A DNA stretch of 47,773 bases from an uncultured Bacilli bacterium. Lineage in GTDB: Bacteria > Bacillota_I > Bacilli_A > RF39 > UBA660. The notes under the pieces are model-generated. The model worked only from the letters and a program-made list of their open reading frames with translations. It was not told the origin of the DNA and made no database searches. Both the position numbers and the translations under genes were made by a program. Numbering within the stretch: the stretch's first letter is position 1; each line of letters starts with the position of its first letter. Positions 1 through 47,773 of the stretch are shown one piece after another. The DNA is taken from assembly GCA_947628065.1 (NCBI GenBank), contig CANQYK010000003.1:1-47773 (forward strand), written 5' to 3'.

Positions 1-193
1 GACGTTTTAAGCAATAATTTATGTTATGTGTGTTATTTATCGAACTTACTTATTTTCAAAAACTGTCCGTAGGTAAGATAAATGTTAAAATAGAAAGTTA
101 ACTACTTTCTTTTTTTGTCACTTTTTTGGGTCTTCTCTTTCTTGAAGATAGTATCTATTTTGTCTACAATAAATATAGACAAGGAGAGATATT

Positions 194-2488
194 ATGTTTT
201 CAAAATTTAGTGAAGAAGCACAAAAATCATTGATTTTAGCTAGAAAGGAAATGCGTTTATTAAAACATCCATATGTTGGAAGTGAACATTTATTGCTTGC
301 TATTTTATCGATGGATGAATTAAGTCTAACCAAAAAATTAAAAGAATATGGACTAACCTATCAAATCTTTAAAGAAGAGTTAATCAAAATTGTTGGAATG
401 GGAAAGAATAACAACGATTGGTTTTTATATACCCCTTTGTTAAAAAGGGTCATTGAAACAGCTATTTTAAATAGTAAAGAAAACAAAGAAATAGAAGTTA
501 GTGTCAATGAGTTATTTCTATCCTTACTGGAGGAAGGAGAAGGGGTCGCGATTCGTCTATTAATTGGAATGAATATCGATATTGATGAGTTATATCAAGA
601 GTTTTCCACCAATTTTGGGGATAAAAAAAATAGTGGTTTGAAAAAATTATTAATTGATGAATTTTCCGTTAACTTAAACAAACGAGTGGTTGGAAATGAA
701 ATCGATCCTGTTATTGGTCGGGATGTAGAGCTTGATTATATGATTCAAATACTATGTAGAAGAACCAAAAACAATCCCTTATTGATTGGAGAAGCAGGTG
801 TTGGAAAGACTGCCATTGTAGAAGAGCTTGCTCGTCGTATTGTTGAGAATAATGTACCAAAACCATTAAGAGGGAAAACGATTCTATCTCTTTCTATGGC
901 AGGACTTGTTGCAGGTACGAAATATCGTGGTGAGTTTGAAGAACGAGTTGGTAAAATCTTAAAAGAAGTAGAGGAACATGATGAAATTATTGTCTTTATT
1001 GATGAGATTCACACTTTAGTAGGGGCAGGTGGTGCGGAAGGTGCGATTGATGCCTCCAATATCATAAAACCAGCTCTAGCTCGTGGTAATCTTCATTTGA
1101 TTGGTGCAACAACCATGAATGAGTATCATGAGTTTATTGAAAAAGATAAAGCCTTAAATCGTCGTTTTCAACTGGTAGTTGTTGAAGAGCCAACCAAAGA
1201 GAAAACAAAAGAAATTTTAAAAAAGTTGAAACCTTTATATGAAGCCTATCATTCTGTTGTTATTACCGATGAAATGATTGATTTAATAGTAGAGTTATCC
1301 AATACCTATATTTATGATTATTATCAACCAGATAAGGCCATTGATATCTTAGATGAGGTATGTGCGAAAGCAAGCTTAAAACAAGATCGAAAAGATACCC
1401 AATTAAACAAATTAAATCAAGCCCTTCAAAAAGTAATGAAAGAGAAAAAACAAGCCATTTTAAATCAAGACTTTAAGAAAGCATCCAAATTAAAACAAAA
1501 TGAAAGAATGCTTGCCAGTCGTAAAAATGAATTAGAACTTGCTTTACTAGGAAAGAGAAAGCCAAGAAAAATAACCAAAGAAATGATTGCGGATGTAATC
1601 TATTTAAAAACCAAAATACCCGTTTATGAAATTATTAAAGGAAGTAAAAATACGCTTTTAAATTTAGAGAGTTCTTTGTGTGAGAAAATAATTGGACAAG
1701 ATGAAATTATCAAAGACTTATGTAATTTAACCAAAAAAATCCAATTGGGGTTCCAAGAAAAACCAAAAATTCATACCTTTTTATTAAGTGGGAAAACAGG
1801 TGTTGGAAAGACATTATTAGTAAAAGAATTCGCATCACTTCTCTATGGGCAAGATAACTTTATAAGACTTGATATGAGTGAATACAAAGAAGAGCATTCG
1901 ATTAGTAAAATTATAGGGGCTCCTCCTGGTTATGTTGGATTTGAAAATCATTTTACTATTTTGGATCATATTCGAATGCATCCTCATTCTGTTCTTTTAC
2001 TTGATGAAATAGAAAAAGCAAGTCCTGCTATTTTAAAGCTTTTTTTACAAGTTATGGATGAAGGATATTTAAAAGATTCCAAAGGAAGAAAGATTCGCTT
2101 TGATAATGTATTTTTATTTATGACAACAAATTTAGGTAGTAGGAAAGATCATCTTGGTTTTACCATGGATAAAAATGAAAAGAACGAAGAATTGGAAAGC
2201 TTTTTGGGTGTTGAATTTGTAAACCGGATTGATAAACTTTATACATTTAAAAATTTGGATGAAGAAGCGTTAAAAAAAATTGTTTCTTATAAAATTGGCA
2301 TATTAATAAATGCATTTAAGAAAAAAAATATTGAGGTTATTTTATCCCCAAAAATTGTGGATAAAATATTAGAAAGAAGCGAATATGATAAGTTTGGTGC
2401 GAGAAGAGTGGATAAAGTAATTGACGATATGGTAACGCCTCTTATTGTTGATGCTTGGTATCGAGGAGAAAAGAAGGTAACGATTTAG
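194..2488 (+). CDS. clpC: ATP-dependent Clp protease ATP-binding subunit ClpC
   Basis: Clp-N domain, two AAA+ modules (GEAGVGKT and GKTGVGKT Walker A; FIDEIH and LLDEIEK Walker B), GTKYRGEFEER, RLDMSEY and GAPPGYVG motifs; RBS AAGGAG. Confidence 0.93.
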   Translation: MFSKFSEEAQKSLILARKEMRLLKHPYVGSEHLLLAILSMDELSLTKKLKEYGLTYQIFKEELIKIVGMGKNNNDWFLYTPLLKRVIETAILNSKENKEIEVSVNELFLSLLEEGEGVAIRLLIGMNIDIDELYQEFSTNFGDKKNSGLKKLLIDEFSVNLNKRVVGNEIDPVIGRDVELDYMIQILCRRTKNNPLLIGEAGVGKTAIVEELARRIVENNVPKPLRGKTILSLSMAGLVAGTKYRGEFEERVGKILKEVEEHDEIIVFIDEIHTLVGAGGAEGAIDASNIIKPALARGNLHLIGATTMNEYHEFIEKDKALNRRFQLVVVEEPTKEKTKEILKKLKPLYEAYHSVVITDEMIDLIVELSNTYIYDYYQPDKAIDILDEVCAKASLKQDRKDTQLNKLNQALQKVMKEKKQAILNQDFKKASKLKQNERMLASRKNELELALLGKRKPRKITKEMIADVIYLKTKIPVYEIIKGSKNTLLNLESSLCEKIIGQDEIIKDLCNLTKKIQLGFQEKPKIHTFLLSGKTGVGKTLLVKEFASLLYGQDNFIRLDMSEYKEEHSISKIIGAPPGYVGFENHFTILDHIRMHPHSVLLLDEIEKASPAILKLFLQVMDEGYLKDSKGRKIRFDNVFLFMTTNLGSRKDHLGFTMDKNEKNEELESFLGVEFVNRIDKLYTFKNLDEEALKKIVSYKIGILINAFKKKNIEVILSPKIVDKILERSEYDKFGARRVDKVIDDMVTPLIVDAWYRGEKKVTI

Positions 2489-2490
2489 GA

Positions 2491-2544
2491 GAATACAAGT
2501 TGTATTCTTTTTCTTTTACACATTCACATGGCATATGATATAAT
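2491..2544 (+). promoter_or_regulatory. clpC terminator hairpin followed by sigma-A promoter for cysS
   Basis: AGAATACA-agt-TGTATTCT plus T-run; then TTTACA-18bp-TATAAT with TG extension (2515-2544). Confidence 0.6.
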
Positions 2545-2566
2545 AACGTAAAGAGAAGGTGATTGT

Positions 2567-3949
2567 ATGCAAATATATAATACATTAACAAAGAAAGTAG
2601 AGGAGTTTGTTCCAAGAGAAAAGGGTCTTGTTAAAATGTATACCTGTGGACCAACGGTTTATAATTATGCACATATTGGAAACTTAAGAACGTATCTTTT
2701 TGAAGATATATTAGAAAAAAGTTTAATCTATCTTGGTTATCAAGTAAAGCGTGTTATGAATATTACCGATGTAGGACATTTAACAAGTGATGCAGATACC
2801 GGAGAAGATAAAATGTTGAAGGGTGCGAAACGGGAGAGAAAGTCTGTTTTAGAACTTGCTGAGTTTTATACCAAAGCTTTTCAAGAAGATATGAAAGAAC
2901 TAAATATTAAATGGCCTGAGATTGTATCAAAAGCAACTGATAATATTTCAGAATATATTAAAATTATAGAGGTATTACTTGAGAAAGGATATGCTTATCA
3001 AAGTGGTGGTAATGTATATTTTGATACATCAAAAGTAGAAAATTATTATCAATTAACCAATCATAAAGTAGAAGAGATGGAAGTTGGTGTACGAGATGGA
3101 GTAGAAGAAGATCAAAATAAAAAGAACCAAGCAGATTTTGTATTATGGTTTACAAAGTCTAAGTTTGATGATCAAGAGTTAAAATGGGATTCTCCTTTTG
3201 GTGTTGGTTATCCTGGATGGCATATTGAGTGTTCTGGTATTAGTATGAAATATTTAGGAGAATACTTGGATATTCATTGTGGAGGAGTCGATAATATCTT
3301 TCCACATCATACCAATGAAATTGCCCAAAGTGAAGCATATCTTGGACATAAGTGGTGTAATTACTTTATACATGGGGAATATTTAAATGATACGACCGGA
3401 AAGATGAGTAAATCGAGGGGTGAGTTTTTAACGGTTTCTCTTTTGAAAGAAAAAGGGTATTCCCCTTTAATCTACCGATTTATGTGTTTAAATTCCTCTT
3501 ATCGGAAGGTATTGCTATTTTCTTATGAAGCCCTTGATAATGCCAAGAAAGCTTATTTCAAATTAAAAAAGAAAGTAGAATCGTTAAAAGATGAAGGTAG
3601 TTTGGATTCTGATTATTTTACGATTTACGATGAAAAATTTAAGGAAGCATTATCCGATGATTTAAATACTGCCAATGCGATTAGTTTAATTTATGATGTT
3701 TTAAAAAGTGATATTAGCGATAAAACAAAATTAGAATTAATAAAATCTTGGGATAAGGTCTTAAGTCTTGATTTAACAAAAAAAGAAGAACTAAAAGATG
3801 AAAAAGAGATATTAGAAAAAATAGAATTAAGAAAAAAAGCAAAACAAGAGAAAAACTTTGAAGAGGCTGATCGAATTCGTGAGGAATTATTAAAAGAAGG
3901 AATTCGTTTGCTTGATACAAGAGATGGTACAACATATGAGCGAATATAG
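2567..3949 (+). CDS. cysS: cysteine--tRNA ligase
   Basis: CGPTVY, HIGN, PGWHIEC, DIHCGG..FPHH.NE and KMSKS motifs. Confidence 0.97.
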   Translation: MQIYNTLTKKVEEFVPREKGLVKMYTCGPTVYNYAHIGNLRTYLFEDILEKSLIYLGYQVKRVMNITDVGHLTSDADTGEDKMLKGAKRERKSVLELAEFYTKAFQEDMKELNIKWPEIVSKATDNISEYIKIIEVLLEKGYAYQSGGNVYFDTSKVENYYQLTNHKVEEMEVGVRDGVEEDQNKKNQADFVLWFTKSKFDDQELKWDSPFGVGYPGWHIECSGISMKYLGEYLDIHCGGVDNIFPHHTNEIAQSEAYLGHKWCNYFIHGEYLNDTTGKMSKSRGEFLTVSLLKEKGYSPLIYRFMCLNSSYRKVLLFSYEALDNAKKAYFKLKKKVESLKDEGSLDSDYFTIYDEKFKEALSDDLNTANAISLIYDVLKSDISDKTKLELIKSWDKVLSLDLTKKEELKDEKEILEKIELRKKAKQEKNFEEADRIREELLKEGIRLLDTRDGTTYERI

Positions 3950-3958
3950 GAGGTTGTT

Positions 3959-4645
3959 ATGTTTTTTGAGTATGTTGGTTATTTGTTTTTAGTGGGAGCT
4001 ATCTTAGTTACTGTAATTGCTGATATTATAGTTTCTAAGAATAATAAAAAGTATGGAAAAGTAGAGATTAAAAAAGATATGACAGGATCTGATATTGCAC
4101 GGAAAATATTAAAGGAGAAAGGCCTTGATTCTATTTATGTAGTAGAATCAACCGATATTTTAACGAATCATTATGATAGTAGTCGTAAAGTCATTCGTTT
4201 AACAAAAAAGGTATATCGTGAGAATACCATAGCAGCAATTTCTATGGCTGCCCATGAATGTGCGCATGCAATACAAGATAAAGAGAATTATATTCCTCTT
4301 AAAATTCGCTCTTTCTTACAACCTTTTATTGTCTTTGCGATTAAGTTTGGTTATGCTATTACTCTTCTTGGACTTTTGTTTCAAATATTTCATCTAGCCT
4401 GGACAGGAATTGCGATGTTAGTCATCTTACTTCTTTTACAACTTTTCCTACTGCCCATTGAAACTGATGCTCGTGATATTGCTTATGAACTAATAAGAGA
4501 TCAAGATTTTCTTACGAAAGAAGAACGTGATTTTACGTATGCCATGTTACGATCTATTTCCATGTCTTATGTGGCACTTTTATTAACAACACCAAAAGAA
4601 GCAATCAAAAAAATTTGTATGATTCTTTTAAATGATGAGGAGTAG
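3959..4645 (+). CDS. putative membrane zinc metallopeptidase (YugP-like)
   Basis: LTNHYD...AAHECAHAIQ (HEXXH) motif and several hydrophobic segments. Confidence 0.8.
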   Translation: MFFEYVGYLFLVGAILVTVIADIIVSKNNKKYGKVEIKKDMTGSDIARKILKEKGLDSIYVVESTDILTNHYDSSRKVIRLTKKVYRENTIAAISMAAHECAHAIQDKENYIPLKIRSFLQPFIVFAIKFGYAITLLGLLFQIFHLAWTGIAMLVILLLLQLFLLPIETDARDIAYELIRDQDFLTKEERDFTYAMLRSISMSYVALLLTTPKEAIKKICMILLNDEE

Positions 4646-4777
4646 AAAGAAATGTAGTAAATTATATAAAATATAAGTTTTCATTTCGCAAAAACCAAAA
4701 AAAATGATTTTTGCGAAATGGATTGTTGTAATGTAAACATGTTATCAATAGAAAAAATAAATGGAATAGGAGTAGAA

Positions 4778-5161
4778 ATGAAAATAGAAGAAATAAATCC
4801 TCTTGTGTTAGCATATCTTGGGGATAGTGTGTATGAGGTATATATTCGTCTTTTTTTAGTTGAAAAGAAGATACCAACCATCAAAGAGCTTCAAAAAGAA
4901 TCGCTTCAATATGTTAGTGCGAAGCAACAAGCAAAATTTTTAAGAGCACTACAAAATAGTTCTTTTTTTCAAGAAGAGGAAGAAGAAATTCTTCGCCGTG
5001 CAAGAAATACAAAAGGACACAAGGCACCAAAGAATTGTGATATTATAACGTATAAACAAGCAACTGCTTTAGAGGCCATTATTGGTTATTGGTACTTGCT
5101 TCATAAGACGGATCGAATCAAACAAGTAATGGAGAAGATATGGGAGATGGAAGAATGTTAG
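4778..5161 (+). CDS. mrnC: Mini-ribonuclease III
   Basis: LAYLGDSVYE and ATALEAIIG motifs; position between cysS and rlmB. Start moved to ATG 4778 behind RBS AGGAG. Confidence 0.9.
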   Translation: MKIEEINPLVLAYLGDSVYEVYIRLFLVEKKIPTIKELQKESLQYVSAKQQAKFLRALQNSSFFQEEEEEILRRARNTKGHKAPKNCDIITYKQATALEAIIGYWYLLHKTDRIKQVMEKIWEMEEC

Positions 5162-5859
5162 TATATGGAAAAAATGTCGCACAAAGTATTTTTCGAAAAA
5201 AAGAGCTTTATCCACAAATAAAAAAAATTTATATGGATGAGAATCTTTTTTTGAAAATGGAAGATGAAATACCCAAAGAATTAAAACCGCTTCTTAAAAA
5301 AAGTAAAAAAAATGAGTTAGATAGTTTGTCAAATGGGCTTCATCAGGGTATAATAATAGACATGGCAAAGTATCTCTATCAAGATATTTCTGTTGTAAAG
5401 GAAAAGGATTATTCTTTTTTACTCCTTTTGGATCATTTAGAAGATCCGCATAATTTAGGAGCAATTATAAGAACTGCAACAGGAGCAGGAGTGGATGCCA
5501 TTATTTTACCACATGATAGAGAAGTTGGGGTTTCTCCTACGGTTGTAAAAACAAGTGCCGGAACTGTTTTTGATCTTCCTTTGATTGAAGTTGTTAATAT
5601 TAAGAAAACAATGGAAGAATTAAAAAAAGATGGTTTTTGGTTTGTTGGTACTAGTATGGATGGAGAAGATTATAGAAAAATTGATTATCGTGGTAAAATT
5701 GCTCTTGTAATTGGAAACGAAGGAAAGGGAATGCGTCGCTTGGTAAAAGAGTCTTGTGACTTTTTAGCGACAATTCCAATGGAACATGATCTTGATAGTT
5801 TAAATGCCTCAGTCGCAGCAGGTATTATGATGTATGAGGTAGTACGCCATAGAAAGTAG
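5155..5859 (+). CDS. rlmB: 23S rRNA (G2251-2'-O)-methyltransferase RlmB (TrmH family)
   Basis: LDHLEDPHNLGAIIRT, GNEGKG and SLNASVAAG SPOUT motifs; start at ATG 5155. Confidence 0.92.
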   Translation: MLVYGKNVAQSIFRKKELYPQIKKIYMDENLFLKMEDEIPKELKPLLKKSKKNELDSLSNGLHQGIIIDMAKYLYQDISVVKEKDYSFLLLLDHLEDPHNLGAIIRTATGAGVDAIILPHDREVGVSPTVVKTSAGTVFDLPLIEVVNIKKTMEELKKDGFWFVGTSMDGEDYRKIDYRGKIALVIGNEGKGMRRLVKESCDFLATIPMEHDLDSLNASVAAGIMMYEVVRHRK

Positions 5860-5864
5860 GTTAC

Positions 5865-6482
5865 ATGAATTATAAAGATTATAATGATTATGAGCTTCTC
5901 TATTTAATAGAGGAAGAGGATGAAGATGCTTTTGCTTTATTAGAAAAAAAGTATATGCCTTATATTTATAAAGAAGCCCAAACATATTATAAATTATTAA
6001 GTAGTTATGATTTACAAGCGTTATCTTTTGAAGAATTAATTAGTATTGGAAAAACAACGCTCCATCGTACGAGTAAGTGTTTTGATGAGAAAAAGAATAT
6101 TCTTTTTTATACTTATTTTATAAATTGCTTAAGAAATTCCTTTTCTGTTTATCGTAGATCTTTGTTTAGTAAGAAAAATTATATGTTTTCTGCACGACCT
6201 AAAGAATATGATATTGAAGATGTGCTTCCATTAAAGGAGTTAGAAAAAAATAAGAATCCATTGTTTCTTTGTGAAAAGAGAGAAGAAGAGGATGTCCTTT
6301 ATCAATTTATAGTTGATTTAGAAGGGCTAGATCGTTATATTTTTGAACTTTATTATAATGGATTTCGAAATCGTGAAATTGCAGTTTTATTGGATGTAAC
6401 GGTAACACTTGTTAACAGAGTTGTCTATAAAGTGAAACAAAAATTAAAGAAAAGGCTAGAAAATTATAGCAAAGTAGGATAG
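5865..6482 (+). CDS. alternative sigma-70 family factor (SigH/ComX-like)
   Basis: Region 2-like segment (FD....FYTY) and C-terminal HTH (GFRNREIAVLL); occupies the conserved sigH position after cysS-mrnC-rlmB. Confidence 0.75.
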   Translation: MNYKDYNDYELLYLIEEEDEDAFALLEKKYMPYIYKEAQTYYKLLSSYDLQALSFEELISIGKTTLHRTSKCFDEKKNILFYTYFINCLRNSFSVYRRSLFSKKNYMFSARPKEYDIEDVLPLKELEKNKNPLFLCEKREEEDVLYQFIVDLEGLDRYIFELYYNGFRNREIAVLLDVTVTLVNRVVYKVKQKLKKRLENYSKVG

Positions 6483-6494
6483 AATAAAGATAGG

Positions 6495-7181
6495 GTGAGT
6501 ATAGTGGAGAGAACAGTGAAAAATTGGCAAGAAGAATACCATGAAATAGAAGAGTACCAGAGGGTCTTTTATCTTATGGATTCAACTATGAAATACATTC
6601 ATGAAAATAATTATCAGATTGCAAATTTTGATGGCAATGAAATTATTCTTGGTTTTGATGATCAGACAAAAGAAATTAATTATGTTTTGTATCAAAGTCT
6701 TTTACCTTTTTCAAATGAAGCTGTAGAAGAGATGCATCGAAATATTTATAATCTTGCTTTTTTAGCAATCGGAATTTATAGTTCAACCCTTCCTTATTTA
6801 AAACCAGAGTTTTTAAAGGAAAATTTTAGTCAATTTGAATATTCTCTACCAAAAGATGATATTCGCTATTACCGGGATGTGATTACTAGAAATAATTACT
6901 TTTATTATAGTGATTTTGTAAATGCTCGAAATGAAAGAGAAATAAATACCATCAATAAGGATCTTGAGAAATTAGATGGGAATGGTTCTAGTAAAGGAAG
7001 AAGTATGACAAAAGCAACTGTAGCAGGGCGTTATATGAGTGATGCTTATGATCATGCTTTTACAAGTGATGATAATAAGACAGCTGCTTTTGTAACTAGA
7101 TTTGTATTATCCTTTATTATTATTGCACTTAGTTTATTGATTCCAATTATGGCATATATTTTTGGAATGATAGGAAAGTAA
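6495..7181 (+). CDS. hypothetical protein with C-terminal membrane anchor
   Basis: 228-aa ORF ending in a hydrophobic helix (FVLSFIIIALSLLIPIMAYIFGMI). Confidence 0.7.
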   Translation: MSIVERTVKNWQEEYHEIEEYQRVFYLMDSTMKYIHENNYQIANFDGNEIILGFDDQTKEINYVLYQSLLPFSNEAVEEMHRNIYNLAFLAIGIYSSTLPYLKPEFLKENFSQFEYSLPKDDIRYYRDVITRNNYFYYSDFVNARNEREINTINKDLEKLDGNGSSKGRSMTKATVAGRYMSDAYDHAFTSDDNKTAAFVTRFVLSFIIIALSLLIPIMAYIFGMIGK

Positions 7182-7211
7182 AAGACTGCTTCAAATGGAA
7201 GTAGTCTTTTT
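7181..7211 (+). terminator. intrinsic terminator (second copy at ~7895-7925)
   Basis: AAAGACTGCTTC-aaatg-GAAGTAGTCTTTTT hairpin directly after the stop codon. Confidence 0.8.
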
Positions 7212-7268
7212 CCTAGAAAAACTAACAATATTCTTTTCCTTTTATTAGAAATAATAAAGGAAAGAAAT

Positions 7269-7374
7269 AAAAAAGTACCGAATCATCTTTCAAATAAAGA
7301 TTAAGTAAACCAAGTTATTCAAAATACTTAATCCAATGGGAGATGATTTTTTGCTTAAGATTACTCTTAAGCTA
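7269..7374 (-). ncRNA. candidate antisense antitoxin RNA, type A copy 1
   Basis: Minus-strand promoter TTGACC-17-TACGAT with TG extension (7408-7380), 5' hairpin GCTTAAGA-GTAA-TCTTAAGC, and 3' hairpin with U6 overlapping a 5'-truncated, frameshifted toxin copy. Confidence 0.6.
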
Positions 7375-7460
7375 TACTAATCGTATCATAGGTTTTCTTA
7401 TTGGTCAATTTTTTTGCGTTATTTTATATACGGGAAAAGCTTAAATTTATAATTGTTCGA

Positions 7461-7489
7461 TTGTATTTTTTGTTTGCTTTTGTTAGAGT
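7461..7489 (+). promoter_or_regulatory. promoter of toxin mRNA B1 (copy at 8176-8204 for B2)
   Basis: TTGTAT-17bp-TAGAGT with TG extension; the predicted start (~7496) coincides with the segment that pairs with the mRNA 3' end. Confidence 0.6.
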
Positions 7490-7578
7490 GAATTTATGGA
7501 GTATCTGGTTAGTTGTACTTCCTCCCTTTTTGAATAAATATTTTAAATTTTAACTTTTAAATGGGAGGTGGTAGTTTT

Positions 7579-7695
7579 ATGGGAATTTTAATATTATTTT
7601 TTCTTGAAAAACTAACTAACATTCTTTTCCTTTTGTTAGAAATAATGAAGGAAAAGAATAAAAAAGTACCTAATCACCATCCTACAGAAGATTAG
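7579..7695 (+). CDS. 38-aa hydrophobic peptide, candidate type I toxin (MGILILFFLEKLTNILFLLLEIMKEKNKKVPNHHPTED)
   Basis: Strong RBS GGGAGGTG (7563-7570) complementary to upstream CCTCCC (7521-7526); hydrophobic N-terminal half and lysine-rich tail. Below the ORF-track cutoff. Confidence 0.75.
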   Translation: MGILILFFLEKLTNILFLLLEIMKEKNKKVPNHHPTED

Positions 7696-7775
7696 GTACA
7701 ACAACCAAACATCTTGGAAGTACCTAACCTCAGGGGGTAGATACTCCTTTTTATTGTATGAGATTTCTCTCATCT
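7660..7775 (-). ncRNA. candidate antisense antitoxin RNA B1
   Basis: Minus-strand promoter TTTACA-17-TAGAAT with TG extension (7810-7782), 5' hairpin ATGAGA-GAAA-TCTCAT, terminator GTACCTAATC/GATTAGGTAC plus U6 inside the 3' end of the peptide ORF. Confidence 0.7.
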
Positions 7776-7908
7776 ACTTGCATTCTATCATAAAAGAACT
7801 TGCTTGTAAATAGAAAAATTTGTCTGATCCTTTCTTATTATTGCTCTTAGTTTGTTGATTGCAATTATAGAATATATTTTTTGTTAGGAAAGAAAAGGAC
7901 TGCTTCGA

Positions 7909-8019
7909 ATGGAAGTAGTCTTTTCCCTAGATAAAATTACCAACATTCTTTTCCTTTTATTAGAAATAATGAGGGAAAAGAATAAAAAAGTACCTAATCA
8001 TCTTTCGAATAAAGATTAA
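7909..8019 (+). pseudogene. 5'-truncated toxin paralogue (MEVVFSLDKITNILFLLLEIMREKNKKVPNHLSNKD); frameshifted equivalent at 7195-7304
   Basis: Homologous to the 38-aa peptide from codon ~8 onward but lacks the promoter, leader and RBS; its ATG lies in the terminator loop. Confidence 0.6.
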
Positions 8020-8089
8020 GTAAAACAAGTTATTCAAAATACTTAATCCAATGGGAGATGATTTTTTGCTTAAGATTACTCTTAAGCTA
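7984..8089 (-). ncRNA. candidate antisense antitoxin RNA, type A copy 2
   Basis: Promoter TTGACC-17-TACGAT (8123-8095); same hairpins as copy 1. Confidence 0.6.
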
Positions 8090-8293
8090 TACTAATCGTA
8101 TCATAGGTTTTCTTATTGGTCAATTTTTTTGCGTTATTTTATATACGGGAAAAGCTTAAATTTATAATTGTTCGATTGTATTTTTTGTTTGCTTTTGTTA
8201 GAGTGAATTTATGGAGTATCTGGTTAGTCGTACTTCCTCCCTTTTTGAATAAATATTTTAAATTTAAAATTTTAAATGGGAGGTGATAGTTTT

Positions 8294-8410
8294 ATGGGAA
8301 TTTTAATATTATTTTTTCTTGATAAACTAGTCAATATCCTTTTCCTTTTATTAGAAATAATGAAGGAAAAGAAGAAAAAAGTACCTAATCAACCTTCAAG
8401 CAAAGATTAG
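8294..8410 (+). CDS. 38-aa hydrophobic peptide, candidate type I toxin (MGILILFFLDKLVNILFLLLEIMKEKKKKVPNQPSSKD)
   Basis: Paralogue of 7579-7695 with intact frame, same RBS and anti-RBS, and synonymous or conservative changes in the hydrophobic part. Confidence 0.75.
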   Translation: MGILILFFLDKLVNILFLLLEIMKEKKKKVPNQPSSKD

Positions 8411-8490
8411 GTACAATATACAGTATTTTGGAAGTACCTAACCTCAGGGGGTAGATACTCCTTTTTTATTGTATGAGATTTCTCTCATCT
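8375..8490 (-). ncRNA. candidate antisense antitoxin RNA B2
   Basis: Promoter TTTACA-17-TATAAT with TG extension (8525-8497), GAAA-capped 5' hairpin, terminator hairpin plus U6. Confidence 0.7.
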
Positions 8491-8625
8491 ACTTGCATTA
8501 TATCATAAAAGAACTTACTTGTAAATAGAAAATATGTTTGACTACAAATTGAAAATGTGGTAAAGTAATTGTGGTATTTCCAGTAATATGTGTTATACTT
8601 AAAACTTGAGGAAGGTGTAGTATTT

Positions 8626-11436
8626 ATGGATAAAATTATTGTAAAAGGAGCTCGTGAAAACAACTTAAAAAATGTTAATATTGAGCTTCCGAAAAATAAA
8701 TTAATCGTTATGACTGGAGTAAGTGGTAGTGGGAAAAGTAGTTTAGCATTTGATACCATTTATGCAGAAGGACAACGTCGATATGTTGAGAGTTTATCTG
8801 CTTATGCAAGACAGTTTTTAGGTGGAACGGATAAACCAGATGTTGATTCTATTGAAGGTCTTAGTCCTGCTATTAGTATTGATCAAAAAACAACGAGTAA
8901 GAATCCTCGTAGTACGGTTGGAACGGTAACAGAGATTTATGATTATTTAAGACTTTTGTTTGCAAGAATTGGGATTCCTTATTGTCCTAGACATCATATA
9001 CCGATTAAAAACCAAAGTGTAGAAGAAATCGTAGATAAAGTATTAGAATATCCAGTGGGCAGTAAACTTATTATTTTGGCACCTGTTATTTATGGTGAGA
9101 AGGGTACCCATAAAGAATTGTTATCGGATCTTGTAAAAGAAGGTTATGTTCGTGTTCGAGTCAATGGAGAAATGTATGATTTATCCGATACAATAGAACT
9201 TGATAAAAATAAAAAATCAAATATTGAGGTTGTAGTTGATCGTATTGTTATAAAAGAAGATATCAGGTCAAGATTAAGTGAGAGTATTGAAAATGCACTT
9301 AAATTAGGGCATGGTAAGGTTGTTGTTTCTTATTTAGGTGACAAAGAAGTTATCTATTCCGAAGATTTTGCGTGTCCTTATTGTGATTTTTCTCTTCCTG
9401 AATTAGAGCCACGCATCTTTAGTTTTAATGCACCGTATGGGGCTTGTCCTGATTGTAAAGGATTGGGTGTAAAACTTCAAATTGATAAAGATTTGGTTAT
9501 CCCAAACAAAGACTTAAGTTTAGAAGAGGGATGCATTAAAACATTAGGGGATGATATTGAAAGTATTTATTATAAGCGATTAGAATGTATGTGTAAGCAC
9601 TATAAAATTAGTACCAAAAAACCATTTAAGAAATTAAGTGCGAAGGAACAAGAACTTATATTATACGGAAGTGATGAACTGATTCATTTTAACTACAAAT
9701 CAAAAAGTGGAAATATTACGGATCAAGTGGATTATTATGAAGGAATTGTTCGTAATTTGGAGCGTCGTTATATGGAAACTTCAAGTGCTTGGATAAGAGA
9801 ATGGTTAGAACACTATATGGTAGAGCACGTTTGTGAGACTTGCCATGGCTCACGCTTACAAGATAGTATCTTATCCGTTCTTGTTGGTGGAAAAAATATT
9901 TATGAAGTTACTTGTATGAGTATTAAAGATTTGATTGTTTTCTTTGATCGGTTAAAACTTGGTGAAGAAGAAGCAAAAATTGCAGATTTACTATTAAAAG
10001 AAATTAAATCTCGTCTTGATTTCTTAAAGAATGTTGGACTAGAGTATTTAACACTTGCTCGTAGTGCAGGAACTTTATCAGGTGGGGAAGCCCAGAGAAT
10101 AAGACTTGCGACTCAAATTGGTTCTCGTTTAACGGGTGTTTTGTATGTATTAGATGAGCCAAGTATTGGACTTCATCAAAGAGATAATGAAAGACTGATT
10201 AACTCTTTACTTGAAATGCGTGATTTGGGAAATACTTTGATTGTAGTAGAACATGATACGGATACGATGCTTGCAGCTGATTATTTGGTTGATGTAGGAC
10301 CCAAAGCAGGGGATAAAGGAGGAGAGATTGTTGCTTGTGGAACACCAGATGAGGTAATGAAGAATGAAAACAGTTTGACGGGTCGTTATTTAAGTGGGAA
10401 AGAATGTATTGAGACACCGAAAAAAAGAAGAAAAGGTATTGGTAAATATATAACTATAAAAGGTGCGAAACAAAATAATTTAAAAGATATTGATGTAAAG
10501 ATTCCTCTTGGTACGTTTACTTGTATTACTGGAGTAAGTGGTAGTGGGAAAAGTAGTTTGATCAATGAAATCTTAGTTAAGAGTGCTTCAAAATATTTAT
10601 ATAATAGTAAAGTGGTACCTGGATTACATGATAAAATATTAGGATTTCAAAACATTGATAAATTAGTTGATATCTCCCAGAGTCCAATTGGAAGAACGCC
10701 TAGAAGTAATCCTGCTACTTATACGGGTGTTTTTGATGATATTCGGGAACTTTTCACCAATACGAAAGAAGCTAAAATGTTAGGTTATGAAAAGAATCGT
10801 TTTTCTTTCAATGTAAAAGGAGGACGATGTGAAGCTTGTCGTGGTGATGGGGTTAAAAAAATAGAGATGCATTTCTTACCAGATGTTTATGTGCCTTGTG
10901 AGGTTTGTCATGGAACAAGATACAATAGAGAAACACTTAATATTCGGTATAAAGGAAAGAATATTGCCGATGTTTTAGAGATGCGTGTAAGCGAAGCTTT
11001 GGAATTTTTTTCCAACCATCAAAAAATAAAAAAGAAATTACAAGTACTAGAAGACGTTGGTCTTGGATATATTAAATTAGGACAAAGTGCACCAACATTA
11101 TCAGGTGGAGAAGCAGAACGGGTGAAATTAGCCAAAGAATTACAAAAGAAAGCAACGGGTAAAACCTTATTTGTACTAGATGAACCAACAACGGGACTTC
11201 ATAGTGATGACATTAAACGCCTACTTGCAATTTTACAAAAAATAGTAGATAATAAAGATACGGTAATTGTCATTGAACATAATCTTGATGTTATTAAATG
11301 TGCAGATTATATTATTGATTTAGGTCCAGAAGGTGGTGACGGAGGAGGTTCTGTTGTTACCTGTGGAACGCCGGAGGAAGTTAGTAAAGTAGAAAAATCC
11401 TATACAGGTGCTTTCTTGAAAAAGATGTTAAAATAG
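8626..11436 (+). CDS. uvrA: excinuclease ABC subunit A
   Basis: KGARENNLK, two GVSGSGKSS Walker A motifs, LSGGEAQR signature, zinc fingers; start at ATG 8626 behind GAGGAAGGTG. Confidence 0.98.
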
Positions 11437-11445
11437 GAGGAGATC

Positions 11446-11868
11446 ATGAAGGTTGTAGTGGAAAACAAAGGAAATGAAAGATTAAATCGTTTTTTAGAAT
11501 GGTTACTTTATTTTATTAGTTATTTGATTGTTTTTTATGTTATTTCTTTGTTTTTCAAGTCTTTTTATATCGACCCAAAGCATCCTCTTTTTTATTCTTT
11601 GATTGCAACTTTTCTTTTGTATGTATTAAATAAAACAGTAAAACCTATTTTGTTTACCTTAACAATTCCAATTACTGGAATTACTTTGGGTCTTTTTTAT
11701 CCTTTTCTTAACTTGTTTATTTTAAAACTAGCTGATTGGATGTTAGGAAGTCATTTTAACTTGCTTGATTTTTGGGTAGCGCTTGCGATTTCTATTTTAA
11801 TTTCGGTTACGAACTTTTTAGTAGAAGGTCTTATTATTAAACCGATTATTCGAAGGGTGCAATCATGA
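11446..11868 (+). CDS. membrane protein, phage holin-like YvlD family
   Basis: Four hydrophobic segments and the VKPIL..LTIPIT.ITLGLF motif; usual position near uvrA and lgt. Confidence 0.8.
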   Translation: MKVVVENKGNERLNRFLEWLLYFISYLIVFYVISLFFKSFYIDPKHPLFYSLIATFLLYVLNKTVKPILFTLTIPITGITLGLFYPFLNLFILKLADWMLGSHFNLLDFWVALAISILISVTNFLVEGLIIKPIIRRVQS

Positions 11869-12671
11869 GTCGTGTAGCGCTTGATCTTGGATTTATCCAA
11901 ATATATTACTATACAATCTTTGTCTTTCTTGGTATGCTTTTAGGATGTCTTGTTATATACAAGGAAATAAAAAAAGAGGGCATGGATAGTGATGTTTTTG
12001 TTAATATAGTATTTTATTCTTTGTTGTTTGGATTATTAGGTGCAAGAATTTATTATGTTCTTTTTAATTTATCTTATTATCTTAATAATCCGATTGAAAT
12101 TTTTGAAATATGGAATGGTGGACTTGCTATTCATGGTGGTCTTTTATTTGGACTTTTGGTTCTTCTTTTTTATACAAAGAAATATCATATTCATACATTA
12201 AAGTTTTTCGATATTGTTGTTGTGGGTCTTATTTTAGGACAAGCAATTGGACGTTGGGGAAATTTCTTTAATCAAGAAGCTTATGGTGGTATTACGTCTT
12301 TGAAGGCTTTATCACATCTTCCTAAGTTTATTGTTGATAGAATGTATATTGATGGATATTATAGGCAACCTACTTTCTTTTATGAATCTTGTTGGGATTT
12401 TCTTGGCTTCTTTGTTCTTTTGTTTATCAAAAGAAAGAAATATTTAAAAGTAGGAGAACTTACGGGAAGTTATCTTGTTTGGTATGCTTTTGGTCGCTTT
12501 TTTATTGAAGGGATGCGAAGTGATAGCTTAATGTTAGGTCCTATTAAAATAGCCCAAGTGGTTTGTATTGTTATGATTATAATTGGTATTTATTTCCTTT
12601 TCTTTAAAAGAAGAAAAGATCCCAAACTAGGATCCTTGTACCAAAAAGAAAAATTAATCAAAGAAAAATAA
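11865..12671 (+). CDS. lgt: prolipoprotein diacylglyceryl transferase
   Basis: GARIYYV, GGLAIHGG, GRWGNFFNQEAYG and PTFFYES motifs. Confidence 0.96.
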   Translation: MSRVALDLGFIQIYYYTIFVFLGMLLGCLVIYKEIKKEGMDSDVFVNIVFYSLLFGLLGARIYYVLFNLSYYLNNPIEIFEIWNGGLAIHGGLLFGLLVLLFYTKKYHIHTLKFFDIVVVGLILGQAIGRWGNFFNQEAYGGITSLKALSHLPKFIVDRMYIDGYYRQPTFFYESCWDFLGFFVLLFIKRKKYLKVGELTGSYLVWYAFGRFFIEGMRSDSLMLGPIKIAQVVCIVMIIIGIYFLFFKRRKDPKLGSLYQKEKLIKEK

Positions 12672-12696
12672 AAAAGTACTAGTTTTTGTACTTTTT
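12661..12696 (+). repeat. 36-bp direct repeat (lgt stop and terminator), left copy
   Basis: AAGAAAAATAAAAAAGTACTAGTTTTTGTACTTTTT matches 16562-16597 at 35/36. Confidence 0.85.
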
Positions 12697-12709
12697 CTTT
12701 TGAAAGAGA

Positions 12710-12742
12710 TATTATATTTGTATCAGTAATTATTATTTTCGT
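12710..12742 (-). pseudogene. stub of a PIN-domain gene (ACG-KIIITDTNII)
   Basis: Overlaps the stop of the XRE-ImmA gene; resembles the PIN N-terminal strand and DTN motif; similarity ends near the lgt terminator. Confidence 0.5.
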
Positions 12743-13766
12743 TGTTATATTCATCTATGGTGACCCCCAATAATTCGCAGGCTTTTGAAATAGAAATTAT
12801 TTCATCTGCTTCTAGTTTGTATATGAGTTTTTTAAATTGATATGATTTTTCAGGTTCTATGGGTTTTGGATCCTTTTTTCCAATTTTTTGACTTAAAAAG
12901 ATATTTAAATTTTTATATAAATATTCTGATATGATATTTAAATCTTTTAAACGGTAAATAATAGCTTTATAACTAACTTTGTACTCATTTTTAAAAGCAG
13001 TTAATTCAAAAAAGTTAATATTTTTTCTTGCTTTTCCAAATTCGTTTATTACTGCTTCTTTTGGCATTAACAAAGCACTTGCGAAACGATTGCATAGTTT
13101 TTCATGATCGATTTCTTTTTCTTTTATATTTAAGATCAAATGTCCTAATTCGTGGGCAATTGTAAATCTTTGTCTGGCACCATCTTTTATATTATCTAAC
13201 AAAACAATAATTGGGACATCGTTTACAATTTCACTTAATCCATCAAAATCATCAAAACGGTTATTTGGATTTTTCATTTGAATAATCATGATACCAAGAT
13301 TTTCAAGCATATTCATTAAGTCTGATATTGGTTGTCGATTGGATATTTTTATAAAGTTTCGAAAATCGTTCGCGGCTTTTTCGGCTTCTTCTATACTATT
13401 ACATGGATACGTTTTTAATTTGATTTTTTTTGTATTGGTATCATTTAATTCCATAACTTCAAAGTATTTGGCAACTTCATTTTGAATTAATTCTTCTAAA
13501 AGACTTAGATTCGTTCCTGTTAATCGTCTCTTTTTTCGAAAAGAAGTAAATTTCATTTGTGGTGCATGATATACTTTTAATAGATCAATGGTTTTAACAT
13601 TGTATGCATTTGCGAAAGCGATTACTTTTTTTGAATTTGGTAATATTTCCCCTTTTTCATATTTTGAAATAGCAGTTGCGCTCATATTCAAAAGATTTCC
13701 TGCTTCTCTAAGGGATAGATTTTTTAATAACCGTATTCTTTTTAAATTTTTACCAATTTCATTCAT
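12723..13766 (-). CDS. XRE-family HTH fused to ImmA/IrrE (M78) metallopeptidase
   Basis: N-terminal HTH (LKRIRLLKNLSLREAG..AISKYEKG), RQRFTIAHELGH (HEXXH), EKLCNRFASALLMP; start at ATG 13766. Confidence 0.9.
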   Translation of the reverse strand: MNEIGKNLKRIRLLKNLSLREAGNLLNMSATAISKYEKGEILPNSKKVIAFANAYNVKTIDLLKVYHAPQMKFTSFRKKRRLTGTNLSLLEELIQNEVAKYFEVMELNDTNTKKIKLKTYPCNSIEEAEKAANDFRNFIKISNRQPISDLMNMLENLGIMIIQMKNPNNRFDDFDGLSEIVNDVPIIVLLDNIKDGARQRFTIAHELGHLILNIKEKEIDHEKLCNRFASALLMPKEAVINEFGKARKNINFFELTAFKNEYKVSYKAIIYRLKDLNIISEYLYKNLNIFLSQKIGKKDPKPIEPEKSYQFKKLIYKLEADEIISISKACELLGVTIDEYNNENNNY

Positions 13767-13787
13767 TTGGATCCCTTCTTTCTGTAG

Positions 13788-13821
13788 TTTACATTTTATC
13801 ATTAAAAGATAGAATTGTAAA
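13788..13821 (-). promoter_or_regulatory. palindromic promoter/operator of the XRE-ImmA gene
   Basis: Minus strand TTTACA-17-TAAAAT embedded in the inverted repeat TTTACAttttatc...gatagaatTGTAAA; likely autoregulatory site. Confidence 0.55.
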
Positions 13822-14222
13822 TAAAGAATTTATATAGAAAGAATTATTATTAAAAGGTTAAAATCCCATAAGACCTAGATTATTTGAGCTTTTTTGAATA
13901 CCTTTTTTGTTAATTTTTTTAAATTTGTGATATTATATATTTGCTTGAGACAAATTAAAGAAAAAGAGATTGTTTTATCATTAATGTTGAGGTTTTTAAG
14001 AATGTGATAAACAGTATCTTCAAATTTAATTTATTTTTTTATGCTTTCTTGTAATTCAGTTATAGTAAAATCAAAACTTAAGTTTCCAAATATTGGATCA
14101 TTCCAATTAATCAAATCCTTAATGCCGTTATTTTTATATTTCTTTTTTTATATTTATTGTATAGACAAAGATTCAAAAACGAATTGCTCTTATTATAATA
14201 AATAAGAACTTGAAGTTTTTAG

Positions 14223-14259
14223 ATTTAGGTTGTGGACAAAGTCCTCGGCATGATATAAT
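14223..14259 (+). promoter_or_regulatory. promoter module shared with 27098-27134
   Basis: ATTTAGGTTGTGGACAAAGTCCTCGGCATGATATAAT; 32/37 identical to the second copy; extended -10. Confidence 0.7.
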
Positions 14260-14289
14260 GAATATGTAAAATTGTGCAGGAGGTTAAAT

Positions 14290-15504
14290 ATGATTAGAGT
14301 TGCAACCGTTTTTAGTGGTATTGGTTCTATTGAACATGCTTTGGACAGATTAGATATTCCTCATAAAATAATTTTTGCGTGTGATAATGGAGATATTCCT
14401 GTAGAATATGATGAAAAAAAAGAATTAGAAAAGATTAAAAAAATGAAATCTAAAGTTGAGAAGAAAAAATATGTTGATAAACTATATGCTTCTCAAAGTA
14501 CGAAACAAAATTATGTAAAGAAAAGCTATATGGCAAATTATGATGTTAATGATGATGATTTCCATTTGGATATTAAATTATTAGATGGGACTGATTATAA
14601 GGACCAAGTTGATCTTTTTGTTGGAGGAAGCCCTTGTCAATCTTTTTCAATGGTTGGAAAAAGAAAGGGTTTAGAAGATGATAGAGGTTTATTAATATTT
14701 CAATTTTGTAGATTAGTAAATGAAATACAACCCAAAATGTTTATTTACGAAAATGTTAAAGGCTTATTAAATCATGATGGTGGAAAGACATGGAAGATTA
14801 TTGAAAATGAATTCAAAAAGCTTGGATATAAAATTTCTAAGCAAATAATGAATTCAAAAGATTATGGAATTCCTCAAAATAGAGAAAGGTTATTTGTAGT
14901 AGGATTTAAAGATCATTCTGTTAAATTTAAATTTCCTAAGCCTGTACAACTTGAAATTACAATGAAAGATTTATTAGAAGATAATCCTGATTCTAAATAT
15001 TATTTAAATGATAAAGGAATAGCATTTGTTACAGATAAGAAAAATCTTCAAAAAAGATTTACACAAATAAATGGTGATATAGCACTTTGTGAAAAAGCAA
15101 ATCAACAATTTAATTGGCATGGAGATTTTATTTGTGTGGGTCCTAATGAGGTTGACTCAAAATATTTCTTGTCTGATAAGGTTGCTGATTATGTGATGAA
15201 AACAGGAACAAAGAACTTTTATTCAAAGCCAGAAATAGACTTAGATATTGCAAGACCATTACTTTCAACAATGGGAAAAATGCATAGAGCTGGTGTAGAT
15301 AATTATATTTCCAAAGATAATAAAATAAGAAAGCTTACTCCAAGAGAATGCTTAAGATTAATGGGATTTGACGATAGATTTAAAATCGTTGTTAGTGATA
15401 CACAAATGTATAAACAAGCTGGTAATAGTATTGTTTCAAATAATTTTATTGAAATTTTAAAACAATTAGATATGTCTATTTTTGAGGAGGATTCAAATGA
15501 ATAA
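14290..15504 (+). CDS. DNA (cytosine-5)-methyltransferase
   Basis: FSGIG (motif I), GSPCQSFS (IV), ENV (VI), PQNRER (VIII), RKLTPRECLRLMGF and YKQAGNS (IX, X). Confidence 0.95.
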   Translation: MIRVATVFSGIGSIEHALDRLDIPHKIIFACDNGDIPVEYDEKKELEKIKKMKSKVEKKKYVDKLYASQSTKQNYVKKSYMANYDVNDDDFHLDIKLLDGTDYKDQVDLFVGGSPCQSFSMVGKRKGLEDDRGLLIFQFCRLVNEIQPKMFIYENVKGLLNHDGGKTWKIIENEFKKLGYKISKQIMNSKDYGIPQNRERLFVVGFKDHSVKFKFPKPVQLEITMKDLLEDNPDSKYYLNDKGIAFVTDKKNLQKRFTQINGDIALCEKANQQFNWHGDFICVGPNEVDSKYFLSDKVADYVMKTGTKNFYSKPEIDLDIARPLLSTMGKMHRAGVDNYISKDNKIRKLTPRECLRLMGFDDRFKIVVSDTQMYKQAGNSIVSNNFIEILKQLDMSIFEEDSNE

Positions 15505-16468
15505 TTTTAGATTGAATAATAAAAACTATGAGATTATTGACGCAAAAGAAACGATAACAATACCTGATTGCTTTGTAAAAGATCCGAATAAAATAGGAAG
15601 TGGTCATGGAGAAGCAAAATTATATGTAGGGCAAACTACAGATACAACAACACTAGATTTTTTTAATAACTTTGAAGGAAATATTAAATGTGTTATAAAA
15701 AAAGAAGATTTACAAACGTATTTATTAGACTGTGAAAATGAGTATTTATATCCTGATCAAGAATATAGAAACAAGGATAGGATGCCTGAAATATTTTTAG
15801 AACATAATATTAAGGTATCTAGATTAGAAGAAGAATATTTATATTTTGAAATATATAGAGTTGATGTTAAACCACCAAGAATTTATATTAATTCAAATGA
15901 TAAAGCATATGATGTGATAAGAGAAATATCACTACCAAATATTTCTTATGTTTCCATACTTAAATTAAAAGATTCAAATAATAATTATTTGTTTTACTTT
16001 AGGCCGTTTATCGAATATAATATTGATTCTATTCGTAAAACAGAAGAAATATCAATTGCAGAAGAGGAAAATATTACTACATCTGAAAGAGAATCAATAA
16101 TAAAATCTAGAATTGGACAAGGAAAATATAGAGAAAAGTTGTTAGAAGAATGTCCATTTTGTCCTATTACTATGGTTAATGATGAGAGGTTATTAATTGC
16201 TTCTCACATTAAACCATGGGTAAAATCTAACAAAGAAGAGAAGGTTGATCCTAAAAATGGATTTATGTTAACTCCTACATATGACAAATTGTTTGATAGA
16301 GGTTTTATTTCGTTTGAAGATGATGGAACTATGTTAGTTTCACCATGGATATCTCCTATGAATCAAAAAAGATTAGGTATTTTTAATGGTAAAAAGATTA
16401 AGGCTTTACCTACGAAAGGAAGAGAAAACTATCTTTTATATCATAGAGAATTTATATTCAAAAAATAA
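15497..16468 (+). CDS. HNH endonuclease, probable restriction partner
   Basis: C-terminal RIGQG..R...CPIT...LIASHIKPW...NG..L....DKLFDRG pattern; overlaps the end of the methyltransferase gene. Confidence 0.85.
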   Translation: MNNFRLNNKNYEIIDAKETITIPDCFVKDPNKIGSGHGEAKLYVGQTTDTTTLDFFNNFEGNIKCVIKKEDLQTYLLDCENEYLYPDQEYRNKDRMPEIFLEHNIKVSRLEEEYLYFEIYRVDVKPPRIYINSNDKAYDVIREISLPNISYVSILKLKDSNNNYLFYFRPFIEYNIDSIRKTEEISIAEEENITTSERESIIKSRIGQGKYREKLLEECPFCPITMVNDERLLIASHIKPWVKSNKEEKVDPKNGFMLTPTYDKLFDRGFISFEDDGTMLVSPWISPMNQKRLGIFNGKKIKALPTKGRENYLLYHREFIFKK

Positions 16469-16561
16469 ATTTTTTAATATTAGATCGTTAATTAAAAGTG
16501 GTATATTCAAAAAGTATTTCTCTTTTTTTTAGTTTTTTTGTTGTGTACTAGATTATAAGAT

Positions 16562-16597
16562 AAGAAAAATAAAAAAATACTAGTTTTTGTACTTTTT
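16562..16597 (+). repeat. 36-bp direct repeat, right copy
   Basis: Matches 12661-12696 at 35/36. Confidence 0.85.
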
Positions 16598-16631
16598 TTG
16601 CTTTACAATAGAAGAAAAGGAGAGATTACTT

Positions 16632-17513
16632 ATGAAATACGATGTTATTGTAGTTGGTTGTGGTGTTGCTGGTATGACAGCTGCGATTTATTTAAAAAGA
16701 AGTGGTCTATCTTGTATGATATTAGAAGGTAAAATGCCAGGTGGACAAGTAGTAGAAAATGATAAGATAGAAAACTATCCTGGTTTTGTATCGATATCAG
16801 GAAGTGATCTTGCACTTTCTATTTTAAAACAAGTAAAAGAACAAGGAATTCCTATTTGTTATGAAATGGTAGAAGAAGTTACCAAGGATAAAAAAGTAAG
16901 AACAGCAAAAAAGGAATATCAAGCAAATTATATTATTCTTGCTACTGGAAGAAAGCCTAGAATGTTAGGGTTAGAAAGTGAAGAGAAATATCGGAATAAG
17001 GGAATTAGTTATTGTGCCGTTTGTGATGGTTCTCTTTATAAGAAGAAAGATGTAGTAGTTGTTGGTGGAGGCGATAGTGCTCTTGAAATGGTCCTTTATT
17101 TAAGTCCTCTTGTAAAACATTTAACACTTCTTCATAGAAGGGATACCTATCGGGCGAAAGATACTACAATTGAAAAAATTAAAAACTTAAAAAATGTATC
17201 TTTTGTAACTGGTGAGGTAAAAGAATTTACTGGGGAAGATCAATTAAATGGTATTTTATTGAAAGATGGAAAGAAACTTTCTTGTGAAGGTGCCTTTCTT
17301 GGTATTGGACAAATTCCAAATACGTCTTTTCTTTCTTCTTTGGGTATTTTAGATGAAGAGGGGTATATTAAAGTAGATAAAGATTATGAAACAGCAATAA
17401 ATGGAATTTATGCGATTGGGGATTGTCTTAAAAAAGAATATTATCAAATTGTAATTGCTATGGGAGAGGCTGCTTCTTGTGCTCTTACAATAAGGAGGTG
17501 TTTTGATGAATAA
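16632..17513 (+). CDS. trxB: thioredoxin reductase
   Basis: GCGVAG, IENYPG, SYCAVCDG and VVGGGDSA motifs; start at ATG 16632. Confidence 0.9.
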   Translation: MKYDVIVVGCGVAGMTAAIYLKRSGLSCMILEGKMPGGQVVENDKIENYPGFVSISGSDLALSILKQVKEQGIPICYEMVEEVTKDKKVRTAKKEYQANYIILATGRKPRMLGLESEEKYRNKGISYCAVCDGSLYKKKDVVVVGGGDSALEMVLYLSPLVKHLTLLHRRDTYRAKDTTIEKIKNLKNVSFVTGEVKEFTGEDQLNGILLKDGKKLSCEGAFLGIGQIPNTSFLSSLGILDEEGYIKVDKDYETAINGIYAIGDCLKKEYYQIVIAMGEAASCALTIRRCFDE

Positions 17514-18456
17514 AAAGGTAGTTGTTTTTGGAGGAGGTACTGGTCTTTCTTATCTTCTTCGGGGATTAAAGGACTTTCCTATAGATATTACTGCTGTTAT
17601 TACGGTATCAGATAATGGTAGGAGTAGTGGAAAGTTAAGAAAGGAGTTTCATATTCCTGCGGTTGGTGATATTAGAAAAGTAATTACTAGTCTTTCATCA
17701 ACGGATGAACATATAAAGGAGATGTTATCGTATCGGTTTGAGACAACGAGTGATTTAAATGGTCATGCTTTGGGTAATTTGATTTTAACATCGTTAATTG
17801 ATATTACTGGTAATTTACAAGAATCGATTCATGATTTATCCGTGTTACTTGATGTAAAACATAAGGTATTACCCTTATCAGAAGATGCGAACATTACATT
17901 AATGGCAGAGATGACGGATGGAGAAATTGTGGAAGGAGAAGCAAATATTACCAAATGTCCAAAGGTAATCAAACGTCTTTTTTATAAAGAAAATCCTGTT
18001 GTATTACAAGAGGTTTTAACTGCTATTCGTGAAGCTGATCTTATTCTTTTTAGTATGGGTAGTCTTTATACTTCTCTTTTTCCTCACTTACTAGCAGAAG
18101 AGGTATTAAGGGAACTGGATCAAACAAAAACACCAATTATGTATTTGTGTAATATTGTAACACAACCGGGTGAGACGGATAATTTTGCAGTTAGTGATCA
18201 TGTTAAATTAATTAATGCGTATTTAGGACAACATAAATTAGATGTTGTTGTGGCATCAAACTCTAAAATAGAAGAAAAAATGGCAAAGCGTTATGCGACA
18301 GAAGAACAAAAGGATCCTGTTTTAATTGATCAAGAAGAACTAGATCAATTAAATGTTGAGGTCATAGAATCAGATTTACTAACTATTGATGATGACACAT
18401 TAAAACATCATAGTCAAAAGTTAAGTTCTTTAATTTTTTCTTATTTAATGAGGTGA
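17506..18456 (+). CDS. yvcK: YvcK/GlmR family UDP-GlcNAc-binding protein
   Basis: GGGTGLS, DNGRSSG.LR, GHALGNL and GSLYTS motifs; between trxB and whiA. Confidence 0.92.
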   Translation: MNKKVVVFGGGTGLSYLLRGLKDFPIDITAVITVSDNGRSSGKLRKEFHIPAVGDIRKVITSLSSTDEHIKEMLSYRFETTSDLNGHALGNLILTSLIDITGNLQESIHDLSVLLDVKHKVLPLSEDANITLMAEMTDGEIVEGEANITKCPKVIKRLFYKENPVVLQEVLTAIREADLILFSMGSLYTSLFPHLLAEEVLRELDQTKTPIMYLCNIVTQPGETDNFAVSDHVKLINAYLGQHKLDVVVASNSKIEEKMAKRYATEEQKDPVLIDQEELDQLNVEVIESDLLTIDDDTLKHHSQKLSSLIFSYLMR

Positions 18457-18460
18457 TTGT

Positions 18461-19378
18461 ATGTCATTTACAACAAAAATAAAAGAAGAACTTACAACAA
18501 TATCTTTAGAAGATGTGGAATCTTTGTCTTTGTTATCTGGTTTTGTAAGAAATAATGCTACTTATATTAATGATCATTTTGTTTTGACAAGTGAGAATCA
18601 AAACGTAATTACTTATCTATGTAGTCTTATTGATCGTTTGGAAGATGTACAATATGAAATTACGATTACTAGTAGTAATAATTTTAGTAAAAATAATTTA
18701 TACGTTATAAGGATCGCAAAGGGTCTTGAACGTTTTCTTTCTCTTCTTGCTTATCAAGAAGAGGTTGTTCCTTCTTATATGGTTGAAGATGAGATGGAAA
18801 TTCGAAATTATTTAAAGGGTGTTTTCTTAAGTAGTGGTAGTGTAAACGATCCAAAAACGTCAAGGTATCATATGGAACTTACGATTTTATATCCAGAAGA
18901 AGCGGTCTTTGTTCAAAAACTATTAAATAAATTTTCTTTGAATGCGAAAATATTAAGTCGTGATAGAGGATATATGGTTTATTTAAAAGAAGCAGAAAGC
19001 ATTAGTGATTTTTTAAAATTAATGGGAGCTATGGATGCTGTTTTATACTATGAGGAAGTAAGGATTTACCGAGATAAAAAAAATGAGACGAATCGTCTTA
19101 ATAATTGTGAACAAGCAAATATGGATAAGATTTTTAAAACTGCGAAAGAACAATTAGAGTATATCAAAACAATAAGAGAAAACGATGCTTTTGATTTGTT
19201 AGATGAAAAAACAAAAGAAGCGATCTTTTATCGGGAAAAGTATAAGGAAGCATCCCTTAGTGAATTAAGTGAGATTATTAGTTTAGAAACCAATCATAAA
19301 ATAACAAAATCAGGACTGAATCATCGTTTTCGAAAAATAAAAGAATTAGCACTTAAATTAACAGAAAATGAAAAATAA
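18461..19378 (+). CDS. whiA: DNA-binding protein WhiA
   Basis: MSFT..KEEL, FLSSGSVNDP..YH.E, NRLNNCE.AN and TKSGLNHR motifs. Confidence 0.95.
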   Translation: MSFTTKIKEELTTISLEDVESLSLLSGFVRNNATYINDHFVLTSENQNVITYLCSLIDRLEDVQYEITITSSNNFSKNNLYVIRIAKGLERFLSLLAYQEEVVPSYMVEDEMEIRNYLKGVFLSSGSVNDPKTSRYHMELTILYPEEAVFVQKLLNKFSLNAKILSRDRGYMVYLKEAESISDFLKLMGAMDAVLYYEEVRIYRDKKNETNRLNNCEQANMDKIFKTAKEQLEYIKTIRENDAFDLLDEKTKEAIFYREKYKEASLSELSEIISLETNHKITKSGLNHRFRKIKELALKLTENEK

Positions 19379-19477
19379 GATGTATAATTATTGTAAAAAT
19401 TAAGATGAAATATAAAAAGATGTTCCTTTTAACATACATACATGATATAATTGTATGTAGAAAGGAACAAAGAGACA

Positions 19478-20071
19478 ATGAATAAAGAAGATATGATATT
19501 AAATTTGGCGAAAGATAATAATGGAATTATCACTACAAAAGAAGTGGTAAGTAAAAACATAAATAAAGTTTTTTTGACACGATTAGTTAACAATAAAAAA
19601 TTAGAAAGAGTAAAAAAAGGTTTATATGTTTTGCCTTCTACTTGGGGTGATGAATATTTCAATTTAGTTTATGGAAATAATGCAGTTTTTTCTTACGAAA
19701 CATCTTTATATTTTTTAGGCCTTTGTGAATCTGTTCCAAGTGAATATCATATTACAGTAAATAGAGGATATAATGGAAGTTTAAGAAAAATAAAAAAAGT
19801 GAAACTACATTTTGTAAAAAAGGAATTATTTGATTTCGGTATCATTGAGATTAAAAGCCCACAAGGACAGCTTATTAAATGTTATAATGCTGAAAGGTGT
19901 ATATGTGATTTGCTTAAGAATAGAGATCATCAAGATATAGAAACAATTAAATATGCTATAACGGAATATTTGAAGAATAAAAATGAGAGGAATCTTCCTT
20001 TACTTCTTGATTATGCTAAAAAGTTCAATGTTTTAGATGATATTAATAAATATTTGGAGGTGTTAATGTAG
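19478..20071 (+). CDS. abiEi: type IV TA antitoxin AbiEi family
   Basis: N-terminal wHTH (LERVKKGLY), FSYETSLY and ERCICD motifs; ACATACA/TGTATGT inverted repeat around the -10 (19432-19458). Confidence 0.85.
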   Translation: MNKEDMILNLAKDNNGIITTKEVVSKNINKVFLTRLVNNKKLERVKKGLYVLPSTWGDEYFNLVYGNNAVFSYETSLYFLGLCESVPSEYHITVNRGYNGSLRKIKKVKLHFVKKELFDFGIIEIKSPQGQLIKCYNAERCICDLLKNRDHQDIETIKYAITEYLKNKNERNLPLLLDYAKKFNVLDDINKYLEVLM

Positions 20072-20925
20072 TGATTGATGCTGAAGATTTAAAAATTAAA
20101 GTAAAGACCAAAGCTCATGAAAATAGTTCGGAGCCTCAAGATATTATGCAAATGTATTTTTTTGAAAGGCTTTTATATAGAATATCTATAAGTACATACA
20201 AGCATAATTTTATATTAAAAGGTGGATTATTACTATCTGCAATATTTGGCGATGATCGTAGAACAACACAAGATATGGATGCTATGATAAAAGGAATTCC
20301 ACTAGATGTAAAGAAGATAGAAAAAGTTATAAATGAGATAATTAATATAGATTGTGAGGATGGAATAAGTTATCGTTTAAAGAGATCAAGGAAAATAAGA
20401 TTAAATGATAAATATGGAGGAATTAGAGTAAGCTTGATAGGATACAAGGAACATTTACAAGTGCCACTATCTATTGATATAACGGTAGGAGACCCAATTA
20501 CTCCAAGAGAATTAGAATATAGGTATAAATGTATGTTTGATGATTCTTATATTAGTATTATGGCTTTTAATATGGAAACTATTATCGCAGAAAAATTTGA
20601 AACATTCATTTCTGATAATATTATGAATACAAGAACAAAAGATTTTTATGATTTATATATTTTATTAACTAGATATGGTGATAAAATTGATAAAAATGTT
20701 TTAGTAAAAGCAATTAAAAATACTTTTGAAAGAAGAGAAACAGATTTTAATATAGAGAAAATTATGTATGATTTTAATCAAATAAAAGAAAGCGATAGGC
20801 TCATATCAAATTTTAAAAATTATAAAAATAAAAAATCTTATGTATCTAATATTGAATATGATGAAATAATGAAGGCAATTCATTTAGTGATAGAATTATT
20901 ACAAAAAGAATTCATTCCAGTTTAA
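20071..20925 (+). CDS. abiEii: type IV TA toxin AbiEii nucleotidyltransferase
   Basis: ERLLYR, LKGG...RTTQDMD, AEK and TR.KDFYD motifs. Confidence 0.9.
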   Translation: MIDAEDLKIKVKTKAHENSSEPQDIMQMYFFERLLYRISISTYKHNFILKGGLLLSAIFGDDRRTTQDMDAMIKGIPLDVKKIEKVINEIINIDCEDGISYRLKRSRKIRLNDKYGGIRVSLIGYKEHLQVPLSIDITVGDPITPRELEYRYKCMFDDSYISIMAFNMETIIAEKFETFISDNIMNTRTKDFYDLYILLTRYGDKIDKNVLVKAIKNTFERRETDFNIEKIMYDFNQIKESDRLISNFKNYKNKKSYVSNIEYDEIMKAIHLVIELLQKEFIPV

Positions 20926-21018
20926 TAAAAATGGATAAATTTTAAAATTTACCAAAAGAAATAAGTTGATCAAAATAAGAAAGAAACTAGGAAGATATAA
21001 ACTGTTTGTAATTATATT

Positions 21019-21107
21019 AAACCAATCATAAGATAACAAAGTCAGGACTAAATCATCATTTTCGAAAAATAAAAGAATTAGCACTTAAATTAACAGAAAA
21101 TTAAAAA
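21019..21107 (+). pseudogene. duplicate of the whiA 3' end (19287-19375)
   Basis: 84/89 nt identical; three of the five differences are synonymous in the whiA frame. Confidence 0.9.
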
Positions 21108-21181
21108 ATTCCGAAATTAGTCTCATTTGCAACAAATTTCGGAATTTTTTAATTTACACAAAAGAAGATGTATAGTACAAT
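21101..21181 (+). promoter_or_regulatory. inverted repeat/terminator followed by promoter of the AAA ATPase gene
   Basis: TTAAAAAATTCCGAAATT...AATTTCGGAATTTTTTAA; TTTACA-17-TACAAT. Confidence 0.6.
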
Positions 21182-21203
21182 GAAAACGAAAGGATAAATC
21201 TAT

Positions 21204-22454
21204 ATGAAAGAGATACAAAGAGATTTTTATTTAAATCAATTAATAAAGAAAGATGGGAATGGTCAAATAAAGGTTATTACTGGTATTAAAGAAAGTGGAA
21301 AATCCTATTTGCTAAGAAAAATATTTTATCAATATTTATTAAAATATAACGATAAAGATCATATTCTATACATTCCATTGGATATTAAAGAAAATGAACC
21401 TTTTTTAGATGGGAATAAGTTTATTGAATATGTAAAGTCTCTTGTGAAGGATGATAAAAAATATTATTTATTAATTGATGAAATCCAAAAAATGGAAGAT
21501 TTCGTTCCAGTATTAAATACATTTCTTTATGAAGATAATATTGAGGTATATGTGACTGGTTCCAATGCAAACTTATTATCAAAGGATATTGTTACAGAGT
21601 TTCGTGGTAGAGGGGATGAAATACATGTTTATCCACTTAGTTTTCGTGAATACATGAGTGTGTTTGAAGGGGATCAATATGAAGGATATGAACAATATAG
21701 TATTTATGGAGGATTACCTTATACACTTTCTTATGAAACGGATAATGAACGATCTGAATATTTAAAAAATTTGTTTAAGGAAACTTATATTCGTGATATT
21801 GTAGAACGAAATCATATTACAAATGTAGATGAATTAAATGAGTTATTAAATATAATATCTTCACAAATTGGTTCTTTAACAAATCCTCATAATTTACAAA
21901 ATGTATTTAAAAGTGAAAAAAATATTATGTTAAGTGATAAAACAATAAGTAAATATTTGGATTGTTTTGAAGATGCTTTTTTAATAACAAAGGCACAAAG
22001 GTATAATATAAAAGGAAAAAAATATATTAATTCTCCCTATAAATATTATTTTGAAGATTTAGGATTAAGGAATGCTTGGTTAAATTTTCGACAAATAGAT
22101 AAAGGTCATATTATGGAAAATATTATATACAATGAATTGTTAAGAAGAGGATATAATGTTGATGTTGGAGTAGTTGATGTGAGTCAAACAGGAAGTGATA
22201 AGGTTCGTTCGAAACAACAATATGAAGTGGATTTTATTTGTAATTTGGGTAGTAAAAGAATATATATACAATCATCTTATGAAATTACAAACCAGGAAAA
22301 AGAATTGCAAGAGAGAAAATCATTGGTCAACATTGATGATTCTTTTAAAAAAATAATTATTGTTGGTGATGTTAGTAAGCCAAGAATGGATGAGAAGGGA
22401 ATTATAACAATGGGAATTTATTATTTTCTATTAAATGAGGATAGTTTAGATTAA
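21204..22454 (+). CDS. AAA+ ATPase (AAA_14 plus DUF4143 type)
   Basis: GIKESGKS, LIDEIQ, TGSN, YGGLP, KYYFED.GLRN and EVDF motifs. Confidence 0.88.
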   Translation: MKEIQRDFYLNQLIKKDGNGQIKVITGIKESGKSYLLRKIFYQYLLKYNDKDHILYIPLDIKENEPFLDGNKFIEYVKSLVKDDKKYYLLIDEIQKMEDFVPVLNTFLYEDNIEVYVTGSNANLLSKDIVTEFRGRGDEIHVYPLSFREYMSVFEGDQYEGYEQYSIYGGLPYTLSYETDNERSEYLKNLFKETYIRDIVERNHITNVDELNELLNIISSQIGSLTNPHNLQNVFKSEKNIMLSDKTISKYLDCFEDAFLITKAQRYNIKGKKYINSPYKYYFEDLGLRNAWLNFRQIDKGHIMENIIYNELLRRGYNVDVGVVDVSQTGSDKVRSKQQYEVDFICNLGSKRIYIQSSYEITNQEKELQERKSLVNIDDSFKKIIIVGDVSKPRMDEKGIITMGIYYFLLNEDSLD

Positions 22455-22502
22455 TAAAATAGAATTTTTATTGTTTGTAGTAGCAAACAGAAAGGAGAAA
22501 AA

Positions 22503-23633
22503 TTGAGAGGGGTAGTTAGAATATTTTTTAGTGTTTGTCTTTTGATTTTTATTACTGGTTGTAGTATGGACAAACTATCCACAAAATCTGTGGAGAAAAA
22601 GAAAACAGAAGTAAAAGAAGAAGTAGATGATTTGGAAAAAATGACCGATGATATTGTTTCAAAAATGACATTAGAGGAAAAAATTGGTCAATTGTTTTTG
22701 ATTCGCTATGATGCAGAATTAATAGAGAAGGATTTAGAAAACACACCACCTTCTGGTTATGTGTTGTTTGCAAAGGATATAGAGAATGAAACAAAAGAAA
22801 GTTTAAGGGAAAAACTTAAATCTTATCAAGATCGAACAAGTTATAAGCTTATTTTTGCAGTGGATGAAGAGGGTGGATATGTTACTAGAGTTAGTAGATT
22901 TCCTTCGTTTCGGAATGAAAAATTTAAAAGTGTAAGAGATTATTATTTAGAAGGCGGAATTGATAAGTTAGTTGAAATCGAAGAAGAAAAAGATCATTTA
23001 TTAAAAGAGATTGGTGTGAATCTTAATTTAGCGCCAGTGGCAGATGTTTCTCTTGATCCTAATGATTTTATTTATAATCGAACATTAGGAGAAGATGTAT
23101 CTATTGTATCTAATTATATTAACAGAATTGTGGAAAAAGCAAACAGCCTTAATTTCGCTGTTACTTTAAAACATTTTCCAGGATATGGAAATAATGTTGA
23201 TACACATACTGGTGTTAGTATTGATGTAAGGAGCAAAGAAGAATTAGAAAAAGATAGCTTACCTCCCTTTGTGGAAGGAATTAAAAGTAAGGTCCCTGTT
23301 ATTATGATTTCCCACAATATTGTGGAAAGTTACGATAGTGAAAAACCTGCTTCTCTTTCGAAGGCTGTACATGATAAGTTAAGGGAGTTAGGATTTACTG
23401 GGATTATCTTAACAGATGATTTGGATATGGATGCAGTGCAGGAGAGTTTAAATGACGGAAATGAGGCTGTGAGTGCATTTTTAGCAGGAAATGACCTTAT
23501 TATGACATCAAGTTATGAGAAGGATTTGAATGCTTTAAAAGAAGCGTTAGAAAATAAAGTAATAAAGGAAGAAGAAATCGATCAGAAAGTAAGATCCATT
23601 ATAAAATTTAAACATCAATATGGGATCATTTAA
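22503..23633 (+). CDS. GH3 beta-N-acetylhexosaminidase lipoprotein (NagZ-like)
   Basis: Lipobox FITGC, VDEEGG.V.R, NLAPVAD, KHFPGYG..DTH and TDDLDM motifs. Confidence 0.88.
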   Translation: MRGVVRIFFSVCLLIFITGCSMDKLSTKSVEKKKTEVKEEVDDLEKMTDDIVSKMTLEEKIGQLFLIRYDAELIEKDLENTPPSGYVLFAKDIENETKESLREKLKSYQDRTSYKLIFAVDEEGGYVTRVSRFPSFRNEKFKSVRDYYLEGGIDKLVEIEEEKDHLLKEIGVNLNLAPVADVSLDPNDFIYNRTLGEDVSIVSNYINRIVEKANSLNFAVTLKHFPGYGNNVDTHTGVSIDVRSKEELEKDSLPPFVEGIKSKVPVIMISHNIVESYDSEKPASLSKAVHDKLRELGFTGIILTDDLDMDAVQESLNDGNEAVSAFLAGNDLIMTSSYEKDLNALKEALENKVIKEEEIDQKVRSIIKFKHQYGII

Positions 23634-23709
23634 TAGATAAATTTTAATCGTTTGATTTGACCTTTTCTAATATAGATACTATAATAAAGGAAGAAATGAG
23701 GTATTTAAG

Positions 23710-24864
23710 ATGTCAAATAAAATTGATCAAGATGAATATGAAGAACTAGAAGGAAAATGTAAGAAATTAAAAAGAATTAATAACTGGCTAACTTTTTTTG
23801 TAATTGTTGGAGTTTTCGGTGCTATTGTGGTAATAGAATTGTATTTGCACAAAGATGCTTTTGAAAAAACAAATTTAGCAAAAAAATTAAAATCCTATCG
23901 TAATGAGATTAGTAGTAAATATAATGTTGATACTGAATATGTGGAAAGTGTTCATAATGCTGCTTATAAATTAGATTTATCCTCTGTTGATAAAACCAAT
24001 CAGGGAGTTCATCCTAAAGTGATTAATTTTGAAAAAAAGTGGCATGGATATAAATATTGGATGAGTTTTTCTCCTTATCCTGATGGTAATGATAAATATG
24101 AAAATCCTTATTTGGTAGCAAGTAATGATTTGATTCATTGGGAAGCTCCAAAAGGATTAAAAAATCCAATTGAAGATACACCAAAAGAGTATGAACATGA
24201 AAAAGTATATAATTCTGATCCTCATATTGTATATAATAAGGACAAAGATGTAATGGAACTTTATTTTCGTTATGTTAATGTTAACAAAGATCAAATGATT
24301 TTATATAAAAAGACAAGTAAAAATGGTGTTGATTGGACGGATAAAAAAGAAGTTTTATCCGTAAAAGTATCAAAAAAAGATTATATTTCTCCAGCAATCA
24401 TCTATGATGATGGTATATATAAAATGTGGTATGTTGATAAAAATAGAGTTGTTAAATATACGGAAAGTAAAGATGGAAAAAATTGGAAAAAAGAGCGAAC
24501 AATTATACTTTATTATCCACAAGCTCATCTTACCACATGGCATCTTGATGTAATAAAAACAGAGAAAGGTTATGAATTGCTTTCTGTTGCTTATAAAAAT
24601 TGGAAAGATAGGAATGCTATGAATCTTTATTATTTTAAATCTAAAGATAATCAAGATTATGAACAAGGAATTATTATTTTACGACCATCTTTAATTTCAT
24701 GGGATAATCGTGGTATTTATCGTTCTAGTTTTATTTATGAAAATGGTACTTATTATGTATTTTATTCTGCACTATCTACACAGTTTGAACGTGGAATTGG
24801 ATTCTCTTATGGAGAGCATATAGAAAACTTAGTGGGTAGTAATATCAAAGAAAAAGAAGAGTAA
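23710..24864 (+). CDS. membrane-anchored extracellular protein, probable beta-propeller glycoside hydrolase-like fold
   Basis: N-terminal TM segment; HPKV, ENP, SDP and S.DG..W repeats. Confidence 0.55.
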   Translation: MSNKIDQDEYEELEGKCKKLKRINNWLTFFVIVGVFGAIVVIELYLHKDAFEKTNLAKKLKSYRNEISSKYNVDTEYVESVHNAAYKLDLSSVDKTNQGVHPKVINFEKKWHGYKYWMSFSPYPDGNDKYENPYLVASNDLIHWEAPKGLKNPIEDTPKEYEHEKVYNSDPHIVYNKDKDVMELYFRYVNVNKDQMILYKKTSKNGVDWTDKKEVLSVKVSKKDYISPAIIYDDGIYKMWYVDKNRVVKYTESKDGKNWKKERTIILYYPQAHLTTWHLDVIKTEKGYELLSVAYKNWKDRNAMNLYYFKSKDNQDYEQGIIILRPSLISWDNRGIYRSSFIYENGTYYVFYSALSTQFERGIGFSYGEHIENLVGSNIKEKEE

Positions 24865-24910
24865 TCTTAAAGTTGCTTTTCTTTCTTTGTTTACTGTTAT
24901 AAAATTTGAA

Positions 24911-24992
24911 AATGGAAAAATTTGGTATTTAATAGAGATTTCGTAATTACTTCTTTTACTGAAATAAGATAAAGTTAATACACAATCAAGAA
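24911..24992 (-). pseudogene. degraded acpS fragment, copy 1
   Basis: Aligns to acpS 28574-28702 with deletions; 24926-24971 is identical to 26979-27024. Confidence 0.75.
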
Positions 24993-25214
24993 AATAGGTG
25001 CGTAGTAACGAAAAAAAACAAATTTTTATCAGAATTTTTCTTTCAAATAAAAAGAAAAATGTGTATAATACAAGTGCATTAGATATGTTTAAACTCTTTG
25101 GTTGAAATTTATAATCCAACACATTTTATTTTGTAAGAACTATCTGTAAAAGATAAAGACTTTTTGTCAGAATTTTGATACAATTTAAATAGAATAGATA
25201 AGGTAGGTGATTTG

Positions 25215-26069
25215 ATGGAGAAATATAAAATTAAAAGGGTAGGAACTGATTTTAGATTTATACAAAATGAACCTATCGTGCGTGGTTCACGAAAAAAGAT
25301 GTTAGCTATTACTAATAAATGGGAAATGACTATGTTCAAATATGAACGCGAAGATTATGATTGTAGTGAAGCTTGCTCTGAAAAGTTAGCATATGAGATT
25401 GCAAAAGTTTTGGGATATGGTTGTGCTAGAATTGAATTAGCAGTTGATAATGATAACAAGATAGGAGTTTTAAACTATTATTTTTCTGATAGATTTAATG
25501 CTCCACATACTGATATTGTTGCATATTTAAATAAAAATACTAAGGAGCGAAATAGTTATTATACTATTTCAAATATTAAATCTGTATTGGATGATATAGA
25601 TACTGATTTATTTGGAAATTTTATTAAAATAATGATTTTTGATGCATTAATAGGGGAACAAGATAGACATGAAGAAAATTGGGGAATTACAGAAAAGCAA
25701 GGAAAAAGCTTTATTTCTCCACTATATGATAATGGTGATAGTTTACTAAGAGAGTTTAGAAATATAGACAATGCTCAAAAATATTATGATGGTACAAAAG
25801 ACTTTGATGCATATATAGATAGAAGTCAGACAATAATATACAAGGAAGATAATAAAAGTAAATATAAACATTTTGAATTGATTAAATATTTATACGATAA
25901 TTATCCAAAATATGTTATTCCTGAAATTAATAATTTAAAGAAACTTACTGATGAGATAATAGAAGAAATAGTAAATAAAATACCAGATGAATTGTTGACG
26001 AATGAACATAAAAAATATATAATAATGTACTTAATCAGACGAAGAACCATACTATTAAATATAACGTAA
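25215..26069 (+). CDS. HipA/CtkA-like Ser/Thr kinase
   Basis: MFK..., SEKLAYEIA, DALIGEQDRHEENWG and SPLYDNG motifs. Confidence 0.85.
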   Translation: MEKYKIKRVGTDFRFIQNEPIVRGSRKKMLAITNKWEMTMFKYEREDYDCSEACSEKLAYEIAKVLGYGCARIELAVDNDNKIGVLNYYFSDRFNAPHTDIVAYLNKNTKERNSYYTISNIKSVLDDIDTDLFGNFIKIMIFDALIGEQDRHEENWGITEKQGKSFISPLYDNGDSLLREFRNIDNAQKYYDGTKDFDAYIDRSQTIIYKEDNKSKYKHFELIKYLYDNYPKYVIPEINNLKKLTDEIIEEIVNKIPDELLTNEHKKYIIMYLIRRRTILLNIT

Positions 26070-26084
26070 AAAGAGGTGATAAGA

Positions 26085-26765
26085 ATGAAAGAAGAATTAT
26101 GGCTAATTTGGAAAGATCCAATTTCACGTAGAAGATATAAAATTGGATCATTAATGAAAGAAAATAACAAATATATATTTCATTATGTTAATCCAGAATT
26201 AAATGATGCTAGAACGGTAGGATTTAAATATTTTCCAGGTTTTGAAGATTTAACAAAATCATATGAAAGTGATGTTTTATTTACAAATATTTTAACAAGA
26301 TTACCAAATGAAACAAGGCCAGATTATTTAGAAATTTTAAATTGTTATAATTTGGAAAAAGATTCAAATGATTTTGATATTTTAAAAGCAACACGTGGTA
26401 GAACATTTACGGATAATTATGAATTTGTTCCAGCTTTTGATTCAAGTAAAATTGAGTTTGATGTGGCAGGAACAAGTCATTGTAGTGATGTAAAAGAATG
26501 CATAGAATATCTTAAGGTTAATAAAAAATTATATTTAGATCCAGAACCAGAAAATTTAAAGGATCCCAATGCAATTAAAATTATTTTTAAAGAAAATGGT
26601 AAATCATATCATTTGGGTTATGTACCAAGATATTATTGTAAAGAATTATTAGCAGAATTAAAAAAAGGAACTCAATATTCTGCAATGATTCAAAGCTTAA
26701 ATCTAGAATCACAATTAAGTGATGAGAATATTACTGCTAATGTTAAGCTCATTCTTAATATTTAA
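26085..26765 (+). CDS. HipA-N/HipS-like domain fused to HIRAN domain
   Basis: IG.L...Y.F.Y and F..RLP...RPDY N-terminal pattern; C-terminal F.VAG...EPEN..DPNAI...LGYVPRYY HIRAN pattern. Confidence 0.82.
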   Translation: MKEELWLIWKDPISRRRYKIGSLMKENNKYIFHYVNPELNDARTVGFKYFPGFEDLTKSYESDVLFTNILTRLPNETRPDYLEILNCYNLEKDSNDFDILKATRGRTFTDNYEFVPAFDSSKIEFDVAGTSHCSDVKECIEYLKVNKKLYLDPEPENLKDPNAIKIIFKENGKSYHLGYVPRYYCKELLAELKKGTQYSAMIQSLNLESQLSDENITANVKLILNI

Positions 26766-26788
26766 TTCTAAATACCACATTTAGAAAA

Positions 26789-26817
26789 AGAGTACTAGCT
26801 TTTTGCTAGTACTCTCT
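26789..26817. terminator. hairpin after the HIRAN gene
   Basis: AGAGTACTAGC-T-run-GCTAGTACTCT. Confidence 0.65.
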
Positions 26818-26978
26818 AAAAAAATACATCCTTTTAGTAACTACAATTTTATTAAAATTAGAGTAAAAAATAGAGTTAGCTTTTTGACTAGCTCTGTAGA
26901 ATGCCTAACGACATATTGTATTTAAACAATACCATAAAAAGCATTTCTGCTTTTGTAACAATAATTCTATATTATTGT

Positions 26979-27057
26979 TATTTAATAGAGATTTCGTAAT
27001 TACTTCTTTTACTGAAATAAGATAGTTAGTACAAGATCAAGAAATCGTTTGTCTTTT
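26979..27057 (-). pseudogene. degraded acpS fragment, copy 2
   Basis: 27025-27057 equals acpS 28684-28716 exactly (33 nt); the remainder aligns to 28589-28649 with a deletion. Confidence 0.85.
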
Positions 27058-27167
27058 AGGGGGTGAGTAGTAACTAGAAACTCTCTTTTATTTTAGTATT
27101 TAGGTTGTGAACAAAATCTTTGGAATGATATAATTATAGTATAAATATTATAAGTGAGGTGATTTAC

Positions 27168-28358
27168 ATGAAGCGTATACTTATGAACAAAGATAAAGAA
27201 GTATTGGTTGTTGAATATGATACTGCCTCAAGTGTTTTTATTAGAATATATGAAGTTATAGATATTAACTATGCTCCATATATTTTAAAAAGTTTTTATA
27301 TTGAAGATAATATTAATGATACGCCTTTTAGAACGAATTTAAGTGAATGGTTTAAAGGAAGAGGAATTCCATCATGGCGTGATAGATTAGATTTATTATT
27401 ACATAGACTAAACATAACTGCACCTTATGAATTGTTGGATAAAGCTTTTGGGTTATCTTTATCCGATCAATATTGGTTGAAACCAGAAGGTAGTAATATT
27501 TCTTATGATGATATTAATTTTTTTGATCATGATTTTGATTATGCTGAATTTATGGAAGCATCGTTATCAACGAATAGTAAAACCATTATAAAAGAGTCAT
27601 CTTTAAAGACTCCTAATAACACAACCGATGGAATGCTTAAAAAAGCTTGGATTATTGAAAATGGTACAAGATATTTATTAAAGGGTGGTTATAAAAACGA
27701 AACCTTGCAACCATTTAATGAAGTATTAGCTAGTGAAATATGCAAACGATTAGGGTTTGATCATGTGGAATATACGATAGATACCTATAAAGATATAGTA
27801 GTATCCAAATGTCCTTGTTTTATTACGAAAGATACAGAACTTATTACTTGTTATCAAATTAAAAATGATATGAAAAGGCATGATAATTTAGAAGATTATG
27901 AAGAGTATATTAAGAAATTAGAAGAGCATAAGATAGAAAATGCTAGAGAAAAGCTTGAAAATATGTTTATTTTAGATTATATCATTATGAATGAAGATCG
28001 GCATTTGAATAACTTTGGAATTGTAAGGGATGTTAATACTTTAGAATGGTTAGATGTTGCGCCAATATTTGATAATGGTCAAAGTTTAAATATAGAGTAT
28101 TATGATGATGAAGAGGTACATATTTCAGGTAATGGAAGATTATTTTATGAAATAAAGCCTTTCGATGAAATCATTAAAATTGTAAAAGATTTTAAAAGAA
28201 TCGATATCAGTAAGTTAGATGGTATTGTTGAATGGTTTGATCATTTATTACATCAATATCAAGATTTAACGAAAATGAGTGATAAAAGAATAGAAAGATT
28301 ATGTATTTTATTGAATCGACAAATTAATAAATTAAAAGAATTGATTTTAAATAGTTAA
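27168..28358 (+). CDS. stand-alone HipA-like kinase
   Basis: W...R.IP..R, SLSDQYW, TDGMLKKAW, YLLKG, NEVLAS, NEDRHLNNFG and APIFDNG motifs. Confidence 0.83.
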   Translation: MKRILMNKDKEVLVVEYDTASSVFIRIYEVIDINYAPYILKSFYIEDNINDTPFRTNLSEWFKGRGIPSWRDRLDLLLHRLNITAPYELLDKAFGLSLSDQYWLKPEGSNISYDDINFFDHDFDYAEFMEASLSTNSKTIIKESSLKTPNNTTDGMLKKAWIIENGTRYLLKGGYKNETLQPFNEVLASEICKRLGFDHVEYTIDTYKDIVVSKCPCFITKDTELITCYQIKNDMKRHDNLEDYEEYIKKLEEHKIENAREKLENMFILDYIIMNEDRHLNNFGIVRDVNTLEWLDVAPIFDNGQSLNIEYYDDEEVHISGNGRLFYEIKPFDEIIKIVKDFKRIDISKLDGIVEWFDHLLHQYQDLTKMSDKRIERLCILLNRQINKLKELILNS

Positions 28359-28448
28359 TATAATAATATTCTATTTCAAGTGAAGAAGGATTAATGGAAA
28401 AAATTGGAAATTGTAATACTAAAAAAAGCAGCTTTAGAGTTGCTTTTT

Positions 28449-28760
28449 TTAATCATTTATGATTGCAATTGCCATTGTATAATCTTTTTCATGGGAGATT
28501 GATAGTTTAATAAAGTCTTTTCCAACACAATAAGGACTTCCATCTTCCTTGTTTAATATTTCAAAATCCAAAAAATGGTAATTTTTGGTATTTGGTAGAG
28601 CCTTCATAATTGCTTCTTTTGCTGCAAATCTTCCACATAAATAAGATAGACCTCTTTTTTTGTATTCTTCTTGTTCCTTTTTTGTTAGTACAAGATCAAG
28701 AAATCGTTTGTCTTTTTTTTCTAATCTTTTGTTTTCTACAATATCACAACCAATGTTCAT
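28449..28760 (-). CDS. acpS: holo-[acyl-carrier-protein] synthase
   Basis: IGCDIVE, GRFAAKEAIMKAL and LSISHE motifs. Confidence 0.92.
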   Translation of the reverse strand: MNIGCDIVENKRLEKKDKRFLDLVLTKKEQEEYKKRGLSYLCGRFAAKEAIMKALPNTKNYHFLDFEILNKEDGSPYCVGKDFIKLSISHEKDYTMAIAIIND

Positions 28761-28902
28761 GACCTCACCTCTTTTTGTATTATATATAAAAATAAGAGGA
28801 ATAACAAGTATTGATAATAGTTTTTATGGACTTATTTTTTTTGATATGATATAGTATAGCTAGTAAAAATAATGTATATAAGTAGTTAGGAGTAAAGAAA
28901 GT

Positions 28903-29853
28903 ATGAAAACAAAGAAAAAAATAAGTGTTACTGTACCTTGTTGGTCAGAAGAAAAAAGTATTTTACAAATGTATGAGAGACTTACCAAAATATTTAAGAA
29001 TAAATTATCAAAATATGATTATGAAATTATATTTGTTGATGATTGTTCACCCGATAATACATGGATAGAAATAGAAAAATTATGTAAGAAAGATAAACAT
29101 GTCAAAGGAATTAAAAATGCTCGAAATTTTGGATTTACTAGAAATGTTTTTGCATCCTTATTATATGGTGATGGGGATGCTACCTTTATGATATTTGGAG
29201 ATTTACAAGATTCACCAGAATTATTAGAGCAAATGGTTGCAGAATGGGAACAAGGTTATAAGGTTATTGTTGGACAAAAAAAGGGAAGTGCAGAATCTAA
29301 ATTTATTTATGCATTAAGGACACTGTATTATAAGTTAATGAAAAAATTATCTGATACTGCTCAAATTCAACATTTCAATGGCTTTGGTTTATATGATAGA
29401 AAATTTATTGAAGTTATGCGTCAGATTGATGATCCATCTCCATTTTTAAAAGGGATAGTATCTGAATTTGCAATGGATTTAAAAATAATTCCATATGAAC
29501 AAGCAAAAAGTCTTCGAGGAAAATCAGGTTCTAATTTTTTAAAAACATATGATATTGCTATGTTGGGAATTACATCTTATACAAAAATATTGATGCGTGT
29601 AGCTACCTTTTTTAGTGCAATTCTTGGTTTTTTTAGTATTTGTTTAGCTATTTTTGTATTTATTAGTAAGTTATTAAATTGGAAATTATATTCTTATGGT
29701 ACAGCAGCTATTTTAATTGGAATTTTTTTCCTTGGTGCCATTCAATTGTTTTTTCTTGGTGTTCTTGGAGAATACATTTTAAGTATTAATACGAGATCAA
29801 TGAAAAGACCTTTGGTAGTGGTAGGAGAAAAAATTGGATTTGAAAAAGAATAA
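28903..29853 (+). CDS. GT2 polyprenyl-phosphate glycosyltransferase (GtrB-like)
   Basis: VDDCSPD, RNFG and DLQD motifs; two C-terminal TM helices. Confidence 0.88.
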   Translation: MKTKKKISVTVPCWSEEKSILQMYERLTKIFKNKLSKYDYEIIFVDDCSPDNTWIEIEKLCKKDKHVKGIKNARNFGFTRNVFASLLYGDGDATFMIFGDLQDSPELLEQMVAEWEQGYKVIVGQKKGSAESKFIYALRTLYYKLMKKLSDTAQIQHFNGFGLYDRKFIEVMRQIDDPSPFLKGIVSEFAMDLKIIPYEQAKSLRGKSGSNFLKTYDIAMLGITSYTKILMRVATFFSAILGFFSICLAIFVFISKLLNWKLYSYGTAAILIGIFFLGAIQLFFLGVLGEYILSINTRSMKRPLVVVGEKIGFEKE

Positions 29854-29953
29854 GATTAACCTCTTATTTTTTTGTCTGTAAAATAGAAAATAATTGTATA
29901 AATATTGAAAGTATGTTATCCTATATGTAGTCAAAAAAGAAGGAGTGAGTATT

Positions 29954-30061
29954 GTGAAATATAAGAAAAATTTACTAATTGCTAACTGGGGGGGGGGCAA
30001 TTTTTACAACTTAAGAAAAGAAAAAATCATCATTTCTTATAAGGAAAACGAAAGATATTAA
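29954..30061 (+). CDS. 35-aa leader ORF containing a G10 tract (29988-29997)
   Basis: RBS AAGGAG, GTG start, homopolymer G10 in an otherwise very AT-rich spacer. Confidence 0.4.
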   Translation: MKYKKNLLIANWGGGNFYNLRKEKIIISYKENERY

Positions 30062-30096
30062 TTTTAAAATAAGATAATAAAGAAATGGTGGTATAA

Positions 30097-31470
30097 ATGA
30101 ATAGTACGTTATTAAAACTAGCTGAGAGTTGGACAATTAAGAATAGTTCTGTATCAAAGTTAGATGATATTTTAGAATTTATTAAAGAACGAAATGAGAC
30201 AACAGAAGTAGAAATCAAAAAAATTAATCTTGCTGATTGTGATCCATGGTTTTACGATGAAGTAGATGGGTCTATTCATAATGAAGATAAAAGTTTTTTC
30301 TCCATTGTAGGTTGCAAACAAGATACAAAAGAACAACCTATTATTTTACAAAAAGAAATAGGATATTTGGGAATTATTTGTCGTGAAATTGATGGAGTTA
30401 TTCACTTTTTAATGCAAGCTAAAATAGAACCTGGAAATGTTAATTGTGTGCAAATATCTCCTACAATTCAAGCTACAAAAAGTAATTTTAGTAGAAAGCA
30501 TGGTGGTAAGGAACCTCCATATTTGGAATATTTTGTAAATGCTGATAAGTATGAAATTATAGTGGATCAAATACAATCAGAACAATCTTCACGATTTTAT
30601 CAAAAACGAAATCGAAATATGATTCTTCTTTTTCATGAAGATGTTCCTATTCTTCCAAATTTTATGTGGATGACATTAGGTCAAATAAAAGAATTAATGA
30701 AGGAAGATAATTTAGTTAATATGGATACAAGAACTGTATTATCCTGTATTCCTTTTTCTAAACTTAGAGCAACTGAGAATGAGTTAAGAAAATTGGAAAA
30801 GAAATTTACCAATAAGGCTTTGTTTCGTTCTTTATTTTATGGGGATGAAAAAAATCAATTTCCATCTATTTATTATTATATAAATAATCAAAAAATGTAT
30901 TATAAAAAAACAACAGAATTAGTTCCATTAAAGGAACTAGAACATTGGCAATTTAAAGAAAATGAATTTGTTTGTTTAAAACCTTATCCTTTTAAAGTTA
31001 TTTTTTGTGATATTGATATTGAAGGCCGTGAAGTAAAACATTGGAGACAACCTTTAATGGAAGCAAATGGAATTGCTACTTTTGGTTTGCTCTGTTGTGT
31101 AAAAGATGGTATTTTAAAATTTGTAGTAAAAGCAACAAAAGAAATGGGTTGTTTTGACAAAATAGAATTAGGACCAACAATACAAGATGAAACGATTTTA
31201 GAAAAGAAAACAGATATGATTCGTAAATTTTTTTATGAACAATTAGAAAATAAGGATCAAGTTCTTTTTGATCATTTATTATCCGAAGAAGGTGGAAGAT
31301 TTTACCATGAACAAAATCGAAATATTTTATTAATGGTTGCTTATGAAAAATTACCACCGTTACCAGGAAACTACTTTTTAGTGGATTTTAGAACATTGAA
31401 TGAAATGGTTCAAATCAATAATACTTTAAATATACAATTAAGAAATTTATTATCTTTATGGGAAGCATAG
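30097..31470 (+). CDS. NDP-hexose 2,3-dehydratase
   Basis: QPII.Q.EIG.LG, LMQAKIEPGN, QISPTIQATKSN, QSEQ, ELGPTIQ and SEEGGRFYHEQNRN motifs; duplicated Nudix-like domain. Confidence 0.92.
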   Translation: MNSTLLKLAESWTIKNSSVSKLDDILEFIKERNETTEVEIKKINLADCDPWFYDEVDGSIHNEDKSFFSIVGCKQDTKEQPIILQKEIGYLGIICREIDGVIHFLMQAKIEPGNVNCVQISPTIQATKSNFSRKHGGKEPPYLEYFVNADKYEIIVDQIQSEQSSRFYQKRNRNMILLFHEDVPILPNFMWMTLGQIKELMKEDNLVNMDTRTVLSCIPFSKLRATENELRKLEKKFTNKALFRSLFYGDEKNQFPSIYYYINNQKMYYKKTTELVPLKELEHWQFKENEFVCLKPYPFKVIFCDIDIEGREVKHWRQPLMEANGIATFGLLCCVKDGILKFVVKATKEMGCFDKIELGPTIQDETILEKKTDMIRKFFYEQLENKDQVLFDHLLSEEGGRFYHEQNRNILLMVAYEKLPPLPGNYFLVDFRTLNEMVQINNTLNIQLRNLLSLWEA

Positions 31471-31488
31471 AAAGAAAGGAAGGAAATT

Positions 31489-32445
31489 ATGAAGATAGGG
31501 ATTTTAGGAACATCTGACATTGCATTTCGTCGATTTTTACCAGCTTTGGAAAAAATAGAAGGTGTGAGCTATGTTGGTGTTGCGACTAGAACATTGGAAA
31601 AAGGAAAAAAATTTCAAGAAACATATGGTGGGAATATTTATGATGGGTATCAAAAGTTATTAGAAGATGATAGTATTGATGCAGTTTATGTACCACTTCC
31701 TCCTGCCCTTCATTATGAATGGGGAAAAAAGGTATTAGAGGCAAAAAAACATTTGTTTATGGAAAAACCTTTTGCAATGAGTGTAGAAGAAACAGAAGAA
31801 TTGATTAATTTAGCGAAAGAGAACAATTTGGCGATTCATGAGAATTATATGTTTGTATTTCATAATCAATTAGAAGAAATAAAAAAGATAATTACTGATG
31901 GAACACTTGGTAATATAAGACTTTACCGAATTGCTTTTGGTTTTCCAAAGAGACAAGAGGGAGATTTCCGATATAACAAAGAGTTAGGTGGAGGATCTTT
32001 ATTTGATTGTGGTGGTTATACATTAAAACTTGCTAATATATTATTAGGCGGAAATAGTAGGGTTAAAACAGCAATCTTAAATTATGAAGATCCATATGAA
32101 GTTGATTTATATGGAAGTGCTACCTTAGTAAATGATAAGGGAGTAACAGCACAAGTATCTTTTGGTATGGATAATAGTTATAAGTGTGAATTAGAAATTT
32201 GGGGAAGTAAAGGTTGTTTTCGAACCAATCGTATTTTAACGGCACCAGCTGGTTACGAACCCACAGGAGAACTTGTTACGCAAAATGATACAAAAGAAAT
32301 TAAACTTTCAAGTGATGATACTTTTTACAAATCGCAACTTAAATTTTTAGAATGTATAAAGAGTAAAGAGGTTCGTGAAGAAGTTTATGAAGAAATAGAA
32401 AAGCAAGCACAACTTGTTAAAAAAGTAAATGAGGTAAGAAAATGA
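31489..32445 (+). CDS. Gfo/Idh/MocA oxidoreductase, probable NDP-hexose 3-ketoreductase
   Basis: DIA.RR.LPA, AVYVPLPPALH, EKP, ENYMF and LGGGSL.D motifs; adjacent to the 2,3-dehydratase. Confidence 0.85.
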   Translation: MKIGILGTSDIAFRRFLPALEKIEGVSYVGVATRTLEKGKKFQETYGGNIYDGYQKLLEDDSIDAVYVPLPPALHYEWGKKVLEAKKHLFMEKPFAMSVEETEELINLAKENNLAIHENYMFVFHNQLEEIKKIITDGTLGNIRLYRIAFGFPKRQEGDFRYNKELGGGSLFDCGGYTLKLANILLGGNSRVKTAILNYEDPYEVDLYGSATLVNDKGVTAQVSFGMDNSYKCELEIWGSKGCFRTNRILTAPAGYEPTGELVTQNDTKEIKLSSDDTFYKSQLKFLECIKSKEVREEVYEEIEKQAQLVKKVNEVRK

Positions 32446-33344
32446 AAAAAATAGTTATTGCTGGAGTAACGGGTTTTATTGGTTCTTCTTTATGTAATAA
32501 ATTTTTAGAAATGGGATATCAAGTAATTGGTATTGGTCGAAGCGATGATACATTGGGTAGAGTGCATCAAAATAGTAATTATATTTTTATGAAGCAAGAT
32601 CAAATTGATTATAATCTTTTAAAAGATGCAGATATTTTTTATCAACTTGCTTGGAATATGGGATTATACAATACAAAAGATAATATTTTAGCATGTGATA
32701 CAGAGTTAGAAAATGTTAAATTATCATATGGAATAATGGATATTGCTATAAAAGCAAATGCTAAAAAATTTGTATTTATTGGTAGTATTTCTCAAGAAAT
32801 GTATTATTTTGATGAAAATAGGGAACTAACCAATGTAAAGGGACGTATTTATGGATTAGGAAAAGAGTTTGCTAGTAATTTATGTCAAAAATTAGCGTAT
32901 GATGCCAATATAGAATATAACCTAGCTATTCTTGCAAATACTTATGGACCTAACGATTACAATAATAAAGCCGTTAGTCAATTTATTAATAAAATGGTTC
33001 AAAATGAAGATTTAAATTTAATATCAGAAAAAGATTTAGCCGATTGGGTTTATATAGATGATACGGTAGAAGGATTGATTTATATTGGTGAAAAAGGAAT
33101 CAATATGAAATCTTATTATCTTGGACATCGTGAAATTAAAACATTTGGTGAATATATGAGAGCTTTAAAAGAAACCCTTCATTCAACATCAAAATTAAAT
33201 TTTGATGTTTATGAAGAAAAATTAGGATATGATTATTCGAAAGTAGATTTGGAAGCCTTGTATCAAGATACTGGTTTTTCTTGTCATGCTGATTTTGATG
33301 AAAGTATTTTAAAAACAGAAAAGTGGTTAAGAAAGAAGAGGTAA
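32442..33344 (+). CDS. NAD-dependent epimerase/reductase (extended SDR)
   Basis: GVTGFIG and YGLGK (YxxxK) motifs. Confidence 0.85.
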   Translation: MKKIVIAGVTGFIGSSLCNKFLEMGYQVIGIGRSDDTLGRVHQNSNYIFMKQDQIDYNLLKDADIFYQLAWNMGLYNTKDNILACDTELENVKLSYGIMDIAIKANAKKFVFIGSISQEMYYFDENRELTNVKGRIYGLGKEFASNLCQKLAYDANIEYNLAILANTYGPNDYNNKAVSQFINKMVQNEDLNLISEKDLADWVYIDDTVEGLIYIGEKGINMKSYYLGHREIKTFGEYMRALKETLHSTSKLNFDVYEEKLGYDYSKVDLEALYQDTGFSCHADFDESILKTEKWLRKKR

Positions 33345-33346
33345 TT

Positions 33347-34519
33347 ATGGGTGAAATAATAGTAGTAGGTTCTGGTTTTTCAGGAAGTATTTTAGCAAGA
33401 AAAATAGCAGAAGAATTAGATAGAAGTGTAACAGTGGTAGAAAAGCGTTCTCATATTGGTGGGAATATGTATGATTATTATGATGAAAATGGTATTTTAA
33501 TTCAAAAATATGGACCACATTTTTTAAATACCAATAAGTATTTTATTATTGAATTTTTAGAAAAATATGCGAAACTTTATCCACATCAGACAAAATTACT
33601 TAGTTTTGTTGATAACAAATATGTTCGTCTTCCTTTTAATTTTGAGACTGTACAACAATTAGTAGGACCAAAAAAAGCGGAAGGCTTACTTGCTAAAATG
33701 AGAGAGGAATATGCTTCGCGTGACCGTGTTCCTATTATGGAACTTCTAAATAGCAAGAATGAAGATGTTAGGGAATATGGAAAATTATTATTTGATAAAT
33801 GCTATAAAACTTATGTAGCAAAACAATGGGGAAAAACACCGGAAGAAGTTGATAGTAGTGTTATGGATCGTGTTCCAATGGCAATGAATTATGATGAGCG
33901 ATATTTGAATAAAGATTTTCAATATTTACCAAAAGAAGGATTTACAAAATTATTTGAAAATATGTTAAATCATCCTAATATTAAAGTAGAGCTTAATACG
34001 GATGCTTTGGATTATATTGCATTTGATGATGAGAAGAAAATCATCACTTATGATGGAAAAGATGTTGATCTTTTAGTTTTTACAGGAGCGATTGATGAAT
34101 TGTTTCAATTAAAATATGGTAGGCTACCTTATCGTTCTTTGGATATTCGATATACTTATGAAAAGAAAAAAAGTATTTTACCAAGTGAGATTGTATCTTA
34201 TCCACAAGCAAAAGGTTACACGAGAAGTACAGAGTATAAAAAATTAACGTATGGAATTGATCAAGACATTAATATTTCTATGATAGCAACAGAATATCCT
34301 TTAGAATATAACCCAGAAAATGAAGTAGGAAATACACCGTATTATCCAACCGTAACAGAAGAAAACTTTAAATTATATGAAAAATATAAAAAGGAAGCAG
34401 AAGAATATGGCAATATTATTTTGTGTGGCAGATTAGCAGAATATAGATATTATAATATGGATATTTGTATTGAACATGCATTAGAAAAATTTGAGACAGT
34501 AAAAGAAATATTAACATAA
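33347..34519 (+). CDS. glf: UDP-galactopyranose mutase family protein, paralogue 1
   Basis: VGSGFSG, HIGGN.YD, YGPH, LPYRSL, PYYP and GRLAEYRYYNMD motifs; start at ATG 33347. Confidence 0.88.
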   Translation: MGEIIVVGSGFSGSILARKIAEELDRSVTVVEKRSHIGGNMYDYYDENGILIQKYGPHFLNTNKYFIIEFLEKYAKLYPHQTKLLSFVDNKYVRLPFNFETVQQLVGPKKAEGLLAKMREEYASRDRVPIMELLNSKNEDVREYGKLLFDKCYKTYVAKQWGKTPEEVDSSVMDRVPMAMNYDERYLNKDFQYLPKEGFTKLFENMLNHPNIKVELNTDALDYIAFDDEKKIITYDGKDVDLLVFTGAIDELFQLKYGRLPYRSLDIRYTYEKKKSILPSEIVSYPQAKGYTRSTEYKKLTYGIDQDINISMIATEYPLEYNPENEVGNTPYYPTVTEENFKLYEKYKKEAEEYGNIILCGRLAEYRYYNMDICIEHALEKFETVKEILT

Positions 34520-34531
34520 TAGGAGGTTCCA

Positions 34532-37330
34532 ATGAAGAAAAAAGAAAAATTTAAAAACTTTATGAAAAGTGATTTTTTTAAGAGCATACTCATTTATACA
34601 GCTATATTTGCAATAGCAATGTTTGTTTTAATTTCTATTTTTACAAAATATGGAAAAGAGTTTTTAGAATATAATGATGGAGTAAATGCTCATCTTGTTT
34701 ATTTACGATATTATAGAGATTTACTTATCAATTTTATTCGTACAGGTAATTTTTCTCTTTTTACATGGAGACTTGGAAATGGAATTGATTTGTTTAGTAA
34801 TTATGCTTTTTTTATCATTGGTGATGTTTTTTCGTATTTATCTATTCTTGTTCGAACTAGAAATGTAGAATTTTTATATAATATTTTAATTATATTAAGA
34901 GTATATTGTGTTGGCTTATCATTTTTATGTTATACAAAGCATCGAAAGATAAATTGTATTTCTTCTGTAATAGGAGCTATTTTATATACATTTTCCTCTT
35001 TTGTTTTATGTTCTTGTATGTCTCAACCTTATTATATTAATGCGGCTATTATGTTTCCTTTGTTATTAATAGGAATAGAAAAAATAATCAAAGAAGAAAA
35101 AGTAATTTTTTATACTATTATGGTTGCTTTCATGTTTCTTTCTAATTTTTATTTTGCTTATACATTTTCTATTATTCTTGCTATTTATGGGTGTTTACTT
35201 TCTTTTTATACTTATAAAAAAAATGGTGTAAAAAAGATATTGAAAGTATTATTTAAAACTTTATTTTATAGTATATTAGGTATTTTAATATCTTCTATTA
35301 TATTGTTACCAGTTCTCTTTTCTTATTCTTCATCAGATAGAGTTAAATTTTCTAGTTTTTTGATATATCCTTTTTCTTATTATAGAAATTTTATTAGTAG
35401 TATTTTTACCTTTGGTAGTCCTGGATTTTGGACTTTGATAGGTATTCAATCATTAATTCTTATAACAATTCCACTATTTCTATTACGAAATAGAAAAGAT
35501 AATAAACCATTGTTTTTCTTATTTTTGTTTTTACTTTTAACTCTTTTAGTTCCTAGTATTGGATCTGTTTTTGTTGGATTTAATTTTCCAAATAATAGAT
35601 GGTCTTTTGTTATAACTTTTCTTTTATCATTTTTCTCGTCATTAGTAATAAATAGTAATTATAAAATGACAAAAAAAGAACTTTTGTTTATATTAATTGG
35701 TTTTATAGTATTTTTTGCTAGTAATATCTTTTTTGAAATTACTATTAGTACATTTACACAGATACAACTTTTGTTAGCTCTATTATGGTTATTTGTTTTT
35801 TACTTTAAAGATTCCATTGAAAAACTTTATACAAGTCATAAGTTATATAATGCAATTATGCTTTTAATTTTAACAATTAGTACTTGTTTTTCTATAAAAT
35901 ATACTTATGATATTGAAGGAAGAAATCTAATTGAGGCTTATAAGGAAAATGGTGAATTTAGTGAAATTTTAAACACTTCTTATCATTCTATACCAGATTA
36001 TCAACAAGCTTTAAATAAAATAAAGCAGATGGATACAGGTTTTTTTCAAATTGCTAAAAAACCTTGTATTTTTGAAAATATGTCACAATTAAAAAAGTAT
36101 AATTCAATTGGTCAATTTAATTCCATTCTTTTCAATGAGTATTCACAATTAAATAGTGATTTAGATAATATTCAATTTGATGTTATTAGAGGAAGTAAGG
36201 AATTTGATTATCGTACAAAAATAATGTCTTTATTAGGTGTAAAATATTTAATAAATTATGAATATAATAATATTCCTTATGGTTATGAGAAAGTAAAAGA
36301 ATATCATGGTGAATCAAATATATACAAAAATAAGTATTATTTACCATTTGGTATATTTTATGATGATTATATTACTTTAGATGAATATAATAATTTATCG
36401 TCACTAGAAAAGGAAACAAGTTTATTAAAAACAGTAGCGCTTGAAAAGAAAGATATATCGAATAATATAAATCATTATGAAATTGATTTCAAAAAAAATA
36501 TAAAGAGTATTCCTTATAAAGTAATTGATAATAAAAATATTATGAAAAAAGGTAGTATAAATATAACAACTAATGTAGATAATTCATTTGAACTAGAAAT
36601 AGATAATATTGAAAAAAAAGAATTATATATTTCTTTTGAAAATTTAGTGTATCATCCATTTTCAAAAGAGGAGCTTATAAAGATACAAACAGAAAAAAAA
36701 ATAGAAGAACTTGAAGAAAAAGAATTTACGAAGTTAGATTATGCAAAAATAGTTAAAAATAATAAATGGTATCAGAAAAATGATAAATTTATTTTTTCGG
36801 TTCAATTAGGAAATATAAAAAAAGAAAGAAAAATGGTAGAATCAACAAATGCATATTATATGAATGTAACGGATTTTTTGTATAATTTAGGATACTATAA
36901 TAAAAAATCAGGAAAAATAAAAGTTACTTTTAATAATATAGGAACTTATACTTTTGATAATATTAAAATATATGCAGTTTCTATGGACGATTATGAAAAA
37001 GATATAACCAAGTTAAGAAAATCAAATTTTGAGGTTATGAATTATGATAATGGTTATTTAAAAGGACAAGTGAATACAGCAAAAGAAGGAATTTTACAAT
37101 TTCAAACTATGTATAATAAAGGTTGGAAAGTATATGTTGATGGAAAGAAAGCAGAAGTATTTAAATGCAACAAATATTTTTTGGGAATACGAGTTCCGAA
37201 AGGAAAACATAAAATTTATATGAAATATCATATTCCATATTTAAAAGAGGGATTTATAATAACTACTATAAGTTTTATAATTTTTATTGTTATTATATTA
37301 AAAAAGAAAAAAATAAAAGTACACTCATAG
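34532..37330 (+). CDS. YfhO family GT-C membrane glycosyltransferase
   Basis: Many TM segments, NNRW.F motif, LLGVKY and C-terminal Y.KGWKVYVDG...PKGKH.I..Y.P pattern. Confidence 0.85.
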   Translation: MKKKEKFKNFMKSDFFKSILIYTAIFAIAMFVLISIFTKYGKEFLEYNDGVNAHLVYLRYYRDLLINFIRTGNFSLFTWRLGNGIDLFSNYAFFIIGDVFSYLSILVRTRNVEFLYNILIILRVYCVGLSFLCYTKHRKINCISSVIGAILYTFSSFVLCSCMSQPYYINAAIMFPLLLIGIEKIIKEEKVIFYTIMVAFMFLSNFYFAYTFSIILAIYGCLLSFYTYKKNGVKKILKVLFKTLFYSILGILISSIILLPVLFSYSSSDRVKFSSFLIYPFSYYRNFISSIFTFGSPGFWTLIGIQSLILITIPLFLLRNRKDNKPLFFLFLFLLLTLLVPSIGSVFVGFNFPNNRWSFVITFLLSFFSSLVINSNYKMTKKELLFILIGFIVFFASNIFFEITISTFTQIQLLLALLWLFVFYFKDSIEKLYTSHKLYNAIMLLILTISTCFSIKYTYDIEGRNLIEAYKENGEFSEILNTSYHSIPDYQQALNKIKQMDTGFFQIAKKPCIFENMSQLKKYNSIGQFNSILFNEYSQLNSDLDNIQFDVIRGSKEFDYRTKIMSLLGVKYLINYEYNNIPYGYEKVKEYHGESNIYKNKYYLPFGIFYDDYITLDEYNNLSSLEKETSLLKTVALEKKDISNNINHYEIDFKKNIKSIPYKVIDNKNIMKKGSINITTNVDNSFELEIDNIEKKELYISFENLVYHPFSKEELIKIQTEKKIEELEEKEFTKLDYAKIVKNNKWYQKNDKFIFSVQLGNIKKERKMVESTNAYYMNVTDFLYNLGYYNKKSGKIKVTFNNIGTYTFDNIKIYAVSMDDYEKDITKLRKSNFEVMNYDNGYLKGQVNTAKEGILQFQTMYNKGWKVYVDGKKAEVFKCNKYFLGIRVPKGKHKIYMKYHIPYLKEGFIITTISFIIFIVIILKKKKIKVHS

Positions 37331-37435
37331 AAGTGTATTTTTATTATAGTAAATTTGTGCTTTCAGAACGTAAATTCTTTCAAAATTAAGAGATAATTTA
37401 TTATCCTTGTAGTATAATAGTAACTCCGGAGAAGG

Positions 37436-37742
37436 ATGAGAAAGAGAAGTCATACACAGTGCAGTATAGAGTACTATAATGTACAGACAACAAAGTATAG
37501 ATATAAGGTTCTAACAGGAAGAATATAAAAAGTTAAGAAAAAGATATTGGGATCAACTTTTATGAAAGTCTAGGTTATTTTTTTAAAAGTGTGGGAAATG
37601 TAACGAAAGAAATTATTAAAGATTATATTAATAATCAAACAGAAAAAGAGGACGACATATTCAAAATAACGAGATGACTTCAGTCATCTGTTTAGACTTT
37701 CAGTCCAAAAGTAAGCCCTGCAATTTCAGTGCAGGGTGGTTG
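37436..37742 (+). mobile_element. degenerate, internally deleted IS200/IS605-family tnpA element
   Basis: N-terminal SHT...TKYRYKVLTG and C-terminal GNVTKEIIKDYINNQ remnants; HUH core missing; right-end hairpins GACTTCAGTC and CCCTGCA-atttcag-TGCAGGG-TGGTTGA. Confidence 0.8.
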
Positions 37743-37971
37743 AGAAAGTTGGTATAACAACAAAAAATACACAGAACCTTAAGATATGTAACATCAAATC
37801 AAAAATATGATGAGTACATTAAAAGCTTAGCACTAGTTTTTAATGTTATGCTAAGAAAATTTTTGGAAATAGGTAGAAAGAAATAAATATCTTTCAAAAA
37901 ATGTGTCAAAAACTCGACATAAATCCACCTTGTGAATATATATAATATGATTAATATGATATTTGTATAAG

Positions 37972-38938
37972 TTATTTTATTTTGTCTATTGATTCTATTA
38001 AGAAATTTGTTTTTTTGAAAATTAAATTTAAAATAATGGATAGATATTTTATGATAATTGTAAGAATTAAGAAAATTCCAAAAAATCCAGATGCTAAGAA
38101 TAACATGGTTGGCGTCCATCCTTCCACAGGATTTTCTGTAAAGAAGACAACAACTGTATATATTGTTACAAAAACGATAAAGGCTAACATAATCATTGAG
38201 AACGTTAAAGTAATTTTATAGCTAATATCTGTAAACAATATCAAAGAGTTAATTGCATTTTTACTTCTTTCTTTCTTTTCTTTGGAATCTATTTGGTCTT
38301 TTGTATCATTTTTAACATCGTAATTTATAGAGCCTATTTTTAGGCCACTATTTGCTTGAATTGCTTTTCTATAAGGAACAGACTTACTGATTGCATAGAT
38401 TCTATTAATTGCTCTTCGAGACATTATTTGAAATGTTTCTGTATCTAGTTTGTAAGCAAAGTTTGAATATTTATTAAATATACTATAGAATAATTTGGAT
38501 GTAAATTTTCTTTTCTTATTTGGAATTGCATTTACAATATCATATCCTTTCAAAGATTTCTTATAGATATCCATAATGACATCAATATCATAATCAATTG
38601 TTACAGTATCAAATTGATATACATAGTCCCCGATTGCAAGATCAACTCCTGCATTCATAGAAATTTCTTTTCCTTGAAAAAAGCTCATGTTAATAACGGT
38701 TATACTAGCTTTTTTTAAGTCTTTTGCAATCTCTTTAATTTTTTCGACGGTATCATCAGTTGAACCATCATTAACGAATAAAATTTCATAATTTAAGAAA
38801 TTGCTATCCAGTATACTGGATAGTTTCTTTATAAAAGAAACTATCCAGTATACTGGATAGTTTCTTTATAAAAGAAACTATATTATTACTATCATTATGA
38901 ATATAAACAACTGCTGATATAAAATTCTTTTCTTTCAT
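37972..38938 (-). pseudogene. GtrB-like GT2 frameshifted by a 37-bp tandem duplication
   Basis: Removing one copy of 38804-38840 restores a 309-aa ORF from ATG 38938 (MKEKNFISAVVY...FVNDGSTD) joined to ORF 37972-38688. Confidence 0.88.
38804..38877. repeat. 2 x 37-bp tandem repeat built from two overlapping palindromes
   Basis: CTATCCAGTATACTGGATAGTTTCTTTATAAAAGAAA repeated exactly twice. Confidence 0.95.
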
Positions 38939-38999
38939 TTTAACCACACATTCCTTTCACTTTGTTCAAGGCATACATAGTCATGAAAATAATTATTTT

Positions 39000-40127
39000 T
39001 CAGACTAGCACCTCATCTAAATCATATATTGTATTTATTTTTCCAGATAAAACACTAATAAACGTTGGATTTGTACTAAATTGTTTTATAACGGTTGGTC
39101 TTGAATCATCAATCTCGGATGCTAATAAGATCGGTTTCATGGAATATAGCGATCCAACATATTCAAAACCAAATTCATCTTTTAAATATTTTTTTGCTAA
39201 ACTAGCCATATAAGGCCAAGCACTTTTTGGCTTTGCAGGGCAATCATTACAATTTCCTAAATTATGTGGTGTACAATATCCTTTTTTCTTTTTGTTTGCT
39301 TCTTCTTGACAAGGAAAGGTAGGAAGACTGTCATACGATGTTATATGTGGAGTAAAGGTTACGCTTGTTAGGGAATGATATCCTGTTTTTCCAAATGGCA
39401 TAATGGAGAAAAATGGTCCATCCATAACAGTGATTCCAACATTTTTGAATTTTTCTGATACGGTACATAAAATGATTTCACATAATTCATATTTTATTTT
39501 AAAATGTTCAAACCCTAACATATCTAAAATTTGGTTAACACTACCATAAGTAGCATTTAAAACAAATCCACTTTTGTATGTTTTATCTTTGCTTGTAATT
39601 TTGTATAACTGTCCTTCTTTTTCAATTTTTTGAATATCCACATTGAATTCTAATTTAATGTTTTTATACTTTTTAATTTCTTTTAAGAAATGATCTCGTA
39701 AAATAATCGCATCGTATGTGTATTCTTTGGTTAAATAACAACCATCACACATTCCATCTTTAAAGTATTTTGATGGTGGAAGATCTTCACATTTAATGTT
39801 TGCATTTTTACAGAATTTACGAAATTGTTCTGCATTGGTCCATGAGAATTTAGCACTTGTTGCATATACTTGATCAAAATCGGATAAAATAGAAAAATCA
39901 AAATCTTTGTTGAATCGTTCAAAATAGTTTGCAGATTTAATTGCTGTTGAATAAGAACGGGGATAATGATATCCCATATGAACGCGTGCTTGATTAATAT
40001 ATGTTGCTCTTTTAAAGGCTTCATCTTCTTTTTCTAATACAATAACATTTTCCCCTTTTTTTCCACAGTATAGTGCTGCATATAAACCATAGATGCCAGC
40101 TCCTATTATGATCTTATCATATTTCAT
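39000..40127 (-). CDS. FAD-dependent oxidoreductase
   Basis: IIGAGIYG, NQARVHMGYHYPRS and MDGPF motifs. Confidence 0.85.
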   Translation of the reverse strand: MKYDKIIIGAGIYGLYAALYCGKKGENVIVLEKEDEAFKRATYINQARVHMGYHYPRSYSTAIKSANYFERFNKDFDFSILSDFDQVYATSAKFSWTNAEQFRKFCKNANIKCEDLPPSKYFKDGMCDGCYLTKEYTYDAIILRDHFLKEIKKYKNIKLEFNVDIQKIEKEGQLYKITSKDKTYKSGFVLNATYGSVNQILDMLGFEHFKIKYELCEIILCTVSEKFKNVGITVMDGPFFSIMPFGKTGYHSLTSVTFTPHITSYDSLPTFPCQEEANKKKKGYCTPHNLGNCNDCPAKPKSAWPYMASLAKKYLKDEFGFEYVGSLYSMKPILLASEIDDSRPTVIKQFSTNPTFISVLSGKINTIYDLDEVLV

Positions 40128-40154
40128 ATACTACCTCTTTCTATAGCTGATAAG

Positions 40155-41870
40155 CTATTTGTAAAATTTTGAATACAATTCATTAAGATAACAAATTGTT
40201 TGTTTTACATTATTTATATCATTTTTTTTCATTTCAATGGAAATAAGATTATTGTAATTTCCTTTTACTAAAATCTCTAATAGTTTACTATGAAGCTCTC
40301 TTTCTTCAATTAGAGCTAAATTTGGTTCACTAATATGGATGTGATTTATGAGATTTAAATTTGATTCTAAAATTTCTAGGCTTTCTTTATTTTCTATTAC
40401 GGTTCCTAAATCATAGTTTATTTTAATATTTGGTAAATTGATTTCTTTTACAAATGCAATTGCTTCTTTTGTGGTTGTTAAAAAGTTTGTGTTATAGATT
40501 GTAGGATTTGGTTCAATCGCAATTACCACATTGTTATCTTCGGCGTATTTTCCTAATTCTTGAAAGAATGAAATTGCTTTTTTATAATCTTGCTCAAAAT
40601 TGTTCATATTTCTGTTTTTGGGATTCCCAAAAACAATATTTGGACAATTTATTGTTTTTGCAAAATCAATTGCTTTTTTTGTATATTCTAATAATTCATT
40701 AAAGTTTTCATCACTTTCAAAAATATTTTTTGTTTTTCCAAACCAGATGGATTGCATAGAACCAATTTCAAGATGATATGTTTTCTTTAGTTCTTCTTGT
40801 ATTTTTTTGGCATTTTCTAAATGTTCGTATGGATTTTCTCCAATTAGTCTTGTTGGTGCAATTTCAATATAATGAATGTCTTTGTCTTTTAAAAATTGGT
40901 ACATTTCTAGATCATTTGAATCATCCCAAGCAATATTAGAAATACATATTTTTTTTGGCTTTAAAACATAGTTTTTAATATCTTCTAAAAGAAAATCTTT
41001 GTTTAAAATATATCCATTTTTACCATGGAAGATAGTATCATATTTTGTTTTAAAGTTATAATTTGGAATCTTGTTGTTTAATTCATTTTTAAATTGTTCT
41101 TGATAGATGTATTCATATAATTCACTAATTTTGATTGGTTCTGTAGCAAGATTTAAAACTTTTATATTATGTTCAAGCGCAATTTGGATATGCTTCCATA
41201 AATAACTTAAATTATAAAATTGAAACGATCCACGACTATCGGTAAAGTTTAGGGCAGAAAAACCAAAAGTTTTGAACATCTCTTTTAACTGGATTTTCTC
41301 ATCATCACTTAACTCTTTGCATTTATAAAATCCATTTCCTTGATCAAAATAATAATTTTTTAAATTTCCATTTTTTGTAAGTAATTCTTCGTATTTTTCT
41401 TTTTTTAATAAACTTGGAATATAGTGAATTAAATCATAAATAAAATTCTTTTTTAGATTTTTTCCATATAATCCTGGTAATCGGACAATTAAATATTCTT
41501 CGAAATTTTCTTTTACCCAATTTTCTAAATATTTTCTGTTCTTTCCATAGGCTTCTTCACTTTCTTCTTTGTCATCTTCTTCATCAACATCAATAGGATT
41601 TGGATAAACATCAATTGTTGAGATTAAAACTATTTTTTTTGGTTCTATTTTTTTGATGTTTTCAATCGCGTTTTTAATAATTCTAAGGTCTTCCTCAGGA
41701 TTATTATTGGCTATAAATTTTTGTGCTGGTATTCCAGCATAGACTAATAAGTCGGGTTTTTGATGAAATGCTTTTTCAATATCTGTTGAATGAAACATTT
41801 CACTGAATTTATATTGTTCTTTTAAATTGGATCCTACAAATCCAGTACAACCCACTAAAAAACTTTTCAT
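40155..41870 (-). CDS. fusion of NAD-dependent epimerase-like domain and sugar isomerase TIM-barrel domain
   Basis: N-terminal half GCTGFVG, ISTIDVY, YGKNR, RLPGLYG; C-terminal half ISNIAW, EIAPT, FG.PKNR, IEPNP..Y, HIHISEP. Confidence 0.8.
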   Translation of the reverse strand: MKSFLVGCTGFVGSNLKEQYKFSEMFHSTDIEKAFHQKPDLLVYAGIPAQKFIANNNPEEDLRIIKNAIENIKKIEPKKIVLISTIDVYPNPIDVDEEDDKEESEEAYGKNRKYLENWVKENFEEYLIVRLPGLYGKNLKKNFIYDLIHYIPSLLKKEKYEELLTKNGNLKNYYFDQGNGFYKCKELSDDEKIQLKEMFKTFGFSALNFTDSRGSFQFYNLSYLWKHIQIALEHNIKVLNLATEPIKISELYEYIYQEQFKNELNNKIPNYNFKTKYDTIFHGKNGYILNKDFLLEDIKNYVLKPKKICISNIAWDDSNDLEMYQFLKDKDIHYIEIAPTRLIGENPYEHLENAKKIQEELKKTYHLEIGSMQSIWFGKTKNIFESDENFNELLEYTKKAIDFAKTINCPNIVFGNPKNRNMNNFEQDYKKAISFFQELGKYAEDNNVVIAIEPNPTIYNTNFLTTTKEAIAFVKEINLPNIKINYDLGTVIENKESLEILESNLNLINHIHISEPNLALIEERELHSKLLEILVKGNYNNLISIEMKKNDINNVKQTICYLNELYSKFYK

Positions 41871-41987
41871 ACATTACTCCTTTCATAGCTTTACTATATC
41901 ACACAATAAAGTAAATAACAATTTCTTCTTTTCATAGAAAATAAAACCATGTATAATAGAAATAGGTTTTTAATTAGTTAAAGGAGT

Positions 41988-42944
41988 ATGAAAATGAAAA
42001 GAGGCGACATTTTATATTTGGTTGTTCCTTGTTATAACGAAGAGGAGATGCTAGATATAACAACAGATGTATTAAATAAGAAGATGCAGTCTTTGATAAA
42101 AGAGAAAAAAATATCAAAGAAAAGTAAGGTATTATATGTGAATGATGGATCAAAAGATCATACTTGGAATATGATTACAAAGGTTCATAAAGAAAATGAT
42201 TTATTTTGTGGAATTAAATTATCAAGAAACAAAGGAAGTCAAAATGCTATTTATGCCGGATTGATGGTTGCTAAAGAATATGCTGATGTAACTATTACAG
42301 TGGAAGCAGATTTACAAGATGATGTTGATGTAATTGATAAAATGTTAGAAGAATATGATAAAGGTGCAGAAATTGTTTATGGAGTAAGAAGTTCTAGAAA
42401 AACAGATACCTTTTTCAAAAAAATGACAGCTGGTGCTTTTTATCGTTTTATGAACTTTATTGGTGTTGAAATGGTTTTAAATCATTCTGAATGCCGATTA
42501 ATGAGTAAAGTAGCAATAGAGGGATTGGAACAATTTAAAGAGACTAATTTGTTCTTACGAGGAATGGTTCCACAAATAGGATACCAGACAGCAATTGCTT
42601 ATTATGATAGAGGAGAAAGAGTTGTAGGAAAGACAAAGTTTAATTTAAAGAAGATGCTTAATTTTGCAATGGATGGAATTGTTTCGTTTAGTGTTGCGCC
42701 ACTTCGATTGATTACTTCTGTTGGTTGTCTTATTTCTTCTGTTAGCTTTCTCATTCTAATTATTTTATTGATTATGAAATTGATTGGTAATACTGTATCT
42801 AATTTTGCTTTCCTTATGGATAGTCTTTGGCTTATTGGTGGTATGGAATTACTTGCTATTGGAATTATTGGGGAATATATAGGTAAGATGCAATTAGAGG
42901 TAAAGAAGCGACCTAGATATATTATTGAAGAAGAGTTATTGTAA
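41988..42944 (+). CDS. GT2 polyprenyl-phosphate glycosyltransferase (GtrB/YkcC-like)
   Basis: VVPCYNEE, NDGSKD, EADLQDD and IGIIGEYIGK motifs. Confidence 0.9.
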   Translation: MKMKRGDILYLVVPCYNEEEMLDITTDVLNKKMQSLIKEKKISKKSKVLYVNDGSKDHTWNMITKVHKENDLFCGIKLSRNKGSQNAIYAGLMVAKEYADVTITVEADLQDDVDVIDKMLEEYDKGAEIVYGVRSSRKTDTFFKKMTAGAFYRFMNFIGVEMVLNHSECRLMSKVAIEGLEQFKETNLFLRGMVPQIGYQTAIAYYDRGERVVGKTKFNLKKMLNFAMDGIVSFSVAPLRLITSVGCLISSVSFLILIILLIMKLIGNTVSNFAFLMDSLWLIGGMELLAIGIIGEYIGKMQLEVKKRPRYIIEEELL

Positions 42945-43020
42945 AATATAGTTGCTCTTTATTTTTTTCGTATGTTATAATGAATTTATCAGAAATGTAA
43001 GAAAGGAAATTGAAATTAGT

Positions 43021-44172
43021 ATGGAGTATGATGTAATAATTGTAGGGAGTGGTTTTGCAGGGAGTACCTTGGCAAGGAAATTTGCTGAAGATGATAAGAA
43101 GGTTTTAATTTATGAAAAAAGGGATCATATAGCAGGGAATATGTATGAAGAAGAAAGAGAGAATAAAGTAAGAGTTCATAAATATGGTCCACATATTTTT
43201 CACACAAATAATAAAGAAGTTTTTGAATTTTTAAATCAATATGGACAGTGGTATTTTTATGAACACCGGGTATTAGGAAAAATAAAGGATAAATTAGTTC
43301 CTATTCCTTTTAATTTTAAATCTTTGGAACTTTTATATGAACAAAAAGAAGCAGAAGAAATTAAAGCAAAGTTATTAGAAAAATATAAAGATAAAACTAA
43401 AATATCTATTTTGGACTTAGTAAATGATGAAGATACAACAATAAAAGAATTTGGAAATTTTGTATACAAAAATGTATTTGAAAATTATACAGCGAAACAA
43501 TGGAATATACCAGTAAGTGAAATTGATACATCTGTTATCAATCGAGTACCAGTTATATTAGGTTATGATGATCGTTATTTTCAAGATGAATATCAATATA
43601 TGCCAAAAGAGGGATATACAAAGTTATTCGAAAATATGTTAAATCATTCAAATATAACTATAAAATTATCGACTGATGTACTTTCTGATATATCTATTGA
43701 TAATAATAAAATTTATTATAAAGGTGAAGAATACAAAGGTAAGGTAATTTATACAGGTGCGATTGATGAATTATTTCATTATCAATTTGGTGCTTTGCCA
43801 TATCGATCATTGAATTTAATATTTGAAAATTATGATATTAATTATTATCAACCAACATCAGTTGTTAACTATCCAAATGAAGAAGATTATACTAGAATTA
43901 CAGAATTTAAGTATTTAACGAATCAATTAGTAGATAATAAAACAACAATTTTAAAAGAATATCCAAAAAGTTATGATTATAAAGATGAAGAGAGTATTCC
44001 TTATTATGCCATTATAAATGATGAAAATTTACAAAAATATAATCAATATTTTGAATTAGCAAAAGAAATTCCCAATTTGTATTTATGTGGTCGATTAGCA
44101 GAGTATAAGTATTATAATATGGATGCTGTTATAGAAAGAGCATTAGAATTATATAAGGAAGTAAGAGATTGA
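43021..44172 (+). CDS. glf: UDP-galactopyranose mutase, paralogue 2
   Basis: VGSGFAG, YGPHIFHT, YTAKQW, DDRYF, YTRITEFK and GRLAEYKYYNMD motifs; start at ATG 43021. Confidence 0.92.
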   Translation: MEYDVIIVGSGFAGSTLARKFAEDDKKVLIYEKRDHIAGNMYEEERENKVRVHKYGPHIFHTNNKEVFEFLNQYGQWYFYEHRVLGKIKDKLVPIPFNFKSLELLYEQKEAEEIKAKLLEKYKDKTKISILDLVNDEDTTIKEFGNFVYKNVFENYTAKQWNIPVSEIDTSVINRVPVILGYDDRYFQDEYQYMPKEGYTKLFENMLNHSNITIKLSTDVLSDISIDNNKIYYKGEEYKGKVIYTGAIDELFHYQFGALPYRSLNLIFENYDINYYQPTSVVNYPNEEDYTRITEFKYLTNQLVDNKTTILKEYPKSYDYKDEESIPYYAIINDENLQKYNQYFELAKEIPNLYLCGRLAEYKYYNMDAVIERALELYKEVRD

Positions 44173-44175
44173 AAA

Positions 44176-45363
44176 ATGAAAAAGGTAAAAGCAGTTGTAG
44201 GAAAATATCCTATTATTAGAGAAGCATTTTTATACGGAATTATAGGATTATCGTCTTCTACTTTAGATAGTTTAACATTTATATTATTAAGACATTTAGG
44301 ATTAAACTTATTCCTTTCTAATTTTATAGGAATTAATGTTGGGATAACTCTTAGTTTTTTGTGTAATACTTTTATTAATTTTAAACAAAAAGATAATTTA
44401 TTGAAAAAATGTATTTCCTTTTTTTCAATAGGTTATGTTGGTTTATGTATTTCTATGTTAATAATGTATGTATTCGTAACAATATTGAAATGGAATGAAA
44501 TTGTTGTTAAGTTAGGATCGATTGTAATTGTGGCAATCATACAATTTATATTAAATAAATTAATTACATTTAGAAAGAAGGATAGTATGAAAGAAGTAAA
44601 AAAAGTAGAGAAAAAGAAAAACAAAAATGATAATCTTTATATTGTAATACCAGCTTATAATGAAGAAGAAACAATAGAAAGTGTTGCAAGAGAATGGCAT
44701 GAAGTAGTAGAAAAAATAGGTAATCATTCAAAACTTGTAATTATCAATGATGGTAGTAAAGATAAAACTTATGAAAAATTATGTGAATTAAAAAAAGAAT
44801 TACCTTGTTTAGAACCCATCAATAAAGAAAATGAAGGACATGGTGCGACAGTACTTTATGGTTATAATTATGCTTTGAAAAAGAAAGCATCTTATATTTT
44901 TCAAACGGATTCTGATGGTCAAACAATACCTGATGAATTTTGGCCATTTTGGGAACAAAGAAATGAACATGCTGCTATTATAGGGCATCGTAATCATAGA
45001 CAAGATGGAGCATCTAGAATTTTTGTTACGAAGACGTTAAAGTTAGTTTTATTTTTAATTTTTGGTTTAAAAATAACGGATGCCAATACACCATTTCGTT
45101 TGGTCAGTTATGAAACACTAAAAAAATACTATGATAGAATTCCTGAAAAATTTAATTTATCAAATGTTATGTTAACTGTTTTAATGATTGATAATAAAGA
45201 AGATGTGAAATTTATTCCTATTACCTTTAGACCTCGTCAGGGTGGAGTAAATTCAATTAATTTTAAGAAAATTACAAAAATAGGTATTCAAGCAGTAAAA
45301 GATTTTAGAAGAATCAAAAAAGAGATGAAAAAGTATAAGAAAGAACATAAAGATAATGAATAA
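44176..45363 (+). CDS. GtrA flippase-like domain fused to GT2 glycosyltransferase
   Basis: Four N-terminal TM helices (YGIIG...FILNKLITF) followed by IPAYNEE, NDGSKD and QTDSDGQ motifs. Confidence 0.85.
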   Translation: MKKVKAVVGKYPIIREAFLYGIIGLSSSTLDSLTFILLRHLGLNLFLSNFIGINVGITLSFLCNTFINFKQKDNLLKKCISFFSIGYVGLCISMLIMYVFVTILKWNEIVVKLGSIVIVAIIQFILNKLITFRKKDSMKEVKKVEKKKNKNDNLYIVIPAYNEEETIESVAREWHEVVEKIGNHSKLVIINDGSKDKTYEKLCELKKELPCLEPINKENEGHGATVLYGYNYALKKKASYIFQTDSDGQTIPDEFWPFWEQRNEHAAIIGHRNHRQDGASRIFVTKTLKLVLFLIFGLKITDANTPFRLVSYETLKKYYDRIPEKFNLSNVMLTVLMIDNKEDVKFIPITFRPRQGGVNSINFKKITKIGIQAVKDFRRIKKEMKKYKKEHKDNE

Positions 45364-45396
45364 ATTATACAGAAAGAAAGAGAGCGTGTTAAAAAA

Positions 45397-47595
45397 ATGG
45401 ACAAAAAAAAGTTACATAGAGTTACCTGGGGGAGGGATAGCTTTAGTAACAAATATAATAATTTAAAACAGAAAAGTTATAAAATTTTATGTACTTTTAT
45501 GTTGTTAATATTTCTTTTGTTTTTGTTAATGGTATTAAGCGATTTTGATAATCCCTTAATTTCTAGTGTTATTGTGGTTGGTTCAATACTTTATGTTTTA
45601 GTATTAGTATTTTTGTATCGAAAATTTAAAAAAATGGAAGTAAAAACGCATAATAAAATTGCCATATTTTTAGCTCTTTCTTTTTTTGTTATCAGTTCCA
45701 TTTGGGGAGTAAAACATCAGGCTTTATTAGTAGCTGATATTTTGCACATAGCAGATAAGGCTTTGGTAATGGTAAATACAAATATTAAAAATATATGTGA
45801 TGACGTTTATTTTTCTCGTTTTCCAAATCAAATACCTGCTGTATTATTAGTATATATTGTGGAGTTTTTTGGTAATTTATTATTTCATAGTCCAGAAAAT
45901 TTTATTATTGTATATAATTGTTTTATGATGTCTTTGACAATTTATTTTATTTACAAAATAATAAAGGAATTGTTTGATAGCAAAATAGCACTTATAGGAA
46001 TGATTTTAGCGTTGTTATATCCTTCTTTTATTTTAAGTTCTAGTTTTTATTATACCGATATTTTATCTATTCCTTTTCCTATTATTGGTTTTTATTGTTT
46101 AATAAAAGCCAATCGTGAAAATAAAGTAAAAAAATACATATATCTTGTTTTGGGTGGTATTTTATTTGGAATAGGAACGAAAATAAGGGTAGTTTCATCT
46201 TTTTTGTTTATTGCTTATTTAATAGATTTAATATTAAAACAAGATTTAAAACAATGTTTGAAAAAAGGGGGAACGGCACTTGCTTCCTTTGCTTTAATTT
46301 TTATTGTTTATAGTAGTGTTCTCCTTCCATATTTTCAAGTTAATATTGATAAAAAACAAACACTTCCTGCTACTCATTTTTTAATGATGGGAGCGAATCC
46401 ATTATCACGTGGTGGTTTTTATGGACCAGATGTTAATTTTTCTATTGCCCAAAAGAATAAAAAAGAAGCTAATCTTGAAAAAATAAAGGAAAGAGCAAAA
46501 GATCTAAATTTAGACTTTTATTTCAAAAAAATTGCTCTTACATGGACCGATAATCAAAATGGTATTGCTAGTTTTTATCAAAATATGCTATCTTTTGGTG
46601 ATACTCATTCTTTTTTAGCGGGATATAATGATATTTTTTTAAGAAGTATTTTAAAAATTATGCGGTTTGTGATGTATTTGTTTTTTTTCATTATGATTGC
46701 GGAGCAATTAAGAAAGAAGGAAAATTCTAAAACAAGTAAGACAAGTGTATTTATTATAGCCTTATTTGGTTCTTTTGTATTCTATTTGTTTTGGGAAGCA
46801 AAAGAAAGATATAGTTTCTCTTTTATTCCATGGATTATTTTAGGAGGATCTACTAGTATTGTATTTTTAGATCAAGTTTTAAGTGCAAAAAGTTTTTCTT
46901 TTAATAATGAAAGAATTAATCTTAATAAATTTAAGAAGAAAACAGGTATTTTATTATTGTTAATTTTAGTTTTGTTTTTAGTAGATGGATTTATTGAATA
47001 TTCTGTTCGAAAAAAAGAGATTGATATGATACGTGCCAATAACTATTATGGTACTATCGGAATCCCTATAAAAAATAATGATGAAATAATTGAATATTTT
47101 AAAATAGATGATAATTTTAATCAAATAGAGCTTTCCTTTTTTGATTATAATATTAAACAGAAAATTCCATATATTTTTGAATTATATAATAAAGATGATA
47201 AATTAATTTATCGAGAGGAATTTTTGTCATCATTACATGAAGATCGAAAACAAATCGTATTTGATTTTCCAAAAATAAAAGTCAAAAAGAAAACAGAATT
47301 TTATTTTAAGGTTTATTCTAAAAAAGCAACCGCAACGAATTTTTTACAAATTATTGCAAGTCGTAATGTTTATTGCAATGGAAAAGAACTTACTTGTAAA
47401 AATAAAGGATATGACATGAATCCCGAAGGAAAAACTTATGTTAATGGAAAGCTTTATTGTTTTGATGCGATGTATAAAGTAGTGGAGCATAAAATGAGTA
47501 ATCGTGTTCGTAAGAAATATTATCTTCCTTTCGCAATTTTCATTTTTGGTATTTCATTTATTGGTGTTTATAGTTGCTTGATAAAAAAAGAATAA
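45397..47595 (+). CDS. polytopic membrane GT-C-like glycosyltransferase
   Basis: Y..RFPNQ, YYTD, MMG.N and WEAKERY motifs; many TM segments and an extracellular C-terminal domain. Confidence 0.7.
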   Translation: MDKKKLHRVTWGRDSFSNKYNNLKQKSYKILCTFMLLIFLLFLLMVLSDFDNPLISSVIVVGSILYVLVLVFLYRKFKKMEVKTHNKIAIFLALSFFVISSIWGVKHQALLVADILHIADKALVMVNTNIKNICDDVYFSRFPNQIPAVLLVYIVEFFGNLLFHSPENFIIVYNCFMMSLTIYFIYKIIKELFDSKIALIGMILALLYPSFILSSSFYYTDILSIPFPIIGFYCLIKANRENKVKKYIYLVLGGILFGIGTKIRVVSSFLFIAYLIDLILKQDLKQCLKKGGTALASFALIFIVYSSVLLPYFQVNIDKKQTLPATHFLMMGANPLSRGGFYGPDVNFSIAQKNKKEANLEKIKERAKDLNLDFYFKKIALTWTDNQNGIASFYQNMLSFGDTHSFLAGYNDIFLRSILKIMRFVMYLFFFIMIAEQLRKKENSKTSKTSVFIIALFGSFVFYLFWEAKERYSFSFIPWIILGGSTSIVFLDQVLSAKSFSFNNERINLNKFKKKTGILLLLILVLFLVDGFIEYSVRKKEIDMIRANNYYGTIGIPIKNNDEIIEYFKIDDNFNQIELSFFDYNIKQKIPYIFELYNKDDKLIYREEFLSSLHEDRKQIVFDFPKIKVKKKTEFYFKVYSKKATATNFLQIIASRNVYCNGKELTCKNKGYDMNPEGKTYVNGKLYCFDAMYKVVEHKMSNRVRKKYYLPFAIFIFGISFIGVYSCLIKKE

Positions 47596-47608
47596 TCTCG
47601 ATGTGATA

Positions 47609-47643
47609 TAAACCTCATTTCTTTATCTAAGAAATGAGGTTTA
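47609..47643 (+). terminator. terminator-like hairpin
   Basis: TAAACCTCATTTCTT-tatct-AAGAAATGAGGTTTA. Confidence 0.7.
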
Positions 47644-47676
47644 ATTCAGATGTGAGTTTTTCTTTTTTGAAAATGA

Positions 47677-47757
47677 TTGCATAAAAATAATACGTTTGTT
47701 ATAATGTAAAGTATTTTATGGCACATCTTGAGTATGCGAAAAGATGTGTCATAAAAT
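47677..47757 (+). promoter_or_regulatory. sigma-A promoter followed by a leader hairpin
   Basis: TTGCAT-17-TATAAT with TG extension; ATTTTATGGCACATCTT...AAGATGTGTCATAAAAT stem right after the predicted start. Confidence 0.6.
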
Positions 47758-47773
47758 TATTGTACCTAATTTA

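Follow-up and report, generated by a model that had tools for sequence, protein, structure and literature searches.

The 3′ ends of conserved genes serve as attachment sites, as with e14 and phage 21 in icd and with the CIMEs of streptococci. Integrons, for their part, require IntI and attC sites. Insertion with long target duplication was reportedly described for restriction-modification gene units by Nobusato et al. in 2000, in Gene 259:99. In the portions available to us of the report by Furuta, Abe & Kobayashi (2010; PMC2853133), such insertions, recognised by the same footprint and criteria as are used here, are documented for restriction-modification genes in many bacteria. The inserts in those portions are a few kilobases long, low in GC content and free of mobility genes, and the direct repeats that bracket them exceed 30 bp, vary in length, in many cases reach into the terminal bases of a gene and are present singly where a genome has no insert. 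A related duplication without a recombinase is the transformation-triggered merodiploidy of Streptococcus pneumoniae, a Gram-positive and transformable bacterium, for which the available part of Johnston et al. (2013; PMC3784515) describes RecA-dependent direct duplications whose repeats later allow loss or amplification.

Here we describe insertions that resemble these in a 47,773-nt stretch of DNA (the window) from an uncultured Bacilli bacterium of the gut, represented by a 1.55-Mb, 135-contig metagenome-assembled genome (MAG) that is 93% complete with 6.7% contamination. Self-blastn of the window recovered as real all four repeats that a sequence-only reading had taken for gene-end brackets around cassettes; three of them, at lgt, whiA and acpS, do bracket a cassette, and the fourth, at the gene at 6495-7181, is a tandem duplication. 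That reading, whose observation is thus partly confirmed and whose interpretation is partly supported, had proposed a lineage-specific route, but lineage-specific it is not, the footprint having been described, between 2000 and 2010, for restriction-modification genes in many bacteria (PMC2853133, as far as its available text goes). We find that defence and toxin cassettes accrete without an integrase behind conserved genes, at their 3′ ends, and that this pattern recurs in the genome and in relatives. The three bracketed sites are probably insertions with long target duplication joined by host recombination or repair, with the remaining site a tandem duplication.

The first insertion lies behind lgt (11865..12671, + strand; Pfam LGT, 7e-74). 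A 36-bp target copy consisting of the last 11 nt of lgt, a hairpin and a T-run (12661..12696, +) recurs with one mismatch at 16562..16597 (+; 97% identity, E = 1e-9 by self-blastn), where it is followed by the leader of trxB, whose ATG we placed by eye at 16632. This overlap is akin to that of the 46-bp repeats that share 15 and 2 bp with two Haemophilus genes in the available text of Furuta et al. (2010). Between the copies lie 3,865 bp of cargo (12697..16561, no strand assigned; 26% GC; Pfam and PADLOC) encoding XRE-ImmA/RmrA (12723-13802, −), a C5 DNA methyltransferase (14272-15504, +) and an HNH nuclease (15482-16468, +). In relatives this island is absent and lgt adjoins trxB at 10 of 11 loci; the eleventh locus, in G020, holds a different 396-aa gene between lgt and trxB, flanked by 14-bp copies of the beginning of trxB. 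In all seven relatives that were read, the stop of lgt overlaps or directly adjoins the start of trxB, and because this junction of overlapping genes without a hairpin differs from the product expected on deletion of one repeat plus the cargo, the exact pre-insertion state of lgt was not seen.

The second insertion duplicates 89 bp containing the last 86 coding nucleotides of whiA (18461..19378, +; Pfam). The first copy (19287..19375, +), within functional whiA, matches the second (21019..21107, +) at 94% identity (E = 5e-33 by self-blastn), with 5 differences and an identical block of 43 bp. Copy 1 retains the NHRF motif, which is present in 21 of 21 relatives, whereas copy 2 carries an R-to-H change at a conserved residue that is invariant in these relatives, together with an earlier stop; a hairpin (21098-21155) follows copy 2 but not copy 1. 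The 1,643-bp cargo (19376..21018, +; 24% GC; Pfam and PADLOC) contains a palindromic promoter/operator region at about 19420-19469 and the genes for AbiEi (19451-20071, +) and AbiEii (20071-20925, +). A convincing second whiA end was found in none of the 21 relatives. Next to the insertion lies a gene for an AAA_14-DUF4143 ATPase (21204..22454, +; PADLOC PDC-S01), one of 11 paralogues in the genome.

At acpS, the fragments that the sequence-only reading had seen at 24911 and 26979 are real but are apparently not separate duplicates. The intact gene (28449..28760, −; Pfam ACPS, 3e-14) would be the target of an outer, earlier insertion, the cargo of which (27081..28448, +; Pfam and PADLOC) encodes a HipA-like kinase (27159-28358, +). 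Fragment B (26950..27080, −), corresponding to the proximal half of a decayed acpS copy, is identical to the gene over 33 bp (27025-27057 and 28684-28716; E = 1e-9), and fragment A (24855..25015, −), corresponding to the distal half of a decayed 3′ copy, matches the gene at 76% (24883-24964 against 28545-28627) and fragment B at 92% over 72 bp (24922-24993 against 26975-27044; E = 1e-21; all by self-blastn). An identical block of 50 bp is shared by the two fragments. Both fragments have two deletions in common, as well as a 22-bp junction that is not acpS, the pattern to be expected from a later insertion into an acpS copy that had already been displaced. The locus is thus best read, from its sequence, as two nested events with both fragments being halves of one decayed copy, between which the inner, later cargo (25016..26949, +; Pfam and PADLOC) encodes a HipA_C kinase (PDC-M03A; 25212-26069, +) and a HIRAN protein (PDC-M03B; 26076-26765, +).

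The remaining site lies at a gene for a 228-aa membrane protein (6495..7181, +; no Pfam match), orthologues of which are found upstream of uvrA in 9 of 11 annotated relatives' loci. Positions 7090-7827 match 7804-8541 at 91% over 744 bp (E = 0 by self-blastn) and form two tandem 715-bp units (7090..8541, +; 7090-7803 and 7804-8517 plus a 24-bp overlap), each of which comprises a copy of the gene end (the last ~90 nt of the gene) and two small toxin-like ORFs. Because the supposed cargo is itself repeated (a b a′ b′), this is a 715-bp tandem duplication and not a gene, a cassette and a duplicate. Each of the three unit borders (about 7091, 7805 and 8519) carries a short similar motif, and the ancestral uvrA upstream region picks up again near 8522; the tandem duplication of the gene end and the small-toxin module was probably made across 11 bp of microhomology. 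One of the ORFs (7561..7695, +) encodes a small, hydrophobic peptide whose tail is charged, has a Shine-Dalgarno site and belongs to no Pfam family; it has paralogues at 7909-8019 and 8276-8410, and a further copy, at about 7192-7313, is frameshifted. The small hydrophobic peptides, the terminators (7732-7749 and 8446-8463) and the consensus antisense promoters (promoter-like sites in convergent orientation, at 7810-7782 and 8525-8497) make this module a candidate type I toxin-antitoxin system, as it had been designated earlier; no family match was found.

Site 1 is exactly the kind of event from which all four sites would have begun if a gene end plus its neighbour were first duplicated in tandem and the second copy of the neighbour were then deleted or replaced, and partial tandem remnants do exist elsewhere in this genome, namely the 5′ end of Fic on contig C8, paralogues of ORF6N on C13 and, on C21, a pair of the AbiL type. 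We nevertheless regard this route as very improbable for the other sites. It requires two steps per site, self-blastn detected no cargo-like sequence past the second repeat at lgt, whiA or acpS, and it would explain neither empty sites with one target copy nor foreign cargo that other species carry at 88-90% identity.

The cargos themselves, with 24-27% GC compared with 31-35% in the uvrA and trxB windows, are of foreign composition, and the names given to them earlier (XRE-ImmA, here RmrA, with the C5 methyltransferase and HNH; AbiEi/AbiEii; HipA_C with HIRAN, here PDC-M03A/B; and a second HipA-like kinase) were upheld by Pfam and PADLOC. The claim that they encode no recombinase also held: none of the 30 ORFs scanned with Pfam in 194-33344 encodes a recombinase or transposase, and six-frame read-through searches with PF00589 and PF00239 gave no match, not even a fragment, on the contig. 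Nor do the cargos leave space for a lost integrase, since the whiA insert consists of 75 bp, two genes and 93 bp.

Elsewhere in the genome there are at least five more such cassettes. The end of a LysM gene is duplicated (112 bp) around a DUF1016/PDC-S02 cassette on another contig, an AbiE cassette on contig C21 is bracketed by a 35-bp repeat of 100% identity, a SoFic cassette duplicates the 5′ half of tRNA-Thr, and contigs C76 and C83 hold cassettes with an AAA_14-DUF4143 gene and a 160-aa gene, respectively. No genome of the same species with an empty or filled site was found, and the best relative in a metagenome scan had 67% protein identity. As to the proposed comparison of empty with filled sites, relatives G002 and G056 have an empty LysM site with a single target copy, and relatives lack the lgt island and the whiA duplicate, the exact state before the lgt insertion excepted.

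Could the cassettes be remnants of integrase-borne islands, or cis-mobilisable elements moved by integrases in trans as the sequence-only reading had suggested, with the repeats as attL and attR after replacement of the gene end by an element-borne copy? Attachment sites are classically found at gene 3′ ends, and six-frame searches of the genome found 9 places matching PF00589 (tyrosine recombinases) and about 8-9 matching PF00239 (serine recombinases), all on other contigs. In relative G016 a large serine recombinase immediately precedes the 399-aa HipA-like gene, and ORFs of 429-457 aa occupy that position in three more relatives. However, the flanking repeats are unique local sequence, found nowhere else in the 1.55-Mb assembly beyond weak similarity, so that no second att copy is present on a recombinase-bearing element. 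Among nine cargos there is no shared core or end motif, and terminal inverted repeats exceed those of shuffled sequences in none (lowest rank, 29 of 200). Repeat lengths in this genome and its relatives range continuously from 23 to more than 170 bp on unrelated sequences, and one repeat consists of a tRNA 5′ half, whereas it is the 3′ half that integrases restore. To our knowledge, serine recombinases leave no long duplication. The integrase explanation is therefore improbable.

The whiA-site AbiE operon has travelled. It is 88-90% identical to copies in six rabbit-gut Bacilli genomes, where it lies behind secA, although the secA genes of those genomes are only 70-76% identical to that of this genome; the operon has thus moved by recent horizontal transfer. 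In other genomes it is found behind Mur ligase, O-antigen-ligase-like and dnaE-like genes, in several cases with a local target duplication. In particular, relative G024 has 72-bp and 173-bp duplicates of the Mur ligase gene end, and bracketing repeats occur in L154 (91 bp, secA end), L181 (28 bp), L174 (23 bp) and G047 (57 bp). Clear bracketing repeats were found at only 4 of 27 AbiE places in the genus, and 7 of 29 further AbiE loci were flagged for repeats, some loosely; many copies thus lack a footprint, which may be old, lost or never have existed.

This mobility bears on the idea, also raised in the sequence-only reading, of a Campbell-type integration, in which circular or multimeric DNA carrying the cargo and a target gene end enters by one RecA crossover and leaves homology on both sides, the circle having arisen by recombination between the repeats in a donor. 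Such an event would account for the differences between repeat copies, which at first, second and third codon positions number 1, 1 and 3 in whiA and 1, 0 and 5 in LysM; a third-position share of 8 of 11 is what two functional alleles would be expected to show. The long identical blocks (43 bp in whiA, 50 bp between the acpS fragments and the 33 bp that fragment B shares with acpS) also suit it, as do the presence of RecA and ComEC and the finding, in the available text of PMC3784515, that transformation makes duplications through alternative pairing in S. pneumoniae. Homology alone, however, cannot carry a cassette to a new gene, as single-crossover insertion-duplication would have to do to place the AbiE operon behind secA, whiA, Mur ligase, O-antigen-ligase-like and dnaE-like genes. 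Furthermore, whiA copy 2, with its altered invariant residue and shifted stop, is not a working allele; the 36-bp lgt repeat lies largely outside coding sequence, and its identical blocks are no longer than 15 and 20 bp; decay of the Mur repeat in G024 looks neutral (5, 10 and 6 differences by codon position, plus indels); and of the competence genes looked for, DprA was not found in the 93% complete assembly. We consider Campbell-type integration unlikely.

The allele-like differences between the whiA and LysM copies could likewise suggest an assembly chimera in which one strain's gene end was joined behind another strain's cassette, in a MAG of 135 contigs with 6.7% contamination and several relatives whose contigs break just past whiA. 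Yet there are deletions in the acpS fragments, and identity is 76-89% for the repeats at Mur, secA and other genes; these are not strain alleles. The same architecture also appears in independent assemblies from other hosts. De Bruijn assemblers, as far as we know, never invent junction words, and of 1,018 31-mers sampled from 12000-21500, four runs from a single sample contain 99-100%; this sample may be the source of the assembly and hence not independent support. Taken together, these points leave a chimera hardly credible.

The reading that we favour is thus insertion with long target duplication. Operons for defence or toxins, 1.4-3.9 kb long, low in GC and self-contained in that each has a promoter and genes, would come in as foreign DNA, possibly by natural transformation given ComEC and RecA, and would be joined to the chromosome by host recombination or repair rather than by an element-encoded or site-specific recombinase. 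With two joints at staggered target positions, the stretch between them, 36 to roughly 250 bp long, would come to flank the insert at either end; the stagger might stem from a template switch, from microhomology joining on sister copies or from a homology-anchored illegitimate join. Surviving insertions would be those that keep the gene end and terminator intact, hence the location just behind housekeeping genes. Against this reading, the third-codon bias between young repeat copies is more like a difference between two working alleles than the decay of one copy, and fits homologous single crossover or later allele replacement better than in-place duplication; the AbiE copies without a footprint and the 399-aa HipA-like gene beside a serine recombinase also count against it.

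The sites agree with icd-type islands and CIMEs in the use of a conserved gene 3′ end, the displaced partial copy at the far end and possible tandem accretion, but differ in that they have no integrase, nor does the genome have one with a matching site; they also lack a common core, vary in repeat length and include one 5′-half tRNA duplication. Integron cassettes are likewise small, promoter-poor or self-contained, and arrayed without a recombinase of their own; here, however, no tyrosine recombinase is on the contig, end motifs and inverted repeats are absent, and the flanks are local target copies. The S. pneumoniae duplications in the available account span 100-900 kb between IS copies, compared with 30-250 bp around a foreign cassette here. 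The closest match is with the inserts of Furuta et al. (2010; PMC2853133), which agree in size, GC content, lack of mobility genes, repeat type and single-copy empty sites, and which came mostly from naturally competent species, as the available text has it. Within that text, the screen covered restriction-modification genes only, a kind to which just the lgt island (methyltransferase and HNH) belongs; the other cargos here are AbiE, HipA-like/PDC-M03, SoFic, PDC-S01 and PDC-S02, and several events fall within 16 kb, one nested in the displaced copy of another. DNA breakage by restriction enzymes, proposed there as a common property, cannot apply to cargos that lack a nuclease, as AbiE and HipA do.

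For the organism, a dispensable distal target copy would decay and lie open to a second insertion, as at acpS, where the PDC-M03 cassette may have entered the copy displaced by an earlier HipA-like cassette, and repeated hits on displaced copies would make a defence island grow. Homologous recombination between the repeats, with identical blocks of 43 bp at whiA and 50 bp between the acpS fragments, would permit loss, as previously suggested, or amplification. The footprint, recorded before for restriction genes, is here widened to AbiE, HipA-like, Fic and other defence cargo.

A self-comparison of the window bore out all four repeats named by the sequence-only reading (E-values 1e-9 to 0), and Pfam and PADLOC searches agreed with the names it gave the cargo: an XRE-ImmA gene (labelled RmrA) with a C5 methyltransferase and an HNH nuclease, an AbiEi/AbiEii pair, a HipA_C kinase with a HIRAN protein (candidate PDC-M03A/B), and a second HipA-like kinase. 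As that reading had also stated, the cargo is without a recombinase, both in a Pfam scan of 30 ORFs and in six-frame searches with PF00589 and PF00239, which gave no match on the contig. The proposed arrangement, with cargo between a gene and its duplicate, held at lgt, whiA and acpS, but not at the gene for a 228-aa membrane protein, where the cargo is itself repeated. None of the repeats occurs a second time elsewhere in the assembly searched (1.55 Mb, 135 contigs, 93% complete, 6.7% contamination), which indicates that the repeats are local target copies and not dispersed repeats or attachment sites. The gene order of the window, namely clpC, cysS, a zinc peptidase gene, mini-RNase III, rlmB, a sigma factor gene, the 228-aa membrane protein gene, uvrA, a holin-like gene, lgt, trxB, cofD, whiA and, further on, acpS (by Pfam scan), is that of a small-genome member of the Bacilli. 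The stretch has a GC content of ~28%, is present in runs labelled rabbit gut metagenome, and contains no tRNA gene and no Rfam match. A further rabbit-gut sample (X5) contains 41% of its sampled words.

The lgt repeat, 36 bp with one mismatch, comprises the last 11 nt of lgt, a hairpin and a T-run, and brackets a 3,865-bp island of 26% GC that holds both restriction and modification homologues (MTase_II, 5e-80, and an HNH type II nuclease). Since lgt directly adjoins trxB, with no island, in 10 of 11 annotated loci from relatives, the island is an insertion. In all seven relatives' loci read at base level, the stop codon of lgt either overlaps the start of trxB or adjoins it; this junction is not the exact pre-insertion state, because the hairpin and a 35-bp leader seen here are absent from the relatives. 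Other genes occupy the same junction elsewhere: a GNAT acetyltransferase in one relative (G015) and, exactly at the lgt/trxB overlap of another (L191, G020:C6), a 396-aa ORF of no known family that is flanked by 14-bp duplicates of the trxB start and begins with the duplicated first three trxB codons. A 44-bp promoter-like stretch stands before the methyltransferase gene of the lgt island (14217-14259) and, 86% identical, before the 399-aa HipA-like gene at the acpS locus (27091-27134), with a third copy on contig C133, suggesting that unrelated cassettes may have an expression signal in common.

At whiA, an 89-bp repeat surrounds 1,643 bp made up of 75 bp with a palindromic operator, AbiEi, AbiEii and 93 bp. 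The first copy is part of the working gene and retains the NHRF motif present in all 21 relatives; the second has H for R, a stop two codons earlier and a hairpin after it. Because both copies carry a C-terminal tail peculiar to this genome, the duplication dates from this lineage or from one close to it. Every one of the 21 relatives has a single whiA end without AbiE and a downstream flank unlike that seen here, and in none was a convincing second end found. In those relatives, whiA is followed immediately by convergent clpP (7 loci), by 0.4-3.4 kb of varied genes and then clpP (10 loci; among them genes for a PHP protein, a double-HTH protein, AAA_14-DUF4143 and AIM24), or by an IS256-type transposase gene with no clpP within reach (one locus); in three the contig ends there.

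The acpS locus holds an intact gene on the minus strand, inserts of ~1,934 and ~1,391 bp, and two acpS fragments, A (24855-25015) and B (26950-27080), whose middle parts, derived from acpS, are 98% alike, and which share two deletions relative to acpS as well as ~22 bp of non-acpS sequence. Fragment A runs on into more distal acpS sequence and fragment B into more proximal. The simplest reading of these sequences is that two successive insertions would have occurred, the second inside the displaced copy left by the first. The 399-aa HipA-like cassette would have been inserted behind acpS with duplication of >200 bp of its 3' part; the displaced copy would then have decayed, and the PDC-M03 pair would have entered it with duplication of ~125 bp, the length of the inner repeat. 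This two-step reading does not explain the perfect match to acpS over 33 bp of fragment B, within the decayed copy, when the adjoining sequence is only 70-76% identical; gene conversion of that patch, or a crossover in it, would account for the match.

Both acpS cassettes have likenesses elsewhere. The PDC-M03A (HipA_C) gene is preceded by a leader of ~130 nt (25040-25211) that has 83-85% identical copies on contigs C85, C46 and C131 and occurs in at least 10 relatives at 75-80%; this leader has no Rfam match and may be a common promoter/operator or a small RNA. The 399-aa HipA-like gene has counterparts of 77-81% protein identity in four relatives' loci (L015, L016, L018 and L019), where it lies directly behind a putative large serine recombinase gene (Pfam-checked only in L015, G016:C12, 85-2691) and is followed by a truncated NMT1-like ORF in the opposite orientation. 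In relatives this arrangement may be a small recombinase-borne element.

The repeat at the 228-aa gene is of another kind. Positions 7090-8541 consist of two tandem 715-bp units, 91% identical in self-comparison, each containing the last 90 nt of the gene, two paralogous ORFs for small hydrophobic peptides, a terminator and a convergent promoter-like site, such that gene end and cargo are repeated together. There is no third gene end beyond the second unit; from ~8522 onward the sequence is again homologous to what precedes uvrA in relatives. Each of the three unit borders carries an 11-base motif, with one mismatch, and the whole is an ordinary tandem duplication formed across a microhomology. 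In nine relatives' loci the gap between the 228-aa gene and uvrA varies from ~130 to 1,120 bp, and none contains the module. Its four paralogous ORFs (36-44 aa, one frameshifted) and the module as a whole gave no credible Pfam and no Rfam match. Four terminators were found against 0.5 expected from shuffles, and the convergent promoters match the consensus, features that make the module a candidate type I toxin-antitoxin system. Three tandem 419-bp units and a partial fourth on contig C31 (6951-8303) are 69% identical to the part of the module at 7423-7787. Other repeats in the window are a perfect 37-bp tandem pair (38804-38877) and, in the polysaccharide-gene part, two paralogous gene stretches 9.7 kb apart (33357-34506 and 43034-44168; 66-67% identical).

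Whole-genome self-comparison and family scans detected at least five more recombinase-free brackets in this genome. These are a 112-bp repeat of the end of a LysM-domain gene around a DUF1016/PDC-S02 cassette (C4); a perfect 35-bp intergenic, promoter-like repeat around a second AbiE operon (C21); a 46-bp repeat of the 5' half of tRNA-Thr around SoFic (C24); a 44-bp repeat just 3' of a peptidase gene around AAA_14-DUF4143 (C76); and a 107-bp repeat of the end of an AAA_14-DUF4143 gene around a 160-aa gene (C83). We left out of the count several short pairs and, as different in nature, genes partly copied in tandem (C8, C13 and C21), a pair beside an IS on C14 and repeats within the gene for a choline-binding protein. 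The comparison of empty and filled sites was direct on C4, where two relatives (G002 and G056) have a single copy of the repeat between the LysM and HU genes with both flanks colinear; at lgt and whiA, relatives lack the insert but differ in the junction or the downstream flank. The C4 cargo (L025, 3815-5492) looks composite, its DUF1016 nuclease gene lying, by eye, between the apparent two ends of a Bro-N/ORF6N-type gene, and an 87% identical DUF1016 nuclease gene stands alone on C67 (3793-4930) without flanking repeats. AAA_14-DUF4143 (PDC-S01) has 11 matches in this genome, one of them at window 21204-22454; this is the highest number among 53 genomes of the genus, in which 0-8 matches each were counted. 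As it lies beside several of the repeat sites, it was considered as an insertion agent and rejected: in relatives, a flanking repeat was found at 1 of 29 such loci, versus 1 of 31 housekeeping loci.

Known vehicles do not fit these inserts. DNA transposons and insertion sequences are marked by inverted repeats at their ends and by a target duplication that is short and constant in length; end-to-end inverted similarity exceeded shuffles in none of nine cargos, and the repeats, from 23 to >170 bp, are on unrelated sequences, one being a tRNA 5' half. An integrase-borne island or CIME needs an integrase, or an attachment sequence matching that of an integrase-bearing element in the genome; no integrase was found on the contig, and no repeat has a second site in the 93%-complete assembly. 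The lack of inverted repeats, of a common end motif among the nine cargos and of any recombinase remnant, together with the variable repeats, argues against transposons, integrons and integrase sites, and equally against the earlier suggestion of integrases acting in trans. Searches for a plasmid or phage vector gave no close match, the similarity to 4 plasmid and 7 phage records being only at the level of genes (68-76%, over no more than 28% of the query).

One cargo could be followed across species. The AbiE operon is 88-90% identical over ~1.5 kb in six rabbit-gut Bacilli genomes (L154-L159; genomes with this cassette are labelled uncultured Bacilli or Tenericutes), and in five of the six (L154-L157 and L159) it lies behind secA (assigned by Pfam in L154; the upstream ORFs of these five and of L170 all match one gene of the studied genome). 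Given that these secA genes are only 70-76% identical to that of the studied genome, the cassette is much younger than the species split. A 79% identical copy in G024 (the record of L162) stands behind a Mur ligase gene, between repeats of the Mur gene end (one pair of 72 bp at 89%, one of 173 bp at 78%) that show neutral-looking changes and indels; other copies lie behind an O-antigen-ligase-like and a dnaE-like gene. Clear brackets were found at 4 of 27 AbiE places in the genus. Seven of 29 further AbiE loci were flagged, with tight or fairly tight brackets in L162, L181 (28 bp), L174 (23 bp) and L154 (91 bp, secA end) and loose or doubtful ones in L155, L158 and L169. Homology among copies starts ~15-45 bp after the repeat and stops at or shortly past the AbiEii stop; the moving unit is the bare AbiE operon with its operator. 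A remnant of the whiA end travelling with AbiE at the secA sites was looked for and rejected, as local alignments were not above shuffles (8-285 of 500 reached the score, 7 loci); a 15/16 match to the whiA end recurs there at similar spacing, a weak lead for junction microhomology. In L014 (G024:C1), ~270 bp of GC-richer sequence between AbiEii and the distal Mur-gene copy ends in a hairpin and T-run and could be a small structured RNA.

That the repeats are chimeras of strains joined in assembly is unlikely, since the words spanning cargo-to-repeat junctions must exist in reads, the older repeats are decayed and not allele-like, and the same architecture occurs in independent assemblies from other hosts. 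The assembly contains no alternative-allele contigs, and a metagenome scan with the CofD protein returned 70 loci, the best at 67% identity and none from the same species.

The footprint is that for which Furuta et al. (2010; PMC2853133) define the term 'insertion with long target duplication' for restriction-modification genes, link it with naturally competent species and propose DNA breakage by restriction enzyme as the common cause. In the terms set out there, the inserts are shorter than 20 kb, the direct repeats are longer than 30 bp, and no mobility-related gene lies in or beside an insert (30-ORF Pfam scan; PF00589 and PF00239). A single repeat with both flanks in an insert-free genome was complete only at the C4 LysM/HU site, and restriction plus modification homologues, part of the screen in that study, are in the lgt island only. 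The other window cargos (AbiE, PDC-M03 and the HipA-like gene) have the same footprint and extend it to a wider class of cargo. Because most cargos here are without a nuclease, breakage by a restriction enzyme cannot be the general cause; the nuclease-free operons likewise argue against cutting by the cargo's own restriction enzyme as the driver of insertion.

We favour a mechanism in which foreign linear DNA would be joined by host machinery at staggered target positions, and selection would retain only those insertions that leave gene ends intact. The genome encodes ComEC and RecA; DprA was not found in the 93%-complete assembly. The main rival is a Campbell-type event, the single homologous crossover of a circle carrying the gene end. 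In its favour, 8 of 11 differences in two young coding repeats, a small sample, fall at third codon positions, the expectation being one third for a copy under neutral decay and somewhat higher should the working copy drift too. Both routes may operate, a rare illegitimate step to a new gene being followed by homologous spread among strains. Extending staggered joining beyond these loci, we put forward tentatively, as a possibility we regard as doubtful, that the duplications have been left by a general recombinase-free insertion pathway resting on transformation or repair in small-genome gut Bacilli. In such a pathway, template switching or pairing on sister copies would join foreign linear operons to the 3' end or the terminator of a gene at staggered points.

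This kind of insertion is already known, and our finding is descriptive; what is new is that the cargo goes beyond restriction genes, that the events are dense and in part nested, and that one operon can be tracked across species. To our knowledge, the footprint has been on record since 2000, and we know of no mechanism for it. A phrase search of titles and abstracts for 'long target duplication', not directed at cargo, returned no case of this footprint around defence cargo other than restriction genes. As a natural series the genome is unusually dense, with four events in 16 kb, one of them nested, and at least five more elsewhere, and a single 1.5-kb AbiE operon sits behind several different housekeeping genes in different species, which bears on how defence genes travel without a vehicle. 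If the general pathway is real, it, and not classical mobile elements, would carry defence operons between species, defence islands would grow by serial, nested insertion, and the long-unexplained restriction-modification insertions of other competent bacteria would also be accounted for.

Follow-up and report, generated by a model that had tools for sequence, protein, structure and literature searches.

Four peptide/antisense modules in a tandem array before uvrA

The gap before uvrA in the window – the whole stretch of 47,773 nucleotides analyzed here – contains four peptide/antisense modules, A, B, C and D, of which A is frameshifted and three are intact. The original prediction had placed two modules in this gap, around two 38-aa ORFs (7579-7695 and 8294-8410). 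Both ORFs exist, but a 122-nt coding unit is present four times (7192, 7583, 7907 and 8298), and two modules had been overlooked. Repeat comparison also identified a 715-bp tandem duplication that the original prediction had missed (7100-8532, forward strand; units 7100-7817 and 7818-8532). Each unit consists of the 3' end of a 228-aa gene (or a decayed copy of it), an A/C-type module and a B/D-type module; the duplication also took in the final ~80 nt of the 228-aa gene, which lies upstream. Between the units, a 300-nt repeat at a spacing of 715 is 96% identical, and identity per segment ranges from 83% to 100%. Tandem Repeats Finder reported no repeat in the array because the 715-bp period exceeds the program's limit of 500.

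The same site lacks the array in six relatives, and the array is therefore an insertion. Nine sequencing runs were found to hold the locus – all of them DNA (rabbit gut plus one other label, from three studies) and none RNA. Reads of four DNA runs bridged the A-to-B junction in two other samples, in which contigs are broken at the repeats; the 715-bp duplication was not bridged by reads of four DNA runs, with contigs ending at the repeats.

Module B has a sense promoter at 7461-7489 (forward strand; TTGTAT-17-TGtTAGAGT) whose spacing is the same in copies on contig C31 of this genome. A promoter had been predicted for each ORF, and sites are indeed present before B and, at 8176-8204, before D, but both are weak, scoring 8/12 and falling below the threshold of the promoter scan. 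The predicted toxin mRNA of module B (7496-7755, forward strand) folds with a 5' arm at ~7498-7522, a 3' arm at 7716-7747 and a U-run at 7748-7752. An anti-SD, CCUCCC (7521-7526, forward strand), would pair with the SD GGGAGGUG at 7563-7570. The MFE structure (-74.8 kcal/mol, z -5.27) contains both this SD/anti-SD helix and a 5'-3' helix that closes the molecule, the latter absent from the original prediction. As had been predicted, the ribosome-binding sequence GGGAGGTG lies upstream of ORF B (7563-7570) and ORF D (8278-8285), followed in each case by 8 nt and then the ATG. ORF B in the ORF list (7579-7695, forward strand; 38 aa, MGILILFFLEKLTNILFLLLEIMKEKNKKVPNHHPTED) has a best 19-aa Kyte-Doolittle mean of 2.12.

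The antisense RNA gene of module B (7652-7810, reverse strand) has a promoter at 7810-7782 (TTTACA-17-TAGAAT, 10/12, with TG). The predicted RNA (~7775 to 7658) is ~118-120 nt long, in keeping with the ~115-nt RNA with a GNRA-capped 5' hairpin that had been proposed: its 5' end, AUGAGA-GAAA-UCUCAU, forms stem-loop SL1 with a GAAA loop (7773-7758). SL2 is complementary to the mRNA 3' arm, and the 3' end is a 10-bp hairpin (7699-7666) with U6 that lies within the last 12 codons of ORF B. The RNA has a fold z of -3.9, and a covariance model of the antisense family, R1, matches the gene with 80.9 bits (E 1.7e-11). The original prediction likewise placed the end of the antisense RNA inside the 3' end of the ORF. 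The hairpin is not part of the MFE fold of the RNA and was not listed by a simple terminator scan because its loop is 14 nt; that it is a terminator is probable from its homology with canonical terminators in related modules.

Module D has the same layout. Its sense promoter (8176-8204) and predicted mRNA (~8211-8470), both on the forward strand, come with arms and SD/anti-SD as in B and an arm duplex of ~-30 kcal/mol, and the ORF list gives a 38-aa ORF D (MGILILFFLDKLVNILFLLLEIMKEKKKKVPNQPSSKD; 8294-8410, forward strand). The antisense RNA gene (8367-8525, reverse strand; promoter 8525-8497, TTTACA-17-TATAAT, 11/12, with TG) has a predicted RNA of ~8490 to 8373, with the terminator hairpin present in the MFE fold and an R1 score of 86.2 bits (E 2.2e-12). 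The minus-strand promoters facing B and D, correctly described as convergent and near-consensus, rank as the top two of all promoter-like sites found by the scan. The total of such sites shows no enrichment (17 vs 12.7 +/- 3.9 in shuffles); that of terminator-like sites does (4 vs 0.7 +/- 0.8).

The peptide ORF of module A is a remnant (7195-7304, forward strand), out of frame in our own reading of the sequence through a 1-nt deletion relative to C; the site is a repeat copy at 72%, and no ORF of at least 20 aa starts there. Antisense RNA gene A (7262-7408, reverse strand) retains a promoter (TTGACC-17-TGaTACGAT, 7408-7380, 9/12), a 5' hairpin (GCUUAAGA-GUAA-UCUUAAGC) and a degenerate terminator in the ORF's end. 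Module C has a 36-aa ORF in the ORF list (MEVVFSLDKITNILFLLLEIMREKNKKVPNHLSNKD; 7909-8019, forward strand) whose start codon lies within the loop of a -19.5 kcal/mol hairpin, and we found neither a 5'-3' helix nor a recognisable sense promoter of its own. Its antisense RNA gene (7977-8123, reverse strand; promoter 8123-8095, 9/12, with TG) has a GUAA hairpin and gives no R1 match. We rejected A and C as full modules: the closing helix is absent, with values of -11.7 and -12.5 kcal/mol where shuffles give -14.4 +/- 3.3. Without a 5' arm, and in A also without the reading frame, they look like decaying copies.

A family of sense/antisense modules under selection

We gathered 120 distinct modules from gut Bacilli MAGs. 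The 5'-3' helix is kept in all of them despite unrelated sequences, and cognate arm duplexes have a mean of -33.9 kcal/mol (26 units), compared with -12 to -16 for cross-type duplexes and -9.7 +/- 3.4 for shuffles. Across 17 mRNAs of three sequence types, the 33 pairs in four helices are 95.0% paired (30.7-45.7% when slid), and both-sides changes occur at 21 of the 33 (0-5 when slid); the anti-SD covaries with the SD as the third of the four helices. None of 500 shuffles matched the covariation result on four of five measures (pairing, two both-sides-change measures and the covariation score), while the fifth, further standard pair types, was reached by 470. By prediction the SD is mostly paired (median unpaired probability 0.17). 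An internal loop, asymmetric and 6 nt or longer, interrupts the closing helix on its 3' strand in 97 of the 120 modules, and 52 of 120 crude folds place the complement of this loop in a hairpin loop. Most sequence types have no good local hairpin before the U-run of the mRNA.

The original prediction called for conservation of the ORF frame, and the frame is conserved: pN/pS is 0.31 in the ORF frame compared with 0.58 and 1.43 in the other frames (31 distinct CDS, 126 pairs, which, like those behind the covariation, are related and not independent events), and differences at the three codon positions number 428/271/601 in the same set. At the level of sequence, these comparisons show that the sense/antisense modules are real genes.

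Much of this could also be read as a structured RNA or DNA repeat, MITE-like or a selfish non-coding RNA, in which the ORF is incidental to AT-rich sequence. The arms do form a long inverted repeat around ~200 bp, copies are many and in tandem, and random ORFs in an AT-rich genome are rich in F, I and L. Such a repeat is nevertheless improbable, given that the constraint is confined to the ORF frame, that a strong SD stands at fixed spacing with a covarying anti-SD, and that both promoters lie outside the inverted repeat yet are conserved with it. G-U pairs, moreover, favour one strand – in our own reading the class-2 SL1 AUGAGG/CUUCAU pairs on the transcribed strand only – and different species share the peptide classes although their third codon positions vary.

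The promoters are conserved as well. At a fixed distance, a sense promoter scoring at least 9/12 is present in 86 of 120 modules (6 of 120 shuffles) and an antisense promoter of at least 9/12 in 77 of 120 (10 of 120 shuffles), with TG in 110 of 120. Across the family the hexamer match of the antisense promoter is higher than that of the sense promoter in 38 modules, equal in 32 and lower in 50.

The antisense RNA consensus, built from 59 diverse copies, has three stem-loops with double changes at 17 of 21 pairs. A covariance model of this RNA was among the checks proposed with the original prediction, and ours, R1, gives 17 matches in the window's own genome (1.55 Mb) – a family size that the prediction had not foreseen – and up to 26 in relatives. 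Within the genus, R1 matches 50 of 53 genomes; it also matches 3 of 13 other genera of the same family and 0 of 137 genomes from 25 other families. This restricts the modules to one taxonomic family and supports the suggestion of a family new to this lineage. All eight R1 matches on contigs C18 and C54 of the same genome have an SD and a family-type ORF; among 20 sampled matches elsewhere, 14 pass for SD, ORF and helix and two more have family-type peptides. The carriers come from rabbit, ruminant, chicken, mouse and human gut samples.

A hairpin pattern, TATGARRTTTCYYTCAT, was rejected as a family marker. It matches 24 of 53 genus genomes but misses modules with other SL1 stems, and it also marks CptI-like repeats (12 of 63 units), a different locus class; the covariance model took its place. 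In a viral collection the hairpin pattern matched three contigs, none of the three with a module. A GAAA-capped hairpin is also found in sister species on CptI-like type III antitoxin repeats that precede a CptIN toxin gene.

Among 103 distinct peptides of the family, 97 have K or R within the first six residues, and the median uncharged run is 17 aa. The median length is 27 aa, with most relatives at 22-33 aa; the window peptides are longer (36-41 aa) because their reading frame continues across the antisense terminator hairpin. Their Kyte-Doolittle means are 1.71-2.38. In B and D the family's basic motif at the N terminus is missing, and the hydrophobic stretch is interrupted by E/K/N. The window peptides are atypical, C-terminally extended members, which the original prediction had not recognized.

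No named toxin family matched the peptides, as had been suspected. Pfam and NCBIfam gave nothing over cut-off for the peptides, Rfam release 15 gave nothing at gathering score (best E 0.86), and ESM Atlas returned no usable match. Among 5.8 billion proteins, a 44-aa ORF matched only itself and copy D, both from the window, and the profile search proposed as a check found, among 1.84 billion representative proteins, only the window's own ORF. Unit B had no blastn match in phages and plasmids. Literature searches turned up no account of the family, though the supplementary tables of Fozo 2010 and T1TAdb may list its predicted ORFs. ORFs of 20-40 aa are passed over by gene callers, which makes type I systems difficult to detect.

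Short, cationic, hydrophobic peptides would also suit an exported or lytic function, such as that of a leaderless bacteriocin or a holin-like peptide directed at competitors or serving lysis, with the antisense RNA as a safety catch. We regard this as very improbable: in the loci read, immunity, transporter and lysin genes do not adjoin the modules, a phage context is lacking, and the copy number and tandem arrays would be unusual for bacteriocin loci.

A better candidate is a harmless small membrane protein, a regulator or subunit whose level the antisense RNA merely tunes, so that the gene pairs are real and encode no toxin. The evidence that the genes are real fits this too, the modules lie in core chromosomal regions, and searches of phage, plasmid and viral collections yielded none. 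We still think it unlikely. The 17 paralogues in a 1.55-Mb genome, together with the frequent tandem copies, variable sites, decayed copies and orphan antisense genes, form a pattern of selfish or addictive modules and not of a subunit gene. The mRNA, moreover, is built silent – closed, with the SD paired – and three devices restrain a single 25-aa peptide.

[quoted passage not shown] As in type I systems generally, a small (<~60 aa) hydrophobic peptide is encoded on a short mRNA, and the antisense gene has, at the sequence level, its own promoter and terminator and complementarity to the mRNA. The type I modules of C. difficile likewise combine small hydrophobic peptides and convergent antisense RNAs in a low-GC Gram-positive host; Pfam, NCBIfam and Rfam gave no family match between these modules and the window.

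In the Gram-positive type I systems treated in sections of PMC4147584 and PMC8594479, the two RNAs overlap at their 3' ends. TxpA/RatA and BsrG/SR4 of B. subtilis share with the window a convergent antisense RNA over the 3' end of the toxin mRNA; their overlap is given as ~100-120 nt, far from the ribosome site, with degradation by RNase III proposed (PMC4147584, in the part on these systems). In the window the predicted overlap is 7658-7755, or ~95-100 nt, comparable with the ~100 nt or more of the Bacillus families, and in B and D it also reaches the end of the ORF, as the T1TAdb article states in its passage on the TxpA/RatA and BsrG/SR4 families (PMC8594479). Canonical members of the new family differ in that the overlap stops at the stop codon. 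They differ further in that a 5'-3' helix closes the mRNA and the antisense RNA would target the 3' strand of this helix, a feature that the relevant sections of PMC4147584 and PMC8594479 do not describe for TxpA/RatA or BsrG/SR4. Searches linked neither the peptide (Pfam, NCBIfam) nor the RNA (Rfam) of the window family to these systems by sequence. Prophage or skin elements carry the Bacillus loci, whereas the window-family modules lie in core regions.

On binding, SR4 also extends a helix in which the SD is hidden, according to the account of BsrG/SR4 in PMC4147584. In our modules the predicted mean unpaired probability of the SD is 0.17 with the antisense RNA bound, compared with 0.21 without it, and 92 of the 120 show a decrease. 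A minor possibility, weakly suggested by these predictions, is that antisense binding would free the 5' arm and tighten SD sequestration as SR4 does.

The par locus of pAD1 (Fst; RNA I/RNA II) and the Fst/Ldr superfamily share several features with the modules: convergent promoters, an intramolecular helix in which the outermost 5' end of the mRNA is sequestered (5'-UH), a stem-loop hiding the SD (5'-SL), complementary hairpins as the likely first contact, and the frequent occurrence of tandem or chromosomal copies in Firmicutes (as set out in portions of PMC7472228). Unlike in par, the two RNAs of a module do not share a bidirectional terminator; that of the antisense RNA is situated ~95 nt upstream of where the mRNA ends, and in module B the hairpin at 7699-7666 sits ~50-90 nt upstream of the sense U-run at 7748-7752. 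We saw no DRa/DRb-type repeat with a second complementarity to the start codon region; the antisense RNA is similar to the mRNA 5' arm, not complementary to it, and its length is ~120 nt compared with ~40 in par/Fst. The Fst/Ldr peptide signature is a tryptophan before the charged tail together with PXXXG. W and a PXXXG-type motif are absent from four peptides of this genome (three in the window, one on C31) and, by eye, from most of the 103 family peptides, and Pfam gave no Fst or Ldr match.

A closed full-length toxin mRNA is otherwise characteristic of hok/sok (plasmid R1) and aapA/IsoA (Helicobacter pylori), which share with our modules the 5'-3' long-distance lock, the sequestered SD and covariation, and whose local hairpins have a possible counterpart here in transient folds formed during transcription (PMC6733600, in the passages on these mRNAs). 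In those Gram-negative systems the antisense gene is internal to the mRNA, close to its 5' part, and translation is switched on by trimming of the 3' end. The window family differs: the antisense gene spans the 3' UTR, extending in the window over the last ~12 codons, and its RNA would target the 3' arm of the lock itself, while the anti-SD is local and outside the long-distance helix. The likeness to hok and aapA is one of mechanism, not of descent. Taken with these comparisons, the modules probably represent a new type I toxin-antitoxin family that combines a Gram-positive-style 3' overlap with a hok/AapA-like closed mRNA. The comparative data establish the anatomy, conservation, covariation and coding constraint of the modules at the sequence level; from these we infer transcription, toxicity, RNase III dependence and an order of steps, as follows.

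Proposed mechanism and significance

The sense gene would produce an mRNA of 225-290 nt for a small, single-helix membrane peptide. Its first ~30 nt are predicted to pair with the final ~35 nt and so close the molecule, while the adjacent anti-SD pairs with the SD; with the mRNA closed and the SD paired, a stable full-length mRNA with little translation is therefore to be expected. The convergent promoter would yield an antisense RNA of ~120 nt consisting of SL1 (GAAA-capped, at the very 5' end), SL2 and SL3 (the intrinsic terminator), fully complementary to a ~95-nt stretch of the mRNA 3' UTR that takes in the 3' arm of the closing helix. Being complementary to the 3' arm, the antisense RNA therefore has the same sequence as the mRNA 5' arm and must compete with it.

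We propose that the SL2 loop first contacts the ~7-nt unpaired internal loop on the 3' strand of the closing helix, that strand invasion then opens the mRNA, and that RNase III – which the genome encodes (236 bits vs a cut-off of 166) – would cut the long duplex so that no toxin is made. Should the supply of antisense RNA fail, the stable mRNA would be translated and the peptide would damage the membrane.

A bolder joint reading, which we hold only tentatively and consider doubtful, is that the antisense RNA mimics the mRNA 5' end and opens the mRNA by toehold displacement, with the GAAA hairpin as a common antitoxin handle. Toehold-mediated displacement at the internal loop would convert a sealed, nuclease-proof mRNA into an open duplex substrate. 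The GAAA-capped 5' hairpin and A-rich linker might serve as a handle on all ~20 type I antitoxin RNAs of one genome and, in sister species, on the CptI-like type III antitoxin repeats as well, through which one RNase or RNA-binding protein could stabilise or destroy all of them at once. Such a handle, if real, would mean genome-wide coordinated control of toxin release.

If the type I reading is correct, an uncultured, small-genome family of gut Bacilli carries one of the densest type I toxin-antitoxin loads known. The genome of E. coli O157:H7 Sakai, for comparison, is 5.5 Mb. Its 26 loci of six families are quoted as the record in the part of Fozo et al. 2010 that deals with them (PMC2887945). 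The family would also join two designs so far described apart, a 3'-overlapping antisense RNA and a 5'-3' locked mRNA, with covariation strong enough to steer experiments directly. About a hundred natural, mutually divergent mRNA/antisense pairs would then be available as candidate orthogonal RNA switches.

The array between the 228-aa gene and uvrA

The original prediction placed two 38-aa ORFs in an apparently empty region before uvrA. Both ORFs are present (B, 7579-7695; D, 8294-8410), but the region is not empty: a 228-aa gene (6495-7181) and uvrA (8626-11436, with Pfam UvrA domains) are separated by 1.45 kb of modules, each pairing a gene for a predicted small membrane peptide with a putative convergent antisense RNA gene. 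A repeat search identified a 122-nt unit that occurs four times (7192, 7583, 7907 and 8298) and a direct duplication of 715 bp (300 nt at 96% identity); there are therefore two module types, each in two copies, which we call A, B, C and D. The duplication also copied the last ~80 nt of the 228-aa gene, and this copy has decayed (7818-7881 versus 7100-7163, 88%). ORF C (7909-8019) encodes an intact 36-aa paralogue, and in module A one base is missing and the reading frame is broken (sequence read by eye).

Divergence between the repeats (window 7100-8532) is uneven – identity is 100% over an 87-nt spacer and the sense promoter, 97-99% in the antisense promoters and just 88-90% in the peptide ORFs, with 8 of 38 residues different between the B and D peptides. 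This pattern points to partial gene conversion or to diversification of the peptide and terminator loop. Modules A and C lack the helix between the mRNA 5' and 3' arms described below (duplexes of -11.7 and -12.5 kcal/mol versus -14.4 +/- 3.3 for shuffles), and a hairpin of -19.5 kcal/mol, immediately 3' of the upstream gene or its copy, has the start codon in its loop. We read A and C as putative decaying modules. Two contigs from other rabbit-gut samples (X5 and X6) each carry two 1-nt insertions in the frameshifted module A (window 7211-7226), after 7211 in both, after 7223 in X5 and after 7226 in X6; this indel variation fits a decaying copy.

Expression signals, RNA folds and peptides

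The ribosome-binding site originally proposed, GGGAGGTG, stands upstream of both the B and D ATGs at a gap of 8 nt, and the facing promoters proposed for B and D prove to be the two best promoter-like sites of the scanned region (10/12 and 11/12; the extended -10 TG is present in each). Modules A and C are likewise faced by promoters of their own (9/12, TG present). The antisense RNA had been described as starting with a GNRA-capped hairpin and terminating inside the 3' end of the ORF; the one predicted for B does both, with a 5' end of AUGAGA-GAAA-UCUCAU and a 10-bp hairpin plus U6 reached within the last 12 codons. The antisense terminator is formed in the MFE fold of D, and in that of B an alternative pairing prevails. 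The A and C antisense RNAs start at the 5' end with a GUAA-capped hairpin. At B and D the canonical -10 box is degenerate, and a weaker TGtTAGAGT lies 25 nt downstream (read by eye).

The predicted B mRNA (about 7496-7756) has a fold z of -5.3: its 5' ~25 nt pair with its 3' ~32 nt, a closing helix absent from the original prediction, and CCUCCC pairs with the ribosome-site GGGAGG. The genome has another array on contig C31, with three intact 41-aa copies and one broken copy. The predicted mRNA of this array folds as B does (z = -7.0), with a compensatory change between the two folds (ACUUCC/GGAAGU to ACUUUC/GAAAGU).

In a DNA search of relatives, only the block made up of the antisense promoter and 5' hairpin gave matches. 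The hairpin pattern matched 24 of the 53 genomes of the genus (64 matches versus 3 with a reversed control) and, scanned over one genome per species, at least 118 stretches. Among the matches listed, 66 of 118 stretches contain one or more modules, and script extraction gave 120 distinct modules and 103 distinct peptides. Three sequence-unrelated types have the closing helix: cognate arms pair at a mean of -33.9 kcal/mol (26 units), versus -12 to -16 kcal/mol with arms swapped between types and -9.7 +/- 3.4 for shuffles. Covariation was examined in 17 mRNAs aligned with MAFFT, whose sequences are related and whose events are not independent. RNAalifold recovered the closing helix (in two parts), an anti-SD/SD helix and a hairpin after the ORF; 95.0% of cells are paired, versus 30.7-45.7% when slid, and both sides have changed in 21 of 33 pairs among these related mRNAs, versus 0-5 when slid. 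On four of five measures none of 500 shuffles equalled the mRNA values; the fifth, further standard pair types, was equalled by 470 of the 500.

Promoters scoring at least 9/12 precede the sense RNA in 86 of the 120 modules (6/120 shuffled) and the antisense RNA in 77 (10/120 shuffled; TG in 110/120), and the distance from promoter to RNA start is fixed for both. Fifty-nine diverse copies of the antisense RNA share three stem-loops, SL1 (GAAA loop, 5' end), SL2 and SL3 (the terminator), with double changes in 17 of the 21 consensus pairs.

The 103 distinct peptides from the matches listed have a median length of 27 aa (range 18-49) and a median uncharged run of 17 aa, with K or R among the first six residues in 97 and among the last three in 71; a typical peptide runs from M-x-K-K/R-D/E-F through a hydrophobic helix to K(K). 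In canonical modules an A-run is followed immediately 3' by the stop codon (read by eye), and because the antisense terminator, on the opposite strand, has its U-tract in this A-run, the C-terminal lysines are dual-coded. The frame of B, D, C and the C31 copies runs on through the terminator hairpin, appending ...KKVPNHHPxED (read by eye). The lysine-rich tail originally noted is thus present in B and D, but as read-through of the hairpin; the N-terminal basic motif is missing from both (read by eye). Both peptides are as hydrophobic as claimed (best 19-aa Kyte-Doolittle mean 2.12 for B and 2.38 for D) and by this mean still in the membrane range. Conservation of the ORF frame, proposed as a test, was found: pN/pS is 0.31 in frame versus 0.58 and 1.43 in shifted frames (31 distinct CDS, 126 same-length pairs).

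Distribution and genomic context

The covariance model of the antisense RNA suggested with the original prediction was built (R1, 126 positions) and has 17 matches in the window's genome (E up to 0.01): two on the window contig (B and D), three on C31, four each on C18 and C54, one on C63 and three on C13. All eight C18 and C54 matches have an SD and a family-type ORF, the C63 match has an ORF with a GTG start, and those on C13 are one intact module and two remnants; the A and C antisense genes gave no R1 match. Within the genus R1 matches 50 of 53 genomes (E up to 1e-3), with a maximum of 26 per genome. At E up to 1e-5 it was found in 3 of 13 other genera of the family and in 0 of 137 genomes from 25 other families of the class. 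Fourteen of 20 matches sampled from 20 other genomes have an SD, a hydrophobic ORF and a closing helix (-25 kcal/mol or better); two others have family-type peptides and four fail a crude script.

Nearly all of the hairpin-pattern matches listed lie in MAGs of uncultured Bacilli from the guts of rabbit, human (Hadza), goat, sheep, roe deer, chicken and mouse; Candidatus Coprosoma intestinipullorum and Firmicutes bacterium CAG:822 are among them. Also among the matches listed are 'uncultured Muribaculaceae' MAG records (L083, L084, L119, L120, L135, L157 and L178), the first five of which contain typical modules of the Bacilli family; mis-binning of these contigs, or mislabelling of the records, may explain this.

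Housekeeping genes lie upstream of the array – cysS, a Zn peptidase, mini-RNase III, a SpoU methylase and a 205-aa ORF, then the 228-aa gene, which is kept in 51 of 53 genus genomes. In six relatives read, what lies between the 228-aa gene and uvrA is at most a 91-aa ORF on the minus strand (HU-like by eye), and never a module; the array is therefore a lineage-specific insertion. The 228-aa gene has a hydrophobic C-terminal segment and no Pfam family, and always stands behind a ~200-aa gene, likewise without a Pfam match, in the cysS/mini-RNase III/SpoU methylase cluster (the two genes span window 5865-7181). Given where sigH lies in Firmicutes, the two might encode a sigma factor and its anti-sigma factor.

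Sister species have arrays at different sites, for example between M50-like peptidase and response regulator genes (named by eye), and these include orphan antisense genes without an ORF. Orphans with promoter, SL1, SL2 and terminator, and with the toxin ORF missing or truncated, occur at L011 1036-1180 and on C13 (L223 1011-1264); one orphan lies immediately 3' of a neighbouring gene's stop codon. Phage and plasmid collections yielded no module copy, and none of three pattern matches in viral contigs is a module. The C31 array adjoins a 180-aa response-regulator-like gene (L006 2556-3098, minus strand), whose C-terminal part may be Spo0A-like, judging by the motif SRVERAIRHAIE. A conserved ~11-nt motif, TACG(A/G)GAAAAG, separates one unit's antisense promoter from the next unit's sense promoter (window 7426-7441 and 8141-8156; L006 905-925 and each unit border; L011 about 1215-1230, opposite orientation). 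Its orientation is the same in units of the window, of C31 and of 'type III' and is reversed in 'type II' units; it may bind a protein or be a scar of recombination.

Proposed mechanism and known systems

The folds show an mRNA that is closed on itself, with the SD mostly paired (median unpaired probability 0.17). The antisense RNA can pair with ~95 nt of the mRNA 3' UTR, 3' arm included, and for this reason resembles the 5' arm. In 97 of the 120 modules the 3' strand of the closing helix has an internal loop with at least 6 unpaired nt (median 7, versus 2 on the 5' side). The SL2 loop would touch this internal loop; the antisense RNA would then invade, displacing the 5' arm; and RNase III, which the window's genome encodes, would cut the resulting duplex, as proposed for txpA/RatA and bsrG/SR4 (PMC4147584). 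Antisense binding lowers the mean predicted SD unpaired probability from 0.21 to 0.17 (lower in 92/120 modules), so a further, SR4-like tightening of SD pairing is weakly supported. The loop complement is placed in a hairpin loop in only 52 of the 120 crude folds.

In line with the original impression that the peptide is not recognisable as a named toxin family, no Pfam, NCBIfam or Rfam family matched, and the literature, searched without supplementary tables, yielded no description of the module family. T1TAdb has 24 families, and according to its paper (PMC8594479) the antisense RNA of Gram-positive families lies on the 3' side, partly overlapping the mRNA, a layout to which the new family conforms. 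It does not conform to Fst/Ldr, which requires PXXXG, a W ahead of the charged tail, DRa/DRb and a bidirectional terminator (PMC7472228). The 5'-3' lock is the hallmark of the hok and aapA mRNAs of Gram-negative bacteria (PMC6733600); par RNA I has a smaller analogue in its 5'-UH.

This promoter, with its GAAA-capped 5' hairpin and A-rich linker, also occurs in sister species ahead of two tandem ~50-nt repeats in place of a type I antisense RNA (L031 1500-2185; also L044 and L051); the repeats have a predicted stem, pseudoknot-like 3' pairing and no Rfam match. At these three loci the repeats are followed by a 162-aa type III toxin gene of the CptIN family, identified with NCBIfam NF047359 (139 bits, cut-off 90, E 9.5e-41) and tblastn. 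Repeats alone occur at L030, L042, L045, L046, L048, L053, L091 and L169, and away from the three toxin loci the repeats adjoin an SDR-like or a desulfoferrodoxin gene. Given the common promoter, hairpin and linker, antitoxin RNAs of two toxin-antitoxin types therefore share one expression cassette.

The original observation holds and is enlarged, with four modules instead of two, a closing helix and 17 R1 matches in the genome. As far as sequence reaches, layout, covariation and coding constraint support its interpretation as a type I toxin-antitoxin-like module. Among systems of this known kind the modules appear to form a new family, in which known regulatory devices are newly combined.
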